Virus record (IMG/VR): IMGVR_UViG_3300050132_000038
Location: 1 to 64,000 of that record
Length of the DNA: 64,000 bases
Direction: 5' to 3' (one strand)
In this document: in pieces, positions 1-64,000 of the stretch
Position numbering within the stretch: position 1 is the stretch's first letter
Layout of the letters: the number at the start of each line of letters is the position of its first letter
Program-made: the position numbers and the translations under genes
Notes under the pieces: generated by a model
Told to the model about the DNA's origin: nothing
The model's input: only the letters and a program-made list of their open reading frames with translations
Database searches by the model: none

Positions 1-1921
1 CTTCCAGTGCGGCACCAATGCCCCATGTTATGCCGCCCATCATCTGGGAGTGAGCAGTCTTCTGGTTTAATATACGACCTACATCATAGACGGCTACAAC
101 CCGTGGAATACAGATGGTCCCCAGATCTGCATCGACATGAGCTTCTACGAAGACTGCACCGAATGAATGGAAGGAATACTCGTCTCGTTCATCACCTGTA
201 TTCGCATTGGCCGATGCTTCGATAGGTGTGCCTGATCTCCCCATTACGGCCTTAACTGAGTCACGTCGAACTGGGGACTCCTTACTGATAATCCACCCGT
301 TCTCGATTACTACCTCAGATTTGCCATACACAGGAGACTTCTTATCCTTAACTGCCAAGGCAATAAGCTTCTGTCGGGCCTTCGCACATGCAGAATAAAC
401 AGCAGGGCTAATAGAGGCAGCAGACTTAGATCCACTAGCATCGGGAGACTTAGGCAGTGCAGAGTCACCTAATAAAAATGTCACGTTGTCCACAGTGAAG
501 CCCAACGCCTGTGCAGCAACCTGAGTCATAACAGTGTAGGTACCGGTTCCTAAGTCATGAGTACCAGATCCCACAACTGCAGTACCGTCTGTACGTATGA
601 TCACCTTAGCTGAGGCATCACCTCGATTACCAGGATAGGTAGCTGTTGCCATACCCATACCGATCAGCTTACGGCCCTCACGCAGAGTCCTAGGCTTCGG
701 CTGCCGTTTATCCCATCCGAACTTTGATGCCCCTATGGAGTAGCATTCATTGAGAAACTTACTAGACCAAGGGTTGCCACTATCAGGATCCTTCTCTGCG
801 TAGTTCTTAAGCCTAAGCTCTACTGGACACATCTTTAGGGCATACGACAATTCATCCATAGCTGATTCCAGTGCGAATGATCCCGTGATTGCCCCAGGTG
901 CTCGCATGAACGTTGGATTGCCGATGTTAAGCTTTACTAATCGGTGAGCAGTTACTTGATTGGGTACATCATAGAGAATGCGGGAGATCTCACAGCACGT
1001 CTCAGTCCAATCCTCTAGCATAGAGGTGGTAGAGTAGCTAGTGTGGGACATTGCAGTAAGCACGCCGTCTTTGGTAGCCCCTAGCTTAACGTGCTGCTCA
1101 GTATTCGGTCTATATCCGACAGGGCCAAACATCTGAGGGCGAGTCACCACTAAGCGTACAGGCTTGTCCAACATCTTCGCAACTGTAGCACATAGAATAA
1201 CGTGCGACCACGTTGAACCCTTGCAGCCGAAACCACCCCCAAGGTACGGAGATAGTTCACGCACGTCCGAGGCCTCTATACCGAGGGCCTTAGCGATCGC
1301 CTTCTTCGCATCATGCACCCCTTGAGTGGTATCGTGCAGAACTAACTTCTGTCCGTCCCACTGGGCTAAGGTAGCCAACGTCTCGATCGGATTGTGATTC
1401 TCGATGGGTGTGGTGTACACTTCATCTATCTGTACATCACTTTCCTCAAACCCTTCCTCGAAGTCACCACGTTTAGTATCGGGTGGCACATCAAGTTGGG
1501 GTGGAGGAGTGTACCCGTCTGCACTATCAAATTCGAGTACAGCTTCTTCCTCAGTATAAGTAATACTAAGTTTGTTAGCAGCTTCAGTTGCCCGCTCTAG
1601 GGTAGTGGCGACCACAACTGCGATAGGTTGATTGCTGTAGTGCACCTTATCGTCCTGACATAGGGACAACATACGGGTAGCAGGTAACACTACTTCCTCA
1701 ATCTTCGGTAGCTTAGGTGCGTTAGCGTGAGTCAATACGAGGAGTACGCCTAACATCTTCTCGACTTCTTCTGCATCAATCTTAACTGTACCACTAGCAA
1801 TAGTAGAGGTTACCATTACCGCGTGTACCAAGCCAGGGACCTTGAAGTCAGCAGCATAGGGAGCCGCACCTGTGACCTTTAGTACCCCATCAGTACGATT
1901 TATTGGTTGGCCGATAATCAC
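1..1921 (-). CDS. paoC: Xanthine dehydrogenase-family molybdopterin-binding subunit (PaoC/YagR-like), partial: runs off the left edge
   Basis: Absent from the ORF track, consistent with no in-frame stop before the window edge. GTG start at 1921 overlaps the paoB stop (GTGA). N-terminus reads MIIGQPINRTDGVLKVTGAAPYAADF; the same frame at the edge reads KTAHSQMMGGITWGIGAALEE. Both are XdhA/PaoC motifs. Confidence 0.9.
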   Translation of the reverse strand, partial: MIIGQPINRTDGVLKVTGAAPYAADFKVPGLVHAVMVTSTIASGTVKIDAEEVEKMLGVLLVLTHANAPKLPKIEEVVLPATRMLSLCQDDKVHYSNQPIAVVVATTLERATEAANKLSITYTEEEAVLEFDSADGYTPPPQLDVPPDTKRGDFEEGFEESDVQIDEVYTTPIENHNPIETLATLAQWDGQKLVLHDTTQGVHDAKKAIAKALGIEASDVRELSPYLGGGFGCKGSTWSHVILCATVAKMLDKPVRLVVTRPQMFGPVGYRPNTEQHVKLGATKDGVLTAMSHTSYSTTSMLEDWTETCCEISRILYDVPNQVTAHRLVKLNIGNPTFMRAPGAITGSFALESAMDELSYALKMCPVELRLKNYAEKDPDSGNPWSSKFLNECYSIGASKFGWDKRQPKPRTLREGRKLIGMGMATATYPGNRGDASAKVIIRTDGTAVVGSGTHDLGTGTYTVMTQVAAQALGFTVDNVTFLLGDSALPKSPDASGSKSAASISPAVYSACAKARQKLIALAVKDKKSPVYGKSEVVIENGWIISKESPVRRDSVKAVMGRSGTPIEASANANTGDERDEYSFHSFGAVFVEAHVDADLGTICIPRVVAVYDVGRILNQKTAHSQMMGGITWGIGAALE

Positions 1922-2892
1922 TGTACACCTCTAGCTGTGTTAATGGCGCGCACGATGGAACGTTGTGCTAACCTTACTTTGAATCGGTTATCCCTAGCAG
2001 GCTTTGCTTTCAGTAGTTCAGCTACGGATGCTTCCTTTAGCGCGTCTGAAGTTAGCTCCTTACCAATCAACAGCTTCTCTGCTATTGACGCTCTCCACGG
2101 CTTTAACGCAACACCACCTAAAGCGATCCTAATATCTTGCACTACATTACCTTCCATCTTTAACGCTACTGCAACAGAGACCACAGCGAATGCAAAGCTA
2201 TGACGATCTCGGACTTTCAAATAGTGAACGTGTGTGAACTCATGGGGCGGGAGGTCTACGGAGACTATGAGCTCTCCTTGCTGTAGAACGGTATCAATCT
2301 CGGGGGTATCCTCAGGGAGACGATGGAAGTCAGTGATTGGAATACTGCGTTTGCCTTTAGGCCCTACCACCTGCACAACTGCATCTAGCGCAGCTAATGC
2401 TACACTCATATCAGATGGGTTGGTGGCAATACACTGAGGGCTAGAACCAAAGATAGCCATGTTGCGACTAGCACCATTAATAGCAGCACAGCCACTACCG
2501 GGTTCGCGCTTGTTGCATTCGCTAAACATCGTATCGTAGAAGTAACCACAACGAGTACGCTGCATCAAGTTACCACCAGTGGTTGCCATGTTACGCAACT
2601 GAGCGGATGCACCCGATAGAATAGCCTGGCTTAATAGGGAATACTTAGTACGGACTACCGGATGGTTGGCGGCATCGCTATTGCGAACTGTTGCCCCAAT
2701 ACGGAACCCACCGTTAGGGAGCTCCTCAATCTTGTCTAGTCCTGGTACGTGAGTAATGTCAACAAGGCCGGACGGATGTTCTACGCAGCCCTTCATCAAG
2801 TCCAGGAGGTTAGTGCCTCCTGCAATGAATGTACCGTTAGCACTCAGTGCGCTTTGAATATCTGTGGCTCGAATGTAGGAGAAGTTTTCCAT
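1918..2892 (-). CDS. paoB: FAD-binding subunit of PaoABC-like aldehyde oxidoreductase (PaoB/YagS-like)
   Basis: FAD motifs IAGGTNLLDLMK and GASAQLRNMATTGGNL; four-Cys insertion (RTRC..CNK..SGC..QCIA) typical of the PaoB [4Fe-4S] insert. Confidence 0.92.
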   Translation of the reverse strand: MENFSYIRATDIQSALSANGTFIAGGTNLLDLMKGCVEHPSGLVDITHVPGLDKIEELPNGGFRIGATVRNSDAANHPVVRTKYSLLSQAILSGASAQLRNMATTGGNLMQRTRCGYFYDTMFSECNKREPGSGCAAINGASRNMAIFGSSPQCIATNPSDMSVALAALDAVVQVVGPKGKRSIPITDFHRLPEDTPEIDTVLQQGELIVSVDLPPHEFTHVHYLKVRDRHSFAFAVVSVAVALKMEGNVVQDIRIALGGVALKPWRASIAEKLLIGKELTSDALKEASVAELLKAKPARDNRFKVRLAQRSIVRAINTARGVQ

Positions 2893-3375
2893 CTAGGTCT
2901 CCGATACTGCTTTGATCGCCTTAACGATATTGGGATATGCTCCACAGCGACAGAGGTTGCCGCTCATACGCTCTTTGATCTCGTCATCCAGTGAGGCACC
3001 TGAGACAGCACTCAGTTCCCCACGGTCTAATTCATTTAGCAATGCTGAAGCTGAACACAGTTGACCTGGGGTACAGTAGCCGCATTGGAAAGCATCGTAG
3101 TCGAGGAAGGCTTGTTGAAGATCGCTGAGTTTGTCACCTTCAGCAAGTCCCTCTACAGTAGTGATCTCTTGACCGTCGTGCATAACGGCTAACGTTAAAC
3201 AGGAGTTGATACGCCGACCGTCAACCAGTACAGTACATGCTCCACACTGTCCTCTGTCGCAGCCTTTCTTTGTTCCCATCAACCCGGCACGTTCACGGAT
3301 TGCATCGAGCAGCGTTACCCTGGGTTCAAGATCACCAGAGTACCGTTGCTCGTTTATATTCAGTGTAATTTTCAT
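2893..3375 (-). CDS. paoA: 2x[2Fe-2S] subunit (PaoA/YagT-like), no Tat signal peptide
   Basis: GTKKGCDRGQCGACTV, FQCGYCTPG and MSGNLCRCGAY motifs. Confidence 0.93.
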   Translation of the reverse strand: MKITLNINEQRYSGDLEPRVTLLDAIRERAGLMGTKKGCDRGQCGACTVLVDGRRINSCLTLAVMHDGQEITTVEGLAEGDKLSDLQQAFLDYDAFQCGYCTPGQLCSASALLNELDRGELSAVSGASLDDEIKERMSGNLCRCGAYPNIVKAIKAVSET

Positions 3376-3387
3376 AGTAAATAGAAG

Positions 3388-3419
3388 AGCCCCATTGAAG
3401 TATAATTTTCAATGGGGCT
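3388..3419. terminator. Inverted-repeat hairpin, likely intrinsic terminator at the end of the late block
   Basis: AGCCCCATTGAA / TTCAATGGGGCT perfect 12-bp stem with T-rich flanks. Confidence 0.65.
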
Positions 3420-3437
3420 ATTTGGTTACCCGGTTAG

Positions 3438-3788
3438 TTACAGTTTTGTGAGATCCTCTTTGTACTTGCGGAGATCCTGCTCAAGCTCAGAAACTTCTAC
3501 TTCATCCGCTTCTGGATCCCGTGTCAGCTGCTTGAGCCGTGTTTGAATCTTCTTGATACGTTGCTGCACTGTAGTCTTGCGATCAGCAGGGGCCTTAGAT
3601 ACCTTCGGCTTTGCTGGGTTTTTTGGTTTAGGTGCTGGTTTTCCGGCGTCCTTAGCAAGCTTCGAGTCGGGATGACGCTTAAGGTACTCTCTTTGCATCT
3701 CCGGATTGAGAGAAGTGAACCAGGATGGGGCTGCGACTACTTCCGTAGTTTCCATCAGCCGCGCTGCTGCGTTAAGTTGAATCTTCAT
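3438..3788 (-). CDS. Hypothetical basic protein with N-terminal LNAAxRL tag and WF..HP.SK.A motif
   Basis: MKIQLNAAARL; WFTSLNPEMQREYLKRHPDSKLA; coiled-coil-like C-terminus. Confidence 0.75.
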   Translation of the reverse strand: MKIQLNAAARLMETTEVVAAPSWFTSLNPEMQREYLKRHPDSKLAKDAGKPAPKPKNPAKPKVSKAPADRKTTVQQRIKKIQTRLKQLTRDPEADEVEVSELEQDLRKYKEDLTKL

Positions 3789-3806
3789 ATTAGTAGCCCT
3801 AGTTGA

Positions 3807-4565
3807 TTACGCAGTCGTGCCTTCTTCCACCTGGCGCCGAATTTCTTCTAAATAATCCGGAGCATAGCTGTACAACTTCGACCAGTACTCAATGGCCTGG
3901 GTCTGGTCCGCACGGCTAATGTTAGCCTTCACCATAGCACGACTAAACGATTTGGGGATTGGTACCTGCGAGATAACCGTCACCATATCATAATCAACAA
4001 CGGCAGCAGTTTGGGTAGTAGACGACACCACCTTAACTTGCTTATCGTTAGAAGCCACTACGAAACCGTGATCCATGTCACCCGACTTCGAGACAAACGA
4101 GACGAACTCACCTGAAGCAGCCTTAGCGATCTGAAGGCTACGCAATGCAGGAATGTCCGACCGGCGATGCACCGAAGCATTAACCAATTCCGACAGGTCC
4201 TCGTGACCATGACGTGCAAGGAACTTACCAGCCTTGCCCTCACGAATTTCCCACAGCGACTTGTCTGCATCATCCATCATAATGTTGGACGACATTACCT
4301 TATAGGATGCCCGCAACTCTTTATCAGAGACAACCCGCACTTCCTTGTTAGAACGAACGAACCCAACAGCTACACCAGCTTTGACGATACGGAAGCTATC
4401 TTCAACGGGAGCAGCCAGGTTGTTGAACTTATGTTGGAGAGCCGCACGAATGTCTTCCTTTGTCTGCTTACCAGTGAACGAGATCATCACCTTAGCCAGC
4501 GTCTCGCTCTTCATCCGGAAGTCGGTAATGCTTACAGTCTTTGCGTAGTCCATAATGCTGTTCAT
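3807..4565 (-). CDS. Putative virion structural protein
   Basis: 252-aa ORF with an AAGGA RBS, in the structural block; function not recognised. Confidence 0.6.
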   Translation of the reverse strand: MNSIMDYAKTVSITDFRMKSETLAKVMISFTGKQTKEDIRAALQHKFNNLAAPVEDSFRIVKAGVAVGFVRSNKEVRVVSDKELRASYKVMSSNIMMDDADKSLWEIREGKAGKFLARHGHEDLSELVNASVHRRSDIPALRSLQIAKAASGEFVSFVSKSGDMDHGFVVASNDKQVKVVSSTTQTAAVVDYDMVTVISQVPIPKSFSRAMVKANISRADQTQAIEYWSKLYSYAPDYLEEIRRQVEEGTTA

Positions 4566-4648
4566 GATTTATATCCTTAGTTGTGCAGCAACTTTGTTGT
4601 GAAAGAAAGTGTGAAACAGTAGTGAACCTCTACGGGTCGGTACGGCGG

Positions 4649-4867
4649 TTACTTAGTCTTCTTGGCCTTACGATTGTCTTCTCGCATCTTTTTCATCTTT
4701 TCTTGTAGTTTCTGTAGTCCGTCTCTAGCTGCTACTCCACCTCTACCCATACTGATCAGTTGCTTAGTAGTGGCGATTTTGTTCTGAAGCTGCTTTATCT
4801 CAGTGTCAGAATGTTCCGCTGCAGTAACTTCTGTAAGTCGGGCTGCTGCGTTAAGTTGAATCTTCAT
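4649..4867 (-). CDS. Small basic protein with LNAAxRL tag
   Basis: MKIQLNAAARLTEVTAA; the first 26 nt are identical to those of 3438..3788. Confidence 0.7.
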   Translation of the reverse strand: MKIQLNAAARLTEVTAAEHSDTEIKQLQNKIATTKQLISMGRGGVAARDGLQKLQEKMKKMREDNRKAKKTK

Positions 4868-4949
4868 TTCTAATCCTTTAATTTTTTGGTAATGGTACAG
4901 TTCTGCCAGCTAATGAATGTTTAGAATCACTACAGTACTGAATCGTACC

Positions 4950-5558
4950 TTAGTCCTCCTGAAGCCCTTCTAGCTTATCGGACAATTCTTTCATCTGATC
5001 TTTGAGCTTCTGGGGTACATTCTTTCCGTACCCCTTCATCTCCTTCCGCAGCTTAGTACGCTTTCCTTGGAGATCCTTAATCTTACCTTCCTTAGACTTA
5101 AATTTGAAGGGTAGCTCTGGTAGCTCGCCCTTCTTGCCTATGTCAGTAAGCTCCAGGGGATCAAGTAGGCGACGAATAACTTCATGGCCTCCCTTCTTCA
5201 CCAGCTCCTTGGCCTTCTTCTTAGCTGCGTCCCCACCCTTATGAAGGAGATACTTAGTTAGACTCTTCTCCTCGTCTGGATTCTTCTTTGGTTTAGGCTT
5301 TGTTGTATCGTCTGAGTCCTCGTCTTCACCGCTCGGGCCTTCCAGAAGGGCCTTCGGAGTTTTCAGAGTCTTGGGCGGAGGTTTAAGGCCATCCTTTAGT
5401 TTCTTGGGCTTATGCTTGGATGTATCGTCATCCTCTCCGTCGTAGCCCATAGCGTATTTGCTATCGGGATGCTCCTCAATGTATTCTTCTTTCTGGTCCT
5501 CATCTAGGGCATCCCACCAGTTAGCCAATAACCTAGAGGCAGCTTGGAGCTTAATCAT
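4950..5558 (-). CDS. Charged protein with tag variant and WW..HP.SKYA motif
   Basis: MIKLQAASRLLANWWDALDEDQKEEYIEEHPDSKYA. Confidence 0.72.
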   Translation of the reverse strand: MIKLQAASRLLANWWDALDEDQKEEYIEEHPDSKYAMGYDGEDDDTSKHKPKKLKDGLKPPPKTLKTPKALLEGPSGEDEDSDDTTKPKPKKNPDEEKSLTKYLLHKGGDAAKKKAKELVKKGGHEVIRRLLDPLELTDIGKKGELPELPFKFKSKEGKIKDLQGKRTKLRKEMKGYGKNVPQKLKDQMKELSDKLEGLQED

Positions 5559-5574
5559 TCTAAACTCCTAGGGT

Positions 5575-6081
5575 CTATGCATCTACAAGGTAGTCATAGT
5601 TCCACGTAATAGACAGGGTAACAAGATTCGATGCGGTACCGTCCATTGCGTAGTCTGCAATTGTTTCCGGCCACATACCATAGACGTTAACAGTCTTCAC
5701 TACGTTAGGGATCGAGTTGTAAACCACGATCTGGCCGTTCACCTTATAAGCGGAAGCCAACGTTCCACTATTGTTCACCCATGAACGGGCACTCTCACGC
5801 CAGTTAATGAAGGAGGTACGGGTTAGGTAGTCCGAACCTTCCATGAACACTGATTCAAAGGTGTGCGTATAAATAGCACGACCTGCGTATCGAAGTTCCA
5901 CACCGTGCAAGGCTACAGTCACAGGGTCCATAGCAGCACCTGGCAAAGCAGTAGACTGGCAGCGATAGGTAAGCTGTCGAGTATCAGCTGAGCCTGGGAT
6001 GGCAGGCAAAAAGAGGTCGTACTCCCAGCTTGTCGCCGGATCAGCAATAGACTGCACGTTAGCTAAAGAAGTTCTAGCCAT
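5575..6081 (-). CDS. Tail tube protein (T4 gp19-like)
   Basis: 168 aa, just downstream of the sheath; STALPG, WRE..R.W, YGMWP and final TWNYDY pattern typical of tube proteins. Confidence 0.8.
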   Translation of the reverse strand: MARTSLANVQSIADPATSWEYDLFLPAIPGSADTRQLTYRCQSTALPGAAMDPVTVALHGVELRYAGRAIYTHTFESVFMEGSDYLTRTSFINWRESARSWVNNSGTLASAYKVNGQIVVYNSIPNVVKTVNVYGMWPETIADYAMDGTASNLVTLSITWNYDYLVDA

Positions 6082-6103
6082 AATTAACTCCTAGTTATTT
6101 AAT

Positions 6104-6112
6104 ATGAAATTG
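6104..6112 (-). promoter_or_regulatory. Putative late promoter motif CAATTTNAW, upstream of the tail tube
   Basis: One of nine copies upstream of late-region gene starts (see findings). Confidence 0.55.
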
Positions 6113-6116
6113 ATTG

Positions 6117-6977
6117 TTAGCTAAGAGGCTGATTGGCTACGTTCCACAGATGTAAGGCGTCAGCATCACCCAGTACCTCCTCAGGTTCCTCGTCTGCATC
6201 ACTAAGGATTTGAACCTCGCCCTCTTCAGAAGGTTCACCTAGCATCTCATGACTTTCACAACCCGTATCGAACGTAGCCGCCAGGTAGTTCTCGTCCTCA
6301 TCACGCGAGACCGGGAACTTAACATAGGTCGACCCAGGAGGGGAGTCCACGTCCACAGTGGAGTCTGCTTCCACAACCGAAGCCTCATTCTGATACATGA
6401 TAGACTGCTCATCTAACAAGCGGTCTAGCATTGCTTTAGGCTTAGACTTACGTTTAGCTGCTGGCTTCTTTTTAGTAGCAGGCTTTCTCTTAGCACCTCT
6501 CACTACATCCGGCTGGTCCTCTAGGTTAATGTCAATAGAGGGTATGCTCGACTCAAACATATCGAACGGATTGTCCGTAGTGGAGTCCGCCTCTACTGCT
6601 CTGGGGTTAGAATCCTCGACACCCTGGAGTAGTGGATCCGTGGAAACCGAGTTATCACCCATAGCCCCGTGCTTCTCAATTGCCGCCCGAAGCCGGGAAG
6701 CCAACAGCTTAGCCATAGGGAACGCAGTACCTGATTCTCTAGTGCTTGTACGTGGAGGATTTGCATAGCCGTCACCTAACTCTTCGGCGGCAAACATACC
6801 ACTTGAGGTGTCTCGCTCGTCCCTAGAGCTTAGGGTATCTGCAGCAGTTACTGGATTGGTTTCAAGGAAGTCTTTAACTGCCACCTCATCTTCCTCTTGG
6901 TGCTCGTCTATGTCTGAGGCTTTAACTCTAGTCCCACTGGAGGCTAACAATCGTGATGCTGCGTTTAATTTGAACAT
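6117..6977 (-). CDS. Acidic putative head/internal protein with LNAAxRL tag
   Basis: MFKLNAASRLLAS; second degenerate copy AKLLASRLRAA; many V-x-A-[ASD] sites. Confidence 0.7.
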   Translation of the reverse strand: MFKLNAASRLLASSGTRVKASDIDEHQEEDEVAVKDFLETNPVTAADTLSSRDERDTSSGMFAAEELGDGYANPPRTSTRESGTAFPMAKLLASRLRAAIEKHGAMGDNSVSTDPLLQGVEDSNPRAVEADSTTDNPFDMFESSIPSIDINLEDQPDVVRGAKRKPATKKKPAAKRKSKPKAMLDRLLDEQSIMYQNEASVVEADSTVDVDSPPGSTYVKFPVSRDEDENYLAATFDTGCESHEMLGEPSEEGEVQILSDADEEPEEVLGDADALHLWNVANQPLS

Positions 6978-7037
6978 TTGTTCTCCTAGGGGGATCTACG
7001 CACACTGTACTAGCTATGCGTAGCCTTTACTACTAGG

Positions 7038-8975
7038 TCAGGACGGGGCGACCTGGGCTAAAGTTTCTGCGAAACTGACACCCTGCTGGCTGATGGCTAC
7101 CGTCAACTGGATAATATGCGTCGGTATGGTAGGGATAATAATTACGGTCACGTTCCTAATCCCGCTGTTAAGATCCTGGGCCGTATTATTACTACTATCC
7201 GACACCACATCGAAACTAGAGATTGCTCTCGCATTTTGAAGTGCCAAAAGGTAGGCGCTACAGCTACCTACAATCTGGTTCCCTAAGAACTGGTCATTGG
7301 GCTCTTGCAGTGAGTATAACAAGAACGAGTACAGTGACGTCTTCAACACGTTCACAATACGCCGCACCGACACCCACGACAATGCGGAGAACTCAGTACT
7401 CAACGTCTGTTGTTCCCACAGCGCAGTACCCGAACCAACGAAGGTTTGAGTATAGTTAACCTGCGCTTGGAACAACGAGTTCATCTCACCCGCGTCATAC
7501 GTATAGCGTGTACCCAGCACGTTCACAATACCACGATTCAAACCTGCGATACTGTAACTAGGGTTAGCCACTCGATCGGTACGAGCACACAGTGCAGCCG
7601 CCCAACCACTAAACGGTACATATTGTTGCTTACCGTTAATGGTATCCGCCTCCAACATATCGGGACTAAACAACGCGCTATACGTGGAGTTCAGATTCAA
7701 CTGCAGGTTACGGTAATCAATAGCCGATTGGAAAGCCTGACTTGCACTAGGTACATCGAGCAAGGACACGGAATCCCCACGCGACTGAGCCAACGAATCC
7801 ATAGCCCGTTGGACCGTCGGATCACTGTGACCTGAGTTCAACAAGATATTGATTGGGTACAACTGCTTGTTACTAAACGTAGCCCAACCCGCTGCAACCT
7901 CATACGATGTAGGGAGTGACCCGTTGTTACCCCCTGCCATATTCATAATAGGCACTGTCTCTACCGTAGGAACAGTTAGCAACGCCGGTACATTCGATGT
8001 AACCTGAATCCATTGGGAGAACGGATTAATTCGCTGCTCCAACTCTGCTTCCATCCCAGTCGGGTCTGTCATATCCGTTAGAGAACAATTGAAGTTCTCA
8101 ACTGCATACGTGCTAGACTGTGCAGTGTTAAACACATTAACTGAGAAGAAAGGATTAGCTGGAGGTAATTTAGCAGGACTGGTGATCGGGAACACGGTGG
8201 TACTAGCCATTACTGCACCAGTATCAGTGAACGTCGTAGTAGCCGCACCTACAGTAGCCAACAGTCCAATGGTACCTGCAACACGTCCGTACACATTGTA
8301 ACCAGTAGCCCCAATAACTGGGTTCCAGGTCAACGTTACCTCGTTGGTTGTTGTCCCTGCTGCAATAACCACAGTAACAATGTTAGTGGCCAGCGTTCCA
8401 CCTGCACCAGAAATAGCAGACACCTGGTAGGAATACGTTGAAGCCGCCAACATACCACCAGTAGTAGACGAAGTAGCAGCTAGTCCCGTGGGTGGGTTAA
8501 TATTGTTAGAGGTAATGGAAATCGCAGTGTTATCACCGTACTGTCCTGGGCCTAGTGCTGGGTAGAACAAAGCAATTGCCTCGTTACCAGTACCAGTAGG
8601 AAGTAACGCCATCCAATCAGGCTGGGTAGGATCAGCTACACCTCCAGTGATCTGGGTTAGGTACGTTTCCATACCGTCCGTCCACATAAGAACCGCAGCG
8701 TACATCGCACTGGGATCTACTACTCGAAGACCCCATAGTTGGGAACCCTGACTAAAGTAATCCAGTCCGCAATAAACGTCGAATGACACCTGCGCATTCG
8801 GATTACCGTACTGGTTTAGATAAGACTGTGTGTTAGTAATTAAGGTTGGTACAACAGGCCCTTGGTTCGCCACAATAACCTGAGCAACTACAGAGGTAGA
8901 TGCAGAGACGATTACCTGTGACAAATTAATTTCCTGGACCAGCACTGCTGAACTTTGGTCTGCACTAATTGTCAT
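7038..8975 (-). CDS. Tail sheath protein with inserted Ig/FN3-like domain
   Basis: N-terminal V.VQEI.LS and GP..PTLITN..Y..YG; C-terminal IAGLNRG, VSVRR and SNNT..D motifs of contractile sheaths; insert VTLTWNPVIGATGYNVY. Confidence 0.9.
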   Translation of the reverse strand: MTISADQSSAVLVQEINLSQVIVSASTSVVAQVIVANQGPVVPTLITNTQSYLNQYGNPNAQVSFDVYCGLDYFSQGSQLWGLRVVDPSAMYAAVLMWTDGMETYLTQITGGVADPTQPDWMALLPTGTGNEAIALFYPALGPGQYGDNTAISITSNNINPPTGLAATSSTTGGMLAASTYSYQVSAISGAGGTLATNIVTVVIAAGTTTNEVTLTWNPVIGATGYNVYGRVAGTIGLLATVGAATTTFTDTGAVMASTTVFPITSPAKLPPANPFFSVNVFNTAQSSTYAVENFNCSLTDMTDPTGMEAELEQRINPFSQWIQVTSNVPALLTVPTVETVPIMNMAGGNNGSLPTSYEVAAGWATFSNKQLYPINILLNSGHSDPTVQRAMDSLAQSRGDSVSLLDVPSASQAFQSAIDYRNLQLNLNSTYSALFSPDMLEADTINGKQQYVPFSGWAAALCARTDRVANPSYSIAGLNRGIVNVLGTRYTYDAGEMNSLFQAQVNYTQTFVGSGTALWEQQTLSTEFSALSWVSVRRIVNVLKTSLYSFLLYSLQEPNDQFLGNQIVGSCSAYLLALQNARAISSFDVVSDSSNNTAQDLNSGIRNVTVIIIPTIPTHIIQLTVAISQQGVSFAETLAQVAPS

Positions 8976-9004
8976 AATGTGTTTCTCCTAATGGTCGTTA
9001 GCAG

Positions 9005-9370
9005 TTAAGTCTTAACTGCTGGGGAACTGACGGTCGGAGCCGTGGGTGTAGCTTTAGTAACTGCCGGTGTTGCTGTAGCAGGTTTGACAGGACTACCAAT
9101 GACCTTCTGTGCAGCCATACGACCTGCCACATTAGACTTCGACGTTTTAGCTACTGGTACAGCAGGGGCTTGCACAGTAGCACTATCAACTAACTTGATG
9201 TTCTTGCCGTACAGAGCCATCCAATTGTTATCGATTGTACAGTCAGTAGGCATTGGTGTGCGGCCTCGCCCTGGCACCCGTACGCTCGTACTAACAGGTT
9301 TGCCTTTAACCTGTTTGATGACCCCTACTTGTAAGGGCACCCGTCCGATGTTCATGATAATGGTCGTCAT
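9005..9370 (-). CDS. Hypothetical tail-region protein with Pro/Ala/Thr-rich tail
   Basis: ORF with GGAGG RBS between the sheath and the putative tail completion gene. Confidence 0.55.
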   Translation of the reverse strand: MTTIIMNIGRVPLQVGVIKQVKGKPVSTSVRVPGRGRTPMPTDCTIDNNWMALYGKNIKLVDSATVQAPAVPVAKTSKSNVAGRMAAQKVIGSPVKPATATPAVTKATPTAPTVSSPAVKT

Positions 9371-9384
9371 TCGAGACCTCCAGA

Positions 9385-10059
9385 TTAATCTGTTGTTGGA
9401 AAAGTGAAAACTTGTGAGCTTATCAGCTTGGGATTAACGCCACCGACCGACGATAGAACGTTGATCGTATTGACCTTGCCTCCCGAGGCTAGGATAGGCT
9501 CACTTATATACCCATGCAATGTTAAATTTGCGGTGATAACGTACGCAGATTCAGACTCGACAATGTTGGGTAGTGTAGGGATTGTCACAGACTCAGGCAT
9601 CGTCAACCAGGTGTTGAATGCTAAACGTCCATAGTTGATAGTAGATTTTAGATACCCACCTCGATACGCTAGAACCCATCGTCTAGCAAAGGCCAGTACA
9701 GATCCCTGTTCTACTGAGTCGAATTTGTTAGTGGTGTACGTTATAGCCAACTCGAAGTTAGCAGGCATTACCCGAACCTGCTGCACCGTAGAACCTGAAT
9801 CAACATTAACGATCAGCCCCTTACGTAACATCATCTGCGTACTGTAGGTCTCCTTATTAGCCGCAACACTCTGGATCTCAAAGGTTGCATAAGGATACTC
9901 AAGGGGCTTACCCTCACCAAATATTCTATCTAATACCTTCGTCTTATCTACGCTATTGGTGTACACGCACCTACAGTTGAAGACTTGCTGCCACCTCTGC
10001 TGGAAGGCACTCAGCGTCATCGAGTCTATAGGTACCAGTGTTACTCCTGCTGAAGCCAT
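9385..10059 (-). CDS. Putative tail completion/terminator-like protein
   Basis: Position between the capsid and sheath genes, size, and a PLEYPYATF..beta-rich pattern; assigned mainly by synteny. Confidence 0.45.
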   Translation of the reverse strand: MASAGVTLVPIDSMTLSAFQQRWQQVFNCRCVYTNSVDKTKVLDRIFGEGKPLEYPYATFEIQSVAANKETYSTQMMLRKGLIVNVDSGSTVQQVRVMPANFELAITYTTNKFDSVEQGSVLAFARRWVLAYRGGYLKSTINYGRLAFNTWLTMPESVTIPTLPNIVESESAYVITANLTLHGYISEPILASGGKVNTINVLSSVGGVNPKLISSQVFTFPTTD

Positions 10060-10090
10060 GGGCCCTCCAGATTCAGGGGTTGAAATGGAG

Positions 10091-10135
10091 AGAGGGGTAT
10101 GCGGGACGGCTTTTGCAACCGGCGCATACCCCTCT
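10091..10135 (-). terminator. Long hairpin, probable terminator/processing stem after the capsid operon
   Basis: AGAGGGGTATGCG / CGCATACCCCTCT 13-bp stem plus an inner stem. Confidence 0.6.
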
Positions 10136-10161
10136 ATTAAGGTAGATTACTTACCTAGCTG

Positions 10162-10602
10162 TTACTTACGCTGCTTTGCTTTAGCTGCGGTACGCTGCGT
10201 CATAGACGACAGGACCTTAGCCAACGATGCTGCGATCTCTGCATCTTCGTGGCCGATAGCTTCGTCTTCCACTTCTTCTGGTTCGCCTTCAAACCCTTCA
10301 GCTTCAGCATCCACTTCTTCGCCACCCATTTCGTCTTCGTCGTCACCGACCAGACTCTTAATCGACTCATCTTCCAGTTCGTCTTCAGCAGCCCGAACTT
10401 GTTTCGGTTTAGCCTTAGCAGCTTGCACCTTAGCTTGGGTGTAAGCTTGGTGGTTCGATGCTTCGATAATGTTAATGGCTGCAACAATGTCCGGCATCTT
10501 CGTTGCTTTCATCAGAAACTTGGAAGCCGTTACTGGCCGACCTTTCAGGAGTTGCGTGGCTGCCAAGGCCAAACAGTCCAAAGCTTTGTTATAAGTTTTC
10601 AC
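10162..10602 (-). CDS. Putative head-associated protein (acidic C-terminal half)
   Basis: Directly downstream of the major capsid gene; GAGGA RBS; several V/I-x-A-[AS] sites. Confidence 0.55.
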   Translation of the reverse strand: MKTYNKALDCLALAATQLLKGRPVTASKFLMKATKMPDIVAAINIIEASNHQAYTQAKVQAAKAKPKQVRAAEDELEDESIKSLVGDDEDEMGGEEVDAEAEGFEGEPEEVEDEAIGHEDAEIAASLAKVLSSMTQRTAAKAKQRK

Positions 10603-10681
10603 TTTTCTATGTCCTCTACAAGATGAATTCTGATTAGGGAGGCTAACTTACTAGCCTCACCGTACTCAACAGTTAGACCGC

Positions 10682-11770
10682 TCAGGCGATTCTGTAGCCC
10701 TTAGCAACCGAGCGACTGTTTGCAACTGCCACAGCGATCGACTCTTGGATGATCCAGCCACGACCGCTGACCTTCTCAACACCTGCGCTAATCGGCTCCG
10801 ACGAAATACCACCGCGATCCGAGTAAGCACCATGGTTCAGTGCATCCGAGATAACGAAGAATTCACCTTGGTTTAGCACCTTGTGTTCTGGGTGACGATA
10901 TGCGTCCGACGTAACGGTACACCCATAGATCACACCGAGTTCACCAGTCAACAGCAACTCGTGACGAGCAACCGGGTCGATTGCGTGGTAGAATTCCGAG
11001 TTACCGATAATGTCGATGTACAGATCGGTTGCCATCAACACGTGCGGCGTTTTCAGGCCCCACTGCGACACGTTCACCATAACTTGGGCAAACGTATACG
11101 GCGTCAGTTGACCCGAGATAATCGACAGCGGATTATCAATACCGACGATAGCATTAACTTGGTTGTACCACAGACGGTCTTCGCCGACCATGATAGCTTC
11201 CGTCGCTTCAACGTATTTCTCTTGAAGCACATCCCCGGCGGACTGGTTCAACTCGTTGGTCGGGATATACGGACGGGTAACGATCTGCAATTCCGGAGGA
11301 GTCAACCAACGGTCGCGCGTGATCTGCGAGTAAACCTTGGTCGGGCCAGTTGCATACGTAGCCGTAACGTTCTTGTTCCGCAACGGGAAACGAGGAATCG
11401 AGCCTTGTTCGACTGGAATCTTCGTCAAATACTTACGCATGAAACCTTGACGGTTTGCGGTAAGGTACAACGACTCAGCCATACGTTCGCCCAGAACGCG
11501 GTGTGCATCCGGATCATTGAAACTTGCTTGAATAAGCTCACGGCCAATCTTAGCGCCTTGTTCCGACGAGGCAAACACTGCATCGCTAACGATCTCGCCA
11601 CGCGAAGCAGCTTCGATAAACTGACGCTGCTTGTTCAACAGGTCTTGTTTAGACGAAGCATTGATTTCGCCACCAGCACCAACTGCGTAACCGTTTGAAC
11701 CCGGAAACTTATATTGGGAAGCTGCAACCATAGGCGTCTTGGCTGCTCGGACTTTGATTTTTTCACGCAT
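10682..11770 (-). CDS. Major capsid protein
   Basis: 362 aa after the protease-scaffold-decoration genes; HK97-like motifs (EAIMVGEDRLW, GELGVIYGCTV..D, GWIIQE..AV..SRSVAKG). Confidence 0.85.
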   Translation of the reverse strand: MREKIKVRAAKTPMVAASQYKFPGSNGYAVGAGGEINASSKQDLLNKQRQFIEAASRGEIVSDAVFASSEQGAKIGRELIQASFNDPDAHRVLGERMAESLYLTANRQGFMRKYLTKIPVEQGSIPRFPLRNKNVTATYATGPTKVYSQITRDRWLTPPELQIVTRPYIPTNELNQSAGDVLQEKYVEATEAIMVGEDRLWYNQVNAIVGIDNPLSIISGQLTPYTFAQVMVNVSQWGLKTPHVLMATDLYIDIIGNSEFYHAIDPVARHELLLTGELGVIYGCTVTSDAYRHPEHKVLNQGEFFVISDALNHGAYSDRGGISSEPISAGVEKVSGRGWIIQESIAVAVANSRSVAKGYRIA

Positions 11771-11814
11771 TTTGTTTATTCTCCAATGGATTATTCAGTG
11801 TGTCTGGCGTGATC

Positions 11815-12492
11815 TTACATCGCCGAGAAGCTCAGACCCAGGTAAGGAATGGTCATATTCGGAACACCCGTGATGATGATATTCGGGATGGTGTTACCGG
11901 TACCCGTCTGGTCGGTGATCTGACCATTAGCAGCCAGCTTAACGCTAGTAGCAGCAGCCCAGTTCTTCGATGCGTCGAATTCCGTTACCCACACGTCACC
12001 ACGTTTGATAACACCGATCTGGCCAACGTACGAACCAACGTAACCACCCGGTTGAATGTCGCCGTACAGGGCGCGCATCTGGACCACCGACATAGCATAC
12101 TTGTAAGTAACGCTAACCGTGTCACCTGGAGTCAGGCCGCTGATGTTGGTACCGGTAATGGTGAACGTCGTATTCGGCGTACCCGTCGTCGTGTCGATAA
12201 CAAACACTTGACCAGCAACAGGCATCATCGACAAGGTAATCATGCCACCGGTCGGAACGGTAAACGTCTCAACCTTGTTGGTGTACGATTCCGGGAATGG
12301 GAGAGCCGACGTACCAGCGAAGGCAAAGCCGATGAATACGTCAGTAGCAGTACCAGTCGAAGGCATTGCACCCATCGATTGAGCAGCGCTCGACACCACA
12401 AGTGCCTGCGATTCAGCAAGGATGATTGCGCCCGGTGCAACGAAAGCCTCGCCCGAGTCCACGATTCGCGTAGAAGGCAAATAGAAAGCCAT
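11815..12492 (-). CDS. Putative capsid decoration/structural protein
   Basis: Thr/Gly/Val-rich beta protein immediately upstream of the major capsid gene. Confidence 0.6.
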   Translation of the reverse strand: MAFYLPSTRIVDSGEAFVAPGAIILAESQALVVSSAAQSMGAMPSTGTATDVFIGFAFAGTSALPFPESYTNKVETFTVPTGGMITLSMMPVAGQVFVIDTTTGTPNTTFTITGTNISGLTPGDTVSVTYKYAMSVVQMRALYGDIQPGGYVGSYVGQIGVIKRGDVWVTEFDASKNWAAATSVKLAANGQITDQTGTGNTIPNIIITGVPNMTIPYLGLSFSAM

Positions 12493-12561
12493 GTTTATTT
12501 CTCCAGATAATTAGATTGAAGTCTTATCAGACCTTCACTTTAAAATTGCAAGTATCGCAAA

Positions 12562-14133
12562 TCACAGGTACGTGAAGAACGGTGCATCGCCATTCAGAAT
12601 AGCCTTAGCAGTCAACGAATGACTGGAAGCCTTAGCCTGAGTACGGGTCTTTTGCAGAGGGCGGCTCAGTGCTGCGTGAACAGTACTGGGGCTCTCGATC
12701 TCGTCTTCAAACTCGTCAGCGAACTCACCGTCGTCTTCTGCTTCAGCGGTGTACATGGCTTGGAAGTCAGGACTTGCCGAGTCACCATACAGGTTCTGGT
12801 CGTCGTCCATACCTTCGTCGCTAGTCATGTCCAGTGCTTCTGCAAACGTGTTACGTGTCGACTCAGGCATTGCTTGCAACTTGGTAGCCAGGGTAACGAT
12901 GGCCTTAGCATATGTAACACCGTGCGAGGCAAACACCGAACGTACCAGCTTCGAGGCACCGCGGACACCAGCTGCAGCCAATTCATCTTCGAGTGCTGCA
13001 CGCAACTCGTTCTTGGTGTCTTTGAAGTACTGACGATTGATACCAACAGCAGCGATAGCCAAGCATTGATCGAGAGCCGAGGTAGCAGCTTGAGAAGTCC
13101 GGCGAACTGCAGCAGTAACACTCTTCACCTTAGCTTCAACACGCTTGTTTAATACTTCGGTGCGACCCACGTTCACGGTAGCTAACGTAAATCCCATGCC
13201 CTTCAGACCAGCACGCAAACCATGTTTAGCCATTTCAACGCCAACTACATCTTGGAATTGATCCGACATATAGTGGTCACCATGACCGGCTTTGATAGCC
13301 TGCTTCTTACCCAGTGATGCGATGATACGGTTAGCCTTGATAGCGTGGACTCGCAGGCCAATCGAAGCAAACACAACATCTTCGCTATCCTTATCGTCCA
13401 TTGCATCAATGTCAACCACCGGCATGTCATCTTCGGTAGCGGCACTGTACTCCTTGCCGTCTTCCTCAGCACCCCAGTCGTCCATATCGCCCTCTTCTTC
13501 CTCGTCCACTGCAGCATTCATACGGCGCGATTCAGGGGTGTCTTCCTCCTCATTCTTGAAATGAGTCGAACCACCTTCGTCGTCATTGTCCGTATCGAGA
13601 AGCGATTGCGGAGTGAAGCCATGCTCAAGTTCATCAGCAGCGTTTACTTCTTCCATACCCTCTTCATCATCTTCCTCTTCTTCGTCGAACTCACCAACGG
13701 TCAGATAACCTTCGGCTGGGTCAACGTCGTTGTCGAGGAACTGCTCATCACCTTCTGCAGAGCCTGCCTTAACACCCGAGTCAGGATCAGCACCCGTGAA
13801 CAGGTCAGGATCAGCTTCAGAGCTCGACATATCCGGATCAGTACCCGAGAACGAATCGGTGTCCACATCAGCGTCGGCCTTGATACGCTTAGCTGCTTGC
13901 GTCTTAGCCACGGGTTTAGCTGAAGCATTCATCCGCCGCGTTTCTTTGGTGTCCTTTTCTTCATTCAAGAAATGGGTGGAGCCCCCTTCTGCTTCATCAG
14001 GGTCGATGAGCAGCATGGAGTCCTGATTGTTCTCAATTGAGAAGCCTGAGTATTCCGGAGCCTTCTTTTCCTCGTTAGGGAAATGCGTGGTCGGGAACTG
14101 GGCCGCCGTGATTTTCTTACGTACAATAGCCAT
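12562..14133 (-). CDS. Prohead scaffold/core-like acidic protein
   Basis: Very D/E-rich with an internal repeat (EGGSTHF.NEE.DT.E.RRMNA twice). Start moved to ATG 14133 (GAGAGGA RBS), downstream of a terminator and the promoter motif. Confidence 0.65.
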   Translation of the reverse strand: MAIVRKKITAAQFPTTHFPNEEKKAPEYSGFSIENNQDSMLLIDPDEAEGGSTHFLNEEKDTKETRRMNASAKPVAKTQAAKRIKADADVDTDSFSGTDPDMSSSEADPDLFTGADPDSGVKAGSAEGDEQFLDNDVDPAEGYLTVGEFDEEEEDDEEGMEEVNAADELEHGFTPQSLLDTDNDDEGGSTHFKNEEEDTPESRRMNAAVDEEEEGDMDDWGAEEDGKEYSAATEDDMPVVDIDAMDDKDSEDVVFASIGLRVHAIKANRIIASLGKKQAIKAGHGDHYMSDQFQDVVGVEMAKHGLRAGLKGMGFTLATVNVGRTEVLNKRVEAKVKSVTAAVRRTSQAATSALDQCLAIAAVGINRQYFKDTKNELRAALEDELAAAGVRGASKLVRSVFASHGVTYAKAIVTLATKLQAMPESTRNTFAEALDMTSDEGMDDDQNLYGDSASPDFQAMYTAEAEDDGEFADEFEDEIESPSTVHAALSRPLQKTRTQAKASSHSLTAKAILNGDAPFFTYL

Positions 14134-14230
14134 TGCATCCTCTCTAGAGATTAAAAAGTGTTTGAGATGGAATTCCTTAACACAGATTAAAATTGAGGAT
14201 AGCGTGAAACTACAAGAAGTCGTAGACAAG

Positions 14231-14263
14231 AAAAAAGCCCCGGACCATTGCTGGCGCGGGGCT
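14231..14263 (-). terminator. Intrinsic terminator
   Basis: AGCCCCG..CGGGGCT stem followed by TTTTTT on the minus strand. Confidence 0.75.
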
Positions 14264-14267
14264 CTTC

Positions 14268-15896
14268 TTAATAACCAATAGTGAAGCGACGACTCTTCTT
14301 AATCTGTCGTACTTCTTTCTTATACTGGAAGTGAAACTGTACTTGCCTAATAGCACTCTGCCACACATCACTAGAGTACTGTGAGTTGTCGGCGTTAGGA
14401 TCAGCTTTGTAGATAAGCTGAGGGGGAACGTTCCACCATTGATTGCTGTTAGGATCAACGATGACTGCGTACTTAGATGTTTGCTTATACGCAATGACCC
14501 CATTCACTACCTTAGAGCCTCGTTCCAAAGCAATGCGAACTACACGCCCTGGAGCAAGATCCCACTCCGGAGTTAACGCCAACTCTTTCTTAGTCTCCTC
14601 GGCTTTCTCCCGTTGTTCCTTAACTTTAACCTGCTCTTCCTCTGAGAGATAGATGTCTGCGTTGTTGTGGTCATACCTAGCAGGGTTCAACCCAACTTTA
14701 CGCATCCAGTTCTTCCAGTGATGCCCGTGTCCCTGCTCCGTGTTATCAACTACACGATCAATCTCAGACACAGCTTGGTGGCAACACTCATGGAGGAAGA
14801 TTTCCACGAATACCGGAAGTGGGGCATTGAACAACTTGGGTGCGATCTTAAGCTCCCTAGTAGAAGCCCGCCAGTAGCCACGAGTACGCATTCTTGCCAC
14901 GTTCTTTATGTAGCTAATGTTAGGCGGCTTCATCTGGCCTCCGAACTTATTCTCATTCAGGAAGTTCCACAGGTTACGCATCCAAAGCAAACCACCTTGA
15001 GAGCCTGCGACGCCACCAGTCTTAGAATAGAAGTCACCCAACCTAATTGGGATTGCTATATGAGGGACCTCGGTGTTGTCCTTCTTCAGCAATATCTTAT
15101 CGGGCTGTGTTAGTATATCCTGCGGTTGCCTAGGAGCTTCTGGCGCAGGTCGAACTACGGGTACTTCCGGCTTGACCACAACTACTGGAGGAGCCTTAGG
15201 AGCTTCTGGAGGCTGCGGTACCTTACGCTCATTGTCGAATTTCTTTTCGTCTAAGAGTAGCTCAGATGCAGGTTGTTGTAACTTACCCTTAACCTGTGCT
15301 GTAGTCTTAGTGTACGTAACTTCTAGGTCGTCTTCCTTAGAAGACAGGAGACCCTCTTCCACTTTAACAAAACCTAATCCCTTGAGCAGCTTAGAGATCG
15401 GTACTGAGTTCTCCGTGGTGAACGTAAACTCAATAAACCCTAGAGGTTGCTTACTAGTGAACTGAGGTTTACCAGGGATCGCAGATTTGACAGCCGCCAG
15501 AATCTTACCCCAGCGTGGTACAGATTGACCGAGCAGCACAATCTCAGTATCCGTTACCAGAAGAGGCCACCCAAACTTATTATGGGTGTACACCTTCTTA
15601 TTGAACAACCAGGGCGCGTACCCTAACTTTGAGAGAGCAGAGGTGATCGGGGCTTTGAGATTAATGCCCTTCGGGAACAGGCCAAACCAATGACGGTTGC
15701 CTACTTTCCTCCAGTCGTCAATCTCTATACCCCTAGCACGTAACTGCTTACTAAGCTCTATACTAAACTTATTAGCCTGCTCTGGGCTATCGAAGTTACG
15801 CGCCGTGATCTTCTTCGCCGTACCTAGTGCCTCTTGTAGTCGCTTAGAGGCGCCTAGGCTTCCTGAGCAAACATAGCAGGCGCATTGCATCGACAT
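14268..15896 (-). CDS. SprT-like zinc metalloprotease domain protein
   Basis: IFLHECCH (HExxH) followed by GHGHHWK..M, preceded by TRGYW; long N-terminal region and Pro-rich linker. Confidence 0.78.
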   Translation of the reverse strand: MSMQCACYVCSGSLGASKRLQEALGTAKKITARNFDSPEQANKFSIELSKQLRARGIEIDDWRKVGNRHWFGLFPKGINLKAPITSALSKLGYAPWLFNKKVYTHNKFGWPLLVTDTEIVLLGQSVPRWGKILAAVKSAIPGKPQFTSKQPLGFIEFTFTTENSVPISKLLKGLGFVKVEEGLLSSKEDDLEVTYTKTTAQVKGKLQQPASELLLDEKKFDNERKVPQPPEAPKAPPVVVVKPEVPVVRPAPEAPRQPQDILTQPDKILLKKDNTEVPHIAIPIRLGDFYSKTGGVAGSQGGLLWMRNLWNFLNENKFGGQMKPPNISYIKNVARMRTRGYWRASTRELKIAPKLFNAPLPVFVEIFLHECCHQAVSEIDRVVDNTEQGHGHHWKNWMRKVGLNPARYDHNNADIYLSEEEQVKVKEQREKAEETKKELALTPEWDLAPGRVVRIALERGSKVVNGVIAYKQTSKYAVIVDPNSNQWWNVPPQLIYKADPNADNSQYSSDVWQSAIRQVQFHFQYKKEVRQIKKSRRFTIGY

Positions 15897-15904
15897 ACTT
15901 CCTC

Positions 15905-16723
15905 CTATTCAGAACTAGCGAACTCATGTACCTCATCGGATAGAGCCTGCGCCCAGGCCGGGTCCTTCACTATAGAAACCTCGATCGGGCTGATGCCATG
16001 GGCATTTAAAAAGCTTAAATGGGAGTCACCATTCCAGTCCTTGTGGGTTTTCCAGTTCACATCCTTAATGCTAGAGATGTGCTGACAGCAATACTTAGAA
16101 GTACACTCTGTTCCGCAGTACCCACAAGTAAAGTAATCGACTAGTGCCCCCATAGAGTAGGTGTTGATCTCTTTGGTTAGTACCTTCTGTGCTACGTCAG
16201 GATACTTAGTCTTGTCGATAGCTAAGAGTCCCATCACCTTCCATAGCTTACCATCCCCGTAACCACTTACTTTATGGAAGCTAGCATCGAGGAGAACTCC
16301 GTAGGCCTTCTCGTGATCCTCGTTGTCGTGCTCAAGATGTACAGGGCAACCGGCCCATGCTTTGTAAGCCATACGGGATGTAGGTGGTGGCATGAACCTC
16401 GCTAGTTCCGAGGTCGGAAACGCAATACCGTTCCTATTAGGAAGCTCCGATGGACAGACTACTGTAGAGACGATTATGTAATCGGAAATATTCGGGCTTA
16501 TTTTATAGACTTTAGCCGCAAACGGTAGCCACGTCTCATAGTCCAGCTGAGTAAGGAGCGACTGATCCTTCTCTGCATCCATCACCTTCTCAGTGTGCCC
16601 GATGCTATCAACTACTTTGGTATTGAGAGCATCACCTAAACTAGTGTTAGCACTCAACCTCTTATAGACACCTGCGTCCTCTCGTTTAGCGGATGCCTCC
16701 GCGTATGCTTTTGGGATCCTCAT
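15905..16723 (-). CDS. Prohead maturation protease
   Basis: PNRNG..F, VHLEHDN (catalytic His candidate), YSMG (catalytic Ser candidate), CGYCG zinc ribbon, EVSIVKDPA; lies upstream of scaffold and capsid. Confidence 0.8.
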   Translation of the reverse strand: MRIPKAYAEASAKREDAGVYKRLSANTSLGDALNTKVVDSIGHTEKVMDAEKDQSLLTQLDYETWLPFAAKVYKISPNISDYIIVSTVVCPSELPNRNGIAFPTSELARFMPPPTSRMAYKAWAGCPVHLEHDNEDHEKAYGVLLDASFHKVSGYGDGKLWKVMGLLAIDKTKYPDVAQKVLTKEINTYSMGALVDYFTCGYCGTECTSKYCCQHISSIKDVNWKTHKDWNGDSHLSFLNAHGISPIEVSIVKDPAWAQALSDEVHEFASSE

Positions 16724-16726
16724 AGG

Positions 16727-17023
16727 TTAGCCTTCCCACAAAAATTCTAGCTTAGTAGCTGAAGCAGAGCTCTTCAGTGCCAGGCTCCACTCTCCCTCAT
16801 CCCGCGTTAGCTCTGCGTAGGCGTTATCGTACTCCCAACCAGCAGCCTCTAGAGTTTCAATAACCTTTTCTTTAGGTTCATGCACTATAAAAGCATCGTC
16901 CCCTTGGCGGTCTACGGTGAATCCCTTCGAGGTTAGCGTCCGCATAACTTCGTTCTTTATCTTGTTAGGAACTGCTGCACTAACTTCGACAAGACGGGCT
17001 GCAGCATTCAATTGGATTCTCAT
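16727..17023 (-). CDS. Small protein with LNAAxRL tag
   Basis: MRIQLNAAARLVEVSAA. Confidence 0.7.
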   Translation of the reverse strand: MRIQLNAAARLVEVSAAVPNKIKNEVMRTLTSKGFTVDRQGDDAFIVHEPKEKVIETLEAAGWEYDNAYAELTRDEGEWSLALKSSASATKLEFLWEG

Positions 17024-17036
17024 TTACTACTCCTTA

Positions 17037-17429
17037 TCAGCGAGATACGCAGTACACCGCGCCTGGGGTGGTGAAGGTGACGCGAATAGCAGAGAATGCT
17101 ACAAGAGACTTCTGAATAGCTGTAGTAGTTAGAGTCAGCGTGTTAGCCCAGGGCACGTTAGCCTGTACTGCTGGATCAGGATTAGTAGCTTGGGCTTCCG
17201 GAGCTAACGTAAAGTCTACAGTAGCTGAACTAGTACACTGGAAAAAGTAGCCCTGCTGAACCCGATCCATTGAGGTACAGTCTGCTGCTTTCAAGTACGC
17301 CACGTCACCGATTGCGTTACCAGTTACTCCCACCCAGCCGATAGTACCATCAGGAATTGAAGCTTGACCTATACCACGGGAGCCACCATAGTTAGTGGCC
17401 CCGGTATTACCATGAACTTTGGCAACCAT
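17037..17429 (-). CDS. Putative virion structural protein
   Basis: GAGG RBS; beta-rich 130 aa in the late block. Confidence 0.55.
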   Translation of the reverse strand: MVAKVHGNTGATNYGGSRGIGQASIPDGTIGWVGVTGNAIGDVAYLKAADCTSMDRVQQGYFFQCTSSATVDFTLAPEAQATNPDPAVQANVPWANTLTLTTTAIQKSLVAFSAIRVTFTTPGAVYCVSR

Positions 17430-17440
17430 GATTCACCTCT

Positions 17441-17848
17441 TTATTCAGCGTCGGTATGTTCGGTAGCATCGTCTTCTACAGGTGCTTCAACTGGTTCAGC
17501 TACAGACTCCGAAGGGACTTCCACTGGCGGGGTGTACACGTTAGGAAGTTCATCCGTTTGTGAGTTATCCATATCCGTAGGAATAGGCTCAACCTGAACC
17601 GGGAACACTACTGGAGCCATCAGTTCATCTGCGGTGTCTTCATCGAAATCCGGGTGACCGGGGAGGGTCTTAGGCACGGTGGATGGGTAGGCCAAACCAT
17701 AGGACGCCCGATCACGAGACAACCCATGGAACCGATGGGCGTAGTCCAGGAAATTCGAGATGTCGCGGGCAGTCCATGCCTCACCTGCACTGACTACGAA
17801 ACCTACTTTTGCCATCCCATTCTTGAGTGCAACGATATTGAATTTCAT
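17441..17848 (-). CDS. Protein sharing its N-terminal domain with the PKD protein; acidic/Pro-rich tail
   Basis: MAKVGFVVSAGEAWT..YGLAYP matches MAKVGLPVSAGDNWT..YGFAFP in 24906..25403. Confidence 0.6.
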   Translation of the reverse strand: MKFNIVALKNGMAKVGFVVSAGEAWTARDISNFLDYAHRFHGLSRDRASYGLAYPSTVPKTLPGHPDFDEDTADELMAPVVFPVQVEPIPTDMDNSQTDELPNVYTPPVEVPSESVAEPVEAPVEDDATEHTDAE

Positions 17849-17915
17849 TGTATTTCCTTTGTATAGTTAAGACAGGGCCTGTACAAGCAACCCTGCTACT
17901 CCATCAAATTGCAGA

Positions 17916-20900
17916 CTATACTTCTAGATCCTTATCCTTATCAGAGCCTCGGATGGAAAGCTTCTTCAGCCCCTTCAGCTCCTTGGTAAGATCCATGAGA
18001 GTGGATACCGTTATACCAGCCTCCGTAATCTGTGCGATCTTCGCCTCCAACTGCTGAGGTGAACCAAAGAACGAAAGCGTTGGTGCAGAGGTTTGCCACA
18101 CCACATTGAGTGCTTTCACTTTGATAGCGGCTTTACTAGCCGTCTGACCTTGGATCGGCAAGGCAATGTAAGCTATACCGTCTTCGATAAGCGGATACGG
18201 CTTGAACATCTTCGAATCGTTAGACGGCTTATGCTCCATGCGGTAGAAGTTTTGCAACTTCGCCGAGGTAGTCAACTGATACACGTCCTTATGGCTCTTG
18301 ATCTTCTCAGCCTTAAGTAGGTTATAGAGTTGAGCAAAACCCTCCCTAGCCCCTGACTTCAAGATGGCTGGATCAGGACGGAAACCCTTCTCTTGCCACA
18401 GATCCAACTGACGTTTCAGCCGCAGAGCCTTCGGCATCTTAGCACAGTAGAACAGCGGGTCTGGCCGGAAACCAATAGCCTGCAATGCCTTAGCCACCGA
18501 GTCACCTTCTCCGTTAACGAAGTAGGAAATTCCCAGGAAGCCGTTTACGATAGTAAACTGCAGTTGAGCATTGAGAGATTCTACCAGCTCCTTATGCTTC
18601 TTCAGTTCCTTCTTGATAACGACCTTCTTGTTACGCTCTTGAGCGAGCTTGAGAGCACGACTGCTCTGCTTAAAGATGTTGGCAGGAACATCAATGGGCG
18701 TGTCGATAGGTAGATCCCCAATCTTCTTCAGCAGCTCATTACGAATATCCTTAGTAGAACTCTCGGTACGTGTAATAACGAATACAGAGCTCTTACGAAC
18801 CATAGCAGTAAAGCCAGAGAACAAGTCAACAGGGACACGCTTGCCAGTACCAACGCTGTGCAGAATACCATCACCGAACTCAGTGTGGACTGCCTTACCC
18901 TTCATACTCTGGTACAAGGCTTTCAATCGCAGCTGCTCGGGAGTTTCTTCACCCTCTTCTACCTCGGGTTCATCCTCCTCCTCGTCCCTGCCTGTATCAG
19001 CTTCCTCTGGCTTGCCCAGATACTGATCAAGACGCACTAGACCAGCCTCCTTAGTACCATACAAGTCTAGACCCGGCGGGTAGGGAACCCTAGACATAAG
19101 CTTGGCGTCTGGTGGAGTCTCTGCTACTGTCAGTGGCGTCAACTTAGGATCTTCACCGTTATGAGCTGCCCTATAAGCTACTTTAAATGCCTCATACTCA
19201 TCGTTGCGGACTCCCTTATACTGACCGAATGCCTCGTTGTATTCTGTTAGGTTCTCTTCCCAATCATTCATAGTCTGAATGTTATCCAAACTCATCTTGA
19301 TAATCGGAACGTCAGGAATGCTCTCATACTCAGGGTTATCTGTGTTCTCAAACTTGGCAACAGCAATAACCTTTGAAATCAATCTCGACATCTTGGTAAT
19401 GTCGATCGAACGGTTTGCCAGAATGTAATCATAGAAGATTTCTGCACGGCCTTCAATCTTCTTCAACTCAGGGCGATTGATACGCGAGTCACCCTGTTCC
19501 AGAGTACCGGGGTTCCAGGGATTCTCCCCGCGTAGGAGTCGAGACGCGAACTGGAAGTTAAGGCCTTCGTTCATGGATTGCTCAACACCTACCATCCACT
19601 TTATACGGTCATCCTTCTCGAAACGATCACCGTCCACATCCTTGTTACCCGCCTTGTACAGAATACCCATCTTCTGTAGTTCAGGTCCTGCCAACCGATA
19701 AAGTTCCTCGGCAGATTCCACATAGTTAGTGAACACCAAAACTTTACCTGGGTAGCCCTTGTCTATATGCAGCTTAACTCGGTCTACCATGAGTTGAGCT
19801 TTCGGGCTAACTCGATCAGCACCCTTTAGTACTCGATCGCCTAGTATATCGGAGGCAGGAGCAATCATGAACTGCTCAAGCCGGGCTAGATAGGGCTTCA
19901 GCAGGTTCGCCATATCCTCACCTGCGTCCTCATCCTTTACCTCATCCTCTCCTTCTTCTCCGTCAGTTCCTTCGGCCTCTGGATTCACAAACTTCTGTAG
20001 TGCTTTGTTCTTCTTTGCATCCTCTTTAATACGGTCAATAATACCGTCTAGAATATCATTGTAGACAGAGTACTGAGCGTCCGTTAGGTTGACACCCTTA
20101 ATCCACTCAGTCTTCTTCGGAAGAAGTGCAGCCCACTCTTTACGCATAGCACCCGCTACTACTATACGACTCTTGATCTTCCGCATGATCTCCTGTTGCG
20201 CACCTGGTTTCCAAGCGATAACTCGATTACCCTGAACCTCGGCACCATATCGTAAGTTGAACTCATCTCGAGTACCAAATAACGTTGGATCTATAGTAGC
20301 AATCTGCATTGCCAGATCTGACGGAGAGTCATGAGCCATAGTACCAGAAGCTAGTCGCTTCTTTGGAATGTCAGTAATCAATGACATAGTCGCACGCGTA
20401 CGTGCAGTATCGTTCTTAACCTTGTGCGCCTCGTCGAGAGCTACGTACCCAAATCCAAACTGGCGCAAGAAATCGATAGCCGGGAAGATGGTAGTCGGCG
20501 TAGTACCGTAACACAGAGCACGTTGTCTCCACTTCAACACATCATAGTCAGCAACCACTACTGTGTTACGGGGAGCCTTCTCCAGCATAGCCTTCAATCT
20601 AGGTAACCCATTCTGAACGAATGCATAACTATTGATAGCTATAACATTCAACTTACCCCCAGTGAAGAACACGATCTCCTTCACATAGTTGGCAACTAAG
20701 TGACCTGGACACAAAATCAAATAAGGTTGACTACGGTTAGCTTTGATCTCATACAGTACATCGGTCAAGATGATGACCGATTTGCCACCGCCCGCCTGGA
20801 CTGGTAGGATAGCAAAGTCAGGGCTGTCCTTGAGTAGGTTACGAACCTTGATCTGGTGGGGCAGCATACCTACCACAGGTGACAGCAGGGGAATTGAGGG

Positions 20901-22493
20901 GGGTACCCAGCCCTTGGTTACACCCTGATCTGTAGCCGCTCTACGATTGGTTCTATCCTGTGCTTTGAGTACCTCAAAATCAGAGGAGTACTCAACCACC
21001 AGTATTAACCATGCCAAGTTCTCCATAACGTAGGACACCGAGTAACGAGCGTACACTGCGTCTAAGTTGGAGAGTACCGCACCCTTGATAGTCTTAAAGT
21101 AACGAGCAATAGGGCGGAAAGGACCATATCCAAGACGATCAGAGCTTATGTCCGCAAATGTAACAGGATGGCCTTCATCTTTCTCAAAGCGGCTAGCCCA
21201 GTAGGCGAACCACTGATCTAAGTTGTCTTCGACGCCCGCCTGTGGTAGATTCGCAAAACCCTCTACGTCTGAGGCAAGGACCTTAAAGGATGCAGGATGC
21301 ACGTTAGCAGGAACACCAAGTGCAGCGATACGTGCTATATTCTTGTCCGTGACAATACGTTCTTGTAGGAGCGCCCTTATGTGTGAGACGTCGGCTGCTT
21401 GATACCGAGTAAGGTCTTCTACCTCAAGAAAGCCTGAGGTGTTAGTATAGCTGTACTTGTTATTAACCCAGTCGATCAATACTGGAATGTTAGGCGGCAA
21501 CTTCTGTTTAACTTCTGAGCCAGCCTCCATAGCAGAAGCGCCCTCGTTAATATCTACGAGAGCATAACTGCCATCAGCGCGCGTCCCCGCCTGGGTATAG
21601 CGGTCTTCGTACTGAAGAGTTTGATTCAGTTCCTTAGGAAGATAGACAGGGCGCCCCTTAGGGGTAATAGAAATCCCGTCTTTGTTAATGCGTGCATATT
21701 GCGTATGAGACTTAGGCAGAGTAGCAGCGATCTTAGAGATAGGGAATGCTACAAAGGGGGCCAATCCTTCTGAACCGAAACCCGTCGTTACCCACTGCAA
21801 CAGCATAGGGTAAAGGTCAATATCACGCAACTCAATCCAGTGCGTGGAGGTCAGCTGCTGTGCTTCTTCCTTGGAAATCTTAAAGTCTGCGTAAATAACA
21901 GCCAACCCACCTTTAACCTTAACACGAATTCCTAGAAGACAGGCTTGCAATGCAACCTTAGCCCTAGCGTCTAAACCACTAATGCTCGAAATAACTCGGG
22001 AAGCAGGGATCTCTACGCTCATTGGAATAGTAGGATCACCTTCATCCTTCAAGCGTTGCTGCAACTCCGTCATGTTCTGATGATGCTCAGGAGTTGACTC
22101 AGGAATCTCCTTGGCAAACGCATAGCCCAATAAATTTTGTTCAAGCAACTGACTCAGGGGTCCTTGGCTATTCTTATTGAAAGCGAACAGTGGAACGGAT
22201 ACTCGAAAGTACGGATCAGCACCCATCACCTTCTTGATGGTCAGGTACCCAGCAGGCGTGGTGTCCATTACGAACTTGGTTGCCTTACGAATACCCTGTC
22301 GTACACTACCGAGGCGCTTATCATTGCCAATAGAAGGGAGCAGTGAGCATGCCCACAACTTGGTCATGAACAGGATTTCCGGGCCACTGTATAGTGCGCG
22401 GTAGATGTAGAAGAAGTTGCTCTGTAGCGCCTGCTTATCCAGCTGCAAACTCTCAGGGACAACTAGGTTGGTAGTTGGTCTCAACTCGGCCAT
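17916..22493 (-). CDS. Large SNF2/SWI2-family helicase/ATPase
   Basis: Walker A QAGGGKS, Walker B LDEAH, ASGT, KVLVF, EGLNFQ, WNPG..EQ..SRINR. Confidence 0.88.
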   Translation of the reverse strand: MAELRPTTNLVVPESLQLDKQALQSNFFYIYRALYSGPEILFMTKLWACSLLPSIGNDKRLGSVRQGIRKATKFVMDTTPAGYLTIKKVMGADPYFRVSVPLFAFNKNSQGPLSQLLEQNLLGYAFAKEIPESTPEHHQNMTELQQRLKDEGDPTIPMSVEIPASRVISSISGLDARAKVALQACLLGIRVKVKGGLAVIYADFKISKEEAQQLTSTHWIELRDIDLYPMLLQWVTTGFGSEGLAPFVAFPISKIAATLPKSHTQYARINKDGISITPKGRPVYLPKELNQTLQYEDRYTQAGTRADGSYALVDINEGASAMEAGSEVKQKLPPNIPVLIDWVNNKYSYTNTSGFLEVEDLTRYQAADVSHIRALLQERIVTDKNIARIAALGVPANVHPASFKVLASDVEGFANLPQAGVEDNLDQWFAYWASRFEKDEGHPVTFADISSDRLGYGPFRPIARYFKTIKGAVLSNLDAVYARYSVSYVMENLAWLILVVEYSSDFEVLKAQDRTNRRAATDQGVTKGWVPPSIPLLSPVVGMLPHQIKVRNLLKDSPDFAILPVQAGGGKSVIILTDVLYEIKANRSQPYLILCPGHLVANYVKEIVFFTGGKLNVIAINSYAFVQNGLPRLKAMLEKAPRNTVVVADYDVLKWRQRALCYGTTPTTIFPAIDFLRQFGFGYVALDEAHKVKNDTARTRATMSLITDIPKKRLASGTMAHDSPSDLAMQIATIDPTLFGTRDEFNLRYGAEVQGNRVIAWKPGAQQEIMRKIKSRIVVAGAMRKEWAALLPKKTEWIKGVNLTDAQYSVYNDILDGIIDRIKEDAKKNKALQKFVNPEAEGTDGEEGEDEVKDEDAGEDMANLLKPYLARLEQFMIAPASDILGDRVLKGADRVSPKAQLMVDRVKLHIDKGYPGKVLVFTNYVESAEELYRLAGPELQKMGILYKAGNKDVDGDRFEKDDRIKWMVGVEQSMNEGLNFQFASRLLRGENPWNPGTLEQGDSRINRPELKKIEGRAEIFYDYILANRSIDITKMSRLISKVIAVAKFENTDNPEYESIPDVPIIKMSLDNIQTMNDWEENLTEYNEAFGQYKGVRNDEYEAFKVAYRAAHNGEDPKLTPLTVAETPPDAKLMSRVPYPPGLDLYGTKEAGLVRLDQYLGKPEEADTGRDEEEDEPEVEEGEETPEQLRLKALYQSMKGKAVHTEFGDGILHSVGTGKRVPVDLFSGFTAMVRKSSVFVITRTESSTKDIRNELLKKIGDLPIDTPIDVPANIFKQSSRALKLAQERNKKVVIKKELKKHKELVESLNAQLQFTIVNGFLGISYFVNGEGDSVAKALQAIGFRPDPLFYCAKMPKALRLKRQLDLWQEKGFRPDPAILKSGAREGFAQLYNLLKAEKIKSHKDVYQLTTSAKLQNFYRMEHKPSNDSKMFKPYPLIEDGIAYIALPIQGQTASKAAIKVKALNVVWQTSAPTLSFFGSPQQLEAKIAQITEAGITVSTLMDLTKELKGLKKLSIRGSDKDKDLEV

Positions 22494-22573
22494 TATAACT
22501 ACTCCGTGAATGGATGAATAAAATGTAGCTGTTCAACCATGAAATTGGGTATCTGGTACTGTGAAGAAACGAC

Positions 22574-22609
22574 AAAAGCCCTTTCCAACTTCTTAGGTCG
22601 GAAAGGGCT
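22574..22609 (-). terminator. Intrinsic terminator
   Basis: AGCCCTTTCC..GGAAAGGGCT stem followed by T-tract on the minus strand. Confidence 0.75.
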
Positions 22610-22657
22610 GGGTGCTATCAGGTACGAGATGCATACCCCCTATTTACAGGAGTAGAA

Positions 22658-23059
22658 TCAGGCAGCAGGAGCTGCCACAGGTTGAGTAGCTACCGGTGCA
22701 ACAACGGCCGGAGCAACAGCTACAGGGGCAACGACAGGTGCTACTGGAGCAACTACAACTGGAGCAACAGCTACGGGTGCGGCTACCGGTTGAGCAACAG
22801 CTACAGGTTCAACTGCTACAGGAGCAACTTTCACAGCTACAACAACCGGAACCACGGCAACAGGCAGGATTGCCTTTTTCCGAACAATCAAAGCTTCGAC
22901 GGACGAGATGTCCGTCTTTGCCTTAGTGACCAACGTGTTGAGTAGGCTGGGGTTCTTAACCAAGACAAAGCGGTAGATAAGTATACCGGCAACCGCACCA
23001 ACAACGAATACTGGGATTGCCGACAGAGCGGAAGTAATGGAGGGGAGGAAACTAAACAT
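22658..23059 (-). CDS. Membrane-anchored protein with Val/Ala/Pro repeats
   Basis: N-terminal hydrophobic helix; C-terminal half is VAPV/VAVAP repeats. Confidence 0.6.
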   Translation of the reverse strand: MFSFLPSITSALSAIPVFVVGAVAGILIYRFVLVKNPSLLNTLVTKAKTDISSVEALIVRKKAILPVAVVPVVVAVKVAPVAVEPVAVAQPVAAPVAVAPVVVAPVAPVVAPVAVAPAVVAPVATQPVAAPAA

Positions 23060-23108
23060 AGTGATTCTCCTAAGTTGAAGCTCGATGAGCCTAGGTTGCT
23101 ACTGAGTG

Positions 23109-23831
23109 TTAAATCAAACGATGTAATACTTTCAAAGGGCGGTGGGTGCGAAGTACTGGCATCCAAAGTACGTCCAAAACAAACTTCTCCAACTCTGCTT
23201 GTGAGGGTGTACCGGACGTCGGAACATCAGGGAACATTGAGCATTCGATCTCATATCCGATGTGCCAGCGTGTAGGTGAGTAGCCGCCGTGCTCACCGTT
23301 GATAACAAACATAGTGACGCCGTTGCCGAGGGGCTTAACCCACTTACCGTCTGGGCGACGAACGCTGTTGAAGTGGGGATACGGCATTTTCTGCAACCAC
23401 TGCTCGAACGAGGGATCAGTGATCGTAGCCTTGGCGTACACTACGATATTGAATCCATCGTGCGTTACATGCACTGAGCGGTGGCTCTTGGTCAACTTCA
23501 CTTCATCGAACAGACCAGATCGATTGATGTACTTCACAACCATCATTCGAGCTTCCTTCAAGAAGTCCGAGATCTGATCGTTACGAGACTGGTGGAGTGT
23601 CTGGAAGGGAAAGAGGTCTTGGATTTCGCACAACTCAACGTAACGCTTCAAGCACAATGCCCACGTCTCAGGCACACTAGCAGTCGGTGGAGTTTCTGCA
23701 ACAGCGGTGCCCCATACACTCTTGTTATTCAGGTTAAGCGCAGATGGAAATGTTTCAGGAGTGGGGTTCCTCGCCTGTACAAGAGGAGGGACGCCCAAGT
23801 TGCTGAGGAAGGGCGTATCGGTAGTAGCCAT
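23109..23831 (-). CDS. Hypothetical protein (late block)
   Basis: 240-aa ORF tightly packed with neighbours. Confidence 0.55.
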   Translation of the reverse strand: MATTDTPFLSNLGVPPLVQARNPTPETFPSALNLNNKSVWGTAVAETPPTASVPETWALCLKRYVELCEIQDLFPFQTLHQSRNDQISDFLKEARMMVVKYINRSGLFDEVKLTKSHRSVHVTHDGFNIVVYAKATITDPSFEQWLQKMPYPHFNSVRRPDGKWVKPLGNGVTMFVINGEHGGYSPTRWHIGYEIECSMFPDVPTSGTPSQAELEKFVLDVLWMPVLRTHRPLKVLHRLI

Positions 23832-23833
23832 GA

Positions 23834-24304
23834 TTACTTAGCAGTGGCAAGCAAACGAGCTGATGCACCCAACTTCAGAGGAGCTAATCCATCGCTATAC
23901 AGCATCTCCTGACTAGCAATACCCGAACCTGTATCACCGACACTCACTCCGTCGTTCAACGTCGTGTCCTGCAGACGTTGAGTTGATGTATCAGAAGCAG
24001 GAGCTCCGTCATTAAGCAGCAGGTCATCAGTTTGAGTAACGTTAGGATCATAGTCACCGTCCAGTACTTGTTGGGCATCGCTGAGACCTACATCACCTTG
24101 CCCGCCACCGATACTTTCTACGTCTACTTCTGCATCGGCCAGCACTTCTTCTGACTCAGCAAGCATGGAGTAGCTGATTGCTTCGAGCGTAGCATGATCT
24201 ACTCCGCAGGCGCCCGCTAGTGCATGGAATTGATCATCAGATGGATCGGGATTAACTTTAAGAAACAGAGCTATAAGCTCTTGGAGTTGCTGTTCATTTT
24301 CCAT
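23834..24304 (-). CDS. Acidic protein with C-terminal tag variant
   Basis: Ends LKLGASARLLATAK. Confidence 0.6.
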   Translation of the reverse strand: MENEQQLQELIALFLKVNPDPSDDQFHALAGACGVDHATLEAISYSMLAESEEVLADAEVDVESIGGGQGDVGLSDAQQVLDGDYDPNVTQTDDLLLNDGAPASDTSTQRLQDTTLNDGVSVGDTGSGIASQEMLYSDGLAPLKLGASARLLATAK

Positions 24305-24320
24305 TGTGAATCCTTATTTA

Positions 24321-24575
24321 TTACGTTAGGCCAGGGAACGTAATACCAGCAGGCCGTGTCTTCTTTCCCTTGTACTCTACAAGTTCTGGTAAGCGGTACA
24401 TAGATCGCACACCTCCGCCTACGTCTACCATAGCGACTTCTTCTTTACGCGCTACTTTAATATCGAGTACAGTTCCAATATACTCGTCGGGGTTTCGGGC
24501 TTCTGCTACTTTCATTCCAGGCTGTACCTTTGTAGCAGCTAGTAGTCGAGAGGCCGCATTAAGTTGTATCTGCAT
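24321..24575 (-). CDS. Small SH3/KOW-like protein with LNAAxRL tag
   Basis: MQIQLNAASRLLAA, then VQPGMKV..YIGTV. Confidence 0.65.
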   Translation of the reverse strand: MQIQLNAASRLLAATKVQPGMKVAEARNPDEYIGTVLDIKVARKEEVAMVDVGGGVRSMYRLPELVEYKGKKTRPAGITFPGLT

Positions 24576-24892
24576 TATTTACCTCGGGCTCGCATTAGGT
24601 GAGTATGGCGTCGATTATGGCAGTCCTCACAAATGTGTAGGAGGTTACTTATTAGGTTCGCACCACCCTTTGAGAGCGGTACTATGTGGTGGCAGTCCTT
24701 AGCGGGAGCGTTACACCGCACACCATTAATACGCGCCTCGCACTTTCCTCCAGATCGCTTACGGACTGCAGCACTAATTTCCCACCAGCCCGCTTTTACC
24801 GACATACCGCTCTGGGTATTGTACGAGTCTCGCCTAATAGTAGCCACGCCGAACGCGTTTCTCTTAGCTGGTCTTGTCCGACGTGCCCACAT
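24575..24892 (-). CDS. HNH endonuclease
   Basis: C..C, DCHHIVPLSKGG..SNL..ICEDCHNRRH. Confidence 0.88.
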   Translation of the reverse strand: MWARRTRPAKRNAFGVATIRRDSYNTQSGMSVKAGWWEISAAVRKRSGGKCEARINGVRCNAPAKDCHHIVPLSKGGANLISNLLHICEDCHNRRHTHLMRARGK

Positions 24893-24905
24893 TTCAAACT
24901 CCTAA

Positions 24906-25403
24906 TTAAGCAGTGATAACGACAGGTGCAGTGACAGTGACTTCATGCTCGATCAGTCCGTGCACCATAGGAACAACAGTAGCCGTGTAAGTACCGGCCG
25001 TCTCGTAGGTGTACGTAGTAGTCGGGGTCATCGTAGTAACTAGTGCAGAACCATCACCGAAGTTCCAAACGAACGACTGACCGTTATCGTTCGTCTCGGT
25101 GAGAGTAAACGTCACCAGCGTAGGGCCTGTACCAGTTAGAGGGGTTGCAGCCAGGGTAGCCATGTAGTTCTCGGCACCCACTGCATTAGTAATCTGTTGA
25201 GGCATCTCGCCAGGGAAGGCAAACCCGTAGCCGGCCTTGTACTTATTGGCAGTGTAGCCGCCAGTAGCGAACGAGTCGCTAATAAGGAAAGTTGACCAGG
25301 AGGCTACGTCTACGTTGGTCCAGTTATCACCTGCAGAAACAGGAAGACCAACCTTAGCCATAGCGGTTTTGGCATTAGTGTATGAGACAGGTACTTGGGC
25401 CAT
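24906..25403 (-). CDS. PKD-domain virion surface protein
   Basis: WNFGDG...YTYETAGTYTATV PKD signature; start moved to ATG 25403 (AGGAG RBS). Confidence 0.78.
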   Translation of the reverse strand: MAQVPVSYTNAKTAMAKVGLPVSAGDNWTNVDVASWSTFLISDSFATGGYTANKYKAGYGFAFPGEMPQQITNAVGAENYMATLAATPLTGTGPTLVTFTLTETNDNGQSFVWNFGDGSALVTTMTPTTTYTYETAGTYTATVVPMVHGLIEHEVTVTAPVVITA

Positions 25404-25445
25404 GCGTATAGCTCCTAAACGGGTGAGCCTAGACCCACCCAAGGT

Positions 25446-25826
25446 TTAAACTGAAAAGAAAATACGAAGATCGTTGTTGAGCTTCTGGAGGACCAAACCC
25501 TTCGTACCCTTGAGCGCAAAGCTTGAACGTTCAAAGATGCCGGGTTGAATGTGCAACTGATACCCAAGATCGTTAAGGATCTCTGAACAGAGCTCGGCCT
25601 CCTCAACCACGTCTCCTCGATTGCTCTTATGATACAAGTGGTTCTTGGACAGCGTGAAGAACACGTTTACCTTACGAAGTTGCTGCTCAATCTTCTGTAA
25701 ATCAGGGTCGCGTGTTTGGTCGAAGGCTGCCTCTAATGGTACATTGGCAACTGCCGGGGTTTGTACATTCGTGCTTGAACGAAGTTCTGAATCCCTAAGC
25801 CGGTATGCGGCGCGCAAATCAAACAT
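25446..25826 (-). CDS. Hypothetical protein with tag variant
   Basis: Likely start MFDLRAAYRLRDS at 25826; the ORF-track start at 26021 is uncertain. Confidence 0.5.
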   Translation of the reverse strand: MFDLRAAYRLRDSELRSSTNVQTPAVANVPLEAAFDQTRDPDLQKIEQQLRKVNVFFTLSKNHLYHKSNRGDVVEEAELCSEILNDLGYQLHIQPGIFERSSFALKGTKGLVLQKLNNDLRIFFSV

Positions 25827-25908
25827 TCTATGGGTCTCACTATCTCGATTACTTTTTTCACCCTTCAGAAATACTATCAAGAATACTAGCACCTCTTTAG
25901 GGCGGCTA

Positions 25909-25956
25909 TGTTTGTTACTCAGTGAGGCTAGGTGTTTGTTTCTCAGTAAGGCTAGG
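25909..25956. repeat. Tandem 24-bp direct repeat (2 copies, 2 mismatches)
   Basis: tgtttgttactcagtgaggctagg / tgtttgtttctcagtaaggctagg. Confidence 0.85.
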
Positions 25957-26056
25957 GTACCGCTCAGAACAGCTATCAATGAAGCTAACCAGCTTAGGGA
26001 CTCTCGGAGCTGGACTACCACTCAATCTTGCTATTCATTGAAATGAAATTGTAGAC

Positions 26057-26455
26057 TTAGTGCGGAGTATCATCACCTCCATCTCGATCTCCGCCGCCGT
26101 CATTATGCTTACCGTTCTCGTCCCGAATGGTTAGGAATCGGTCCAGTGTGTTAGCACCTGCCCATACTGCCATGTAGATGCTGAAGTAGGCTTCGGTTAG
26201 TTTATCGTGCAGCACCAACACGATTAGTCCCCACGAGGAGATTACCAGAGCGGTGAATTGCCCTAGCTGATGGATAGATGGTTGTTTAGTTACCGGGTCA
26301 ACTATCAGTGCCCGAAGGTCGAAGTTGTCTTTCTTGTACTGCGCGTAGATCAGCACGCCTACACCTGCTGCTATAATTACCAGGAGTAAGGTGGCCAGAG
26401 TATTGTTTACCAGCGCGGCTAATAGTTGTTGTAGTGCCGTTGCGAGATCGGCCAT
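26057..26455 (-). CDS. Multi-pass membrane protein, holin-like
   Basis: Three hydrophobic segments, charged C-terminus, strong AGGAGG RBS. Confidence 0.5.
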   Translation of the reverse strand: MADLATALQQLLAALVNNTLATLLLVIIAAGVGVLIYAQYKKDNFDLRALIVDPVTKQPSIHQLGQFTALVISSWGLIVLVLHDKLTEAYFSIYMAVWAGANTLDRFLTIRDENGKHNDGGGDRDGGDDTPH

Positions 26456-26510
26456 GACAGCCTCCTTTCTTTTTGAATCTCAATGGGGCTATATGCTATA
26501 TTTACAATAA

Positions 26511-28037
26511 TCAGAATAGCTGACCGTAGCCTCTGCCGTATCTACCCCACATGGTAACAGGAGAGATCGTAATACCCACTGCACCGATAGCGCCGTGCTG
26601 TAGCATAGTCGGATCGGTGGAGCCATCGCCCCCCATCACCCCACGCATTACCAAGTTCTGCTTCAACGCCTTCAGCTCATTGTCCAACCTCGACTGAATC
26701 TTAGAGATAGCAGCATCGAACCCTGCTGTACGATCAATGTCCAAGGTAATAGCAGCACCCTGGAACTGGAATGCCTTCTCTGCTTCTGCCGTTACCTGCG
26801 ATTCCAGAGCAAACATCTCAGCGTGCATCAACCAGTATTCACGGATGACCCCTAAGGCATTGGTGAAGCTGAAGTTGGTGAATACCCCGTACGCACCGTT
26901 GAAAGCATCCGCACCCCGACGCAACCAAGTCATGATCGTTTGGTTAGGGTACAGCATGTCAGGAGTACCATACAGCGTAGTGTTCGCCTTGTTGATCTTC
27001 GACCGTACATCAGTAATAGCTGTCATCATAGATGCATTGATAACGAACAGGTCTGCTGATTCCTGGTAGACGAGCGAGGCTTGTGACGAATACCAATACT
27101 TCCAGATCACAGTGTAGGGGACAAGGGATACCATCAACTGCTGGGTGTCGATGACCCCTGCGTAGTACCAACCATTAGCAGTACGTTCTGAGTTACCAAT
27201 AAGGGACGGGGCTGCTACCTGTACACCGCCAGCCCACAATTCGACGGTGACGTTATCGTACAGCTGATCTAGTACAATCGATAGGTTAGCAGGGCTGCCT
27301 TGCAGTTCAACTGTAGACTGCGTGCCCAAAGGTACCGTATTCAACCCTACTACACGGATGTTCTCGTAGGAGAAGAAAGCATTCTGCGATACCTGACCTT
27401 GCAGTGGATCATTTTGCAGGTTCTGTACCTGCGGGAGTTCTAACGTATATCGAAGTTGATACCGTTGGTTATCTAAGCTAGGTGGTACTGTAGAGGGCAC
27501 TGTGATAACTGCGTTAGCTAGGACTGTGTTAGCCAAACCGTTCGACTGTACCAAATAGTTGTAGGCGTTACCTGCTGCGTACACTGTGCCGTCTGAGGCT
27601 AAGAGTTCCCAGGTTACAAAGCCTCCACGTGGGTCAATAGTAGCAGGGAAGCTAAAGATAGCAGTACCAATTGCTGCCATGCCTGCTTGGATTTCATCAA
27701 CCAGGTCGGTGAACGCCTGCGGATTCTGTGTGGCGTACGGTACAAATAATTCATCCTGAACTGTGACTGCTACCTGAGCTGTGAGCACCCGAGCATTAGT
27801 AGTAGCCAGAATCTGGAAGCCGTAAGCAGTACCAGCAATACCACCGGATAACAGGATCTGCGTTACAGGATTAGCACCTGACTGCAAGACTGCTGTGAGC
27901 GGTGGAGCAGTAGTCGGTGTTACCGCAGTCAATACTATGCTGGTGATCGTTTCACCTGGAGCAAGCATAGACGTTAGGTTTGGTGCGACTAATGTATTCT
28001 CTGTGGGCTGTGCAAAATAGACGAATGTATTGTTCAT
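26511..28037 (-). CDS. Putative virion head/neck structural protein
   Basis: Beta-rich N-terminal domains plus a helical C-terminal domain reminiscent of head-tail adaptors; in the late block. Confidence 0.5.
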   Translation of the reverse strand: MNNTFVYFAQPTENTLVAPNLTSMLAPGETITSIVLTAVTPTTAPPLTAVLQSGANPVTQILLSGGIAGTAYGFQILATTNARVLTAQVAVTVQDELFVPYATQNPQAFTDLVDEIQAGMAAIGTAIFSFPATIDPRGGFVTWELLASDGTVYAAGNAYNYLVQSNGLANTVLANAVITVPSTVPPSLDNQRYQLRYTLELPQVQNLQNDPLQGQVSQNAFFSYENIRVVGLNTVPLGTQSTVELQGSPANLSIVLDQLYDNVTVELWAGGVQVAAPSLIGNSERTANGWYYAGVIDTQQLMVSLVPYTVIWKYWYSSQASLVYQESADLFVINASMMTAITDVRSKINKANTTLYGTPDMLYPNQTIMTWLRRGADAFNGAYGVFTNFSFTNALGVIREYWLMHAEMFALESQVTAEAEKAFQFQGAAITLDIDRTAGFDAAISKIQSRLDNELKALKQNLVMRGVMGGDGSTDPTMLQHGAIGAVGITISPVTMWGRYGRGYGQLF

Positions 28038-28567
28038 GCTTTCACCTTAAAGTAAAAATTCCCTCTAAGTTTATTTATAGGTTTACCTTTTACAATAGGT
28101 ATTGTATCGGTACCCCAAGAGAAATCCACAGGTACCTGAAGATGATCTAGTAGTTCCACTGAATAGTACTTAGATACGGATCTCCAGGTTCTAACTGCCA
28201 TTATACCTATAATGCTTGAACTTTGAAGTTCACCTAGAACATGAATAGCTGCTAGATATAGTACAAGACCTAAATGTCGTCCCCTGTATTCTTCTTCGAT
28301 AAAAACACTGATAACCATGTTGCCTTTGGCCGTCGTAGACAATATTCCAATTATTCTATCTCTATCTTTTAAGAAAAAGTCACGAGAATAAGTCAACTTC
28401 AGGTAGTATAAGGACAAACCTTCTTTTGTGCCAAGTGGTACAGCAGGCTTAGTTTTCAATCGTTTTTCAAGAAACTCTACGTCTCGATCAAATTCTAGTT
28501 GAGTGTAGTTCTCTCGCATCCTAATAGGCATAGACTCTACGAGCCTAGAGGCTGCATTTAATTGCAT
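28034..28567 (-). CDS. GNAT-family acetyltransferase with LNAAxRL tag
   Basis: MQLNAASRLVES; acetyl-CoA motif VFIEEEYRGRHLG..LY; visibly more AT-rich than its neighbours. Confidence 0.72.
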   Translation of the reverse strand: MQLNAASRLVESMPIRMRENYTQLEFDRDVEFLEKRLKTKPAVPLGTKEGLSLYYLKLTYSRDFFLKDRDRIIGILSTTAKGNMVISVFIEEEYRGRHLGLVLYLAAIHVLGELQSSSIIGIMAVRTWRSVSKYYSVELLDHLQVPVDFSWGTDTIPIVKGKPINKLRGNFYFKVKA

Positions 28568-28659
28568 GTCGTTTCACCTGGAGCAAGCATAGGCGTTAGG
28601 TTCGGAGCTACTAATGTGTTTTCTGTTGGCTGTGCGAAGTAGACAAATGTGTTGTTCAT
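28558..28659 (-). pseudogene. Truncated duplicate of the first 30 codons of 26511..28037
   Basis: Translates MNNTFVYFAQPTENTLVAPNLTPMLAPGETTCN*; 28570..28659 vs 27948..28037 differ at 11 of 90 nt. Confidence 0.88.
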
Positions 28660-29378
28660 TTTTCAATTCCCTTCAGGTACTCTGAAACCTTAAGAGGGGT
28701 ATTAGTCTCTGAGACTACGGCTAGTATGTTGTCTCTGCTAACGTGGGACACACCTGGCCCCTGAACCACTACCTCTTTCTGATCGTGGGAAAATGGATCA
28801 TCCAGGACAGTACGTATGAACTTTTTATCTATATAGAACAGAGCTGACGGTGGCGTATGAATAGCTAATATAATTCCGATCTGTTCTAAAGGTGTATCCC
28901 AGGTGACGTTGGCGTACTTCAATGCAACTTTAGGATCTGAGGTCCAGGATGAAAGAACAGCGGGCTCTACTTTCAACGGCTTGCCGTTTAGGATCTTTGT
29001 CAGCGCGGTCTCAGGGATAAGCAACCCTCGATACACTACCTTCGGTAGTGTACTACGGTAGCTTTCTCTAACGACGTGGAAAGCTTTTAGGGCATCCTGC
29101 ATTTGCGCGGAGGTGAATCTACCAGAACCGCCACTTATCCACTGCTGTATAGTATGTGAAACCCATTCAGGGAGGGGTTCAGCTGCAGCTAACAGCCTGT
29201 GTGCGGCGTTCAGCTTGACGCCTGATACTCCTATAGATGGCTGAACTAACGTGTTGTTAATGCCGTTACCCCAGATGTCAGGATCGCCAATTGATAGTTC
29301 CCCATCTGCTATTGGGGCAGTCTCACCTGTTCTGTGCCTAGGTGCGTGCATTGCTTTTGTCTCTTTCATATTAGCCAT
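28656..29378 (-). CDS. ADP-ribosyltransferase-like protein (R-S-E clade) with internal tag
   Basis: VVYRGL, LSSWTSD and DQKEVVV match the R/STS/QxE arrangement; VKLNAAHRLLAA precedes the domain. Confidence 0.65.
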   Translation of the reverse strand: MANMKETKAMHAPRHRTGETAPIADGELSIGDPDIWGNGINNTLVQPSIGVSGVKLNAAHRLLAAAEPLPEWVSHTIQQWISGGSGRFTSAQMQDALKAFHVVRESYRSTLPKVVYRGLLIPETALTKILNGKPLKVEPAVLSSWTSDPKVALKYANVTWDTPLEQIGIILAIHTPPSALFYIDKKFIRTVLDDPFSHDQKEVVVQGPGVSHVSRDNILAVVSETNTPLKVSEYLKGIEK

Positions 29379-29704
29379 AGTACAGACCTTCCTGGCGCTG
29401 TCGTCAGTAGGCGGATAGTCTGTCCCTTCTGTTTCAATTGAACTGTAGTGCCCGCACAGTACATACCACCGTTGACCTGCCGAGGTTCATCTGAGATCCA
29501 TCGAGCTAACGCCAAGGCCATGACGATACGGGGGCTTTCCTCGTACACTAGCAGGGAATTATTTGCGTCATCTGGTGACTCCGCTTCGATACCATAGTTC
29601 GCTAGTAGTTCAATCAGGTGGGTACTCAACATGGCTTGCTCCTCTATAAGGGACGCTACTAGTCGGTGTGCAGCTTTCATATTAATCTCTCTAGTGTTAG
29701 CCAC
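29366..29704 (-). CDS. Hypothetical protein with tag variant
   Basis: EINMKAAHRLVAS near the N-terminus. Confidence 0.6.
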   Translation of the reverse strand: MANTREINMKAAHRLVASLIEEQAMLSTHLIELLANYGIEAESPDDANNSLLVYEESPRIVMALALARWISDEPRQVNGGMYCAGTTVQLKQKGQTIRLLTTAPGRSVLWLI

Positions 29705-29710
29705 TATGCG

Positions 29711-29980
29711 TTAGCCTCGGTCGGTTATGCGAGCCTTGTTACCCTCTTTGGCTACGTGGCACTTGTGCTCACCTTTACTAAACTCACCGGAGCCTGTTGA
29801 CGTCCACCCATCGCTTTTCAACTTGGAGACTACCTCAGAGAGTGTGGCGTCTACCGTGACATAGTTAGCACCCTCTGGGCGATCGTAGGTGAACTGGAGG
29901 CTGTTGATCCAGCCTTCAAAAGGGTCAGCGTGGACCTCGTACATAGAAAGTAATCGAGAAGCAGCATTGAGTTTAAACAT
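29711..29980 (-). CDS. Small protein with LNAAxRL tag
   Basis: MFKLNAASRLLS. Confidence 0.68.
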   Translation of the reverse strand: MFKLNAASRLLSMYEVHADPFEGWINSLQFTYDRPEGANYVTVDATLSEVVSKLKSDGWTSTGSGEFSKGEHKCHVAKEGNKARITDRG

Positions 29981-30021
29981 AGGGAATCCTTAGTAAGTTT
30001 TCAATGCTGCTAAGTATCATG

Positions 30022-31419
30022 CTAGAGCCACAGCTTCTCTTTACCTGTCGGCTGCTCAGCTTTGGTTTCAGGAGCTTCGGAAGGCTTACTTTCTTCTCCG
30101 ATGCCACTGTTCAGAATCAAAAGAACTTTTCGGAGTTGGGCGTTATTTAATCCAAACTTCTGGCCTAGGAATTCAGCATCGTGCACTGAGACCTCTCTAC
30201 CCTTCGCTACGTTGGTCACTGTGAATTCAATTTGCGTGCTAGAGGGCTTCATTCGAATCTTAGCAGTGCGTGAGCTCTTAAACAACCCCTTTACTTCCTG
30301 GTACAGGGCATACGCAACTTCCTTGGCTTGCTCAGGCTCAACACCTTTACGCAGCTTGAACACTAGCTTATCTTCATCTACATCCAGCTTCTGAATGAAA
30401 TCCTTGTAGCTAAACATCTCTGGCTTCAACTCGTTCAGGGGTTTCCGCAGTTGCGTGGACAACGGCACAGTACCGAGCGAGGAGCTGAAGTCTTCTAGAG
30501 CTAAGAGATCAGAGATAGCTTTAACTGCCTCGCCTGCTGAGCCAACCGATTCACCTCCCTCTTTCAGCAGTTGACCCGGGAGTTCGTACTCTGGGTTAAT
30601 CTGAATCGTAGTAGACTCACCAACAACCCATTGCACTGAGATGTACAGGCTAGGCGTTACCTTACCTTCATCGTTAGTAGCGTTAATCAGCATCAGGTAG
30701 TAGGTGAAAACGATCTGGCCTTCAGCAGAAGTCGATACGTAGAGGAACAGATTGGAGTCCTCAAACATAACGTGCTCTTGCACTTCCTGACGAATAACGT
30801 CGATGTACTTCTCGAAGGTCTTCGGCACATGCTTGGCTGCCACTTCATTTAGGAAGCCTAAGACCGTTTTCAACTGCTTAGCAACCTTACCTTTCAACTC
30901 ATGGAGTGCAGCTATAGTAGCTGTATACGCTTCACCACGACGATCCGGGAACTGCATAGAGAGTTGAGCTTCCACTGCTTCTAGGGTACGATGTTTCTCG
31001 TATAGGTCCTCAGAGAGAGAGTACTGCTCTTCCAGCTTCTTAACGTTAGGGACCACCACCTTAGTAAGTTCTGGATCAATCTTACGCTTGAGTCGTGATT
31101 TATTTGACCCACCTTCACCTTCTTTGATGGTGAGTTCCATCTCAGCAGCCTTAACTAGAGTAGCACCAACCCACTCCTTTGGCTTCTTTAGGAAGGCCAA
31201 CTGAGTTTGGTGTACCTTAATAACCTTCTCGTTCTCGTCGATCTCTTCCTTCATAGTATCTAGGAAGCGAGTGACGTCATCGATGTAACGAAACTTCGGT
31301 AGTTCGATCGCGTGGACACGAGTTCGGGCTACTGTTTTGTTCTTAGCTGTTGCTGACTTCTTCGTGGCAGTAATACCCGAGGAAGCGCGGAGGCGAGCGG
31401 CTGCATTAGTCTTGACCAT
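30022..31419 (-). CDS. Putative virion protein with tag variant
   Basis: MVKTNAAARLRAS; preceded by a CAATTTAAT motif. Confidence 0.65.
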   Translation of the reverse strand: MVKTNAAARLRASSGITATKKSATAKNKTVARTRVHAIELPKFRYIDDVTRFLDTMKEEIDENEKVIKVHQTQLAFLKKPKEWVGATLVKAAEMELTIKEGEGGSNKSRLKRKIDPELTKVVVPNVKKLEEQYSLSEDLYEKHRTLEAVEAQLSMQFPDRRGEAYTATIAALHELKGKVAKQLKTVLGFLNEVAAKHVPKTFEKYIDVIRQEVQEHVMFEDSNLFLYVSTSAEGQIVFTYYLMLINATNDEGKVTPSLYISVQWVVGESTTIQINPEYELPGQLLKEGGESVGSAGEAVKAISDLLALEDFSSSLGTVPLSTQLRKPLNELKPEMFSYKDFIQKLDVDEDKLVFKLRKGVEPEQAKEVAYALYQEVKGLFKSSRTAKIRMKPSSTQIEFTVTNVAKGREVSVHDAEFLGQKFGLNNAQLRKVLLILNSGIGEESKPSEAPETKAEQPTGKEKLWL

Positions 31420-31480
31420 TATTATTCCTTACGAATTCGAGATCTGAATAAGATTAAATTGTATTCTAGTATGTTCGGTA

Positions 31481-32710
31481 CTACGTTCTGTACTTGCCGG
31501 TAACGTTATCCCTCGAGTTCAGTGTAGTCCTGTCCTTAGACATGATACGACCACGAGGAGGCAGTATTCTATATAGCTCCTGCGGCTGTATTACTCGCAC
31601 CTGAACTTCCCAACCTAGGATTGAACGTTGCCGAGACTTCCACGTATTGACTGATTGTACGACCAGGACTTTACCAAGCTGTGACTCCACGATAATATCC
31701 TGGGAGTTAATAGTAGGTACATTAGGACTCAATACAATCTGGAAGGGTTCCATCTGTTCCAGCAACGATATATCGGTTCCTATGTTACGTTTCGGGAATT
31801 CAAAATACACCGACTCAGTAGTGAGTGCGAATTGAATCTCTAGGTGGGAGAACTCCCCATTAACATTGGCAGTTAGTAAGTGAGGACCTCCGTCACACAA
31901 GGCTAGTACCTGTGTAGGATTCGTAATGGGAGTTCCATCGATGCTAAAGGTAGCAGGAACCGCCTTCGCCATATTCCACACCTTGAATACATCTATCCCT
32001 ATAGCACCACGAGGAAACTTCACAATGACCGAGAAGTTTTGCGCCTTAGCGGTAAGTGGCTTCCTCGTTACGTTGATCTCGCCTTCTTGGGATAACTTAA
32101 CGTCCGTAACGGTGAGGACTGTACGGTGCGCGTGGAATGGGGCAAACCCACCAATGAATCCAGTGCCAAAACAAATGGGACACGCTACATCCGAGAAGCC
32201 GAGAACAGATGCATCGAAGTCACCTACTAGATCATCTATGGTGGTCGAGTTAAGAGGGCCGTTATCCTCGAAGTCGATACCTTCTGTGATGACCTCGAAG
32301 GGGAAGTCACCGCCTTCTCCAGTGCTACCAAGTGAGAATTGCCCTTGGTTTGGGTCGGTAGAGAACGGCGAAGTCTCAGTGATGTTATTTGGGAATTGTC
32401 GATTAGGCTGCTCGTACGGAGTGATCGTAAACTCCATAGCGCCAGTCAACATCGAGTTAATATCACCTTGGGATGCCTTACCATCTTTGCCGAGGATACC
32501 GTTGATCTGTTTACCAGATGCTTGGCAGCTACACTTACGACCTTGGAGCAAACGGTTGTAGTGGCAGCAGGAAATTCCCTGGGCTCTGAAGGCATTGTAC
32601 GTCTTGTTCTGCTGGATAGCCATCACCTCGGTGATAGCCTTCTCAGCTACATCGGCACCACGAGCATTGGGAGGTAGAAGACGATTATTCGTACTATTCT
32701 TGTACGGCAA
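31481..32710 (-). CDS. Putative head-closure/neck protein with Zn-finger
   Basis: GRKCSC and CPICFGTGFIGG motifs; C-terminal beta domain; assignment by recollected resemblance to jumbo phage neck proteins. Confidence 0.45.
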   Translation of the reverse strand: MPYKNSTNNRLLPPNARGADVAEKAITEVMAIQQNKTYNAFRAQGISCCHYNRLLQGRKCSCQASGKQINGILGKDGKASQGDINSMLTGAMEFTITPYEQPNRQFPNNITETSPFSTDPNQGQFSLGSTGEGGDFPFEVITEGIDFEDNGPLNSTTIDDLVGDFDASVLGFSDVACPICFGTGFIGGFAPFHAHRTVLTVTDVKLSQEGEINVTRKPLTAKAQNFSVIVKFPRGAIGIDVFKVWNMAKAVPATFSIDGTPITNPTQVLALCDGGPHLLTANVNGEFSHLEIQFALTTESVYFEFPKRNIGTDISLLEQMEPFQIVLSPNVPTINSQDIIVESQLGKVLVVQSVNTWKSRQRSILGWEVQVRVIQPQELYRILPPRGRIMSKDRTTLNSRDNVTGKYRT

Positions 32711-32774
32711 TTTGGGTGCCTCCAGATCAACTATTTTAATTATTATAAAATTGACCTGGAGTTGAAGGAGGGAC

Positions 32775-33119
32775 TTAGTTTACGGCTAGAGCGGGGAATT
32801 GCTTCTGGACTTGCTGTGCAAAGCACTCTATGGTAGCGCACACGGTATTGAGGCTAAAGTATTGGGACTTGAACTCACCGTTACGAAGTCTCACATCTAC
32901 TTGCACCTCACCGGAAGTAGCGATCTTCACAAACTTAGTTCGTTTCCTGTTCTGTGCAGTGAGGGAAGCATCGTAGTAAACAAACTCTACTCCAGGTGCT
33001 TTGTCAAGGGTGATCAACCGTTCTTTGAGTGAGTTCCAGAACATATCTTTCATAAACGTTGTTACGTGGCGATCCCATTTACCGAGAGCGCAGTCCTGCA
33101 TAGTACCAGATACAAGCAT
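32775..33119 (-). CDS. Hypothetical protein
   Basis: ORF with GGAG RBS, preceded by TGTAAATA. Confidence 0.55.
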   Translation of the reverse strand: MLVSGTMQDCALGKWDRHVTTFMKDMFWNSLKERLITLDKAPGVEFVYYDASLTAQNRKRTKFVKIATSGEVQVDVRLRNGEFKSQYFSLNTVCATIECFAQQVQKQFPALAVN

Positions 33120-33170
33120 CTAAATCTCCGTAAGGCTAAAAGTTGTTATGTTTCAACCACTATTTACAGT

Positions 33171-33740
33171 CTAATCAAAGTGGGTAAGTCTGTACGCCGC
33201 GCTCATCTTCAGAGGGTCGACGCCATTCTTCTTCGCGTTTTCTATTCTGGAGATTTCCATCTCAACTGAGCGCATCGACTGTGGATCAGCTAGCAATGAT
33301 TCTAGCCCAGGGTGTAGGGGATCAGGCCACTCATTATACGGCACCCATACGTTACCTGCGGTTTCCTCAGCGAATTCAGGTGGAGAATTAATCTCGAATT
33401 GCTTAGGAATGACTACGAGATTGTTAGCGTACTGAAATCCGCGGTCTGCATCATAGTACGTCATGAGAGGGAATATCTTCATCTCACCTGTGTATCCTGT
33501 TTCCTCTCTAAGTTCCCGTTTGAGTGCGGTGAACGTTTCCTCGTTACCGTCGATAGAACCTCCCCAACAACCGTACGTGTTTGGCGTATCCGAAGTAGTG
33601 CTACGGAGTTGGAAACTGAAGTTCAGTGTGTCTGCAGCTAGGAGTAGGCAACCAACCGCGTAGTGGTACCCCCTCACCCCAGGGACCCATTCTTCACCAT
33701 CTTTGTGTGCTAGTAGTCGTGTAGCTGCATTTAGTTTCAT
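33171..33740 (-). CDS. Nudix hydrolase with tags at both ends
   Basis: Nudix box GGSIDGNEETFTALKRELREETG; starts MKLNAATRLLA, ends LKMSAAYRLTHFD. Confidence 0.88.
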   Translation of the reverse strand: MKLNAATRLLAHKDGEEWVPGVRGYHYAVGCLLLAADTLNFSFQLRSTTSDTPNTYGCWGGSIDGNEETFTALKRELREETGYTGEMKIFPLMTYYDADRGFQYANNLVVIPKQFEINSPPEFAEETAGNVWVPYNEWPDPLHPGLESLLADPQSMRSVEMEISRIENAKKNGVDPLKMSAAYRLTHFD

Positions 33741-33749
33741 TGTCAGGTC

Positions 33750-34373
33750 CTAAGAAGTCGGGTCCACTATGACAACCTGCCTTCCGCGCATCATGAAGTT
33801 GTCCTTGTGGATGTCCGGGTAGCCATCACCAGTGTTGTACTCAGCTACAAGCCACTCGGCGAATTGTTTTAGATTCGGATCTAAGGGTGCGCCACGCGAA
33901 GTCTTTATCTCACATAGGCGGGTCCACAGCGGACTAACCTTAGACTGGTATACCGAGAGGTTTTTCTGGTGCGGTACAAAGCATATAGTCTCCAGTCCAT
34001 AGATGAACTTCTTGAACTGGGCTTCTGACATAGGAGTCAGTTTCTCCATGAAGACCACGTGAAGTCCTGTCTTATCTGAGTTCCAAATGTGGCCTTTGTA
34101 CTTCGGATCAGGATCCAGACCGTGTTCGTCGTGGTGCTCGCCCTTGATCTTCAATAGATACGGATTGTGGGGATTAGCCTGACAGAACTTCGTATACGAT
34201 TCGAACGCAGGGTCGTGAGTGAACACCTTCACCATCGTCGTCGGATCTGTTAGATGCTGAAAGACAAAGGCGTGAGAGCCCTTTGCTACAGGCTCTATAC
34301 CTTGTGACTTCAAGTCCTTCAGATACTCTGTCAAGGTGACTGCGATTAACCTAGTAGCTGCGTTTAACTTCAT
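33750..34373 (-). CDS. Protein-kinase-like (PKL fold) enzyme with LNAAxRL tag
   Basis: Gly-loop AKGSHAFVF, VKV lysine, FMEKL hinge, DIHKDNFM catalytic loop, IVDP. Confidence 0.78.
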   Translation of the reverse strand: MKLNAATRLIAVTLTEYLKDLKSQGIEPVAKGSHAFVFQHLTDPTTMVKVFTHDPAFESYTKFCQANPHNPYLLKIKGEHHDEHGLDPDPKYKGHIWNSDKTGLHVVFMEKLTPMSEAQFKKFIYGLETICFVPHQKNLSVYQSKVSPLWTRLCEIKTSRGAPLDPNLKQFAEWLVAEYNTGDGYPDIHKDNFMMRGRQVVIVDPTS

Positions 34374-34376
34374 TTT

Positions 34377-35792
34377 CTATTTCCCTACTAAAAAGTTTGT
34401 GAAAGCCCATTCGTTATCTTCATCGAAATCCTTCTTGTACAGGTGCCCTCTGTTATCCAAGGGACTCCAATCTGAATAGTAAGCCACCATAGGACCAAGG
34501 TAGGGTTTAGCTATTGACAGCACAAAGTCGAAGGGTAAGTCTTCTGGCTCACAATAACCCATTCTCGGATTCTCTAACGTCCATACTATAGCCCCTAGCA
34601 GTGAGGCACATACCTGCACAGTAGTTGCATTCTGACCAGGAACTAACGATCGAGCTTCCTCTATATCTAATTGAGAGCCATACCACAGCGCATTCTTACC
34701 ATGACCTAGGAGCAACACCCCTAGTTCATCGATACCACTTAGTATGGAGTTCTTAGCAATCCTAGTATTACGGTGCATCCACAATTCTTGTCCACGCATC
34801 TCATGGATTGAGGCCAATGCTGCATCTGTCGGCTGATACGCATAGTACACTGTAGGTCTATAGGAATCAGTGGATAGATACTCACTGATCGTTACTGCCT
34901 CTGAGTGCTGGATTAGGAATCCGTTATACGTACCACCAAGAGGCACCCAGGACTTCACGAGGGTGGCTACTCCGGGAGTGTCGAGATACGCTGAATTCCC
35001 CTGCACAGTTAAGCCACCAACCTCTTGCGGTTCGTGCGACCCCCAACCTAGTTCAGCAGGTGCTCTACCCTCAGCCCAGAAGCCTTCGCAGCTCCAGGTG
35101 TTAACGAATTCATGTACGCGCTTAGGAACCTTCAGTATCTGTGTATCGCGTTCTGCTATTTGAATCACCTTAGTATCAGTGGCCTCGGCTAGAGCTGCCC
35201 AACCCATTTGGTTCTGTGGAACCTCAGTAGATAATCCGGTATCCTTAGCAATCTTGAGTAATGCAGCTTTTGTGAAATGCGATACTAGCCCAGGGTTAGC
35301 CCCGTGCGTTACTACACAGGTAGCATGACCTGGGTACTTGGAAGCCATCTCCCTAATCTCTTGATGCTCTGTGTACAAAGTACGTTCTGCTAGATCGGGT
35401 ATTGTCTCGTCGGGTGAGGTAGCCCAACGCTCAATGGACGTGTCGATGTACATAACGTTATGGGATAGGCACCACTCTACAATAGCTATTCCATCGATGT
35501 TCAAGCTTAGGTTGACGAGGTAATCACCTTCAGCTAGTAAGGACTCAAGAGTAGAGCCCATGTTGTCTTCTACTATCTCACGCACTACGTAGTGAATGCC
35601 TGTGTAGGGAGCGAATTCAGGGCGCTCTACCTTATCCAAAACAGTTATCTTGGAGGGATTCAGATCTATGTGGCGGAGGAGCATTGGTAACATCGTCTGC
35701 CCTACAGCACCAAAGCCCAAGAGTAAGAGGCGACCATCGTGTGTTGCTAACTTTTGACTAGCTAGTAGTCTGGAGGCTGCGTTAATCTTCAT
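34377..35792 (-). CDS. hss: Homospermidine synthase with N-terminal tag
   Basis: GFGAVG Rossmann motif, HGANPGLVSHF, QIAERDTQ, FVNTWSCEGF, HSEA, YRPTVYYAY, GIDELGVLL, QNATTVQV. Confidence 0.93.
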   Translation of the reverse strand: MKINAASRLLASQKLATHDGRLLLLGFGAVGQTMLPMLLRHIDLNPSKITVLDKVERPEFAPYTGIHYVVREIVEDNMGSTLESLLAEGDYLVNLSLNIDGIAIVEWCLSHNVMYIDTSIERWATSPDETIPDLAERTLYTEHQEIREMASKYPGHATCVVTHGANPGLVSHFTKAALLKIAKDTGLSTEVPQNQMGWAALAEATDTKVIQIAERDTQILKVPKRVHEFVNTWSCEGFWAEGRAPAELGWGSHEPQEVGGLTVQGNSAYLDTPGVATLVKSWVPLGGTYNGFLIQHSEAVTISEYLSTDSYRPTVYYAYQPTDAALASIHEMRGQELWMHRNTRIAKNSILSGIDELGVLLLGHGKNALWYGSQLDIEEARSLVPGQNATTVQVCASLLGAIVWTLENPRMGYCEPEDLPFDFVLSIAKPYLGPMVAYYSDWSPLDNRGHLYKKDFDEDNEWAFTNFLVGK

Positions 35793-35878
35793 CTCGTAGC
35801 TCTCATTGAAAATGGTAGAATCAATGAGGCTAGGTGGGCTGTACTTCTACCCGGTGTACGGCCCACGTTCAGGCTAGA

Positions 35879-36031
35879 TTACTCGTCGCCTTGTTCCTGC
35901 TCTTGTCCAGGTTGCTCCTGTTCCTGCTCCTGACCATTCTCCTCAGGTTCACCTGGACCTTGTTGCTGTTGCTGGTTCTGCTCTTGAGTCGTACTCTGAC
36001 TCACGTTTTGACTTACATTAACCTTAGTCAT
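35879..36031 (-). CDS. Short Gln/Glu-rich low-complexity peptide
   Basis: ATG 36031 with GAGG RBS; QEQ/QQQ repeats. Confidence 0.45.
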   Translation of the reverse strand: MTKVNVSQNVSQSTTQEQNQQQQQGPGEPEENGQEQEQEQPGQEQEQGDE

Positions 36032-36094
36032 GACTGCCTCACATTTGAAGTTAGGTGGGGTTAGCACCGGATTCAATACAGCTAGTCAGTGCTA

Positions 36095-36307
36095 CTACTT
36101 ACCCAGTAAGCGACGGGCCGCGCTAACCTCTACGTCATCCAAGACAGAGGCGTCCCTCCGGTTTTGGTAAATGTAGTTAGTCAAAGCCCACTTGTTATCA
36201 GGATGCGATTTCTCAGCGTCCTTCTTAGACTTCTCCCAGTCCTTCTCCAATTTCTTCTTAGTACCACGCCCTTCACGGACATCTTTATTGATTAATGCGT
36301 TAGGCAC
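36095..36307 (-). CDS. Small basic protein with C-terminal tag variant
   Basis: Ends VEVSAARRLLGK; AGGAG RBS. Confidence 0.6.
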   Translation of the reverse strand: MPNALINKDVREGRGTKKKLEKDWEKSKKDAEKSHPDNKWALTNYIYQNRRDASVLDDVEVSAARRLLGK

Positions 36308-36344
36308 TTTGATTCTCCTAGTAGCTGAAAATCAATACTGCTAG

Positions 36345-36848
36345 TTATACACGTTTAAGTTGGTGAACACTGAATACTCCGTAGGTAGGAATATCGTCGT
36401 TCACTCCTTCCTTGCCTTCTACAGAGTTAAACCCAGCAGCCTTGAGGATCCTAACTAGCTCAGGTAGTTGCATGTACCACTCCCACACATGCTTATAACC
36501 GGAACCCTTTACCTCTGCTAGTTCGTCCATGAGCTCCATACCCTTTTCTCTAGTGATGTGACCCTCCTGGAATTGCGAGAGTATGCCACGCTTCACCCGA
36601 TCGGTTACATCCTTCAGCTGAACTTCCGTTTGTAGCGTTCGGAAACCAAAGTCGAAGCTATGCCCTATGTCAGCATGAAATTCTAGTACGTGCTGTTCAT
36701 CCTTTGCATACTCTAAGGCGTAGTCTCGATCAGGAGTAATGAAGATGATGTGCTGGTTCTTTGCGTGTTCATCCGACCAGGTTTGAGTTAGGCCTCGGTA
36801 GAAGATTTGACTAGCTAGTAGCCTGTGTGCTGCGTTTAGTTTCATCAT
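36345..36848 (-). CDS. ADP-ribosyltransferase-like protein with LNAAxRL tag
   Basis: MMKLNAAHRLLAS; FYRG..IFITPDRDYALEYA..GFNSV..YGVF..QLK resembles phage ART-like domains. Confidence 0.5.
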   Translation of the reverse strand: MMKLNAAHRLLASQIFYRGLTQTWSDEHAKNQHIIFITPDRDYALEYAKDEQHVLEFHADIGHSFDFGFRTLQTEVQLKDVTDRVKRGILSQFQEGHITREKGMELMDELAEVKGSGYKHVWEWYMQLPELVRILKAAGFNSVEGKEGVNDDIPTYGVFSVHQLKRV

Positions 36849-37780
36849 ACTTCTTCCTTTAGAGCTTTGCTCACTACAGCATCCTCTAATCCTTGCCCTA
36901 TGGATTCTACAAAGTGGCGGAGAACGCTGCCCTCCGGAACTTTCCTTTTACGAATGGCGTTGAGCGCGCTAGTTAAAGCTAGGCTGCCAGCACCAGCAAC
37001 AAGGTGTGCGGCAAACCCACCAGGTAGTGCCGCTATACTCATGCCTAATGCCATCTTCCCTAGGCCCTTGATTGCTTTCTTCTGCTCAGCACTCAACTCT
37101 GTACCCTCACTCAGTGCTACAAGTCCTGTGGTGGCCTGCTTTACCCTAGGGAAGGACCGGTCTAGTACCTTAGCTATGTGTGAGGCCTTAGACTTAATGT
37201 GCTGAGCAATGGCACCCTTCTTAGGTGGTGTCGATACCTCTTCATCAGGTACATCGGCTTTCTCTATACCCTCGGCCACGGAGTCCACGAACACTTCGAG
37301 GTCGTCCTTACCATTGGAATTCTCTTTGTTCTTTTTGAAGTGTTCCGTAGCGTATTTCACTGCGTGAACACCTACGTGACCAGCAGTATGAATAAGGTGT
37401 GCCTGTTCCTTACCTACTGCGAACTTCAATGCTGATTTCAGGACTGTATCCCCGAGCTCCATGAGAACATCCCGATGGTCCTCAGTTAGCTTCTTCCCTG
37501 TGGCAAGATGCTTTAGGGCTGCGGTAGCTCCGGATAACAGTGGGAATGAATCTCGGAGTAGCCTCGCTATCTTAGGGCCGTGGGTTCTTAGGACACCTGC
37601 AGACGCCTTACGGGGCTCAGGTGTATCCTTAGCCTCGGGTTCTTTCGAGTCTTCCTTTATGGAATCCTTAGCATACTTGGAGCCTGGATGATCCTTGATG
37701 TATTGCTTCTTCTGGTCGGCATCAAGAGCTTCCCACCAATCCTCCGAAGCTAACAGTCGATGCGCCGCGTTTAGTTTCAT
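36845..37780 (-). CDS. Tagged protein, paralog A (internal duplication, Gly/Ala-rich hydrophobic segment)
   Basis: MKLNAAHRLLAS; WWEALDADQKKQYIKDHPGSKYA; paralogous to 37777..38808. Confidence 0.72.
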   Translation of the reverse strand: MKLNAAHRLLASEDWWEALDADQKKQYIKDHPGSKYAKDSIKEDSKEPEAKDTPEPRKASAGVLRTHGPKIARLLRDSFPLLSGATAALKHLATGKKLTEDHRDVLMELGDTVLKSALKFAVGKEQAHLIHTAGHVGVHAVKYATEHFKKNKENSNGKDDLEVFVDSVAEGIEKADVPDEEVSTPPKKGAIAQHIKSKASHIAKVLDRSFPRVKQATTGLVALSEGTELSAEQKKAIKGLGKMALGMSIAALPGGFAAHLVAGAGSLALTSALNAIRKRKVPEGSVLRHFVESIGQGLEDAVVSKALKEEV

Positions 37781-38808
37781 CCTTCCCCCTCACCACCAGC
37801 AGTGTGCTCAAGCAAGGCATCTTCCAAGCCTTCGCCAATCGACTCTACGAAGTGGTGGATGATGTGTCCATCTTTGAACTTACCACTCTGTATTAGTTTG
37901 AATGCGTGGGTGATTGCTACTGAGCCAACCCCTGCTGCTAAGTGGGCAGCCAGTCCACCAGGTAGTGCGGCGATACTTAAGCCCAAAGTAATCTTACCCA
38001 GGCTCTTCATTGCGGTTTTCTGTTCATCCGAAAGCTTCTGTCCTTCGCTTAGGGCAACCAAACCTTGGGTAGCAGGCTTGATATGCTGGAAGGACTTATC
38101 CAGCACCTGTGTAATGTGGTGTGCTTTACTCCTGATGTGCCGACCGATAGCAGAACGGTAGCTACTCTTAGGTGCAGCATGCTCTTTAGGAACCGGGGCT
38201 TCCTTAGCTTGCTCTACACCATCGGCTAAAGCCTCGACGAAGACCTCAACGTCATCCTTACCCTCGGACTGTTCCTTCTTCTCTTTGAAGTGTTCCACTG
38301 CGTGGTTAACTGCGGTAATACCAATACGGCCGAGTACCTGAGCACCATGAACACCAACAACAGAGCTAAGAGTAGCTTTGAGGGCTACACCACCGAGGTC
38401 GTATAGTGCTTCCTTGTGGTTTTCCTCTAGGGCCTTACCGGTGGCTAAATGCTTTAGGGCTGAGGTAGCTTCATGGATTAGCGGAAATGTCTTCTTAAGG
38501 AAGCTGGCAATCTTAGGGGCATGTTTACGAATGCCACCTGCAATCTTCTTACGGTGCTCTGGATTAATCTGCGACTTAGCCGCAGGCTCTGTACCCAACT
38601 CCTCTTCATCCTTCTTGGATTTCGATTCCTCGTTAGAGCCCTCTCGAATAGCGTCCTCTGCGTACTTCGAGTGGGGGTGTTCCTCTATGTACTCCTTCTT
38701 CTGGTCGGGCTCTAGATGTTGCCACCACTCACTGGCTGCTGGAGCCTTTGCCTGAGTAATAGTGGATGCTACCAATCGTGCTGCTGCGTTTAGTTTGAAT
38801 TGTTTCAT
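37777..38808 (-). CDS. Tagged protein, paralog B
   Basis: FKLNAAARLVAS; WWQHLEPDQKKEYIEEHPHSKYA; shares SIAALPGG.AAHL.AG and HFVESIG.GLEDA with paralog A. Confidence 0.72.
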   Translation of the reverse strand: MKQFKLNAAARLVASTITQAKAPAASEWWQHLEPDQKKEYIEEHPHSKYAEDAIREGSNEESKSKKDEEELGTEPAAKSQINPEHRKKIAGGIRKHAPKIASFLKKTFPLIHEATSALKHLATGKALEENHKEALYDLGGVALKATLSSVVGVHGAQVLGRIGITAVNHAVEHFKEKKEQSEGKDDVEVFVEALADGVEQAKEAPVPKEHAAPKSSYRSAIGRHIRSKAHHITQVLDKSFQHIKPATQGLVALSEGQKLSDEQKTAMKSLGKITLGLSIAALPGGLAAHLAAGVGSVAITHAFKLIQSGKFKDGHIIHHFVESIGEGLEDALLEHTAGGEGEG

Positions 38809-38810
38809 GT

Positions 38811-40472
38811 TTAATCCTTCACCTCTGTGTCGTGTTTTTCAAGGAAGCGAGGAATGCGAAAGCCTAACTGCCGGAAGAACATGATCTGTATGCTTGGGTC
38901 CACGTAGTTGGCTAGTGCTGTTGTGCCCGTGACTTTAGTTCCACCGCTAGCCATTGTTCTAATATGGTTTAGCAACTTACCGACCTGCTCGCCCATCTTC
39001 GTTAGCATAGCGAGTGCAGCACGCTCGTCCTTGGGAGGCTTCTCCATAGCCTTCTCCATAAGCTCAGAGAACAGATGAGTACCTCGCAGGGTCCGAAGCT
39101 TGTGCACAGTTGTTCCTGCAGGGGCACCTAGCTCTTTGAAGTAAGCGTTAGCGTCCTTGGCATTAACCGGGACTTTACGAGCGCTTTTGTCCACGGTGAA
39201 CACTCGGTCCTTAGGCTGCTTGCCCGCTAACAGTTGGAGTAAGGCTTTGATAACAAACTTCTGTGTAGGATCAGACGCTACCAACTTATGCACGGTCTTG
39301 ATGGAGTCCTTACCAAGGTAGCGAATAGTGATGTTACCTGAAGCATGGTCTACAGCCATATGTTTTACCAGCAGGGTGGATACACCGAACGTCGCTTCAC
39401 CTGGAGTACCAACACGGGCTGCAAACTCATACAGGATCTCTAAGATGGTGGCGGCTACACATTCAGCATCAGTAATCTTGAATTGTTTAACCTTGGAGAA
39501 CCAGGCTTTCTGCATCGACAAGATCTTGGGTGCGAGGTCAGCGACGTGCTGGAACTTTGCCTTAGCTGCTTCCTTCTTGTACTCCGAAGTGTAGAAGTAG
39601 GGACCAGGGCCGCCATCGCTACGTATAGCCTGAAACACAAAATCCTTACCACCCTCTTTCCCGAACTGCTTGTTCATTATCATGGTAGGGAACATAATAG
39701 CCGAGGGGACACCGTCGATCATCTTACCAGTGTTGGTGTATAGCCTACCCAGGTCGTCAACCTCGCCTGTGAATCCAACAGGAAGCATGTGCTCAATACC
39801 ATTGGCGTGTAGGTAGGCCAAGAGCTCCTCGTAGGGAACTGTGTCATGTCCGGATTTACGCACATAGGATACTACGGCATCCTTCCACACCTGGTTGTGC
39901 TCCTTGCGGTATGCTTGGTACTGTGCGTACTCTTCTGGGTGAGTTTCCTTAACCTGTTTGGCTTCATCTATAGTAAGTGCGGTGTCGTCACGGCCGACCA
40001 TCTCGAACACTAGCTTGCGGAGCGTGTCACTCTTCTGTTGACCTTGTTTGGGAGCAAACCGAGAGCTAACGAAAGGACTATGAACTATACCTGCCATCTT
40101 CTGAATCTTGGAGAGCGCGGCTTCACTATCGGTACGGAGGTACAGGCCGAGGGCTTTCAGTACGTCGATCTCCTGAGAGGTGAATGACTTCTCCGCACGA
40201 TACGTCTCGAACATCTCCTTGATCTCAGTACCAAGGAGTACCAACTGTTCTGCTTTACCCGTGCCGGCAAGGGCTGCCTGGATGGACGGAAGGAGGGAAG
40301 GAAGTTGCTTTCCCCACTTAGCGATGATTGCTTTAGGAATGCTTTTTAGTTCTTGGGCAGTTTCCTTGTCCGGTTTGCTCTCCGGCCCGTTGCTAACGTA
40401 GTCAACAATTAAAACAAAAAGAGGTTGGAGGAGGTTCAGAAGCTCTGAGGCTGTGATTAATGTTTGGTCCAT
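38811..40472 (-). CDS. DNA topoisomerase IB with long N-terminal extension
   Basis: Catalytic pentad candidates: ARVG, YLGKD, HKLRT, LLNH, NYVDP. Start moved to ATG 40472, downstream of the terminator and promoter motif. Confidence 0.85.
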   Translation of the reverse strand: MDQTLITASELLNLLQPLFVLIVDYVSNGPESKPDKETAQELKSIPKAIIAKWGKQLPSLLPSIQAALAGTGKAEQLVLLGTEIKEMFETYRAEKSFTSQEIDVLKALGLYLRTDSEAALSKIQKMAGIVHSPFVSSRFAPKQGQQKSDTLRKLVFEMVGRDDTALTIDEAKQVKETHPEEYAQYQAYRKEHNQVWKDAVVSYVRKSGHDTVPYEELLAYLHANGIEHMLPVGFTGEVDDLGRLYTNTGKMIDGVPSAIMFPTMIMNKQFGKEGGKDFVFQAIRSDGGPGPYFYTSEYKKEAAKAKFQHVADLAPKILSMQKAWFSKVKQFKITDAECVAATILEILYEFAARVGTPGEATFGVSTLLVKHMAVDHASGNITIRYLGKDSIKTVHKLVASDPTQKFVIKALLQLLAGKQPKDRVFTVDKSARKVPVNAKDANAYFKELGAPAGTTVHKLRTLRGTHLFSELMEKAMEKPPKDERAALAMLTKMGEQVGKLLNHIRTMASGGTKVTGTTALANYVDPSIQIMFFRQLGFRIPRFLEKHDTEVKD

Positions 40473-40523
40473 TCTATTGTTCCTAAAGAAGCGATGTTTA
40501 GAATGAAATTGCGGGCGTAACGC

Positions 40524-40561
40524 AAAAGAGGGCACGTATTCCGCTAAGAATACGTGCCCTC
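40524..40561 (-). terminator. Intrinsic terminator separating the early/middle block from the late block
   Basis: GAGGGCACGTATTC / GAATACGTGCCCTC 14-bp stem followed by TTTT. Confidence 0.82.
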
Positions 40562-40759
40562 GATTTCACTTCTCTACCACACTACTAACCTTCGTTTTCC
40601 TCGTCTTCACCTACCTGTTCTTCTAACCACACATGCTTCTCATTTGTGTGGTCTTCGATTTGCTCCATTGCAGCCATGCGATCATCGAGATCAATATCAT
40701 GATCCCTAGCCAACTCAGAGATCAGGGAAAGAATCTCATTCAAACGTTCGTCAACAGTA

Positions 40760-41560
40760 TTAGCCATTGTCATGTCCCTCGTCCTCATCCGAATCATAGT
40801 CTTCCATGTCCAGGTCTTCATCTTCCAAGGCTTCTGCAGCCATGAGAACGTCGAGCATAGGATCTTTCAGAATAGGCAACGTCACTGCTTCAATCAACGA
40901 TGCTACTTCCACAATATCGCAAGCTTCTGCAATCAACGAACCATCATCGAACATAGTAGCGTAGATAGCTGCTTCTGGTGGTTGGAAGTTCGGACCCTTC
41001 TGAACCTTACCGTTTTCATCCTTGATAGGCATTCCGTCTGCACCGAGCTTGGTGAAGTTAGAACCCATTATACAAGCCAGAACCGACTCAAGCGGAATAC
41101 CGTATTTCAGAGCTTCGCTACGGTTGTACACGTTCATATCACCGAGCCAATCAGCGATCATAACCAGGATTTGATTGTCCAGGTCACCATTGTGATTAGC
41201 GAGGATAACAGTTTGGGCGAGATTAGTACCCCGCATACCAGTGATACCCCTCGTTGCCAAGAAGTCAACAATACTATTTCCCTCTGCGGGGATGTGAGCT
41301 TCCCGCATCTCCAGTAAGGCCAGGATCTCCTTACCTTCGTCCATCTCCTTCTGGAGGGTCTTCATGAACCCGGTCATACGCTGAACAGGCGATTCCCCGA
41401 GGTTGTCCAGCGAGGGTGTACTATTGATCGGCAGATCGTACATCTTGTTTTGCTTGTACACTTGAAACATAAACAGCTGTTCAATAGGCAAGCCAGTTGC
41501 CGCGAACTCTTCTGCACTGGAGTTGACAATGTTGGTGTACTGCTCTAACGACATGCTCAT
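40760..41560 (-). CDS. MazG-like (all-alpha) NTP pyrophosphohydrolase
   Basis: KEMDEG..DWLGD..SNFTKLGADG.PI.DENGKVQKGPNF.PP. Confidence 0.78.
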   Translation of the reverse strand: MSMSLEQYTNIVNSSAEEFAATGLPIEQLFMFQVYKQNKMYDLPINSTPSLDNLGESPVQRMTGFMKTLQKEMDEGKEILALLEMREAHIPAEGNSIVDFLATRGITGMRGTNLAQTVILANHNGDLDNQILVMIADWLGDMNVYNRSEALKYGIPLESVLACIMGSNFTKLGADGMPIKDENGKVQKGPNFQPPEAAIYATMFDDGSLIAEACDIVEVASLIEAVTLPILKDPMLDVLMAAEALEDEDLDMEDYDSDEDEGHDNG

Positions 41561-41599
41561 CTTTAATTCCTTGGTTGGGGTTACTTATGTTATTTACAG

Positions 41600-41830
41600 T
41601 TAAGAATTTTTAGGGATTGGTTCATACAGAGAGTCCACACACCATACAAAATTAGTAGGACTCATTGGGTGCGGTTTACGCTGTGCATCACCTTTAGCTT
41701 CTCTAGTCTTCCCCCAGGTACCAAGAACTTCTAAACGTTCCTGAACACGAAACTTATCGCCAGCTCGCACATCTTGTAACCCTGCTAAGTCCAGCCAAGC
41801 TCCGTTAGTGAGGATCTGTACTTTACTCAT
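41600..41830 (-). CDS. Hypothetical protein
   Basis: ATGA-coupled to the upstream gene. Confidence 0.5.
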   Translation of the reverse strand: MSKVQILTNGAWLDLAGLQDVRAGDKFRVQERLEVLGTWGKTREAKGDAQRKPHPMSPTNFVWCVDSLYEPIPKNS

Positions 41831-42069
41831 TCTTTGTCCTTACCAAGTTCAATTTCTTTAAAGTCATCGCCCTCTGCAATCTGTTTGATGTACTTCGCAA
41901 TCTTATCTGCCTGGTCAATCGGGATGTTGAGGCCTTGCCGACCGTGCTGCCAAGTTGGATTCTTCTTGGTCTGGTACATTTGGCGAAGGGACACGAAGCG
42001 CTCCCCGTTGAGGATCACTCCACTCATTCTGATCGCTTTAGCATCGGACAGCTTTAGAAGTTTTGCCAT
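41827..42069 (-). CDS. PC4-like ssDNA-binding protein
   Basis: FVSLRQMY..W..GRQGLNIP pattern of the PC4 fold. Confidence 0.68.
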   Translation of the reverse strand: MAKLLKLSDAKAIRMSGVILNGERFVSLRQMYQTKKNPTWQHGRQGLNIPIDQADKIAKYIKQIAEGDDFKEIELGKDKE

Positions 42070-42081
42070 ATTATTCCTTAG

Positions 42082-42276
42082 TTAGTACCCACCGAAACCT
42101 GTATCAGCCGGAGCAGAAGAACGAGCAGCTGCCACTGCAAACACTACGCTAACCACTAGTATAGTGAGCATAATCTTCCAGGTTACGCTCCAGCCTAGAA
42201 GGAATAAGAAGATTAGAAATGTTAGCGTTACTACTATAATGTTAGTTATAGTTAGATGATCTAGATTTGCTTTCAC
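42082..42276 (-). CDS. Small two-TM membrane protein
   Basis: Two hydrophobic helices. Confidence 0.5.
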   Translation of the reverse strand: MKANLDHLTITNIIVVTLTFLIFLFLLGWSVTWKIMLTILVVSVVFAVAAARSSAPADTGFGGY

Positions 42277-42581
42277 TGGGAAAACCTCGTAGCCTCACGG
42301 TCATTGAGGAATTGGCATAAGTCCTCCTCTTCTACGTGCCAACAAAGAACAGTAGTATCAGCTATAGCATTTATATTCCCGCGATCCCCTACTAGATAGC
42401 GTACTCCCACCGAGTTGATAACCTGCTGTTGTTTGTCTACGGCGTAGACTTTTATCTGATCCAGCAAGGTGTACTCGTGTTCACCAGTCCTCTTTGTTAC
42501 GGTACTATTGACTGGGATTTCAGAAGCGGGCAACAACACTTTGAACACTAGCTGCCCACTACACTCGTCGTGATCACCCAT
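42273..42581 (-). CDS. Hypothetical protein
   Basis: AAGGAG RBS, packed ORF. Confidence 0.55.
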   Translation of the reverse strand: MGDHDECSGQLVFKVLLPASEIPVNSTVTKRTGEHEYTLLDQIKVYAVDKQQQVINSVGVRYLVGDRGNINAIADTTVLCWHVEEEDLCQFLNDREATRFSQ

Positions 42582-42699
42582 TGCTACTCCTTATGTTCCG
42601 AGCGTCGGGCCATACCAATTTCCCGCAGCTGATTAATCGTAAGATCGTAGTCAACGCATTTAAAGAGTGCTTGGTCTGCTTCTTTTCGTTCTTCTGTCA

Positions 42700-43545
42700 T
42701 TACCTGTTCACCTGGAATGTTGGGATCGGGGAGTTCCCGCTCCCTACGTACTGAGGTTGCACACCATTCCAACGCTCAATCCACATCTGGGTCAGCACTT
42801 CTGGATTCTTTGCCAAAGCTGCACCTCGCAATTCCGTTGCCTGTGCCTCATTCTGAGCAACCGTAACGTCAGCAAGTGAGTTCACAACACGCTTCGCTGC
42901 TTCTGCCTTGGTCTGCGCTACTTCATTCTCAATTTGGATCCCCTTCTGAATCGCTGCCATCTTGGAGTTCATAGCAGCAACAATCTGCGGCGGGTAACGG
43001 AAGCTACCAATGGAGGATAGCTGTTCTACAGTAATGCCCACCGTGGAAGCCTTTGCAATTAGCTTCTGATTAACCTGAGTCATGAACTTTGCACGGTCGC
43101 TACTGATCTGATCCAGCGTCATAGAGCCCGCAACTTCTACTAAAGAATCACGTACCATGTTACGCAGGTACACGTCAGTGATCTCGTCCATGCCCTGCCG
43201 GTACTTCTGGAAAATCGTGGGGACGTTGGCTTCTGCAATGTGGTAGGTGATACCGAAGTCAGCATTAACGTTAGTCCCTTCTTGCGATTGGAAGTCGATC
43301 GACTCGTTCTTGGCCTTGCCTTCATCGAGGGATGCCGTCCACGTATAGTTCTGAGTGAACGTAGGGAACAAGTAGACTTGCGTGTTCCAACCTTGGAACG
43401 TGTTACCCGGCTGCAACACTTGGTTCTGCACGCCCGAACCTGAACCATACTTGTTGACCTTTACGCCAACGTACCCAACAGGAACTTTGGTACAGGCTGC
43501 GAGGAACGCGAGGGAGAGCAGGGAAAGGGTGATCTTCTTGTTCAT
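42700..43545 (-). CDS. SPFH/band-7 family lipoprotein
   Basis: Lipobox LAAC, VPVGYVGVKV, coiled coil with AEA, WIERWNGVQP. Confidence 0.87.
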   Translation of the reverse strand: MNKKITLSLLSLAFLAACTKVPVGYVGVKVNKYGSGSGVQNQVLQPGNTFQGWNTQVYLFPTFTQNYTWTASLDEGKAKNESIDFQSQEGTNVNADFGITYHIAEANVPTIFQKYRQGMDEITDVYLRNMVRDSLVEVAGSMTLDQISSDRAKFMTQVNQKLIAKASTVGITVEQLSSIGSFRYPPQIVAAMNSKMAAIQKGIQIENEVAQTKAEAAKRVVNSLADVTVAQNEAQATELRGAALAKNPEVLTQMWIERWNGVQPQYVGSGNSPIPTFQVNR

Positions 43546-43769
43546 TCTGAATCCTTAATTTTGTTGAGTTTGCGAAAACTACGAGCCACTATGTACCACA
43601 GTATGAACATAGCCGCTGCGTAGAGCATGACGAATGCGGGTAACAGAACGTAGGCGTCACCACTTTGGGTGAGCATGGAAGCGATACTGATACCTGCAAA
43701 CATTGCGTACACTGTTACGAGGGTTGCTAACAGCAAGATTGCGAGTTTGGTTTTGAGATAACGCTTCAT
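43542..43769 (-). CDS. Small two-TM membrane protein coupled to the SPFH gene
   Basis: Hydrophobic helices; ATGA overlap. Confidence 0.55.
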   Translation of the reverse strand: MKRYLKTKLAILLLATLVTVYAMFAGISIASMLTQSGDAYVLLPAFVMLYAAAMFILWYIVARSFRKLNKIKDSE

Positions 43770-43783
43770 TAGTTCCTCCCTTA

Positions 43784-44119
43784 CTAAATCTTATTTACAA
43801 GTGGCTTCACAATTAGGTGATAGTTAGCGAGGACCTTTCGGCCAGGAATACAGAAGCCGTTATCCGCGTAGTAACCTAGATGCCAGGAAGTCTTAGTCAC
43901 ACCTACTAAGGCGTTTCCAAGTTTAGTCCGACCGTAGATAGGTTCTGCGTGAGGCACATTAGAATTGAATGTGTACTTCCCACTAGGCGCACGTAACACC
44001 TTACCCGTCTGTGCTTCCATTATTCCGTCTGCGGAAAGCCAGAGTCGATCACTGTGATCTAGGAAAGGCAAGTTAAGGAATGCCGATTTGCCGAAGTCAT
44101 CTGTCACAAGATATAGCAT
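43784..44119 (-). CDS. Hypothetical protein
   Basis: AAGGA RBS, packed ORF. Confidence 0.5.
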   Translation of the reverse strand: MLYLVTDDFGKSAFLNLPFLDHSDRLWLSADGIMEAQTGKVLRAPSGKYTFNSNVPHAEPIYGRTKLGNALVGVTKTSWHLGYYADNGFCIPGRKVLANYHLIVKPLVNKI

Positions 44120-44248
44120 GTTATTTCCTTTTGCGATAGTCGCGAAGCTTCGGGATTAGGCTGTTGGAGATGACACGGACTTCTCTGATTGGTGCTTTCT
44201 CGCCTGAGATGTCGCCAAGTTCTGTGAATGGGTAATCAGTGTATGCTT

Positions 44249-44599
44249 TCATGATCTTTTCGCTACTAGAAATTTAGCGAAGGCTAAGGCATTGCCCCAA
44301 CCTTCATCTGTTGGCGGGAAGCGGGCGTCTGGACTAATATCCACTTCACTAAAATGAGGATCGAGCTTGTTTAAGACACGGGACAGTAGGTCGTTTACAG
44401 TGTAGATCCCACTGTATACCATGACTTTCATGCCCTCGAAGTTCTTAGCATCTGGGTAGTGAACTTTTACTACCAAACAGACGTTAGCTTTGCACCTCAC
44501 TATAGAGTGATTTACCACCTTGAAGTTCAGGGGATCCGGGTTGCTGTTCGGTGCTGCGTAGGGTGAACTGCTGCATTTGCTTCCCATACTAATGCCCAT
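44249..44599 (-). CDS. Hypothetical protein
   Basis: AAGGA RBS, packed ORF. Confidence 0.55.
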   Translation of the reverse strand: MGISMGSKCSSSPYAAPNSNPDPLNFKVVNHSIVRCKANVCLVVKVHYPDAKNFEGMKVMVYSGIYTVNDLLSRVLNKLDPHFSEVDISPDARFPPTDEGWGNALAFAKFLVAKRS

Positions 44600-44601
44600 G
44601 A

Positions 44602-44847
44602 TTATTCCTTAATCATCTCATTGTAATCTTCTATAAGATCCTTCAACGCCCTACCAGAGGCGTGTACCCACCGTGGTGGTATACGGCAAACGCGCTGTGC
44701 GGTTACCGTATACTCTTTGGCTATAGCCTGTCCATTGATTGTAGTTGAACCATCTGCATGCTCTTGAATACTGAGGGTAAGAGTGACTTCCTTGGTAATA
44801 GGGCTGGCACTGAGATGCTCTAGCTTCTCGAAGTTTTCAGGGGTCAT
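44602..44847 (-). CDS. Hypothetical protein
   Basis: Overlaps the upstream stop codon. Confidence 0.5.
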   Translation of the reverse strand: MTPENFEKLEHLSASPITKEVTLTLSIQEHADGSTTINGQAIAKEYTVTAQRVCRIPPRWVHASGRALKDLIEDYNEMIKE

Positions 44848-45236
44848 CAGGAACTCAAATAATAAATGTGGGCATTAGTGGCAAATGCAACTCGGTAATG
44901 GCTACCCCACCTAGGATGTACATAGTGGGTGTGGTAGTACATTACGTGGGCGAATACTCTGCGCGTCCTCCTTGAGTACATAACACGTCTTGCTGTTGTG
45001 ATAGCGGTAGACCACGCTTTCCTTTCAACAGGATTCTTGACCCTGGGTGCTGTTAGCCGATGGTGTGCAGTCCAGCTGAACTGGCGAGGTTCTTCTATGA
45101 CGTTACATACACTGCGGTGCTCCTTCTCCGCCCTATTAAGGGCTACCGCAGCTACTGCTTCTCTATCAATTACTGTTGTACCACGTGCTTCGTAGAATAC
45201 GTTGAGGGCTAGGCAGAGTAAGGCCGAGCCTATCAC
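44847..45236 (-). CDS. SleB/Hydrolase_2 cell-wall hydrolase
   Basis: CLALNVFYEARG, V.LNR, QFSW, YYH..V.P.W, HIYY. Confidence 0.85.
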   Translation of the reverse strand: MIGSALLCLALNVFYEARGTTVIDREAVAAVALNRAEKEHRSVCNVIEEPRQFSWTAHHRLTAPRVKNPVERKAWSTAITTARRVMYSRRTRRVFAHVMYYHTHYVHPRWGSHYRVAFATNAHIYYLSS

Positions 45237-45529
45237 TTCTTAGCCTTCTTGTTAAACGTCTTACGCTCAGTGCTTATACCTTCGTATACGGCAACAAGCT
45301 TGTCTAAGTTTCGTGCAATAGCGATAGCGACCTTTGTCTTATGGACGTCATTCTCGAAGAAGAGTATGCGGGTAGCACTACCATCTAGGTCTGTTATAGA
45401 ACTCAACGCCGAGTCTACGGCCATAACGAAGCGAGGATGTGCTCCACGGTTAGCTGCCCCCTCGTATTCCTTGCACTCTGCTTCGGTATTAAACGGGGTG
45501 CCGTCATCTGCCACATATTGAATTTTCAT
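45233..45529 (-). CDS. Hypothetical protein
   Basis: YVADDGTPFNTEAECKEYE, a common small-phage-protein N-terminus. Confidence 0.55.
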   Translation of the reverse strand: MKIQYVADDGTPFNTEAECKEYEGAANRGAHPRFVMAVDSALSSITDLDGSATRILFFENDVHKTKVAIAIARNLDKLVAVYEGISTERKTFNKKAKK

Positions 45530-45921
45530 TTCAGTTCCTTAGTGTAGCCGCCCGTACCGTATTCAACTTCGCCGTTAGGCAGAAGTACCATAGAGACGTG
45601 TGTAGGTGTGAAGTCCTTTACTACTTTTAGTTCTAACGAGTTGATTTCATCTAGAGCATTCCGTACTACAACTAGACGATCCCGTTCATGGCGGACGCTT
45701 GTTCCATTAGCCCACCGACTAAGTAGAATCTGGTGTTCCTGCTGGAGAGACTCTCGATCTGCAATCGTGTACACTTTTTTCGGGTTGTACTTACGAAACT
45801 CCTGCATCATCTCTTTGTAGAGCTTCTCGGAAAGCTTTGCGTCCTTAGCTTCGAGCGCATCCCACAGCTTTGTACCAGAGGCAACTGTTACGTCTTTATA
45901 CTTTACAGTGTGCTTGCTCAT
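45526..45921 (-). CDS. Hypothetical protein
   Basis: ATGA-coupled ORF. Confidence 0.5.
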   Translation of the reverse strand: MSKHTVKYKDVTVASGTKLWDALEAKDAKLSEKLYKEMMQEFRKYNPKKVYTIADRESLQQEHQILLSRWANGTSVRHERDRLVVVRNALDEINSLELKVVKDFTPTHVSMVLLPNGEVEYGTGGYTKELK

Positions 45922-46143
45922 TGTATAGAACTCGAATCAGAATCACCAAGCAAGTAGTCATAGCTATGACTGTCGATACGTTGGCCTTCCAAATTTACAC
46001 TGACGTTTACTCTACTCTCACCTGTTCTACTCTCACCTGCCTCTACACTGACCCTAATCTGAAGTTTCGCCTGTATGAAGTTGAACATACAATGCTGGAA
46101 GTGCGGATTTTCAAACAGTTTCTCGATTTGCTCGTTAGTCATG

Positions 46144-46461
46144 TTAGCTCCCTTTACTATAGAGGTCTTCCTGGCCCCAATGCCAGCCTTGAGCCCACTC
46201 TTGGCGTAAGGCAGGCGTTTGGTACGGGTTACTTTCAAGTGTTTTCCCGTTAGCCCTAGATTTGCAACCATCCTGGTAGGCTAACTCTGTGGCACTCTGC
46301 ATCTTAGGGAACTCGACTTGCACACAGGCTTGCTTCTCAATCAGCTTCTCTACCTCGTCTGCCCAGCGCCGTAATTTGTTGGCATGTTGCTGGACCGTAA
46401 AGTATGGACATTCAGCTTCCTCAGCTGCACGTCTACGTAGATACTCAGCTAGTTCTTTCAT
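46144..46461 (-). CDS. Hypothetical protein with C-terminal RMF-like motif
   Basis: AYQDG..NPY..W.QGW. Confidence 0.5.
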   Translation of the reverse strand: MKELAEYLRRRAAEEAECPYFTVQQHANKLRRWADEVEKLIEKQACVQVEFPKMQSATELAYQDGCKSRANGKTLESNPYQTPALRQEWAQGWHWGQEDLYSKGS

Positions 46462-46739
46462 GGGAAGAACCCGGAGATGATTACTTTGTTGGTAGGATTG
46501 GCGATTGCCTTCCGCGGTAGCTTCTTATACTGCTTGAGCTTATACTGCTTGAGCTTATACTGCTTGAGCTTATACTGACCTGCCTCATTATATATGAGAT
46601 CATTAAGCTCGTCCTGCAAGCTCATGTCCTGATCCGCATTGTTGATGAAGATCTTGTCTAGGTGAGACTGATCTCCAGCCACTATGAAGAAACTCAAAGG
46701 TTCTTGCCTGCACATGTCCCAGATAATTACTGTCTTCAT
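46458..46739 (-). CDS. Hypothetical protein containing an in-frame tandem repeat
   Basis: QYKLK three times plus QYK. Confidence 0.55.
   Translation of the reverse strand: MKTVIIWDMCRQEPLSFFIVAGDQSHLDKIFINNADQDMSLQDELNDLIYNEAGQYKLKQYKLKQYKLKQYKKLPRKAIANPTNKVIISGFFP
46524..46577. repeat. Perfect 15-bp tandem repeat, 3.6 copies
   Basis: (cttatactgcttgag) three times plus cttatactg. Confidence 0.95.
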
Positions 46740-46975
46740 TTTGAATCTCCGTTTAGAATAGGTGGCAGTTCATCGTAGTACTGGTTGTCCTCTAGCCACT
46801 GGGTGATAAGCGAAGTTGACCTTGCAAGATCCTCTTCATTATATAGTTCAGGCCAGGGGCTCTTGATGAACAGGTTGCAGAAGTGCTGGCCTAACCGAAG
46901 ATGTTTCAGGGCTCCCGCATCCTTGTACCGTAGGGTGATGAACTTAGCGAAAGCTCTTGCACACGAATGGTCCAT
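46736..46975 (-). CDS. Hypothetical protein
   Basis: LRLGQHFCN..PELYNE; AAGGAG RBS. Confidence 0.55.
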   Translation of the reverse strand: MDHSCARAFAKFITLRYKDAGALKHLRLGQHFCNLFIKSPWPELYNEEDLARSTSLITQWLEDNQYYDELPPILNGDSK

Positions 46976-47388
46976 TATCTTCTCCTTAGTTCACCGCGCT
47001 TCATAGCTGCGTACTCTGATTCGGATAGTAATTGATCGCCCATTTTATTCCCCGGAGGTGCGATCCTATTCTGAATCTCACGATAACGCTCTTTGGCTGC
47101 TTCTTCACGCTCTGCCATTTCGCCAGTTAGTCGAGGCTGCGCCTTCATCACCGTTACCGGGAATCGTTCGGCTGCACTGCGGGTGTTCACAATTCCTGAC
47201 GTTCTGTACACCGGCATCTTTGACTGAATGAATTCACGTTCAACCTTTGTGCTCCTAGTCGTCTTAGCGAACCCAGACGTCATGCTCTTCAATGCTTGGA
47301 AACGCGCTCCCACTTGCTGCTCTTCTTGTAACTTACGTGCCCGTTCTTTGTCACGGGCGACTGCTGCTTTTGCTTTCTGCGACTTCAC
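46975..47388 (-). CDS. Hypothetical basic protein
   Basis: AAGGA RBS; preceded by TGTAAATA. Confidence 0.55.
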   Translation of the reverse strand: MKSQKAKAAVARDKERARKLQEEQQVGARFQALKSMTSGFAKTTRSTKVEREFIQSKMPVYRTSGIVNTRSAAERFPVTVMKAQPRLTGEMAEREEAAKERYREIQNRIAPPGNKMGDQLLSESEYAAMKRGELRRR

Positions 47389-47438
47389 AGTTTATCCTTA
47401 ACTGACATTCCTAAATACTATTTACACGCCTAAAATGC

Positions 47439-47472
47439 AAAAGAGGATTCAGATTGTTAGTCTGAATCCTCT
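47439..47472 (-). terminator. Intrinsic terminator after NAMPT
   Basis: AGAGGATTCAGA / TCTGAATCCTCT stem followed by T-tract. Confidence 0.8.
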
Positions 47473-47479
47473 ATACTAC

Positions 47480-48880
47480 TTACAGGTTGCTGTTTGAACG
47501 TACTTGTGCGAACGTCATGTCACGGAACATCTGATCGCTACCTAAGGTATTCTTATACACAGGTTCCAGATAGTTGTGATAGGCTACCACACTAGCCTCG
47601 ACTGCAGAAGTCATGATACCCATGTCGTTTGCGTACACCATCTGCCTACCCTTCTTTGAAGCCTTGGCCCTAGAGGTAGCTGGATTCTTAGCAATGCCAG
47701 TCCAACCAGACAATCCATTGGTTACTGCAGATGCCTTGTGTGCATACCCGAGCGTATCACGATTGATACCTTGAAGGAGGGCGCCGCCCATGCCGAATGC
47801 GACGTTCTCGATCGAGAACTTGTTGAGTTCCAATGCCGTGCAAATTGCATTGATAGATGTACGATTCACACCATCGCCTTGAATCACCCGCACTGCTGGG
47901 TGCAACACTGAATAACCTTTACTGTTGGTCGTGTAACCATACGAATTTGCCAGGGAGCGAACAGTGTACATAACTTCCGATACGGGATCACCAGAGTCCG
48001 GACGAATCACAACACGGCCACCTTTCTCCAACACTCGGTCTTTCAGCTGCTTGCCCCAGATGTTGTCTACTGCGTTATGCAGGTCGTAAGCATCTGATAC
48101 GCACGCATAAATCTTGCCCTCACCACCAAAGTTTTCAATCATATTGGCGTAGGCATCAGCCTCGAACTCTTGACCCCAGGAGCAAACAGTGAAGTGCTCC
48201 ATCGCAGGGATTGAATAACCTGCTAATGGTTCCTCGTAGAATTGAGCTGCGGCTTCGATACCGCCCATCGTATCGCTGCCCATGAAGTTAACCAAGTGTG
48301 CCATTGCCCCTAGGCTTGCTGTCTCTTCTGACGATGCACCGCGAGCACCAAAGTCATGCAAGCGGAACCCCAACTCTGCCTTTGGACTATCGCAGGTCTT
48401 CTCTAGCCATTTGCGAAGATCTTGCTTGATGTGCCAGCTCAGGGTTGCCACAGTCGATGGATACCAGAGCGCACGCAGCAAGGAGGTTTCAACGAATTGC
48501 CCAATCCAAGGAATCGAAGGATCGGTGGACATTACCTGATACAGGGGGACACGGTTCGGGACGACCAAGCCTTCGGGCAGAGCTTGCAGGCTAATAGGAG
48601 GCAGCCCTTTGTGGATTTCGACAATTCGCATGAACTCAGCGTAGGGGAAGTACCCACTGTGGCGAAGTGCAGTAGCCTGGGCGTACTTAACTTGCTCCCT
48701 GGTCAACGGGTTACTTCGAATCTTCCGCAGCCATGCTTGAAGCCCAAACACCATGCTCTTCTTGAAGACTTCATCCGACCGTGCTTCTGCGTAGCTGCTA
48801 ACGTTACGCAAGGACTTAGGGAGCTGCAGGTAGTGGGAGTATTTATATGAATCGGTATCGAGTGCGAAATTATAGGTCAT
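47480..48880 (-). CDS. nadV: Nicotinamide phosphoribosyltransferase
   Basis: DTDSYKYSH, LHDFGARG, SIPAMEH, CVSDAYD, IRPDSGDP, IQGDG, FGMGGALLQ, SKKGR. Confidence 0.95.
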   Translation of the reverse strand: MTYNFALDTDSYKYSHYLQLPKSLRNVSSYAEARSDEVFKKSMVFGLQAWLRKIRSNPLTREQVKYAQATALRHSGYFPYAEFMRIVEIHKGLPPISLQALPEGLVVPNRVPLYQVMSTDPSIPWIGQFVETSLLRALWYPSTVATLSWHIKQDLRKWLEKTCDSPKAELGFRLHDFGARGASSEETASLGAMAHLVNFMGSDTMGGIEAAAQFYEEPLAGYSIPAMEHFTVCSWGQEFEADAYANMIENFGGEGKIYACVSDAYDLHNAVDNIWGKQLKDRVLEKGGRVVIRPDSGDPVSEVMYTVRSLANSYGYTTNSKGYSVLHPAVRVIQGDGVNRTSINAICTALELNKFSIENVAFGMGGALLQGINRDTLGYAHKASAVTNGLSGWTGIAKNPATSRAKASKKGRQMVYANDMGIMTSAVEASVVAYHNYLEPVYKNTLGSDQMFRDMTFAQVRSNSNL

Positions 48881-48881
48881 G

Positions 48882-48929
48882 GCAAATCTCCTTTGCTTTA
48901 AATGGATTCCTCGGACTCACTGCCCGAGG
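48882..48929 (-). promoter_or_regulatory. Tandem-hairpin 5' leader occluding the NAMPT RBS
   Basis: CCTCGGGC-AGTGA-GTCCGAGG, 12 nt, then GCAAA-GGAGA-TTTGC and ATG. Confidence 0.6.
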
Positions 48930-48951
48930 TTTGGTGCTACAGGATATATTG

Positions 48952-50052
48952 TTAGTCCACGGGTAGCATATTAATCATTTTGTGGATAATCCAGTAATGG
49001 TCACTATAGAGCTCCTGCGGGTTCAGCAACCCCAGAGGGAACCAACGAGCTTCCGCTGCGTCATCCCCTGCTTCTACTTCTGGCAATGTTGGGCGATCAT
49101 TTAACAGATACAGATACGCATGAGTGATAATGCGCCCTCGTTCGTCTGAACGATTCGGATCAGAGAACACATGCTTGAATCTGAAAGACAGATCAATGAT
49201 CTCCCGTGACAATCCAATCTTCGTCTCCTCTCGTGCTTCACGAGCTGAACTATCAGCCAGCTTCTCGAACTCGTTAGTGAATCCACCAGGGAGCGCCCAC
49301 AGCCCTTTACCTGGATTCATCCCTCGCTTGATAAGCAGTACGTGATTCGATTGAATGAACACGGAATCGGTAGTCGTGTGCGTCGCATTGTACGGCTTGC
49401 CCCTGCCGTCTTTGCCAACGTACTTGTGCTCTAGCTTATACTGTGCTGCGAAGTCCCGCGATTCAACTAACCCATTCACAATGTCTGCGTTGTTCTCAAG
49501 CCAGCTCTCAAGGTACGGAACAACAGGAGCGGGTACTTGCATCTTCCATCCCTTATGTCCGTCCAGCATATTATTGCGAATGTCCGTGGCGCTAAGGATA
49601 ACGCCATCCTCCTTGTAGGCACCCACGTCCACCGAACCCCACTGCGGAAACTTCTTCAAGTAGTACGAGGTATGATCCTTAGAGAAACCAACAAGGCCGA
49701 CCTTAACCTCAGCCTCCCTAACCCCACTCAGAGCTTCTACAGCGTTTACACCCTTGGCAACCTTACGCTGAGCTTCCATGCACCAGTGAAAATCGTTGTC
49801 GTGCATGTAATCGTTCAGGCTATCTACTAACAGCGAATCGTCAGTAAGTTCCTGCCTAAAGGTTTTAAGTAGCATCAGCGCAACCTCATCAGCCGTCCAT
49901 GGATTCTTTACCGTGCGAGGACGATTGGCTGAACCCACTAGAACCAGAACGTGACGAGCACGCTTCAATGCCTCGCGGATTACAAACTCATGCCCCCTGT
50001 GTAACGGGCGGAAGCGACCGATGAATACCAACAAATCATATTCGTATTGCAT
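48952..50052 (-). CDS. nadM: Bifunctional NMN adenylyltransferase / Nudix ADP-ribose pyrophosphatase (NadM-Nudix)
   Basis: FIGRFRPLHRGH, GSAN, KNPW, SATDIR, then Nudix box LPGG..AREAREETK and AGDDA. Start placed at ATG 50052 after the GGAGA RBS. Confidence 0.93.
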   Translation of the reverse strand: MQYEYDLLVFIGRFRPLHRGHEFVIREALKRARHVLVLVGSANRPRTVKNPWTADEVALMLLKTFRQELTDDSLLVDSLNDYMHDNDFHWCMEAQRKVAKGVNAVEALSGVREAEVKVGLVGFSKDHTSYYLKKFPQWGSVDVGAYKEDGVILSATDIRNNMLDGHKGWKMQVPAPVVPYLESWLENNADIVNGLVESRDFAAQYKLEHKYVGKDGRGKPYNATHTTTDSVFIQSNHVLLIKRGMNPGKGLWALPGGFTNEFEKLADSSAREAREETKIGLSREIIDLSFRFKHVFSDPNRSDERGRIITHAYLYLLNDRPTLPEVEAGDDAAEARWFPLGLLNPQELYSDHYWIIHKMINMLPVD

Positions 50053-50054
50053 TT

Positions 50055-50098
50055 GCAAATCTCCTTTGCGGATTTATACTAGAGGGCTCTCTGCCCTC
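50055..50098 (-). promoter_or_regulatory. Tandem-hairpin 5' leader occluding the NadM-Nudix RBS
   Basis: GAGGGC-AGAGA-GCCCTC, 12 nt, then GCAAA-GGAGA-TTTGC and ATG. Confidence 0.6.
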
Positions 50099-50104
50099 AT
50101 TTAC

Positions 50105-50112
50105 TATTTACA
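50105..50112 (-). promoter_or_regulatory. TGTAAATA promoter-like motif (one of ten copies found)
   Basis: Immediately upstream of the nadM leader; resembles the T4 late -10 box TATAAATA. Confidence 0.5.
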
Positions 50113-50113
50113 G

Positions 50114-50470
50114 TCAAACATCAAAGTTAAGCAACAGAGTAACGGGGTCGATGAACTCAACAGGCTTACCATGTTCCCTACAGAGTTTAATCTCTGCTTG
50201 AACTCCCGTCGAAGTCTCCCACCCGAACATTGTTAAAACAATCATACTGCCGCATTGCTTGAGTAACGTCTCCGAGTATGTTTTCCAATACGCCCAATCA
50301 CTAGGCAGCTCACCGTAGTTAAGTATGAAGTGCTTCAACAGTGGCGATACTGTGTAGATGCCCTTCTCCATCAACCGTGCATCACATCGACAGAGTGTGT
50401 GGATGCGATCTTCAAGGACCAATGGGTCGCTATCCGAGTAAGGTGCTGCTAGGTATATCAACTTTTCCAT
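50114..50470 (-). CDS. DUF1937 / nucleoside deoxyribosyltransferase-like protein
   Basis: IYLAAPYS, VSPL..H, W, GWETSTGVQAEI. Confidence 0.72.
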   Translation of the reverse strand: MEKLIYLAAPYSDSDPLVLEDRIHTLCRCDARLMEKGIYTVSPLLKHFILNYGELPSDWAYWKTYSETLLKQCGSMIVLTMFGWETSTGVQAEIKLCREHGKPVEFIDPVTLLLNFDV

Positions 50471-50473
50471 TGC

Positions 50474-50758
50474 TTAATACTCCAGGCCAAGAGCCTTGCG
50501 AACTAACTTCTCGTCACGCTCAGGCTTCGATTCTTTGTTGAGTGAATCACTCCGGCCGTGGCACCGTACACCAATTCCAAACTGTGAATTCTTATCTGCG
50601 TACACATCGACGAACCCCGCAGATAACACTTCGTAGAACATACGCCTGCCCATATCCGCATGAACAACACACTCAGGGAAAACTATAGCTACTAGGCACA
50701 GCATTTCTTTACCGTTGACTTCACCGCGAACCTGCCCGACTACATACTTTGATTTCAT
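50474..50758 (-). CDS. Hypothetical protein
   Basis: IVFPECVVH..SAGF..C.GRSDSL; GAGG RBS. Confidence 0.55.
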   Translation of the reverse strand: MKSKYVVGQVRGEVNGKEMLCLVAIVFPECVVHADMGRRMFYEVLSAGFVDVYADKNSQFGIGVRCHGRSDSLNKESKPERDEKLVRKALGLEY

Positions 50759-51169
50759 CCATCACCTCAGAATAGTTAGTTGACGTTCGGCCAAGGCATC
50801 GAGTTCGGCCTCGCTAATCCTTCCTGCGTTCTTGTCATCGAGTGCCCTAGTGAGCACGTCTATGACTGATCGCAAGAGTTCGAGCTGCTGATTGAGTTGG
50901 TGGTGCTTCACCATAATCTCAAGCATCACTTCTTGGAATTTGCTTTCCATAGGTCCTCATATAGTAAACTTCTTCGGTTGGGCTCTTCGTTACTCCTGAA
51001 CCTCAAAGCGGGAACACGCTACGTAAGCAGTGTCGCCCGCGTCGTCTAGTATGATATAACACGAGCCATACGTACCGCGCACCTTGTATGTCTTTCCTAC
51101 AGTGAACTTGTAGTAACGACTCGTGTACCCATCGGGCTTCCCTAACAACTTAACATTCATCACTTCACT

Positions 51170-52576
51170 CTATTTGTTTGCCAGTACCAAACCTTCCGCG
51201 GCCAATGCTTTAACAAGGGTCTCCAGTTCTGACTCGCTGAACTCAACGTCCTTGATTGTGATGGAGCGACTCACCAGGCTGCTCTGTGCGGGAGGTACAG
51301 TCTTGCCATAGCCCAGGTTCCGCAATTCGTGAACAAGCTGCCGGCACTCAGTAAGAGTGAATGATTGACCTTTAACGCGCACCGTCAGGTCAAGCAAAGG
51401 TGCTGCCTCAGGTGCTTTGATAGCTTTGACTTGAACAAGAGAAGTGGTCATTGCGATTTCCTCTACAGTGGTTACTGGTTTAACAGCGGGAGCTGCTTGG
51501 GTAACTGTCGGCGTAACTGTGGTTGCGCTAGGCTTAGCAGGACTTGTGGAGTATGCCGTAGGGTCAATTATCTCAGGTCGCAGTGTCCACACGTTGACGG
51601 ATAGCCCTCCCTTGTTAAGTCCATGGGTTGTATCGAACCATCCTTTACCCTTCATGGTGGACATTAAGTTCTGTATACGGAGCGTAGGCTGCTCAGGACG
51701 TATAGCCTGAACCAACGCCGCTACCTCTGACGACTTGTACGATTTGCGATCCGACATTGCCTTCCAAATCAACACGAGGATCGTGTCATCCTTACTCATG
51801 CTGGCCGAGTGATCTACAAAGACGGGTTGCGTTTCTGCAGCCTTCACCACGGCAGGAACAATAGAGAAGGGTGGTTCCTCCTTGAACTCAGCTTTGGGTT
51901 GAGGGCTCTGGCTTGCGATGCTTTCGGTGGAAGTCAACAGCGACGGCATAGGGAAGTCCTTACGTAGAGAGTATGCTACACCGGAACCTTTGTGGTTCCG
52001 ACGATCAAACCAGCGATTCGTTCTAATCAGTGTGTCTAATCGTTTGTCTGTGATACGGCTATCGAACTTGTACTCAGCTAGTATCTTGCGAATCTCGTAA
52101 GGGGTGCGGGGCCTACCGTCTGACATAACTTTCCAGATGCCGACGTCCAGGCCCTCCTCAGGACGAATCACTCCTTTAGGATCTGGGGTGGCTCGCTCAT
52201 TAGGTTCTCGCTGAACCCACTTTGCATTCCTAGTCGTGATAGTAGTGTCCATTATTTTCTTCTTCATGGTGTAGGTAAGAATGCCACTTGCTGCTCTAAC
52301 AACAGTGAAGTGGCCATCAGCCGCATACTTGTTCATCACTACTGCAACCATCTTGGCGTCAGGATGCTTACTAAGTCTCTGTAGAACATCGTTGATTGTC
52401 CAACCTCGGTAATTCGACATTAGGTCAGTCACACAATCACGAATGTCCTCCATAGGGTCCGGCTTGTTTAAGTCTGCTGCTAACTGCGAACCAAACGATC
52501 CCTCTGGTTTGGCTACCGAGAATAAACTCGGTAACTGATTCAGGTCTTTTACTTTGTACCCTTTAGACATACTCAT
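51170..52576 (-). CDS. Multi-repeat putative DNA-binding protein
   Basis: Three xxxxMS[DN]..[ED][IV] winged-helix-like repeats and two C-terminal repeats. Confidence 0.55.
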   Translation of the reverse strand: MSMSKGYKVKDLNQLPSLFSVAKPEGSFGSQLAADLNKPDPMEDIRDCVTDLMSNYRGWTINDVLQRLSKHPDAKMVAVVMNKYAADGHFTVVRAASGILTYTMKKKIMDTTITTRNAKWVQREPNERATPDPKGVIRPEEGLDVGIWKVMSDGRPRTPYEIRKILAEYKFDSRITDKRLDTLIRTNRWFDRRNHKGSGVAYSLRKDFPMPSLLTSTESIASQSPQPKAEFKEEPPFSIVPAVVKAAETQPVFVDHSASMSKDDTILVLIWKAMSDRKSYKSSEVAALVQAIRPEQPTLRIQNLMSTMKGKGWFDTTHGLNKGGLSVNVWTLRPEIIDPTAYSTSPAKPSATTVTPTVTQAAPAVKPVTTVEEIAMTTSLVQVKAIKAPEAAPLLDLTVRVKGQSFTLTECRQLVHELRNLGYGKTVPPAQSSLVSRSITIKDVEFSESELETLVKALAAEGLVLANK

Positions 52577-52776
52577 TTCACTCCGTACTTTGCCGCGAAA
52601 TTGGCAACGCGCCGCCAGAAGATGTGTTTGTAGGTCGGTGTATGTACGTCGTTCATAGCCACCCGTGCTACGCTATTAACTCGCCTACGCCGGGAGGGCC
52701 CTTTCAGCCGTTCTCGTTTTAAGGCCACGCGCTTGGAGCCAAGACTACCTCGCCGAAAATAAAATAGTGTCATCAT
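52573..52776 (-). CDS. Small Arg-rich protein
   Basis: ATGA-coupled on both sides; ends KYGVK like the ligase. Confidence 0.5.
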   Translation of the reverse strand: MMTLFYFRRGSLGSKRVALKRERLKGPSRRRRVNSVARVAMNDVHTPTYKHIFWRRVANFAAKYGVK

Positions 52777-54713
52777 TTCACTCCATACTTCTTACAAAAT
52801 TCGGTGAACGTCATCGCCTTGTCACCTGCCTTCTCAATCTTCGATGATTTACGACCTCCCTCACGGTATAGAAGCACCGTGGTCTTTGTGGAGAAGTCCG
52901 CAACAGTTCCGCCTAGTGCTTCAATCATAGATAACTGTGCTTGATCTCGATAGCCAGTGAACGTAGCAACGACACCAGCCAACTTACTATTGAGTACCTT
53001 CTTGGCTTTCTTTGGCTTGGGCAAGTCACCGTTGACTGTAAGATACTTCGTAACGTCGGCGAACCAACTCTTAAAGTTCTCGACCCCCTCTAGGATAAGA
53101 TTCACTGTATTATCGGCAAATCCTTTAGTTGCAAGGAGCTTGGTTTTTATCTCCTTGAATGATAACTCGGAACTGTAACCGCACAACTCATTCATCGAAA
53201 TGCCTACGGCTTCGACTGCGGAAAGACGACGCTCGCCTACACCAACATCGAAACACGAGGAAGCAACCATCAACTGCTTCAATGAGATTTCATTACACAG
53301 CACTCGCGTCAACTCAGTGAGAACCTTTTCTGATTGGTTTGGCCCGAGTCCTGCATTTTCTAATACTGCTATAGCAGTAGCGTCCTTGCCCTGCACAAGC
53401 TTAATGTAATCGTGCGGGTGCTTAAGACCTCCTTTTACATCATGTAACTTCCCAATCGTCTTGCGTGCGATGAATTCAATTCCTAGTGTCGTTAGGAAAC
53501 GATCAATGATCCGAACCCTTTGTTCTGGTGAGCTCTCAATCGCCATGAAGTTTACGCCGACTAACTTGTGAGGTACTTCCGGCAACTGAATCTTGCCCTT
53601 CTTCACGACACCCACGACCTTCGGTATCACTCCTCCGCTGCGAACGATTTTCAAGATAGCACCAGGTCCTATACCCCTATCAAGCATCCACTTCGCATTG
53701 TGTACCGTGCAGAACTTAACGAGTACGCCATCCATCTTCGTCGGCTCAATCTCAATCTTAGGCACTACTCGGCCAAAGCCTGACGTCTGATAAATCACGC
53801 GCTTAACTTTGCATTCTGCTGCGTTTGCTTCATCGTTGAACTTATATGCGATTAACTGCTTCGGCTTCTCCGCGTCCTCGTAATGCATCACCCAATCAGC
53901 AGGGGCAATCACCAGCCCATCCATCTCATACTCCGAGTCGTCGCGTATTTCAGCGAGTTCGTTCGCGTGATTGATGTCCGGTAATTCTGAGGAAGCAACT
54001 AGGTAATGCGTAACTACTTTGAATCCCCACTTCCTTGCCAACTTCAAGCCCTCAGGAAGGGTAGAACCGTAGACACCCAGGACCACCAGATCAACATCAA
54101 TTAAGGCCGGGTGCATATCCTTGCGATTGAACAATCCATTCACGAGGTTACGGCCGTTGTCTGCACCTGCATCACCCTTTGCCTCACGACTCCAGTTCTT
54201 CTCAAACACTTTCTTCTTCATCAACCCTTCGAGACGAAACACTGTTTGTTCCTTAGTAGAGATTGTCGCCGGGATCAACTTGAGCTTAGTCAAGTGCGGG
54301 ATGAAGAATGAAATGTCACCGCCGGTGATACCATCGCCACGCGTAATCAATCGGGATGCTTTGCCGTTCTCATAAATAAGTTGAAGCGATGTACCGTCTA
54401 GCTTATCAGACCAGACCCATTTCTTAACTGCTTTGTGCTTTGCGTAGAACTTGGGAACTGCCTCGTCGTACATTTTATTCAACGAGGGCATTGGTCTCCA
54501 CAGCAGTGTGTCGGTTTTCTTATCTGCGACCTTCACGCCGGTCTTCTTCAAGCGATCCCACTCAGGAGAAACTTTACGAATCGTATCTTCCAGCTTATCA
54601 AAAGCCTTATCACTCATAATCGGCTCGTTGCCGTTGTAGTACGCAGTCTGCGCTTTCACGTACAGCTTCTTCATTTCAGAAAGTGTCATTGGAGTCGGTG
54701 CCATTTTTTTCAA
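52773..54713 (-). CDS. ligA: NAD-dependent DNA ligase
   Basis: YYNG..MSD..FD, MPSL, KLDG, TRGDG..G.D, DGLVI, AYKF, TVHN, RSGGVIPK, C-terminal BRCT (FTG..GG..SSKIEKA). Confidence 0.93.
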   Translation of the reverse strand: MKKMAPTPMTLSEMKKLYVKAQTAYYNGNEPIMSDKAFDKLEDTIRKVSPEWDRLKKTGVKVADKKTDTLLWRPMPSLNKMYDEAVPKFYAKHKAVKKWVWSDKLDGTSLQLIYENGKASRLITRGDGITGGDISFFIPHLTKLKLIPATISTKEQTVFRLEGLMKKKVFEKNWSREAKGDAGADNGRNLVNGLFNRKDMHPALIDVDLVVLGVYGSTLPEGLKLARKWGFKVVTHYLVASSELPDINHANELAEIRDDSEYEMDGLVIAPADWVMHYEDAEKPKQLIAYKFNDEANAAECKVKRVIYQTSGFGRVVPKIEIEPTKMDGVLVKFCTVHNAKWMLDRGIGPGAILKIVRSGGVIPKVVGVVKKGKIQLPEVPHKLVGVNFMAIESSPEQRVRIIDRFLTTLGIEFIARKTIGKLHDVKGGLKHPHDYIKLVQGKDATAIAVLENAGLGPNQSEKVLTELTRVLCNEISLKQLMVASSCFDVGVGERRLSAVEAVGISMNELCGYSSELSFKEIKTKLLATKGFADNTVNLILEGVENFKSWFADVTKYLTVNGDLPKPKKAKKVLNSKLAGVVATFTGYRDQAQLSMIEALGGTVADFSTKTTVLLYREGGRKSSKIEKAGDKAMTFTEFCKKYGVK

Positions 54714-54740
54714 TTTCCTTTTGAGTTTATCAGTTTAAGC

Positions 54741-55343
54741 TTATTCAAACCGAAGTGGGTTCTTTGTAATTGCCAATCGAATGTTGCGCATCTTCAACTC
54801 TGATCCCCAGATTTTGGTAATCATCTTATTGAAGTCATCGACGGTGCGGATTCGGGGACTCTTGATAATTTTGGAACCTCTCAACTCCAAAAGATAGACG
54901 CATAGGTTCTTACCGTAGGCCTCACCAATACGGTTAATCCAAAAGCGTCGGCCAAAGTCGGTTTGAATCTGGTCGCTGATAATGTCGTGACGCTCAAACA
55001 AAACTTCCCAGAAGACTTTAGGAGCGAATCGCACTGGGGTTGCGAACTCAGGGTCACTCCAAACACCTACTTGACATCCTGCTCGTAAGGGAGGGGCTTT
55101 AATGTCTGCTACCTTTACGCAGTAACGGGTTAAACCTTCACCGTCAACTGCAAAGAAGTATTCGACAGGTTGTCCGTCTTCTACTGTGAAACGTCTAAAG
55201 AGTGTAGCTTGACCAAGATCACTAACTTCCTTGGCATCCCCTAACCATTCAGAGGTCACCCTGGCATTCATAATATCAGACAGCGAAAATTGCTCAAATG
55301 CAAAGGCTTTCTTTGTAAGTTGGATAGCTAGTACCTCGTACAT
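54741..55343 (-). CDS. Hypothetical protein, possibly GNAT-like
   Basis: IISDQIQTDFGRRFW; has its own TG.TATAAT promoter-like sequence. Confidence 0.5.
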   Translation of the reverse strand: MYEVLAIQLTKKAFAFEQFSLSDIMNARVTSEWLGDAKEVSDLGQATLFRRFTVEDGQPVEYFFAVDGEGLTRYCVKVADIKAPPLRAGCQVGVWSDPEFATPVRFAPKVFWEVLFERHDIISDQIQTDFGRRFWINRIGEAYGKNLCVYLLELRGSKIIKSPRIRTVDDFNKMITKIWGSELKMRNIRLAITKNPLRFE

Positions 55344-55379
55344 GCTGTTGCTCCTGGTATAACTTATTATATCACATAT

Positions 55380-55568
55380 TTACACAACTTTGTTTAGTTT
55401 ATGGATGAGGTAGAACTTATCGGAAGCGAACAGTTTGTTTAACGCATCAGCTACTATCTGCGATTGGGTGAGTTCTGACCACTCTGCGTACTGCTCGAGT
55501 TCCGCTTGTACTTCCTTTTCCAAGTTGAATCGTACTACTGCTTTCTTTTCTTTTATGATACGAGGCAT
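55380..55568 (-). CDS. Ribbon-helix-helix-like DNA-binding protein
   Basis: VRFNLEKEVQAELEQYA..TQSQIVADAL. Confidence 0.55.
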   Translation of the reverse strand: MPRIIKEKKAVVRFNLEKEVQAELEQYAEWSELTQSQIVADALNKLFASDKFYLIHKLNKVV

Positions 55569-56152
55569 TCTCTATGTTCCTAAAGTTCTACTGAGTCTAC
55601 AGCCCAGTTGGTGTACCTTCTCATATTCGGTTTATACTTCTGCTCCTCTTCAAAGCGAGCACGTGCTATGTGTCGAGCGTTATACCAATCTTGGAAACGA
55701 CCATCAACTACAATCTCATAGCTAGTGATTTCTTTTCCCGTATCCTTATCGAGGATTACACACAGGTGTGTAACAGGATGCCCATTCATTACCTACTCCT
55801 AGTCGTGTAATGATATTCTCTGCTGCTTGAGTTCTAGTAGGTCACAGACTACACACTTGCGCTGCTGTGTAACGACACGACCTACGACCCCACCTTTGTC
55901 GTTGACTAGGTTAGAGTCATTCACGATCTCCCACTTCGACCACCTGTGGAACCAGTGTAACCTACTAACGTGAGATGCTCGGTAGGGCTTGATCCTGGCG
56001 AACTTCAACTTCATTATGTACTCCTACCCGAGGTTAGTAACACGGCGACGACGCATCCAAATTTTCAGTATGCCTCGGACCAAGTGAGAAGATGTTCTTT
56101 TTACTACAAAATTCGGCCGTGGCCGTAGGCTTCTACGAATTTCTCTCATTGG

Positions 56153-56458
56153 TCACTCTCCAAGTTCTTTCTTAAGCCGTTCAAGCTGTGCGCGCTTACG
56201 CACCAAGGCTTGCTCTTTCTCTTCTACTTCTCGTGTCTCCCGAATCCTCATCTCATCTACAGTTTCCTTATGGGGGAACTCTACTGAGAGATATTCAGCT
56301 GAGTCTGCATACCTACCAGGTTGCCTGTTGAAACGGGCACCTGGGTACTGCTTTTCAAACTCGTTAAGGAGTTTCACTACATCCGCGATAGTAAGGTAAT
56401 CGAGATCACCAAGCCCTATCTCTTTGTCAGTTGCTACCCAAATAGTTTTCTGTGCCAT
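56153..56458 (-). CDS. Hypothetical protein
   Basis: AAGGAG RBS; ends LERLKKELGE. Confidence 0.55.
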   Translation of the reverse strand: MAQKTIWVATDKEIGLGDLDYLTIADVVKLLNEFEKQYPGARFNRQPGRYADSAEYLSVEFPHKETVDEMRIRETREVEEKEQALVRKRAQLERLKKELGE

Positions 56459-56468
56459 TGTCTACTCC

Positions 56469-56882
56469 TTACGAAATATGGATTTCAAGTTCACGGCCTA
56501 GCACACGGAAGCACTGAGCGATAACGTCGATGTTTGTTATGAGATGGCCCGATCCCAACATGCGGGAAACCTGCTGAGGTTTCATGTTTAAACGGTTAGC
56601 CAGCTCAGTGCGGTTGACACCCTGCCCGTGCATCTCATTTATAAGCTTCACCTTTAACGCCATGCTTGGTGCTAACTCTACTACATAGTTGGCGTGCTTG
56701 AGCACGGGCCAGGGGATTGGCTTACGGCTTTCAAAGTAAGTATCTAATGCAGAGAGCAAACAGTCACTCGCCATCTCCATTGCCTCCTCTTCTGTTTCTC
56801 CCGCTGTTGCAGCTTCAGGAATATCCGGGAAGGTAACGAGGAAGCCGGTGCTATCTTTGGTTAAGATAAAGGGGTAGTTCAT
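56469..56882 (-). CDS. hicB: HicB-family antitoxin with HTH; no adjacent hicA
   Basis: FLVTFPDIPEAATAGETEEEAMEMASDCL..PIP.P plus C-terminal HTH TELANRLNMKPQQVSR. Confidence 0.88.
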   Translation of the reverse strand: MNYPFILTKDSTGFLVTFPDIPEAATAGETEEEAMEMASDCLLSALDTYFESRKPIPWPVLKHANYVVELAPSMALKVKLINEMHGQGVNRTELANRLNMKPQQVSRMLGSGHLITNIDVIAQCFRVLGRELEIHIS

Positions 56883-57349
56883 GATTTACTCAATATAGAA
56901 GTAATGGTGTCGAACGCTGCATCGAACTTGTCAGTAATTGCAGAGGTCAAGTGTGTTCCGTACACTGCGAGCAGCTCATACTTGAGAGCCTCTAGCACGA
57001 CTTCTGGTTTGTGCTTTCTCAGTATAGGTCGGAGTAGGGAGTGGACTGGAGTGAATGGTTGAGTCTCCTTAACCCGTGGTAAGGCTTGCCCTTTCTTACT
57101 CTTGTAGATCGTGGCTCTCAACCTCTCAGTGGAGAAAGGAGATGCTACATAGTAATGCACCTCCTTACCTCCGACCTTCTCTGAACGTAGTATACCGGCT
57201 CTAGTCATTGCCGAGAGGTAAGTGTTGATACTGCTGGCCTTGTACTTATTGGCTGTACAGTAGGGTGCGAGGTATGCTCGACACATCGCCGACGTAACGC
57301 CAGGGTTTGACAGGACATAGCTGTGTACAACTCCTGCTAGGACGCTCAT
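56879..57349 (-). CDS. Putative winged-helix protein
   Basis: NPGVTS..SINTYLSAMTRAGILR..HYYV. Confidence 0.5.
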   Translation of the reverse strand: MSVLAGVVHSYVLSNPGVTSAMCRAYLAPYCTANKYKASSINTYLSAMTRAGILRSEKVGGKEVHYYVASPFSTERLRATIYKSKKGQALPRVKETQPFTPVHSLLRPILRKHKPEVVLEALKYELLAVYGTHLTSAITDKFDAAFDTITSILSKS

Positions 57350-57600
57350 TGCCTACTCCCGTTGTCGTAAGGATTGTTTGGAACCAGGTGGCCGACTACG
57401 TACACCGGAGGGTTGTGAACCTCCGGTTTGTCTCCTAAGAAAAACGCAAGGCACAAGACTGTGAACGACCCGACAATAATTACATGCCAGAACGTGACCA
57501 GTATCGACCCCAGGATAACTGCGAGGATAGCGAACAGCAGGACCGCATGGACTGTGTGTTCTGAGAACCCTATGTAGTTTGAGATTTGATGTGCGAGCAT
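57346..57600 (-). CDS. Small membrane protein
   Basis: Long hydrophobic stretch; AAGGAG RBS. Confidence 0.5.
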   Translation of the reverse strand: MLAHQISNYIGFSEHTVHAVLLFAILAVILGSILVTFWHVIIVGSFTVLCLAFFLGDKPEVHNPPVYVVGHLVPNNPYDNGSRQ

Positions 57601-57610
57601 TACCTACTCC

Positions 57611-58417
57611 TTACACGCTAACGTTATGACCGGTCATTGCTTTGAACCATTCCGGGGTTGTCCTGTATCGGTAATTGTTGAGTGCATGGATGGCGTCTGA
57701 GGATGCCTTACTCCCCGTTGTTTTGTAATCGCAGACTTTCCAATCCGACCAGTTGATGAATGGCAACCAGTAGGAGCGGGTCATCGACGGCCACACAGGA
57801 AGCATCGTACCCGCATCCATAAGATTCTTGATGATGAACCGTAAGCCTTCGCGTGCGTCATGCGAGCCGAACCAGAACAGATCAGGAGTACATTCAAAGC
57901 GCAGATTCTGATTCCTCCACTCTGGATCAGTCTTTGACTCCCACCCACCAGAACTCAGTACACCATTAGGATATGCGGCTAAGTCTTTGGGCTGCCAACA
58001 GTATTGAAGAGTCGCGCCGTTGCGATGCACAGCCAGCTTACCTGAGCTATCCTGATAGCTGTACGTGTCAAAGTTCAAGACTGCACCAATCTCCGGGTTA
58101 GCCAGAACGTAATGCGTTTCCGTATAATCCCGGGCTTCTTCCCCCTCCCAGACGTGGGGGAATGTATCAGTGTACACCTCGATGAAACCCAAGTCCTTAA
58201 CGATCTGCAGGTACGGAAGAGCATCCATGCCAAACGTCGTATCATTTGCATCTAGCAACAGTTGCTCCTTGAGCACATTCTTAGCGCCCTGCAAGGTTAA
58301 CAGCTCGAGTACAATTTCCTTCGGAGTACTATCGTCGATGCGCTGGCCGTGTAGCTCTTCTACCTTAGCCACCACGTCGAAGTTGTTGAGATCGCGATAC
58401 AGATTTTCATTCTTCAT
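57611..58417 (-). CDS. Hypothetical protein
   Basis: 268-aa ORF with AAGGA RBS. Confidence 0.6.
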   Translation of the reverse strand: MKNENLYRDLNNFDVVAKVEELHGQRIDDSTPKEIVLELLTLQGAKNVLKEQLLLDANDTTFGMDALPYLQIVKDLGFIEVYTDTFPHVWEGEEARDYTETHYVLANPEIGAVLNFDTYSYQDSSGKLAVHRNGATLQYCWQPKDLAAYPNGVLSSGGWESKTDPEWRNQNLRFECTPDLFWFGSHDAREGLRFIIKNLMDAGTMLPVWPSMTRSYWLPFINWSDWKVCDYKTTGSKASSDAIHALNNYRYRTTPEWFKAMTGHNVSV

Positions 58418-58820
58418 TTTCTTATTCCTTAGGCCGACAGTTAGGTACTGCGTATTTCAGTTGAACACAGAAGGGGCTCCTGCAACAGTCACCCTTCTCT
58501 GCCCCGCACTTAGGGCACTCACGAAAGTTCCTCCATTGGTTAGCAAATATTTCCTCGCGGCTCATACCTTTAGGGAAGGGTAAGACGAATGGCTCTCTGT
58601 AGTCAGGATTGGGCATTGCTACTCCTTGTTGAACGGATAAACCAATCCGCTTCCTGCTTGAAGTTAAGTGCTTCTTTTCTAAACATAGCTGCAGCATAGC
58701 GTCGAGCGTGATCTTCATGCTCGTACTTTGGGTCAATCTCAATCTCGTAGCTCGCCAACTCCTTATCAGTGCGTCGATCAATAACGGTACACACGTAGGT
58801 GACAATCATTTTCTTACTCC

Positions 58821-59264
58821 TTAGTTATCCGTGCCGACGTACTCTTGCAAGTCTGAGATGAACTGGGACCACTCTTTGTCTTTCGCCATCGAGTTTGCCA
58901 TCTTTACGTACAAAGCTTTTACCAAAGTTTCCAAATCGGGAACTTCATGTGTACCGAACTTGGGAACCAATTTATCATTCTGCTCCACCACCTGCTCGTA
59001 GTATTCATTAATACCGTTGTGGAATGGAGTTTCATACAACCACTCGAAGTAGTCCAAAGGCTTGACTTTACCGCCCTTCTTAAGGTGGTTGCCCACATCC
59101 TTGCAAGCGGTGTACCACGCCCGAACTTCCTTCTCCCAACCTTTGACATACTGCGATGTTGGATACAGGAATAACTTCAAGATGTGTTTGCCCAGAACAA
59201 GAGAAACGCCAGTGATACGATTTTCGGCCTCACTTCTAGTGAATGCCATTGCTGTAACTTTCAT
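58821..59264 (-). CDS. DUF29-like protein
   Basis: LGKHILKL..Y..GWEKEV pattern. Confidence 0.45.
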   Translation of the reverse strand: MKVTAMAFTRSEAENRITGVSLVLGKHILKLFLYPTSQYVKGWEKEVRAWYTACKDVGNHLKKGGKVKPLDYFEWLYETPFHNGINEYYEQVVEQNDKLVPKFGTHEVPDLETLVKALYVKMANSMAKDKEWSQFISDLQEYVGTDN

Positions 59265-59554
59265 GGGCTACTCCTTAGTACAGCGTGTGCAACAGCGGGC
59301 GAACATACATATCAATCAGAACCGGGCACGTGAACACGATGAAGCCGCCGATGATGCCGTAGAACACTTCCTTGTTGCTTTTGATTGCGTCGATGATGAA
59401 GTTCATTTTGATTCTCCGAGTTAGCGAATGGTTATAACAAGAGTTAGAGCAATGCTGGCTGATTGAATACGACCGAATCCTGACATACGAGCGAACTTGT
59501 AGAGCTGGGACAATGACCACAGCTCGAAACGAATTAGGGATAACATGATGCTCC

Positions 59555-59842
59555 TTAGTACGCTGCTATGTTCCAGGTGGTCAACAATGCTTTGAACTCG
59601 GTGTAGGTTGCACACTCGGCTTGAGTCTGGACATGGCCCTTTCGCGTTAGCACACTAACCGCGAGGTATCCACAGTCATACGCGAGATCAACGTAAAGAC
59701 TGAAACGGCCTTTACCTTTAATCTCGATGACCTCAGAGTAAACTCTTTTGACATTCACGCCGACGTCAAGCAATGCCTGTGCAAACTTGATCGTTGCCTT
59801 GCGAACCTTACCCTCTACGTTCAACACTTTTGCTTTTGCCAT
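59555..59842 (-). CDS. Hypothetical early protein
   Basis: First ORF after the sigma70-like promoter; AAGGA RBS. Confidence 0.55.
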   Translation of the reverse strand: MAKAKVLNVEGKVRKATIKFAQALLDVGVNVKRVYSEVIEIKGKGRFSLYVDLAYDCGYLAVSVLTRKGHVQTQAECATYTEFKALLTTWNIAAY

Positions 59843-59890
59843 TTTGTTCTTCCTTTTCCTTTGGTTTTCTATCGGGTGCCTCTACACCTT

Positions 59891-59919
59891 ATTGTAACAC
59901 GTATTTACATGGGAAACAA
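59891..59919 (-). promoter_or_regulatory. Sigma70-like early promoter with extended -10
   Basis: TTGTTT-17 nt-TACAAT with TGn extension and an AT-rich upstream tract, in a ~300-bp intergenic gap. Confidence 0.55.
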
Positions 59920-60100
59920 CAATTTTGTTTAGGTGTTGTTTTTACGCAAATTTGCACAAAAAATAGGCAAAATCTAGGGATCACGGGTAAATGGTCAAAA
60001 CCCCTATTTTCAGCCCGTCAGAGGGTGCCTACGACGCTGTAGCCTACCTGCAATGGAAGGTTTACCTAGTCTGATAAACCGGGAATTTTGGCCCAAAACG

Positions 60101-60147
60101 AAAAAGCCCTGCCGCCAATCTTTTTAGGGACCAGGGGCAGGGCTTTT
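60101..60147. terminator. Bidirectional intrinsic terminator
   Basis: AAAAGCCCTGCC..GGCAGGGCTTTT. Confidence 0.68.
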
Positions 60148-60288
60148 AGTAGAGGGCAAGTGTGACCAGGAAAAAGAATAAGAACACGAGGAACCACAGC
60201 CTCGGCGAGTTTATAGGGAATAACACGTAGAGGAGCAGCCCTGTCAGCATCAGTGAGATCATTACGTGGATCTCCAGGTCTATGTACG

Positions 60289-60636
60289 TCATGTGATAAC
60301 CGCTTCGGGTGTAGCTGCCTCCTTGCTTACAATCTCCTTGAACAGCTCGACGATACGTAGCAAGGCATGCTCAAAACATTGTGCTGCTTGCATACGCTGA
60401 GTGGTCTGAAACGGCATAGGCATAGGCCCGTCAACCAGAGCGGTAAGCATTATTCGATTCACGATGTACATGGCAGGGATAGCCACCATAATCATCTCGA
60501 ACTCAAAGTGATACTTATATCCAGAGTTAACAACTTCTACCTTTACATAGTAGTCGCTGATCTCTTTGTATTTCCCCCTGACTGTACCGGTTAGCGTAAC
60601 ATCGCCCACCCTAGAACTAAAATTCCGAACTTCCAT
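60289..60636 (-). CDS. Hypothetical protein
   Basis: AAGGA RBS. Confidence 0.5.
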   Translation of the reverse strand: MEVRNFSSRVGDVTLTGTVRGKYKEISDYYVKVEVVNSGYKYHFEFEMIMVAIPAMYIVNRIMLTALVDGPMPMPFQTTQRMQAAQCFEHALLRIVELFKEIVSKEAATPEAVIT

Positions 60637-60656
60637 ACTGTTTCCTTACTTAAAAA

Positions 60657-60965
60657 TTATTCCTGATTTACTAACGTGGTGAGAACGCGCTCAAACAACA
60701 TCTCCACTTTGGGGTCTGTCAGGAGCAGCGTCTTTAGTGATATGAGTGTTCCGGTACGATCATGTATACGAACTAGGCGAAGCATGTACTGGTGGTCTTG
60801 CTGCCTGATAATGCTGAACGTGTAGAACTGAGAGTTGAGGAACACCTGAACGTCGAAGGTATCCTCCTGCTTAAGCACAACCCCTTCTGCGGGTAATTCT
60901 TCTGCGCCCTTCTTCACTACACAGTTGAAGGTACTAATTTGATTGGTTTGCTGATTCATGCTCAA
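60657..60965 (-). CDS. Hypothetical protein
   Basis: Packed ORF. Confidence 0.5.
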   Translation of the reverse strand: MSMNQQTNQISTFNCVVKKGAEELPAEGVVLKQEDTFDVQVFLNSQFYTFSIIRQQDHQYMLRLVRIHDRTGTLISLKTLLLTDPKVEMLFERVLTTLVNQE

Positions 60966-61449
60966 GAAGTCCTAAGAGACACAGAAGGAAGAGGGAGCCA
61001 ATGGCGCCTATTGCTAAATCGTGTGACGCTACTGAATGCCTGTTCATAACTAGGGCACACAGCAGTGATGCAAATATACAGGTGAAGAATGCGAATACCA
61101 CACCTATACGAAATTTTGTTAGTAACGGAAGAACAGACTCGGGTACGCCCTCGAACTTTTGATTCGGCCACCAGTGCCTAACTTGCTCCGGATGCCACTC
61201 AATACGCAAGACCGGAAACAGTGTGGAACCCATATCGTTATGCACAAGGATTAGTGTGCGGGTATCTTGCACAGGGGCTGCTGTTAAGCCCACGTGGGTA
61301 AGTGCGTTAATTAGGGGCTGGAGATGGGGAGCATTCACAACCTCGTAGTATAGAACGCCCGACTCCTGGTTGCTATCTTTGATACGGGCGAATATCTCTC
61401 GGAGATCTGACTGCTCATCTGGGTATCGTTTACCGGCTGAGTTGTACAC
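60934..61449 (-). CDS. Membrane protein with two C-terminal TM helices
   Basis: Hydrophobic C-terminal segments; GGAG RBS. Confidence 0.5.
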   Translation of the reverse strand: MYNSAGKRYPDEQSDLREIFARIKDSNQESGVLYYEVVNAPHLQPLINALTHVGLTAAPVQDTRTLILVHNDMGSTLFPVLRIEWHPEQVRHWWPNQKFEGVPESVLPLLTKFRIGVVFAFFTCIFASLLCALVMNRHSVASHDLAIGAIGSLFLLCLLGLLEHESANQSN

Positions 61450-61688
61450 TAGGATTCTCCAGAAGTTATTACTCAGCCGGGTGGCTGGATTACAAAGCCA
61501 AGTTTGTGATAATGCGTGTTGCAGTTTCAGGGGTTAGCCTGTGTGCTCTCAGCATGGCGCGAAGTGCTGCTTTAACGTCAGTAACTTTAACGAAGTCACC
61601 TGAGTCAGCTACCACTAGATCGACTTGCCCTGTGTCTTCTGCGTGGACTACAGAGTACCGCTTAACCTTCAATTCTTTGTGGACCGCC

Positions 61689-61952
61689 TTAGACATTGAA
61701 TCCCCGTACCAACAAGAACAGACGAAGGCTATGCATGTTTGACGACAACCGCTTGAAGGACTGTTCGATACCCTGAGAACTTGCGAGAGGCAGTGCGTGT
61801 TCCAGAGTGCGAACAGCTGCAGTGATTTGTGTAAGAGAGTCTGCCCAATCTTTGATTTGGAGGTCTGCAATCTCTTCGTTGGTGGGCGGTGCTGTGGACA
61901 GGAGAAGGGATTCTTCGATTGCGTTGGTTGCTTTGTAGGTGTAATCGGTCAT
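61689..61952 (-). CDS. Hypothetical protein
   Basis: AGGA RBS; helical 87 aa. Confidence 0.45.
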   Translation of the reverse strand: MTDYTYKATNAIEESLLLSTAPPTNEEIADLQIKDWADSLTQITAAVRTLEHALPLASSQGIEQSFKRLSSNMHSLRLFLLVRGFNV

Positions 61953-62009
61953 AGTTGCTAGTCCTAGAAGAGGAAAGGGATAGTCAGGATTGACTACCCT
62001 CTATTTACA

Positions 62010-62417
62010 TTAGTGCTGAATAGGAGTGGTCAGCGGAAGTGTTAATGTAATTGATTGACGGAAGACTGGACGCACATAAATGTCCTCACCACGTTCAAGC
62101 ACACCATCGACGTGATAACCATTGCAGTACCACACGCCTCTAATCGGATCGCAGCTAACGTCTACAACACGAGGCCAGATCGTGCCTGCACTAGATTGCA
62201 GTGGAAGATAACCAGGGACGTGATACAGGCCATCGGCAACAGGAGTTGCTGAGGAGTAACCGATAGTCTGTCCAAGGCTCGGCACACCAGAACCCATCGG
62301 CACGTTAGCTACCAGGATGGATGGTGGATCGCCTGGAGGCATTCCACCATTGGTGAGTTCTTGTGCTTGCGCACTGAAGGCTACACCAAGCAGTGCTACT
62401 AGTAAGAGTTGCTTCAT
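62010..62417 (-). CDS. Secreted protein (Sec signal peptide)
   Basis: MKQLLLVALLGVAFSAQA; YHVPGY..TIWPRVVDVSC..CNGY. Confidence 0.65.
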   Translation of the reverse strand: MKQLLLVALLGVAFSAQAQELTNGGMPPGDPPSILVANVPMGSGVPSLGQTIGYSSATPVADGLYHVPGYLPLQSSAGTIWPRVVDVSCDPIRGVWYCNGYHVDGVLERGEDIYVRPVFRQSITLTLPLTTPIQH

Positions 62418-62629
62418 CGTTGCTCCCTACTCCGTAGTTGAGTCCTTAGATGCATCGGCCTCTACACTAAGCTTGGCAACCAGTGCATCAACCTGATCCT
62501 GCGTTGCGTGACCTTCTGCACGCGCTTCATCAGCCCGGTCCAGCCACTTTGCGTCTTCATTACCTCCGCTCGGGTCTTCATTACTATTATTTTCAGACAT
62601 GATTAGTTCCTTTATGAGTTTATTCAAAA

Positions 62630-63340
62630 TTACTTGGTAACAGACTGCGCACGCATTTCCGCATTGGCTTTGATGATAGCGGCGTGTGCTTGAATTTCTT
62701 CGGCGGTCTTCATCTGCGGCGTTACCGTCATCAGCACACCCTTCGAGTCCAACAAAGCGAGAGGGCGTTGAACAACGGCTGCTGCTACGGGTGCCGGAGT
62801 AACGACCGAGCCAGGAGCAACTGCTTGGCCGGTATCAGGATCAATTAGAGGACGACCGGCTGCAACCCACTCGGCCTTCGTCATTGGGCAACCACGGCGA
62901 ATGGTGGCCCCATCTTTGCGACGATCAATAACACCACCCGACACAGAGATCGAATAGCGAATGTCGTCATTGGTACAGAGAAGGGCCATTGCTGCGGAGT
63001 GCTCGCCCATGTTCCATTCTTCACGCGCGTTCTTCAACATCGTGCAATTGGAATCTGTCCAGGTCGAACCAAGGGCTACACCGAACGACATACCGGTCGC
63101 ACCCATCGACGAACTACCCATACACGTATCATTTGAAGAGGTGAGCGAGGGAGCGAATGCCGAGGAGGTTGCGTAGCGAACGGTACTATCAGAAACAGGG
63201 GCGAACAACAGGGAACCACCTTGTGCTGCACTCTGCGTACTTGCATTCGATGCCGTGCTTGCAGTCTGTGCAAAGGCTACAGCTGACGATAGAGAAAGTA
63301 CAGTTGCTACTAGGAGCTTCTTATTCATGTTTTCGTCCAA
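62630..63340 (-). CDS. Secreted Cys-containing protein (Sec signal peptide)
   Basis: MNKKLLVATVLSLSSAVAFA; APSLTS..DTCMGS..G..W.D.NC..AMALLC. Confidence 0.65.
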   Translation of the reverse strand: MDENMNKKLLVATVLSLSSAVAFAQTASTASNASTQSAAQGGSLLFAPVSDSTVRYATSSAFAPSLTSSNDTCMGSSSMGATGMSFGVALGSTWTDSNCTMLKNAREEWNMGEHSAAMALLCTNDDIRYSISVSGGVIDRRKDGATIRRGCPMTKAEWVAAGRPLIDPDTGQAVAPGSVVTPAPVAAAVVQRPLALLDSKGVLMTVTPQMKTAEEIQAHAAIIKANAEMRAQSVTK

Positions 63341-63358
63341 TTAAGGAGGGCAAATGTG

Positions 63359-63396
63359 AAAAGAGGTGGATAGGGAACTTAATCCCTATCCACCTC
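63359..63396 (-). terminator. Intrinsic terminator
   Basis: GAGGTGGATAGGGA / TCCCTATCCACCTC 14-bp stem followed by TTTT. Confidence 0.8.
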
Positions 63397-63431
63397 AGTC
63401 TAGCTAGATGTTACGTGTGAAGCTTTGTTGA

Positions 63432-64000
63432 TTACGGGTTGTTGCTGACTGGGTTGTTGATAAGCGTTGCGCCTGCGCCTTCACCCGTCGTGATAGCACC
63501 GCCGAAGTTGAAACCACCATTCGTGTTAACAGTGATGGTGCTCGGATCGCTAAGAGCTGTACTACCAACCGTCAATCCCGAACCTTGGGTGGTAGCCGTT
63601 GCGCCCCAGGCGTCGCCCGTCAGCGTCGACGTAATATCCGTGGTGGACGTCGAACCGGTGGTCTTGTTTACGCTAGAGCTATTCGTGGACGAGAGGCTCG
63701 TGGTGTAGCTACCACCCTCAGCTGAACCAACAGCCCCACCTTGGTTTCTACCAGCAACAATGTTATTGCCACTGACCAGCGTAATATTACCGGAGCTGCT
63801 ACCGCCGTTTACTGTGGTATTCTCACTGGTGTTGGCGTCAGCCGAACCAGTCGAGACTGCGCTACCCGTGCCTGCGCCCGAGCTGAGGTTCCAGCCGTAT
63901 GCGCTACCGCTATTAGCAATAGTACCGGAGGTGGTTGCTACGCCGCTCTTGCTGATACCTGCCGTCGAGGTAACTGCAGAACTTTCGCTATTGAAAGCTT
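63432..64000 (-). CDS. Ser/Thr/Gly/Asn-rich protein, partial (start beyond the right edge)
   Basis: Minus-strand frame apparently open from the edge to TAA at 63432; ends NTNGGFNFGGAITTGEGAGATLINNPVSNNP. Confidence 0.65.
   Translation of the reverse strand, partial: AFNSESSAVTSTAGISKSGVATTSGTIANSGSAYGWNLSSGAGTGSAVSTGSADANTSENTTVNGGSSSGNITLVSGNNIVAGRNQGGAVGSAEGGSYTTSLSSTNSSSVNKTTGSTSTTDITSTLTGDAWGATATTQGSGLTVGSTALSDPSTITVNTNGGFNFGGAITTGEGAGATLINNPVSNNP

What the first reader, a model, noticed from the sequence alone, without database searches (positions are those of the whole stretch)
1..3375. Phage-borne three-subunit molybdo-flavoenzyme operon (PaoABC/xanthine dehydrogenase family)
Seen: intact Fe-S and FAD subunits plus an apparently open 640-codon Mo-subunit frame, translationally coupled and co-oriented with the virion genes. 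There is no integrase, IS or obvious att site at the junction. PaoA lacks the Tat leader of E. coli PaoA, so the enzyme is probably cytoplasmic. Known: these enzymes need a host-made molybdenum cofactor (MCD) and an XdhC-type chaperone. Inference: I am not aware of this as a described phage auxiliary metabolic module. It could detoxify aromatic aldehydes, recycle purines or supply reducing power.
Basis: partly seen in the sequence, partly recalled or inferred. Interest (0 to 1): 0.75.

Follow-up and report, generated by a model that had tools for sequence, protein, structure and literature searches.

The report
Jumbo phage carries aldehyde-oxidase operon
A complete 219-kb peat jumbo phage carries an intact, host-derived three-gene molybdenum/iron-sulfur/flavin aldehyde oxidoreductase (PaoABC type) without its bacterial export signal, an unusually cofactor-demanding metabolic gene set for a virus, kept in at least four related phages.

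Summary
paoA (3375..2893), paoB (2892..1918) and paoC (1921..1, running past the window start) are intact on the minus strand. The window starts at base 1 of a circular 218,734-bp phage genome. paoC wraps across the assembly breakpoint and is complete at 730 aa. Contigs from three independent peat runs cross both junctions with no differences.

The phage is related to BcepSauron, phiRSL1 and Motura, which infect Burkholderiales. None of those cultured phages has the operon. Three other metagenomic phages carry it at the same position, at 61-83% PaoC identity. The phage PaoCs form one clade (support 99-100) inside the Paraburkholderia/Trinickia/Caballeronia PaoC group, so the operon was captured once and then inherited.

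All Fe-S cysteines and the catalytic glutamate are conserved. Codon usage matches the phage. A strain variant differs mainly at third codon positions (33 of 40). The bacterial Tat export signal on PaoA is gone in all phage copies. Two sister phages replace it with an N-terminal leader that about 19 unrelated proteins of this phage also carry. The phage has no XdhC/PaoD, MocA or Moco genes.

Most likely this is a late-expressed cytoplasmic aldehyde oxidoreductase that relies on host cofactors. Its substrate and the benefit to the phage are not known.

The parts
1..1921 (-). paoC, the molybdenum-cofactor subunit. The first 640 of 730 codons lie here. The last 90 codons lie across the circular junction, at contig bases 218463-218734.
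   Evidence: (P0001). Domains are Ald_Xan_dh_C + MoCoBD_1 + MoCoBD_2. Best solved relatives are 5Y6Q_C (1e-156) and E. coli PaoC 5G5G_C (7e-134). The catalytic Glu (E693 here, E692 in E. coli) is conserved, as are the GGGFGxK, MRAPG and GTGTYT motifs.
1918..2892 (-). paoB, the FAD subunit carrying the [4Fe-4S] insert (324 aa). Its stop overlaps the paoC GTG start.
   Evidence: Best solved relative is E. coli PaoB 5G5G_B (1.5e-86). All four cluster cysteines are conserved.
2893..3375 (-). paoA, the 2x[2Fe-2S] subunit (160 aa). It has no Tat leader and no phage leader.
   Evidence: It aligns from residue 61 of E. coli PaoA. All 8 cysteine ligands are conserved. An in-frame stop lies 12 codons upstream of the ATG (read).
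3388..3419 (-). A 12-13-bp GC-rich hairpin with a T-rich tail, ending 12 nt before the paoA ATG. It looks like an attenuator or terminator, or an RNA-processing or stabilising element.
   Evidence: A hairpin sits at the same place in all four phages. Stem changes are compensatory in the X4 strain variant and in L004/L088.
3438..3788 (-). A 116-aa basic protein with the N-terminal leader MKIQLNAAARLME and an EYLKRHPDSK motif.
3807..4565 (-). A 252-aa core protein of the phage group (phrog_17573). It marks the conserved upstream edge of the accessory island.
   Evidence: It is 43-60% identical to proteins in BcepSauron, BcepSaruman, BCSR5, phiRSL1 and Motura.
4649..5558 (-). Two further leader-bearing small proteins: 72 aa at 4867..4649 and 202 aa at 5558..4950.
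5575..6081 (-). Tail tube protein.
   Evidence: phrog_45, 3e-25; Phage_TTP_2.
7038..8975 (-). Tail sheath protein.
   Evidence: phrog_23, 8.5e-73.
10682..11770 (-). Major head protein. It places the phage in the BcepSauron/phiRSL1/Motura group.
   Evidence: phrog_2522, 1.6e-91; 75% identity to BcepSauron, 71% to phiRSL1, 60% to Motura.
15905..16723 (-). Homologue of a head maturation protease.
   Evidence: 73% identity to BcepSauron gp085, which one search shows annotated as head maturation protease.
33171..34373 (-). Leader-bearing enzymes: a NUDIX hydrolase (33740..33171) and a T7 gp0.7-like protein kinase (34373..33750).

Best explanation
This is a genuine auxiliary metabolic operon of a lytic-type jumbo phage from peat. 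An ancestor of this phage subclade captured paoABC once from a Paraburkholderia/Trinickia/Caballeronia-like host lineage. The operon sits at the end of the late virion-gene block, just after a conserved core gene.

The three proteins should assemble into an alpha-beta-gamma molybdo-flavoenzyme of the xanthine-oxidase family. Electrons would pass from the Mo-cofactor site in PaoC, through the two [2Fe-2S] clusters of PaoA, to the FAD and [4Fe-4S] of PaoB. The most likely reaction is oxidation of aldehydes to carboxylic acids.

The bacterial twin-arginine export signal on PaoA has been deleted, so in this phage the enzyme stays in the cytoplasm of the infected cell instead of being exported to the periplasm. 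Transcription comes by read-through from the late virion operon, through a conserved hairpin that probably reduces or stabilises the message.

The phage encodes no Mo-cofactor synthesis, cytidylylation (MocA) or XdhC/PaoD insertion function. The enzyme must therefore be matured by the host, whose lineage has these genes.

The likely benefit is removal of toxic aldehydes from the infected cell during a long infection. Lignin- and Sphagnum-derived aromatic aldehydes, common in acidic peat, are candidates.

Shown here: the operon is intact, its ligands and catalytic residue are conserved, it is phage-borne, it was captured once, it is under purifying selection, the Tat signal is lost, and no maturation genes are present. 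Inferred: the substrate, the timing and level of expression, and the benefit to the phage.
For: - Intact and coupled genes with the right domains.
- Circular, complete phage genome with paoC spanning the breakpoint.
- Three independent peat assemblies span the region with no differences.
- GC3 and codon usage are indistinguishable from other phage genes, with z from -0.6 to +0.1.
- Closest solved relatives of all three subunits are Methylobacillus aldehyde oxidase 5Y6Q and E. coli PaoABC 5G5G. PaoA and PaoC are the best NCBIfam families.
- All 8 + 4 Fe-S cysteines and the catalytic Glu are conserved in every phage copy.
- Three other phage contigs (L004, L005, L088) have the operon at the same position. 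Their Pao identities (61-83%) fall within the range of the flanking phage genes.
- The phage PaoCs are monophyletic (SH-aLRT 100 and 99) inside a Burkholderiaceae clade (100). PaoB gives the same clade with weak support, 65.
- In a strain variant, 33 of 40 listed differences are at codon position 3 and only 4 change an amino acid (p = 2e-10).
- Bacterial homologues almost all have RR leaders; the phage copies have none.
- No XdhC_CoxI, XdhC_C, NTP_transf_3 or MoCF_biosynth in the phage. Paraburkholderia and Trinickia genomes have 2-5 XdhC genes, and a mocA-like gene follows paoC there.
- The hairpin is conserved with compensatory changes, and there is no room for a promoter before paoA.
- E. 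coli PaoABC detoxifies aromatic aldehydes at low pH and needs PaoD (PMC3958847, PMC2997495). It is exported as a folded trimer through the PaoA signal (PMC4273604).
Against: - There is no expression or activity evidence. No RNA run was listed.
- paoA in this phage has no recognisable Shine-Dalgarno sequence and sits 12 nt after a terminator-like hairpin, so expression could be very low.
- Scores fall below NCBIfam's PaoA and PaoC equivalog cut-offs, and E. coli R440 is Tyr here, so substrate preference may differ from E. coli PaoABC.
- E. coli PaoABC is unstable and lacks its cofactor without its dedicated chaperone (PMC2997495). Whether a host XdhC-type protein accepts a phage PaoC only about 62% identical to the host type is unknown.
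- The physiological electron acceptor is unknown even for the E. coli enzyme (PMC3958847).
- The host was not identified directly.
- The presence of a phage leader on PaoA in sister phages hints that the ancestral phage role may not have been a simple cytoplasmic one.
Confidence: 0.6

Rival explanations
1. In this phage lineage the enzyme is, or originally was, a virion-delivered protein. The Tat hitch-hiker signal on PaoA was swapped for the phage's own N-terminal leader. The folded, cofactor-loaded PaoABC trimer would then ride into the particle and be injected into the next cell. The window's leaderless copy would be a secondary loss.
For: - PaoA of L005 starts MKVQLNATHRL and PaoA of L088 starts MKIELNATERL. 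L004 has a degenerate form.
- About 19 unrelated proteins of this phage carry the same leader, nearly all in the virion-gene region. They include a NUDIX hydrolase and a gp0.7-like kinase, which are typical early-acting or injected enzyme types.
- The leader is conserved as a peptide with free synonymous variation.
- A head maturation protease homologue is present.
- Several leaders are followed by L-x-E, which resembles T4 prohead-protease sites (the T4 site is from my own knowledge).
- E. coli PaoB and PaoC are known to hitch-hike on the PaoA signal (PMC4273604).
Against: - The window's PaoA has no leader, and an in-frame stop lies upstream of its ATG.
- Nothing shows what the leader does. 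No virion proteomics exist for this clade in the searchable literature.
- BcepSauron has the leader only on the two proteins flanking the tail tube, so it could equally be a tail-assembly or other signal.
- A 135-kDa trimer is a large cargo.
Confidence: 0.2
2. The enzyme is active but its real substrate is not an aldehyde. It might hydroxylate an N-heterocycle such as a purine, nicotinate or another small molecule. That could serve nucleotide or NAD economy, or destroy a host defence metabolite.
For: - The xanthine-oxidase family includes purine, nicotinate, quinoline and 4-hydroxybenzoyl-CoA enzymes, which appear as more distant hits.
- The active-site residue R440 of E. coli PaoC is Tyr here.
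- Scores are below the PaoC equivalog cut-off.
- Relatives of this phage invest in NAD salvage; BcepSauron has NAMPT and an adenylyltransferase.
Against: - The two closest characterised enzymes, by a wide margin, are both aldehyde oxidases or oxidoreductases (5Y6Q at 527 bits and 5G5G at 451 bits, against 4-hydroxybenzoyl-CoA reductase at 208 bits).
- The Tyr at position 440 is shared with the whole Paraburkholderia subfamily and is not phage-specific.
Confidence: 0.15
3. The operon is a non-functional passenger: recently picked-up host DNA, a prophage flank or an assembly chimera that is simply not yet degraded.
For: - paoA has a weak translation-initiation context behind a terminator-like hairpin.
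- The phage has no maturation genes.
- XDH genes in existing phage records are host flanks, for example Ab105-3phi.
Against: - The genome is circular and complete, with phage genes on both sides.
- Three independent assemblies are identical.
- Codon usage is phage-like while the nearest donors are only about 62% identical, so the transfer is old.
- Four diverged phages keep all three ORFs intact with all ligands conserved.
- Polymorphism is biased to third codon positions.
- No integrase is present.
Confidence: 0.04

Closest known systems
E. coli periplasmic aldehyde oxidoreductase PaoABC (YagTSR; PDB 5G5G)
   Same: - Same three-gene order, paoA-paoB-paoC, with overlapping or abutting genes.
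- Same domain set.
- The two [2Fe-2S] sites, the unusual [4Fe-4S] insert in the FAD subunit and the catalytic Glu are all conserved.
- It is the best NCBIfam family for PaoA and PaoC.
   Different: - No Tat leader on PaoA, so the enzyme is not periplasmic.
- No paoD in the operon or anywhere in the genome.
- PaoC is only about 37% identical.
- R440 is Tyr.
- Scores are below the equivalog cut-offs.
- It is encoded by a virus.
Paraburkholderia/Trinickia/Caballeronia YagTSR-type operons (e.g. L006, CP136512.1)
   Same: - They are the nearest relatives: 58-63% identity for PaoC and 64-71% for PaoA.
- The phage clade nests within or at the base of this group.
- Tyr replaces E. coli R440 in both.
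- paoB and paoC overlap by 4 nt in both.
   Different: - The bacterial PaoA is 244 aa with an SRRRFLQ Tat leader, and a MocA-type gene follows paoC. The phage has neither.
- Phage branches are several times longer.
- Phage pao genes are about 49% GC, like the rest of the phage. That the bacterial genomes are much richer in GC is from my own knowledge and was not measured here.
Methylobacillus sp. aldehyde oxidase (PDB 5Y6Q)
   Same: It is the best solved match for PaoC (1.1e-156) and a strong match for the other two subunits. Its small subunit is 162 aa as deposited, similar to the 160-aa phage PaoA.
   Different: It is a bacterial enzyme and is not from the Burkholderiaceae clade where the phage copies sit. 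Whether the phage enzyme uses O2 as acceptor is unknown.
Phage auxiliary metabolic genes in general (e.g. cyanophage psbA, viral dsr/sox genes)
   Same: It is a host-derived metabolic gene set held inside a complete phage genome, matched to the phage in composition, conserved among related phages and under purifying selection.
   Different: - It is a three-subunit enzyme needing five cofactor sites (Mo-MCD, two [2Fe-2S], [4Fe-4S], FAD) plus a host chaperone pathway that the phage does not supply.
- Its targeting signal has been removed or replaced.
- I found no earlier report of this enzyme family as a phage module. The 'xanthine dehydrogenase' in the phage record Ab105-3phi is host flank.
T4 capsid-targeting sequence on internal proteins (comparison for the leader only)
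   Same: Both are short N-terminal peptides shared by otherwise unrelated proteins encoded among late genes. Several of the proteins here are enzymes. An L-x-E motif often follows the leader, and a head maturation protease is present.
   Different: There is no sequence similarity to the T4 signal. Neither cleavage nor packaging has been shown. The window's own PaoA lacks the leader.

Membership tests
Xanthine oxidase family of molybdenum hydroxylases | Three cofactor modules: 2x[2Fe-2S], FAD, and Moco-binding domains with the a/b hammerhead | tested here: met
   All seven Pfam domains score above their gathering cut-offs.
Xanthine oxidase family of molybdenum hydroxylases | Eight cysteine ligands for the two [2Fe-2S] clusters in the small subunit | tested here: met
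   They are invariant in the alignment with E. coli and Paraburkholderia PaoA.
Xanthine oxidase family of molybdenum hydroxylases | Catalytic glutamate next to Mo (E. coli PaoC E692; bovine XO E1261 from my own knowledge) | tested here: met
   E693 in GVGEIG is conserved in all phage copies.
Xanthine oxidase family of molybdenum hydroxylases | Bound, sulfurated molybdenum cofactor and hydroxylase activity | not testable with these tools
   This needs purified protein.
PaoABC (E. coli-type periplasmic aldehyde oxidoreductase) | Heterotrimer encoded as paoA-paoB-paoC | tested here: met
   Gene order and coupling are as in E. coli and Paraburkholderia.
PaoABC (E. coli-type periplasmic aldehyde oxidoreductase) | [4Fe-4S] cluster insert with four cysteines in the FAD subunit | tested here: met
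   The pattern RTRC...CNKR...GSGC...QC is conserved.
PaoABC (E. coli-type periplasmic aldehyde oxidoreductase) | Twin-arginine signal on PaoA and periplasmic location | tested here: not met
   The phage PaoA starts at the position of E. coli residue 61 and has no RR motif. By a strict motif, 54 of 78 bacterial homologues have one, and most of the rest have a looser RR form.
PaoABC (E. coli-type periplasmic aldehyde oxidoreductase) | Dedicated XdhC-family chaperone PaoD encoded with the operon | tested here: not met
   There is no XdhC_CoxI or XdhC_C match anywhere in the phage genome, and the positive controls did respond.
PaoABC (E. coli-type periplasmic aldehyde oxidoreductase) | Score above NCBIfam's equivalog cut-offs for PaoA (NF008514) and PaoC (NF041671) | tested here: not met
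   PaoA scores 233 bits against a cut-off of 322. PaoC scores 635 bits against 1180. Both are still the top-ranked families.
PaoABC (E. coli-type periplasmic aldehyde oxidoreductase) | Preference for aromatic aldehydes as substrate | not testable with these tools
   This is inferred only from the nearest characterised relatives (PMC3958847).
Phage auxiliary metabolic gene | Located inside a complete phage genome with phage genes on both sides | tested here: met
Phage auxiliary metabolic gene | Cellular origin shown by phylogeny | tested here: met
   The phage clade is nested in the Burkholderiaceae PaoC clade.
Phage auxiliary metabolic gene | Retained among related phages under purifying selection | tested here: met
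   Four syntenic phage copies exist, and 33 of 40 strain differences are at codon position 3.
Phage auxiliary metabolic gene | Expressed during infection | not testable with these tools
   No RNA run was listed that holds the sequence.
Capsid-targeting or propeptide signal (for the shared leader) | Short N-terminal peptide shared by unrelated virion-module proteins and conserved at the peptide level | tested here: met
Capsid-targeting or propeptide signal (for the shared leader) | Leader-bearing proteins are present in particles and are cleaved by the head protease | not testable with these tools
   Only a protease homologue was found. No proteomic data are available.

The most novel reading that the evidence does not exclude
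In this phage subclade, the export signal on which the bacterial enzyme's other two subunits hitch-hike (the Tat leader of PaoA) was replaced by the phage's own N-terminal addressing peptide. The fully assembled, cofactor-loaded molybdoenzyme would then be carried into the virion together with a set of about 19 leader-tagged proteins (a kinase, a NUDIX hydrolase and basic proteins) and injected into the next host. That would be a ready-made redox enzyme delivered by a virus. It would also define a new virion-targeting signal for phiRSL1/BcepSauron-like jumbo phages.
Probability: 0.2. Interest if true: 0.85.

Novelty: new variant of a known kind. Interest (0 to 1): 0.7.

Why it matters
Auxiliary metabolic genes in phages are usually single, self-sufficient enzymes. 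This is a three-subunit enzyme with five cofactor sites, and it is useless without the host's molybdenum-cofactor, Fe-S and chaperone pathways. Even so, a lineage of peat jumbo phages has kept it intact through roughly 40% protein divergence.

That implies a real selective benefit from aldehyde (or related) oxidation inside infected Burkholderiaceae in acidic, phenolic-rich peat. It adds a redox-detoxification function to the ways viruses can reshape carbon turnover in peatlands.

The loss of the Tat signal, and its replacement in sister phages, is a clear natural example of a virus re-addressing a captured enzyme. The shared leader offers a testable handle on protein targeting in a poorly studied jumbo-phage group.

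Tried and rejected
- A scan of IMG/VR with peptide patterns from PaoC found no relatives. Megablast of 21.6 kb of the window against GenBank phages found nothing. Relatives came instead from protein searches followed by context look-ups.
- tblastn of PaoC against GenBank phages gave only hits of 37% identity or less, in unannotated faecal fragments and in Acinetobacter prophage records. The annotated one is host flank, so I rejected these as precedents.
- A sheath-based scan of viral contigs returned only a 4.9-kb fragment that does not reach the pao position.
- The search for a T4-type prohead protease (PF03420) was uninformative because its control found nothing anywhere. The protease was found by homology to BcepSauron gp085 instead.
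- A strict back-translated leader pattern found only one site in BcepSauron. Looser inspection showed variant leaders on gp075 and gp077 only. I therefore dropped the idea that the expanded leader set is shared across the whole clade.
- I considered the Peptidase_C1 gene next to paoC as the leader-processing protease. I set this aside because BcepSauron and phiRSL1 lack the gene.
- The bootstrap ('careful') PaoC tree did not finish in time, so the support values are SH-aLRT from quick searches. PaoB alone gives the phage clade only weak support (65).
- I did not attempt dN/dS between the phage copies because synonymous sites are saturated at 60-70% protein identity. The strain variant in run X4 was used instead.
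- No RNA run was listed, and no tRNA is present in the window.
- I did not run structure prediction, because sequence identity to solved structures already settles the fold.

Full report
**What is there.** Three genes lie head to tail on the minus strand of window 1-3375.

- paoA: 3375..2893, 160 aa.
- paoB: 2892..1918, 324 aa.
- paoC: GTG at 1921, open through base 1, 640 codons in the window.

The paoA stop abuts the paoB start. The paoB stop overlaps the paoC start. Pfam places them, above gathering cut-offs, in the three modules of the xanthine-oxidase family: Fer2 + Fer2_2, FAD_binding_5 + CO_deh_flav_C, and Ald_Xan_dh_C + MoCoBD_1 + MoCoBD_2.

**The window edge is an assembly breakpoint, not a host boundary.** The window is the first 64 kb of a single 218,861-bp contig, and the last 127 bp of that contig repeat its first 127 bp exactly. 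That is the signature of a circular assembly at k=127. After trimming the overlap, paoC reads through the junction to a normal stop at 730 aa.

The protein database holds this 730-aa protein (P0001) on a second record of the same length that is broken elsewhere. The 22-kb piece of that record (L001) matches my circularised sequence exactly. IMG/VR classes the record as having direct terminal repeats, and CheckV rates it 100% complete.

Logan contigs from three peat-metagenome runs, with different samples and studies and depths of 39x, 115x and 30x, each cover window 1-6000 in one 54.5-kb piece with no differences. Each continues about 8 kb or more past base 1.

**It is a phage, and its relatives are known.** The same strand carries a tail tube, tail sheath, major head protein, portal, a large helicase and an NAD-dependent ligase. 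The major head protein is 75% identical to Burkholderia phages BcepSauron and BcepSaruman, 71% to Ralstonia phage phiRSL1 and Burkholderia phage BCSR5, and 60% to Achromobacter phage Motura. The host is therefore probably a member of the Burkholderiales. No tyrosine integrase is present. None of the cultured relatives has a PaoC homologue.

**The genes belong to the phage.** GC (0.49) and GC3 (0.45-0.47) of the pao genes lie within one standard deviation of 199 other phage ORFs. A codon-usage likelihood places them at z = -0.6, -0.3 and +0.1. The nearest bacterial proteins are only 58-63% identical.

**The operon is conserved in a phage subclade.** Among the 120 best database hits, three (P0058, P0070, P0072) are not bacterial. 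They lie on phage contigs L005, L004 and L088 in the same gene order: sheath, a leader-bearing protein, tail tube, small leader proteins, a 253-aa core protein, PaoA-PaoB-PaoC, a papain-like peptidase, then two small conserved genes.

Pao identities between these phages (61-83%) fall within the range of the flanking phage genes. Sheath is 81%, tube 78-84%, the 252-aa protein 74-81%, the peptidase 57-66% and the 286-aa protein 40-54%.

In a 92-row maximum-likelihood tree the phage PaoCs form one clade (SH-aLRT 100). That clade sits inside a clade of Paraburkholderia, Trinickia and Caballeronia proteins (100). A reduced tree with all four phage copies gives 99 and 100. PaoB recovers the same phage clade with weak support, 65. 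The exact branching point, at the base of the three genera or after Caballeronia splits off, differs between the two trees. Phage branches are several times longer than bacterial ones. The simplest reading is one old capture followed by vertical inheritance and faster evolution.

The 252-aa gene just upstream is a core gene of the whole phage group. The peptidase is not found in the cultured relatives. So pao plus the peptidase form an accessory island at the end of the late block.

**The enzyme looks functional.** All eight [2Fe-2S] cysteines of PaoA and all four [4Fe-4S] cysteines of PaoB are invariant in the phage copies. The catalytic glutamate of PaoC (E692 in E. coli) is invariant too, as are the GGGFGxK, MRAPG and GTGTYT motifs.

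A fourth peat run holds a strain variant about 8% different. Of its 40 listed paoC differences, 33 are at third codon positions (p = 2e-10) and only four change an amino acid.

The closest solved structures for all three subunits are Methylobacillus aldehyde oxidase (5Y6Q) and E. coli PaoABC (5G5G). NCBIfam ranks PaoA and PaoC first but below their equivalog cut-offs. E. coli R440 is Tyr in both the phage and the Paraburkholderia proteins. I therefore call this a PaoABC-type enzyme of the Paraburkholderia subfamily, not an equivalog of the E. coli enzyme.

**What the phage changed.** Bacterial PaoAs of this subfamily nearly all carry a twin-arginine leader, for example SRRRFLQSAAAAA. In E. coli that leader carries the folded trimer to the periplasm (PMC4273604). 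All four phage PaoAs lack it. In the window PaoA starts at the ferredoxin domain, with an in-frame stop 12 codons upstream.

The Paraburkholderia operon is followed by a MocA-type gene, and E. coli has paoD. The phage genome has no XdhC_CoxI, XdhC_C, NTP_transf_3 or MoCF_biosynth match, and the controls for those searches were positive. Paraburkholderia and Trinickia genomes have 2-5 XdhC-family genes. Maturation must therefore come from the host. This matters because E. coli PaoABC made without PaoD lacks its cofactor and is unstable (PMC2997495).

**Expression context.** A 12-13-bp GC-rich hairpin with a T-rich tail ends 12 nt before the paoA ATG. A hairpin sits at the same place in all four phages. 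Those of the window, L004, L088 and the X4 variant are homologous, and their stems differ by compensatory pairs. No space is left for a promoter, so the operon must be reached by read-through from the late virion genes, probably at reduced level. This step is inferred. No RNA run was listed.

**An unexpected link: a shared N-terminal leader.** About 19 otherwise unrelated proteins of this phage begin with (M)K(I)QLNAAxRL, and 17 of them are in the virion-gene region. The peptide is conserved while its codons vary freely. Carriers include the basic proteins flanking pao, a NUDIX hydrolase and a T7 gp0.7-like kinase.

In two sister phages PaoA itself carries this leader where the Tat signal used to be: MKVQLNATHRL in L005 and MKIELNATERL in L088. 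L004 has a degenerate version. The phage has a homologue of BcepSauron's head maturation protease.

One reading is a virion-targeting or propeptide signal like the T4 capsid-targeting sequence. In that case PaoABC would hitch-hike into particles in those phages. This is unproven. BcepSauron shows the leader only on the two proteins beside the tail tube, and the window's PaoA lacks it.

**Conclusion.** The best explanation (confidence about 0.6) is a late-expressed cytoplasmic aldehyde oxidoreductase that depends on host cofactors and helps the phage in aldehyde-rich acidic peat. Substrate, expression and benefit are inferences.

I found no published description of such a phage module. Existing 'phage' xanthine dehydrogenase records are host flanks. 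I rate it as a new variant of a known kind, namely an auxiliary metabolic operon, with interest 0.7.

Noticed in passing
window 3788, 4867, 5558, 6977, 17023, 24575, 25826, 28567, 29980, 33740, 34373, 36848, 37780, 38808 (minus-strand starts); also genome 88063, 164896, 216744, 217148, 218457: About 19 unrelated proteins share an N-terminal leader, (M)K(I)QLNAAxRL. It is conserved as a peptide with free synonymous variation. Several also share a second motif, WW..L....QK.YI..HP.SKY, and have Lys/Pro-rich tails. It may be a virion-targeting or processing signal.
   Followed up: partly
L005:6464-7018 and L088:8440-9009 (PaoA of sister phages): PaoA carries the phage leader (MKVQLNATHRL, MKIELNATERL) where bacterial PaoA has its Tat signal. 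L004 PaoA has a degenerate version (MKNQIKATEH).
   Followed up: partly
window 3388-3419: A strong hairpin lies directly upstream of paoA. It is conserved in position in four phages, with compensatory stem substitutions (CC/GG to TG/CA in the X4 variant).
   Followed up: partly
L001:12746-13480 (genome about 217.2-217.9 kb, just downstream of paoC): A papain-family (Peptidase_C1) gene follows paoC in all four phages. It is absent from BcepSauron and phiRSL1. Its nearest phage homologues are in Burkholderia phage FLC9 and a 595-kb uncultured phage. One distant homologue is annotated as an endolysin.
   Followed up: partly
L005:2564-3398 and L088:3650-5896: The tail-tube gene of two sister phages is split after about codon 20, by a ~340-nt insert in L005 and a ~1.7-kb insert carrying a DUF7487 ORF in L088. 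This looks like an intron or homing-endonuclease insertion. The window's tail-tube gene is uninterrupted.
   Followed up: partly
window 15905-16723: A 272-aa ORF with no Pfam hit is 73% identical to BcepSauron gp085, annotated as head maturation protease. The adjacent 542-aa ORF (14268-15896) has a SprT-like metalloprotease domain.
   Followed up: partly
window 28034-28567: The lowest-GC stretch of the window (0.33-0.43 per 100 bp) coincides with a leader-bearing 177-aa gene that has a weak GNAT acetyltransferase match. It may be a more recent acquisition.
   Followed up: no
window 33171-34373: A NUDIX hydrolase and a T7 gp0.7-like protein kinase, both with the leader, sit side by side in the late region. 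These are enzyme types usually linked to host takeover.
   Followed up: partly
L090 (KT588073.1, bases 1-11450): The 'xanthine dehydrogenase' of Acinetobacter phage Ab105-3phi lies at the end of a partial prophage record, among GTP cyclohydrolase, trpC and trpD. It is host chromosome and not a phage gene.
   Followed up: yes
contig ends (genome 1-127 and 218735-218861): An exact 127-bp terminal repeat is an assembler k-mer overlap. It is not evidence of physical terminal repeats in the phage DNA.
   Followed up: yes

Follow-up and report, generated by a model that had tools for sequence, protein, structure and literature searches.

What does the same 11-residue peptide do at one end of about 20 otherwise unrelated proteins of a single virus? 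The window in which it occurs spans 64,000 nucleotides and opens a 218.9-kb IMG/VR contig; the virus is a jumbo myovirus that counts Ralstonia phage phiRSL1 and Burkholderia phage BcepSauron among its relatives. A first-pass annotation had placed the motif or a variant at or near the N terminus of 17 open reading frames (ORFs), and it was found in all 17; 15 copies are clear, and 2 (ORFs 25446 and 29366, named by their left coordinates) are degenerate and require an internal ATG as the start. The carriers are as follows.

3438..3788, minus strand: 116 aa; N-terminal tag at 3747-3779, then an HPxSK module
4649..4867, minus strand: orphan, 72 aa; tag at 4826-4858
4950..5558, minus strand: 202 aa; variant KLQAASRLLAN (N replaced by Q) at 5520-5552, then a WWxxL..QKxYIxxHPxSKY module
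6117..6977, minus strand: 286 aa, flanked by the sheath and tube genes; tag at 6939-6971
16727..17023, minus strand: 98 aa, immediately upstream of the protease gene; tag at 16982-17014
24321..24575, minus strand: 84 aa; tag at 24534-24566
25446..25826, minus strand: orthologue of phiRSL1 ORF120, 126 aa from the internal ATG, beginning MFDLRAAYRLRDSE (MFDLRAAYRL); degenerate tag at ~25788-25820
28034..28567, minus strand: 177 aa, immediately upstream of the head-tail connector gene; tag at 28532-28564
29366..29680, minus strand: 104 aa from the internal ATG; degenerate N-terminal tag MKAAHRLVAS at 29651-29680
29711..29980, minus strand: 89 aa; tag at 29942-29974
30022..31419, minus strand: 465 aa; tag KTNAAARLRAS at 31381-31413, also present in the L077-L080 homologues
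33171..33740, minus strand: Nudix hydrolase, 189 aa, with a tag at each end; N-terminal tag at 33705-33737, C-terminal KMSAAYRLTH at ~33186-33206
33750..34373, minus strand: T7 0.7-like kinase family match (phrog_15752, E = 3e-6), 207 aa; tag at 34338-34370
34377..35792, minus strand: homospermidine synthase-like enzyme with both saccharopine dehydrogenase domains, 471 aa; tag at 35757-35789
36345..36848, minus strand: orphan, 167 aa; tag at 36810-36842
36845..37780, minus strand: 311 aa, paralogue of the next ORF; tag at 37745-37777, with an HPxSKY module
37777..38808, minus strand: 343 aa; tag at 38764-38796, a 13-residue linker, and an HPxSKY module

In a six-frame translation of the window, the strict pattern NAAxR[LIVM] matched 15 times, always on the minus (gene) strand, against chance expectations of 0.3 (base shuffles) and 0.075 (proteome residue shuffles), and a start codon directly precedes 14 of these copies. 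A relaxed core yielded 23 copies at 3.4 to 40.6 kb and none at 40.6 to 64 kb. Scanning with an 11-residue profile gave 16 clear matches at 29 to 36 bits; the runners-up reached 17.8 and 14.2 bits, and noise did not exceed 10.3 bits. The resulting consensus is M-(0 to 3 residues)-[KQE]-[LI]-[NQE]-A-[AK]-x-R-L-x-A-[AST]. At the conserved residues, entropy is 0.9 to 1.8 bits at codon position 3 compared with ~0 at positions 1 and 2, and mean identity between tags is 59% at the nucleotide level versus 68% at the amino acid level. The free variation of third codon positions indicates selection at the peptide level, as the first-pass annotation had held. Its claim that the bodies behind the tag are unrelated agrees with BLAST, save for the paralogue pair 36845/37777 (52% identity); in addition, a short second module is common to four tagged proteins. 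Of the proposed cargo functions, kinase, Nudix hydrolase, and homospermidine synthase stood; the ART-like label is weak, with no Pfam ART match, and the weak GNAT similarity of ORF 28034..28567 scores below the Pfam cutoff. The tag is thus confirmed as real and conserved as a peptide, and a literature search found no prior description of it.

The tag also occurs away from the N terminus, as the first-pass annotation had noted. Besides the second copy in the Nudix hydrolase, an internal, two C-terminal, and one weak near-N-terminal copy were found.

28656..29378, minus strand: 240 aa; internal tag at residue 56 (29184-29216), 33.6 bits
23834..24304, minus strand: acidic protein, 156 aa; C-terminal tag-like peptide KLGASARLLATAK, then the stop, at 23843-23875
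36095..36307, minus strand: 70 aa; C-terminal tag-like VSAARRLLGK, then the stop, at ~36107-36127
14268..15896, minus strand: SprT-like protein of the head module, 542 aa; weak core LGASKRL at residues 14-20 (~15837-15857)

In ORF 28656..29378, a variable, disordered leader of 55 residues precedes the tag; an R/S/E-like motif was seen in its body by eye only. The phiRSL1 homologue of the acidic protein, ORF125, has two internal copies, and phiRSL1 ORF112, in which the tag is internal, is homologous over its N-terminal part to ORF 36095..36307. Only 3 to 5 residues separate the end of a C-terminal copy from the stop codon. In the AF2 model of the Nudix hydrolase (mean pLDDT of 79), each of the two terminal tags is a short helix that lies beyond the confident core and is tied to it by a low-confidence linker. 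The tag lies at chain ends, outside the folded domain. Its conserved positions show helical periodicity; by hydrophobic moment, it is not amphipathic.

Tagged genes make up 18 of the 45 genes at 3.4 to 40.6 kb versus 0 of the 51 at 40.6 to 64 kb (Fisher P = 1.3e-7), so that, as the first-pass annotation stated, the tag is confined to the head and tail (virion) gene block. The profile scan also bore out its observation that the capsid, sheath, tube, and protease proteins of the window lack the tag. The untagged landmarks of the block are listed below.

5575-6081, minus strand: tail tube gene, flanking the tagged gene 6117-6977
7038-8975, minus strand: tail sheath gene, flanking the same tagged gene (tube-sheath region 5575..8975)
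10682..11770, minus strand: major capsid protein
12562..14133, minus strand: acidic scaffold-like protein, candidate docking partner
15905..16723, minus strand: head maturation protease (phrog_18299)
26511..28037, minus strand: head-tail connector protein (phrog_17327)

The NAD-salvage enzymes of the replication/metabolism block and an SNF2 protein of 1,525 aa are likewise untagged. The sheath and tube genes have several tagged genes beside them, and because head and tail genes share one block, gene position does not separate the head interior from the tail or outer surface. No charge bias was seen among the tagged proteins, and for most cargo genes of the window, close relatives too yielded no homologue.

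This genome is not alone in having the tag. Across 68 related contigs, the DNA flanking the capsid gene held 112 matches, all of them on the gene strand. Among 103 unique tags, 94 start within 3 residues of the Met, and the 99 scored tagged ORFs (window included) fall into 63 unrelated BLAST clusters; many carriers are small (60 to 130 aa). The invariant Ala, Arg, and Leu are kept amid synonymous variation across capsid lineages that are 60 to 79% identical. The position of gene 6117..6977 is tagged in most relatives, and most have one to three tagged small genes at that of 16727..17023. An exact-pattern scan of IMG/VR returned 13 contigs, 10 of them phiRSL1-like. In 855 kb of portal-flank DNA from relatives, there were only 9 matches, 6 of which are in a small gene just after the portal gene. 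phiRSL1 itself has tag-like N termini in its head module at 58 to 77 kb and one more after the portal gene (tagged proteins: ORF109, 111, 112, 120, 123, 124, 126, 127, 133, and 210). BcepSauron has only ~6 tags, all degenerate, and thus use of the system is uneven across the clade; its gp093 carries two copies. A relative with 43% capsid identity showed no tag in the 41 kb searched. The tag is, then, a property of the whole phiRSL1-like clade. It is also portable, since homospermidine synthase bears it in the window and the closest relatives (L077-L080) but lacks it in phiRSL1 and more distant viral homologues. This 471-residue metabolic enzyme would be unusual as capsid cargo, a point against such a role. 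Tagged proteins of the relatives include zeta-toxin-like kinases and small HExxH zincins, and the cargo looks like host-directed enzymes.

Is the tag removed during head maturation? Only about one-third of the carriers have a potential protease site, A-[TS]-E or L-x-E, after the tag. Glu is ~2.7-fold enriched at this position, and the first Glu after the tag is barely closer than in controls (median of 10 versus 12 residues). The prohead protease may cut the tag off at A-x-E/L-x-E in roughly this third; removal is not a general feature. In homospermidine synthase, the tag continues straight into the Rossmann fold. The C-terminal and internal copies, too, make a poor fit to a strictly N-terminal, cleaved T4-style signal. 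The first-pass interpretation is partly supported: the peptide is real, portable, and borne on unrelated bodies within the virion block, and packaging, docking, and co-injection stand as proposals. The closest solved relative of the capsid protein is the phage G capsid protein. About 70 conserved residues at the N terminus of the protein encoded here end in a conserved Glu, at the point where the mature phage G chain begins, and probably form a propeptide. Capsid protein processing has been reported for the related phage PaBG (PMC7412058).

We lean toward reading the tag as a virion or capsid cargo-loading peptide, similar to the T4 capsid-targeting sequence (CTS) or encapsulin targeting peptides. 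In phiRSL1-like jumbo myoviruses, it would serve as a short helical docking label that recruits many unrelated proteins into the assembling virion, with the prohead interior as the most probable destination. One helix face, formed by the invariant Ala, the Arg-Leu pair, and a small residue one turn later (i, i+3, i+4, i+7), would bind a common phage-encoded partner, for which the scaffold or core, the inner capsid surface, and the portal are candidates. Because binding would take place during prohead building, the cargo would be enclosed with the DNA and could reach the next host cell alongside it. Proposed cargo includes Nudix hydrolase, kinases, small zincins, and homospermidine synthase, along with dozens of small proteins that evolve fast. 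Entry into the virion, placement in its interior, a shared partner, and ejection into the next host are inferences from these gene data. The enzyme types overlap those reported in proteins injected with phage DNA (PMC7824862). Counting against this reading are the tag's lack of amphipathic character, the absence of charge bias among the tagged proteins, the loose coupling to cleavage sites, the tagged genes beside the sheath and tube genes, and the uneven use of the system across the clade.

Other readings account for parts of the same evidence. A handle for a nonvirion assembly, in which hub binding or self-bundling gathers late enzymes into an intracellular complex or condensate with no packaging role, is unlikely. 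Proteins with two copies (the Nudix hydrolase at its N and C termini, phiRSL1 ORF125 internally, and BcepSauron gp093) could cross-link, the tag is usable at either chain end, and a cytoplasmic role would suit metabolic cargo such as homospermidine synthase, but this would leave unexplained why the tag keeps so closely to head, portal, and protease genes and is missing from the replication/metabolism block, and the fast turnover of small orphan cargo resembles that of known internal proteins. Somewhat less likely is a virion address other than the head interior, either in the tail (tube lumen or baseplate) or as capsid-surface decoration. Enzymes expected to act in the cytoplasm (kinase, Nudix, zincins) would have little purpose on the outside, the tape-measure protein normally fills the tube lumen, and most carriers cluster with protease, connector, and portal genes. 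Such an address would nevertheless suit the tagged genes that, in the window and most relatives, lie between the sheath and tube genes and after them, as well as the many carriers of decoration-protein size; in addition, the phiRSL1 head is reported to contain at least five proteins (PMC5348500).

Less likely still is a recognition or regulatory signal, that is, an exosite for the prohead or SprT-like protease, a chaperone-binding peptide, or a degron timing toxic late proteins. The Glu enrichment, the SprT-like peptidase and maturation protease encoded among the carriers, and the toxin-like enzymes in the cargo are consistent with it; the lack of a nearby Glu in most carriers and the closeness of C-terminal copies to the stop codon are not. 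Since recognition by the prohead protease would itself put the proteins in the prohead, this reading merges with that of a cargo-loading peptide. A shared end without function, left by common ancestry or gene-start recombination, is very improbable: it could draw on the paralogue pair and the shared second module, but the conservation pattern already contradicts it, given the 63 unrelated body clusters, the synonymous variation beside invariant residues, the lower nucleotide than amino acid identity of the tags, and the gain of a tag by an old enzyme, homospermidine synthase.

Among known systems, extracellular contractile injection systems (PVC and similar) are sheath-tube machines whose unrelated payloads share an N-terminal signal, and both features recur here. 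PVC payload signals, however, are longer and disordered, and the capsid, connector, protease, and scaffold-like genes here, together with the portal and terminase genes of phiRSL1, indicate a tailed phage and not a tailocin-like particle. Polyvalent proteins, so far as they are described from Iyer et al. 2017 in PMC7824862, overlap in acetyltransferase, ADP-ribosyltransferase-like, zincin/SprT peptidase, and SNF2 helicase domains encoded with virion genes. Unlike the single giant polypeptide of that description, the proteins here are mostly separate small ORFs with one tag each; nearest to that architecture are the untagged SNF2 protein and the SprT-like protein with its weak copy. phiKZ, 201phi2-1, and SPN3US are also jumbo myoviruses, with many internal head proteins; in phiKZ-like phages, the protease cuts after A-x-E, and the N-terminal propeptides of head and ejection proteins are believed to direct their carriers into the prohead (PMC10052503). 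Those propeptides, however, are mostly 111 to 254 residues long and family specific, not one shared 11-residue motif, and the capsid lineage is unrelated to the phage G-like one of the window.

T4, likewise a myovirus, has both a scaffold and a prohead protease, and host-modifying enzymes are among its cargo. Its CTS, found on IPI-III and Alt, is a short N-terminal peptide that is the only conserved part of diverse, fast-evolving internal proteins and is portable, loading foreign proteins (PMC3012670). T4 belongs to a different phage lineage, CTS and tag are likened by description, and packaging of the tagged proteins here is putative. Moreover, ~20 carriers lie within 37 kb here versus a handful in T4, they include a metabolic enzyme, the tag also occurs C-terminally and internally, and a protease site follows it in only a minority. 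Encapsulin cargo peptides are assumed to dock inside an HK97-fold shell; for the tag, binding to the capsid protein is a hypothetical counterpart. Although encapsulins are without portal, DNA, or tail and their motifs are unrelated, their targeting peptides are short, terminal, borne on flexible linkers, and found at either end of unrelated enzymes, and this terminal, linker-tethered geometry is present here.

No match was obtained when the capsid region was compared with phage genomes by megablast, and relatives of the jumbo myovirus contig IMGVR_UViG_3300050132_000038 (218,861 bp, with the window as its first 64 kb) were therefore sought by protein-level search. The window major capsid protein shares 75% identity with those of the Burkholderia phages BcepSauron and BcepSaruman, 71% with that of Ralstonia phage phiRSL1 and 60% with that of Achromobacter phage Motura, and the head/tail module is syntenic with phiRSL1 ORF108-146. 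All window genes are on the minus strand. The left block (3.4-40.6 kb) encodes tube, sheath, capsid, a virion structural protein, an acidic scaffold-like protein, a SprT-like protein, the maturation protease, an SNF2 helicase, an HNH endonuclease, the head-tail connector and a type IB topoisomerase, and the right block (40.6-64 kb) encodes NAD salvage, an NAD-dependent ligase and many small genes. Loci in this neighborhood include:

1-3375, minus strand: three-subunit enzyme of the xanthine dehydrogenase / aldehyde oxidoreductase family at the contig end (molybdopterin subunit cut by the contig start, then FAD, then [2Fe-2S] subunit)
10682-11770, minus strand: major capsid protein
12562-14133, minus strand: acidic scaffold-like protein, about 20% Asp+Glu
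14268-15896, minus strand: 542-aa SprT-like peptidase protein, in the middle of the head module
15905-16723, minus strand: prohead (maturation) protease
17916-22493, minus strand: 1525-aa SNF2-family helicase, also mid head module, in the same place as phiRSL1 ORF129 and BcepSauron gp088
24575-24892, minus strand: HNH endonuclease gene inside the head module, in the same position in phiRSL1 (ORF122)
26511-28037, minus strand: head-tail connector protein
42700-43545, minus strand: SPFH/Band 7 protein with a lipoprotein-like N-terminus, within the non-structural block
47480-50058 and 52773-54713, minus strand: NAD salvage pair (nicotinamide phosphoribosyltransferase and an NMN adenylyltransferase-Nudix fusion) and NAD-dependent DNA ligase, all untagged and syntenic with phiRSL1 ORF104, ORF106 and ORF065

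The SNF2 helicase and the SprT-like protein recall large packaged anti-restriction or polyvalent proteins. The xanthine dehydrogenase-family genes match the phage genes in strand and GC content and are absent from all fetched relatives; they represent either a metabolic cassette of an unusual kind carried by the phage or a contig end of foreign or chimeric origin.

A short peptide tag of 11 residues (LNAAxRL type) recurs on otherwise unrelated proteins of the left block. Six-frame translation of the window yields 15 matches to the strict motif NAAxR[LIVM], all on the gene strand and 14 of them with a start codon 2 to 5 residues ahead, compared with chance expectations of 0.3 (base shuffles) and 0.075 (residue shuffles of the window proteome). 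A profile of the 11 residues, built from the window copies and prone to under-counting degenerate tags, scores 16 sites at 29-36 bits; the two after these reach 17.8 and 14.2 bits, and the rest have 10.3 bits or less. The relaxed core [LIVMT]xA[AKS]xR[LIVM] occurs 23 times in 3.4-40.6 kb against 0.75 expected, and 0 times in 40.6-64 kb against 0.6 expected. At the gene level, the left block has 18 tagged genes out of 45, and the right block has 0 out of 51 (Fisher p = 1.3e-7). These results cover 64 kb of a 219-kb genome, with relatives viewed mainly as 20-kb windows.

The first-pass annotation had listed 17 tagged ORFs, and each carries the tag or a variant of it. Its statements that the tag is missing from 40.6-64 kb and from the capsid, sheath, tube and protease proteins hold as well, and the connector protein is likewise untagged. 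Two of the listed ORFs take an internal ATG as start, and further copies lie inside, at the C-terminus of, or weakly near the N-terminus of other proteins:

25446..25826, minus strand: tagged ORF with an internal ATG as start, beginning MFDLRAAYRL; orthologue of phiRSL1 ORF120
29366..29680, minus strand: tagged ORF with an internal ATG as start, beginning MKAAHRLVAS
28656..29378, minus strand: internal tag copy (relaxed core)
23834..24304, minus strand: C-terminal tag copy, 3-5 residues ahead of the stop
36095..36307, minus strand: C-terminal tag copy, 3-5 residues ahead of the stop
33171..33740, minus strand: Nudix protein with a C-terminal tag copy, 3-5 residues ahead of the stop
14268..15896, minus strand: SprT-like protein with a weak tag copy near the N-terminus

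Because the C-terminal copy in 33171..33740 is a second one, the Nudix protein is tagged at both ends.

Conservation acts on the peptide, as had been proposed from synonymous codon variation between copies. All six codons of both tag Arg and tag Leu are in use, codon position 3 has an entropy of 0.9-1.8 bits, and positions 1 and 2 of the conserved tag residues are invariant; mean identity among copies is 59% for DNA and 68% for protein. Since third positions vary while the first two stay fixed, the tag is conserved as a peptide and not as DNA or RNA, and an RNA-level explanation is ruled out by the third-position entropy.

A profile scan of relatives, suggested as a check by the first-pass annotation, extends the tag to the clade. 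In the capsid flanks (±10 kb) of 68 related metagenomic contigs with 61-79% capsid identity, the window-derived profile gives 112 matches on the gene strand and 0 on the opposite strand, almost all immediately after a Met. The 103 unique family tags, 94 of them within 3 residues of a Met, have the consensus M-(0-3)-[KQE]-[LI]-[NQE]-A-[AK]-x-R-L-x-A-[ATS], in which Ala, Arg and Leu are essentially invariant, and their flavors differ by lineage (for example, KLQAKSRLLA, KIEAAARLRA and QINAAARL). In phiRSL1 the tag takes the shifted form I-x-A-A-x-x-R-L-x-A-T, carried by ORF111, 112 (internally), 120, 123, 124, 126, 127 and 133 as well as by ORF210, which adjoins the portal gene; ORF109, a Nudix protein, bears a tag of the window type. 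BcepSauron has about six copies, which are more degenerate, one of them C-terminal; its carriers include gp075, gp077, gp093 and gp099. The surroundings of the portal gene in relatives, which serve as a negative control for the rest of their genomes, contain 9 tag matches in 855 kb, 6 of which fall in the small gene that immediately follows the portal gene. When all IMG/VR contigs were scanned with an exact DNA pattern, 13 matched, of which 10 are phiRSL1-like and three are apparently chance matches, and a Xanthomonas phage with 43% capsid identity has no tag in 41 kb. In one relative (L017:19600-21000), six successive small ORFs of 41-102 aa each start with the tag, an array resembling a fast-evolving internal-protein locus.

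The bodies behind the tag are, as first described, largely unrelated: 99 tagged ORFs form 63 BLAST clusters, mostly orphans of 60-200 aa, and the sole paralogue pair among the window carriers is 36845 / 37777. Each tagged domain stands as an ORF of its own, 70-470 aa long. For most cargo genes of the window, neither the closest relatives nor 5.8 billion database proteins yielded a homologue. The functional labels originally given to the cargo fared unevenly. The Nudix protein has a confident Nudix fold (a fold search with its model returns generic Nudix matches only), a T7 0.7-like protein kinase is present, and the homospermidine synthase contains both saccharopine dehydrogenase domains; its phiRSL1 orthologue is a proven enzyme (PMC9992855). 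The GNAT match is weak. For 28656..29378, Pfam contains no ART match even at E up to 1 and the AF2 model is too poor (mean pLDDT 49) to serve as evidence, so that "ART-like" is a motif call by eye only. The cargo of relatives includes a zeta-toxin-like kinase (E = 4e-20) and small HExxH zincins scoring around the Pfam ATLF cut-off. An island of consecutive cargo genes in one relative (L134:6153-9502, IMGVR_UViG_3300047321_000298) combines a zeta-toxin-like kinase, a Nudix protein that retains just the RLLAT core of the tag at its N-terminus, and two small HExxH zincins scoring to Pfam ATLF, mirroring the island of Nudix, kinase and homospermidine synthase at 33-39 kb in the window. A basic character of the cargo, like that of DNA-associated internal proteins, was considered and dropped, there being no pI bias.

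The homospermidine synthase is an example of tag gain. The enzymes of the window and of its three closest lineages carry the tag; that of phiRSL1 and about 45 more distant viral homologues, with N-terminal extensions similar in length, lack it. Thus, an old enzyme can gain a tag.

A second short module, W(W/F)xxLxxxxQKxY[IL]xxHPxSKY, follows the tag at variable distance in four window proteins and is also found in a relative (L145):

3438-3788, minus strand: HPxSKY-module protein
4950-5558, minus strand: HPxSKY-module protein
36845-37780, minus strand: HPxSKY-module protein
37777-38808, minus strand: HPxSKY-module protein
L145:28839-29219: HPxSKY-module protein of the relative

The module lies 0-60 residues behind the tag, recurs in at least 6 proteins of relatives, is followed by differing bodies and corresponds to no Pfam family. 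A copy lacking the tag is encoded by Xanthomonas phage PhiXhv-12, in the gene that follows the tail tube gene.

The invariant positions of the 11-mer (Ala 3, Arg 6, Leu 7 and the small residue 10) are spaced i, i+3, i+4, i+7 and are thus predicted to lie on one helix face. An amphipathic helix was rejected, as the mean hydrophobic moment of the tags (0.33) equals that of shuffled tags and the periodicity is confined to the conserved residues. In the AF2 model of the Nudix protein (mean pLDDT 79, pTM 0.78; confident core residues 25-171), each terminal tag is a short helix outside the core, with low-confidence linkers between. The low-quality model of 28656..29378 likewise shows its internal tag as a helix, behind a disordered leader of 53 residues.

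The capsid protein starts with about 70 conserved residues that end in Glu (ASSE|Q in the window, ASAE|Q in relatives), and this Glu falls at the start of the mature phage G capsid chain. Maturation removes about 20% of the capsid protein mass in the related phage PaBG (PMC7412058); given this and the conserved Glu boundary, a Glu-directed prohead protease is likely. Directly behind about a third of the tags stands A-[TS]-E or RL-x-E, with Glu enriched ~2.7-fold there; overall, however, the first Glu after the tag is scarcely closer, at a median of 10 residues versus 12 in untagged N-termini (p = 0.02). The idea that every tag ends in a protease site was discarded, as this is true of a subset only. 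Some tags abut the fold, as in the homospermidine synthase, or are C-terminal, so that tag removal may occur for some cargo and is not a defining property. The protease matches phrog_18299, "head maturation protease," and has no sequence match in Pfam or the PDB, including when a profile of 13 sequences is used. His132, Ser190, His215 and three Cys of the protease are invariant across 13 lineages (alignment A4); we take the His-Ser-His spacing to resemble that of gp21/assemblin-type enzymes, as a lead only. The scaffold-like protein contains a duplicated ~25-residue unit, GGSTHFxNEExDTxExRRMNA, and this duplication is not kept in the scaffolds of relatives. Mimicry by the tag of a phi-N-A-[AS] element of the capsid propeptide and scaffold was also rejected: the window scaffold has three such elements, which are not conserved in relatives' scaffolds.

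Taken as a sequence pattern, the tag bears the signature of an address label that would be read by a conserved phage structure: it is terminal, outside the fold, far better conserved than the bodies and grafted onto unrelated, fast-changing proteins, and it occurs only beside head, portal, protease and tail genes and in one capsid lineage. What the label directs can be read in several ways. The tag may attach proteins to the tail or the particle surface, may gather them into a non-virion hub assembly, or may be a recognition signal for a protease or chaperone, and gene position by itself leaves room for each of these. Loading of the tagged proteins into the virion, most likely the prohead interior, followed by co-delivery, is favored because of the T4 and encapsulin precedents and the overlap of the cargo with phage-injected proteins, and we consider it, on balance, the probable role. 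Two phages were set aside as sources of virion protein content: PaBG, with a list of only 14 proteins (PMC7412058), is too remote a relative, and FLC6 is of a different lineage, with no mass spectrometry.

A bolder and more tentative proposal, which we hold to be possible but somewhat short of probable, is a general cargo-loading system, defined by sequence and independent of chain position, that would load and deliver interchangeable effectors via one 11-residue helix. Such a helix at either chain end would be sufficient for loading into an HK97-fold phage capsid. The clade would then deliver a "disassembled polyvalent protein," that is, dozens of interchangeable single-domain effectors, such as kinases, zincins, Nudix proteins, acetyl- or ADP-ribosyl-transferase-like enzymes and even a polyamine synthase, and new cargo would be recruited by evolving a tag on an existing gene, as for homospermidine synthase.

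Should the tag prove to load cargo, one could read straight from sequence which proteins a whole clade of jumbo phages packages and injects, information that otherwise requires virion proteomics, and hundreds of orphan ORFs would become candidate factors of first-minute host takeover or counter-defense. Recruitment of cargo by phages would amount to grafting a tag onto an existing enzyme, and tag-reporter fusions would offer a simple handle on protein packaging and ejection in jumbo phages. No description of the motif was found in jumbo-phage reviews, comparative genomics or papers on the phiRSL1 group, and a literature search with the motif strings returned no relevant paper.

A short targeting peptide for capsid cargo is a known kind of system, and the nearest working models, by analogy, are the T4 capsid-targeting sequence (CTS) and the encapsulin targeting peptides. 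T4 internal proteins share only the CTS, which can load foreign proteins (PMC3012670). The tag resembles it as a short, conserved peptide at the extreme N-terminus with unrelated bodies behind, but C-terminal and internal copies exist here, and T4 and the window phage belong to different lineages. Like the encapsulin cargo-loading peptide, the tag can be terminal at either end, with a flexible linker to folded cargo. The encapsulin shell, however, is a closed HK97-fold compartment without portal, tail or genome, whereas sheath, tube, connector and protease genes are present here, and portal and terminase genes are present in phiRSL1. The encapsulation peptide of bacterial microcompartments is an amphipathic alpha-helix, which the tag, with a hydrophobic moment like that of shuffles, is not. 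Polyvalent injected proteins combine many effector domains in one very large polypeptide, whereas the tagged domains here are separate ORFs; the overlap is limited to the domain repertoire, the cargo types being shared with phage proteins injected with DNA (PMC7824862). Finally, eCIS/PVC particles are without capsid and DNA-packaging machine, unlike this phage, with its capsid protein 71-75% identical to those of phiRSL1 and BcepSauron and its head module syntenic with that of phiRSL1. Compared with these systems, the new features would be unusually heavy use, independence of chain position and a different phage lineage; beside the T4 CTS, the tag, if it loads cargo, would be another case, one that evolved independently and is far more widely deployed.

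What the first reader, a model, noticed from the sequence alone, without database searches (positions are those of the whole stretch)
27948..28659. Insertion scar: a tagged GNAT gene flanked by two diverged copies of a structural gene's 5' end
Seen: the first 90 nt of gene 26511..28037 (27948..28037) are repeated at 28570..28659 as a 33-codon dead-end ORF. The copies differ at 11 positions, 10 of them synonymous. Each copy overlaps the preceding stop as ATGA, and between them lies the AT-rich GNAT gene carrying the LNAAxRL tag. Inference: the GNAT arrived from a related phage together with that phage's allele of the downstream 5' end, leaving the resident 5' end as a relic that preserves translational coupling. 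This looks like a payload gene caught being swapped in, and the repeat could allow its loss by recombination.
Basis: partly seen in the sequence, partly recalled or inferred. Interest (0 to 1): 0.65.

Follow-up and report, generated by a model that had tools for sequence, protein, structure and literature searches.

The report
Recombination scar between two phage cargo genes
In a peat-soil jumbo phage, two related genomes carrying different tagged enzymes at the same swap-prone spot were joined out of register. The phage now carries both enzymes, with a 33-codon leftover of the neighbouring structural gene between them; this is a real but fairly ordinary trace of how phages shuffle genes.

Summary
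The first 90-91 nt of the 508-aa head-tail connector gene (27947..28037, minus strand) recur at 28569..28659 as a 33-codon ORF. The copies match at 79/90 positions, and 10 of the 11 differences are synonymous. Both copies overlap the preceding stop as ATGA. A low-GC (0.375 against 0.483), tag-bearing GNAT-fold gene lies between them.

It is not an assembly chimera: three separate run assemblies give the same contig.

None of about 60 relatives has the relic. The nearest ones have neither the GNAT nor the upstream ART-like domain. They carry only a short "N-ext + tag" gene in front of the connector.

In other relatives this pre-connector gene carries ART-like, GNAT or SprT-like domains fused right after the tag. 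Two sibling pairs, with and without the ART-like domain, have clean breakpoints at the tag and at the connector start. The site is therefore a cargo-swap hot spot.

The window's relic marks one mis-registered join: connector nt ~90 of one allele was joined to the start of the other allele's tagged GNAT.

The relic's AGGTGA sits 6 nt before the GNAT ATG. Coupled translation is therefore plausible but untested.

The parts
26511..28037 (-). 508-aa head-tail connector/adaptor gene. Its first 30 codons (27948..28037) are copy A of the repeat.
   Evidence: PHROG 17327 'head-tail connector' E 7e-83. Pfam Gp77 N-terminal domain E 1e-8. 52-59% aa identity to the annotated connector of phiRSL1, BcepSaruman, Motura and BCSR5.
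27947..28037 (-). Copy A of the 91-nt repeat: the 5' end of the working connector gene.
28034..28567 (-). 177-aa GNAT-fold gene. It has an N-terminal tag (MQLNAASRL, nt 28541..28561), a low GC of 0.375, and a stop that overlaps the connector ATG as ATGA.
   Evidence: Pfam GNAT is only sub-threshold (E 0.0065). A profile of 35 homologues hits GNAT acetyltransferases in the PDB almost without exception (best hit annotated an N-acetyl-glucosaminidase, 4zm6, 7e-6). The AF2 model has pLDDT 93.5, with the tag residues 1-13 at low confidence. Foldseek top hits are all GNATs at prob 1.0, with TM 0.35-0.44. The ESM Atlas model gives TM 0.71-0.73 to two clusters annotated as (putative) N-acetyltransferases, one phage and one bacterial.
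28574..28579 (-). AGGTGA (connector codons 27-29 inside the relic), lying 6 nt upstream of the GNAT ATG. It is the likely ribosome-binding site for the GNAT.
   Evidence: The extended AGGTGAAA occurs only 4 times on this strand of the genome. Two are 28579 (before the GNAT ATG) and 28047 (before the connector ATG). Copy A, identical here, supplies a third, near 27957.
28558..28659 (-). Relic: a 33-codon dead-end ORF. Codons 1-30 (28570..28659) are copy B of the connector 5' end, followed by T-C-N-stop. Its ATG overlaps the upstream stop as ATGA, and its stop overlaps the GNAT start region.
   Evidence: Logan's gene caller also called it (33 aa).
28567..28570 (-). The only non-native joint: the last repeat base (28569) is followed by C and then the GNAT ATG (sequence GAAACGA|C|ATG).
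   Evidence: alignment. The other two gene junctions have native counterparts in relatives: ART-like|connector in L065 and L070, and GNAT|connector in L038.
28656..29378 (-). 240-aa pre-connector gene, made of three parts. The N-ext (residues 1-54) is shared with the relatives' 65-75-aa genes. An internal tag, KLNAAHRL, starts at residue 55 (nt 29193..29216). An ADP-ribosyltransferase-like domain follows, with YRG at 116-118, SSWT at 143 and QKE at 200.
   Evidence: Alignment with the short genes of L010-L012 and L066. ESM Atlas structural match TM 0.63 to a Vis/ADPrib_exo_Tox cluster. 55% identity to the ART part of L070. The motifs were read by eye.

Best explanation
The structure is a scar of out-of-register (illegitimate, probably microhomology-assisted) recombination between two closely related jumbo-phage genomes. 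The two genomes carried different 'cargo' enzymes at the same hot spot, the gene just upstream of the head-tail connector gene.

In this phage group (phiRSL1 / Sarumanvirus-like) the pre-connector gene encodes a conserved N-terminal piece (N-ext) ending in the LNAAxRL tag. Enzyme domains (ART-like, GNAT, SprT-like peptidase, unknowns) are found fused directly after that tag.

Normal exchange uses the tag/N-ext on one side and the connector 5' end on the other as homologous anchors, and it leaves clean junctions. Here one join went wrong. Nucleotide ~90 of the connector of an ART-carrying allele was joined just in front of the start codon of a tagged GNAT of a second allele, and that GNAT was followed by its own connector gene.

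The product carries both enzymes in tandem. The stranded 30 codons of connector became a short upstream ORF. Its internal AGGTGA, and its stop codon overlapping the GNAT start, now probably drive GNAT translation.

Shown: the repeat, its purifying-selection signature, its uniqueness, its reality in DNA, the hot spot, and the clean-junction counterparts.

Inferred: the two-parent event, the microhomology, the translational coupling, and that the tag directs proteins into the capsid.

Undecided: whether the GNAT side, the ART side or neither is 'resident'.
For: (1) Repeat and selection signature: 79/90 identical, 10 synonymous and 1 non-synonymous difference, pS 0.47 against pN 0.015, P = 5e-6. 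The divergence therefore arose while both copies were parts of working genes, that is, in two lineages before the join. The single amino-acid change (S23P) is on the relic and is derived relative to the relatives examined, which have S or A there. This fits a young relic.

(2) Real DNA: three run assemblies each give one 54.5-kb contig across 26300-30100 with 0 differences at 30-115x word depth. The longest exact run shared by the copies is 23 nt, below k = 31. A further JGI contig from a sibling sample (L069) covers the ART-like gene and 49 nt of copy B with 2 SNPs.

(3) Unique and derived: no second connector 5' copy in about 60 related loci. The nearest relatives (L066; L010-L014, 83-86% aa) have only a 71-75-aa N-ext + tag gene before the connector.

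(4) Hot spot with clean exchanges:
- L065 against L067, and L070 against L061, are 93-94% identical in the flanks. Each pair differs by an ART-like insert of about 530-620 nt, with breakpoints just after the tag and at the connector start.
- GNAT relatives occur as N-ext-tag-GNAT fusions directly upstream of the connector (L038) and in other N-ext fusions (P0125, P0127, P0140, P0141).
- L064 has two cargo genes in tandem with no relic.
- L055 carries a SprT-like domain at the same site.

(5) Both non-relic junctions in the window (ART-like|connector and GNAT|connector, each ATGA-coupled) have native counterparts in relatives, so only one joint is illegitimate.

(6) AGGTGAAA is rare (4 per strand) yet sits both at the relic's end and in front of the connector ATG. 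This fits a join at an SD-like microhomology.
Against: - No parental-type genome was found: neither ART-like gene plus a full connector of copy-B type, nor a GNAT without the relic. The two-parent event is therefore inferred, not observed.
- Microhomology cannot be verified without the parents.
- The 90-nt sample is too small to place either copy on a tree. Identity to L066 is 76/90 for copy A and 68/90 for copy B, both within the gene-wide scatter of 64-80 per 90 nt.
- The three runs holding the contig may all be source samples, so they are independent of the assembler but not of the population.
- A relic kept intact by selection (a functional leader peptide) would also give mostly synonymous change.
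Confidence: 0.72

Rival explanations
1. One reading: the ART-carrying genome was the resident. A fragment 'tagged GNAT + donor connector 5' end' entered by homology-facilitated illegitimate recombination, with a homologous crossover inside the connector and an illegitimate join at resident connector nt ~90. Copy B is then the resident relic. This is a sub-variant of the main explanation, and its confidence is the share I give to this direction.
For: The GNAT is 11 GC points below the genome, with GC3 0.30. It has only one relative above 60% identity in 5.8 billion proteins, so it looks newly arrived. The N-ext of the 240-aa gene is about 80% nt identical to the nearest relative L066, like the rest of the backbone.
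Against: - At the 11 differing sites L066 shares copy A's base at 9 and copy B's at 1, so copy B looks like the outsider.
- L066's 74-aa gene ends LNAASRLVEALDIKNRDRS. This resembles the GNAT's LNAASRLVESMPIRMRE (33/50 nt) and hints that a GNAT once sat at this site in this clade.
- GNAT homologues are mostly below their own locus GC (4 of 5 checked), so low GC need not mean recent arrival here.
Confidence: 0.3
2. The reverse direction: the GNAT plus the copy-A connector were resident. The ART-like cargo, with or without its N-ext, came in from a relative together with 90 nt of that relative's connector (copy B). It was joined illegitimately just in front of the GNAT start.
For: Copy A is closer to L066 and L011 than copy B at the differing sites (9:1 and 7:3). 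The L066 tail resembles the GNAT N-terminus. ART-like cassettes demonstrably come and go at this exact site in two other lineages.
Against: The sample is small, and against the majority base of four outgroups the 7:2 split is not significant (p = 0.18). The GNAT's strongly deviant composition is unexplained. A resident stand-alone tagged GNAT upstream of the connector has not been seen without another cargo gene in front of it (the only case is L064).
Confidence: 0.3
3. Assembly artefact: two co-occurring strains were merged by the metagenome assembler.
For: The genome is a metagenome-assembled viral contig. A related low-abundance strain exists in another peat sample (X4).
Against: - The JGI contig and three separately assembled Logan contigs are identical over 3.8 kb.
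- The copies share no exact run longer than 23 nt.
- A graph jump between alleles would continue into the connector, not into the GNAT start, so the joint must exist in the reads.
Confidence: 0.03
4. In-situ duplication within one lineage: the connector 5' end was duplicated when the GNAT was inserted, and the relic has since been kept by selection as a functional leader ORF or micro-protein. This would explain the synonymous-only divergence without a second parent.
For: The relic keeps its start codon, its reading frame and 29 of 30 residues. It supplies the SD and a terminate-reinitiate arrangement for the GNAT.
Against: pS of 0.47 would need a long history, yet no relative shares the arrangement. 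Coupling needs only the last ~15 nt, not a conserved 30-residue peptide. Most differences look derived on copy B alone, which is unexpected for two copies ageing side by side.
Confidence: 0.07

Closest known systems
Phage mosaicism by illegitimate or homology-facilitated illegitimate recombination. This is the Hendrix-Hatfull model of non-homologous joins filtered by selection, and HFIR as described for bacteria. Named from my own knowledge; the one paper surfaced (PMC3410848) was not read.
   Same: There is a novel joint between unrelated sequences, next to a homologous anchor. A partial duplicate of the anchor gene is left behind. The joint lies at a place that leaves all genes working.
   Different: The parents are inferred rather than known. 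The event happened inside a dedicated, recurrent exchange site bounded by a conserved peptide-tag coding sequence and a structural gene. It did not happen at a random gene boundary.
Morons (lambdoid-phage extra genes with their own promoter and terminator).
   Same: An extra, compositionally deviant accessory gene sits between two conserved genes.
   Different: No promoter or terminator was found above chance. The gene is translationally chained (ATGA overlaps) into a late structural operon and carries the phage's own tag.
T4 Alt and the T4 internal proteins, with their capsid targeting sequence. Also the propeptide-bearing ejection proteins of SPN3US/phiKZ-like giant phages (PMC5694885, PMC7411985, PMC10052503, abstracts only).
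   Same: A short shared N-terminal peptide sits on many otherwise unrelated proteins encoded in or near the head module. These include an ADP-ribosyltransferase-like enzyme, in a phage that has a head maturation protease.
   Different: The tag sequence (M-x-x-LNAAxRL) is unrelated to the T4 CTS. It can be internal or C-terminal in the pre-connector gene. Neither cleavage, packaging nor injection has been shown for any member.
Mobile cassette shuffling in T4-type hyperplastic regions, where short conserved boundary sequences are used as recombination anchors. Recalled from my own knowledge, not tested here.
   Same: Short conserved sequences at cassette borders allow accessory genes to be swapped between related phages.
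   Different: Here one border is a protein-coding tag and the other is the 5' end of an essential structural gene. They are not promoter stem-loops.

Membership tests
GNAT acetyltransferase superfamily (the 177-aa gene) | GNAT fold (mixed beta-sheet with the beta4-alpha3 acetyl-CoA site) | tested here: met
   AF2 model with a 35-sequence alignment: pLDDT 93.5. All top Foldseek PDB hits are GNATs at prob 1.0, but TM is only 0.35-0.44. The ESM Atlas model gives TM 0.71-0.73 to two clusters annotated as (putative) N-acetyltransferases, one phage and one bacterial.
GNAT acetyltransferase superfamily (the 177-aa gene) | Sequence-profile membership (Pfam gathering score) | tested here: not met
   PF00583 scores 17.2 bits against a cut-off of 20.7. 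A family profile nevertheless hits GNAT chains in the PDB almost without exception, down to E 7e-6. The protein is therefore a divergent member of the superfamily, not of a curated family.
GNAT acetyltransferase superfamily (the 177-aa gene) | Motif A, R/Q-x-x-G-x-G/A | tested here: inconclusive
   The window has R95-G-R-H-L-G100 and the family consensus is YRGxGLG. The fourth position is G in many homologues but H here, and N, S, D or K in others.
R-S-E ADP-ribosyltransferases (domain of the 240-aa gene) | ART fold and the R / S-x-S(T) / (Q/E)-x-E triad | tested here: inconclusive
   ESM Atlas structural match TM 0.63 to a Vis/ADPrib_exo_Tox cluster; the Atlas model itself has pLDDT 0.67. YRG, SSWT and QKE were read by eye and are conserved in L070. 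There is no Pfam or PDB sequence hit.
Moron | Own promoter and terminator flanking the inserted gene | tested here: not met
   5 promoter-like and 2 terminator-like sites in 5.6 kb, at or below the shuffle expectation. None brackets the GNAT.
Homology-facilitated illegitimate recombination product | Homologous anchor on one side | tested here: met
   The two connector 5' ends are 88% identical.
Homology-facilitated illegitimate recombination product | Short microhomology at the illegitimate joint in the parental sequences | not testable with these tools
   The parents were not recovered. The only indirect hint is the rare AGGTGAAA at the relic's end and before the connector ATG.
Capsid-targeted / injected phage effectors (T4 Alt-like) | Shared N-terminal targeting peptide on head-module proteins | tested here: met
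   About 20 ORFs carry the tag, all on the minus strand, mostly 2-7 residues after the start Met. They cluster around the head module. The control on reversed translations gave 0.
Capsid-targeted / injected phage effectors (T4 Alt-like) | Cleavage by the prohead protease, presence in virions, ejection into the host | not testable with these tools
   This needs virion proteomics on a cultured relative.

The most novel reading that the evidence does not exclude
phiRSL1-like jumbo phages may run a 'plug-and-play' effector platform. The LNAAxRL tag marks proteins for loading into the capsid. The gene in front of the connector is then a dedicated docking site, where enzyme domains (ART-like, GNAT, SprT-like peptidase and others) are exchanged between phages, with the tag-coding DNA and the connector 5' end acting as recombination anchors. 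The window's relic would be the first mis-registered exchange caught at this site. It would show how a phage goes from one to two delivered effectors.
Probability: 0.4. Interest if true: 0.7.

Novelty: new member of a known kind. Interest (0 to 1): 0.5.

Why it matters
Phage genomes are mosaics, but the joins that create new gene orders are rarely seen before selection tidies them. Here the join is still visible. It lies at a site where close relatives demonstrably gain and lose enzyme domains, and it doubled the phage's load of host-modifying enzymes: an ADP-ribosyltransferase-like protein and an acetyltransferase.

It gives a concrete, testable picture of how accessory "cargo" genes spread among jumbo phages. 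It also points to a shared peptide tag that may be usable to load chosen proteins into phage capsids.

The scar on its own is an expected kind of event. The hot spot and the tag are the more interesting parts.

Tried and rejected
- Megablast of the region against GenBank phages: no match.
- Single-sequence AF2 model of the GNAT: pLDDT 44, unusable. It was replaced by an alignment-based model.
- PDB sequence searches with the single GNAT and ART-like proteins: nothing.
- My idea that the GNAT's C-terminal KVKA is a remnant of the short gene's tail (as in L011...KVKNE). I rejected it because all GNAT homologues end F-x-F-x-x-x-K, so the tail is the GNAT's own.
- The idea that the L007 267-aa cargo is the same GNAT: no similarity.
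- Frameshift fusion of the relic to the GNAT: a TGA lies 3 codons before the GNAT ATG in its frame and there is no slippery site (read).
- DGR-type mutagenesis: the differences are not adenine-specific.
- Tandem duplication of connector-GNAT followed by deletions, prompted by L061 and L063, where the GNAT lies downstream of the connector. This needs several precise events and does not explain the 12% synonymous divergence.
- RNA structure around the joint: z = +1.15, none.
- Mosaic breakpoint inside the connector against L066: no step in identity.
- P0002 and P0139, the closest GNAT fragments: no contig on record.
- Searches for the joint and for a parent or deletion-type sequence in IMG/VR: 0 hits. 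The window's own record is excluded by the tool.
- Literature searches for the tag, or for a described equivalent: nothing specific.
Full report
WHAT THE WINDOW IS

The window is the first 64 kb of a 218,861-bp IMG/VR viral genome with direct terminal repeats, rated complete. It was assembled from a peat metagenome.

The 508-aa gene at 26511..28037 matches the PHROG 'head-tail connector' family (E 7e-83). It is 52-59% identical to the annotated connector of the jumbo phages BcepSaruman/BcepSauron, phiRSL1, Motura and BCSR5.

The same part of the genome encodes the major head protein, a head maturation protease and the tail sheath. All genes discussed here are on the minus strand.

- The connector's first 90 nt (27948..28037) recur at 28570..28659 with 79 identities. 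One more base matches, so the repeat is 91 nt.
- Homology ends sharply after GAAACGA and does not extend upstream of the two ATGs.
- Ten of the eleven differences are synonymous third-position changes. The eleventh makes Ser23 into Pro in the relic.
- pS is 0.47 against pN 0.015. At least ten of eleven synonymous changes would arise by chance with P = 5e-6.
- The upstream copy opens a 33-codon ORF that leaves the connector frame after codon 30 and stops at TAA 28558..28560.
- The stop of the upstream 240-aa gene overlaps the relic ATG as ATGA. The stop of the 177-aa gene overlaps the connector ATG in the same way.
- The 177-aa gene has GC 0.375 (GC3 0.30). The connector has 0.50 and the genome 0.483. 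The gene starts MQLNAASRL.

IT IS NOT AN ASSEMBLY ARTEFACT

Three public peat runs, assembled independently of the JGI contig, each yield one 54.5-kb contig. Each covers 26300-30100 with no difference and no alternative joint, at word depths of 30-115.

The two copies share no exact stretch longer than 23 nt, so they cannot confuse a k = 31 graph. A strain-merging jump would in any case run on into the connector, not into the start of the 177-aa gene.

The runs may be the source samples. They therefore test the assembly, not the spread of the phage.

A 991-bp contig from a sibling JGI sample carries the 240-aa gene and the first 49 nt of the relic with two SNPs.

Contigs cannot reveal rare variants, so the predicted 622-bp deletion product remains untested.

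WHAT THE TWO FLANKED GENES ARE

The 177-aa protein:
- It is below Pfam's GNAT threshold.
- A profile of 35 homologues, found by an exhaustive HMMER search, hits GNAT acetyltransferases in the PDB almost without exception.
- An alignment-based AlphaFold model has pLDDT 93.5, with only the first 13 residues (the tag) poorly defined.
- Its Foldseek hits are all GNATs at probability 1.0, though with low TM-scores of 0.35-0.44.
- The ESM Atlas model aligns at TM 0.71-0.73 to two clusters annotated as (putative) N-acetyltransferases, one phage and one bacterial.
- I therefore call it a divergent GNAT-fold protein.

The 240-aa protein upstream is composite:
- Residues 1-54 align with short (65-75 aa) genes that precede the connector in the closest relatives.
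- The tag (KLNAAHRL) follows at residues 55-62.
- After the tag comes a domain whose Atlas model resembles arginine ADP-ribosyltransferases (TM 0.63 to a Vis/ADPrib_exo_Tox cluster). It shows YRG, SSWT and QKE motifs, read by eye.

THE WIDER FRAME: A CARGO HOT SPOT

Relatives were retrieved by protein search, IMG/VR scans and a JGI metagenome scan.

- The nearest ones have only a short gene in front of the connector, consisting of N-ext plus tag. These are L066, at 69-84% nt identity per gene, and L010-L014, at 83-85% aa in the connector. None has an ART-like domain, a GNAT or a relic.
- In other relatives the same gene is longer, with a domain fused straight after the tag:
  - an ART-like domain in L065 and L070;
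  - a member of this very GNAT family in L038, and in the proteins P0125, P0127, P0140 and P0141;
  - a SprT-like peptidase in L055;
  - unknown domains elsewhere.
- Two natural pairs show the exchange directly. L065 and L067 come from one metagenome. L070 and L061 come from runs with neighbouring SRA accessions. Each pair is 93-94% identical in the flanks and differs by an ART-like insert of about 530-620 nt. The left breakpoint lies just after the tag and the right breakpoint at the connector start.
- Stand-alone tagged GNATs also occur immediately downstream of the connector (L061, L063). One occurs as a second cargo gene behind a fused one, with no relic between them (L064).
- A native ART-like|connector junction and a native GNAT|connector junction therefore both exist in relatives. 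The only joint in the window without a counterpart is relic|GNAT, at 28567-28570.
- None of about 60 related loci has a second copy of its connector 5' end.

MOST LIKELY HISTORY

The synonymous-only divergence means that both copies were, for most of their separate history, the 5' ends of working connector genes. Two alleles from related phages therefore met.

The simplest event is one mis-registered join. Connector nt ~90 of an allele carrying N-ext-tag-ART was joined just before the ATG of a tagged GNAT, and that GNAT was followed by its own connector. There are two possible routes:
- a single unequal crossover between co-infecting genomes;
- a fragment integrated with one homologous and one illegitimate end.

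The single amino-acid change lies on the relic and is derived relative to the relatives examined. If it is the only post-event change, the relic is young compared with the 12% divergence of the alleles. This is an inference.

A possible aid to the join is the octamer AGGTGAAA. It occurs four times on this strand of the genome. Two are at the relic's end and four bases before the connector ATG, and copy A, identical to the relic here, supplies a third. Without the parents the microhomology cannot be checked.

DIRECTION IS NOT RESOLVED

- the GNAT has a deviant composition;
- it has very few close relatives.

Against it:
- the nearest relative, L066, shares copy A's base at nine of the eleven differing sites and copy B's at one;
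- L066's short gene ends LNAASRLVEALDIKNRDRS, which is reminiscent of the GNAT's first residues;
- GNAT homologues tend to be below their locus GC anyway.

Identity of either copy to L066 lies within the scatter seen along the gene. I give the two directions about equal weight, and the remainder to a single crossover with no 'resident'.

CONSEQUENCES FOR EXPRESSION (INFERRED)

The relic has the connector's own start context, so it is probably translated. AGGTGA at 28574..28579 lies six bases before the GNAT ATG, and the relic's stop lies four bases after that ATG. This arrangement is suited to direct initiation and to termination-reinitiation.

No promoter or terminator stands out, and there is no notable RNA structure. 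The GNAT is therefore chained into the structural operon rather than being a self-contained moron.

Recombination between the repeats would remove the GNAT and leave an intact connector, which at most would carry Pro instead of Ser at residue 23.

THE TAG

About twenty ORFs of the genome begin M-x(1-6)-LNAAxRL. All are on the minus strand and cluster around the head module. A control on reversed translations gave zero.

By analogy with the T4 capsid targeting sequence, and with the propeptides of ejection proteins in giant phages (my own knowledge; abstracts of PMC5694885, PMC7411985 and PMC10052503), I think the tag most likely directs proteins into the prohead. I could not test this.

I found no description of this tag in the searchable literature. 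The search was limited.

VERDICT

The scar is real. It is unique among known relatives and is best read as a recent out-of-register recombination between two cargo alleles.

As a kind of event it is known, so I rate it a new member of a known kind with moderate interest. The tag-bounded cargo hot spot that it exposes is the more novel lead.

Noticed in passing
whole genome G000; in the window at 3776, 4855, 5549, 6968, 17011, 24563, 28561, 29213, 29971, 31410, 33734, 34367, 35786, 36839, 37774, 38793 (minus strand): About 20 ORFs start with M-x(1-6)-[LI]-N-A-A-x-R-L. All are on the minus strand and cluster around the head module (major head protein, maturation protease). A control on reversed translations gave 0. 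Relatives carry variants of the tag (Motura: IQAAxRL). It is probably a capsid-targeting or processing signal, and I found no description of it.
   Followed up: partly
window 28656..29378 (-): The gene upstream of the relic is a fusion. It joins a conserved N-terminal piece (found as a 65-75-aa stand-alone gene in the nearest relatives), an internal tag, and an ADP-ribosyltransferase-like domain with YRG / SSWT / QKE motifs.
   Followed up: partly
L065 1-960 vs L067 2200-2560; L070 133-1237 vs L061 1955-2600: Two natural sibling pairs, 93-94% identical in the flanks, with and without an ART-like cargo domain. The breakpoints lie just after the tag and at the connector start, which gives direct evidence for cassette exchange at this site.
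   Followed up: yes
L064 164-1200: A 1.2-kb JGI contig carries an N-ext-tag-GNAT fusion followed 2 nt later by a second, stand-alone tagged GNAT (59% identical to the window's). This is a tandem cargo arrangement without any relic.
   Followed up: partly
L066 762-986: The nearest relative's 74-aa pre-connector gene ends LNAASRLVEALDIKNRDRS*. This resembles the first 17 residues of the GNAT family (LNAASRLVESMPIRMRE) and may be the stump of a deleted GNAT.
   Followed up: partly
L061 4001-4627; L063 4001-4606: In two relatives a stand-alone tagged GNAT of the same family sits immediately downstream of the connector, with an ATGA overlap, rather than upstream. The cargo family can occupy both sides of the connector gene.
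   Followed up: no
L055 3964-4941: Here the pre-connector gene carries a SprT-like metallopeptidase domain (Pfam E 3e-9) after a tag-like VSSGRRL. This is another cargo type at the same site.
   Followed up: no
window 23834..24304 (-): A 156-aa acidic protein ends with a tag-like ...GASARLLATAK at its C-terminus. The short pre-connector genes also carry the tag near their C-terminus, so the motif is not strictly N-terminal.
   Followed up: no
window 24575..24892 (-): An HNH endonuclease gene (105 aa) lies about 1.6 kb downstream of the connector. HNH genes sit at a similar position in BcepSaruman, phiRSL1, L010 and L063. A role in marker co-conversion near the hot spot was not examined.
   Followed up: no
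L011 7013-10005: The relative's large SNF2-type helicase (2042 aa) carries intein/Hint domain hits. The window's homologue (17916..22493, 1525 aa) is shorter, but it was scanned only against PHROGs, not against Pfam intein models.
   Followed up: no
run X4, fragments on window 26300-26494 and 28815-29151: A fourth peat metagenome holds low-depth fragments 93-99% identical to the ART-like gene and to the region downstream of the connector. Nothing from it was laid on the GNAT or the connector. It may be a parental-type strain, but coverage was too thin to say.
   Followed up: partly
G000 210646-210842 and 119638-119698: Short (49-61 nt) repeats, 88-98% identical, at three places far from the window. 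Their nature is unknown.
   Followed up: no
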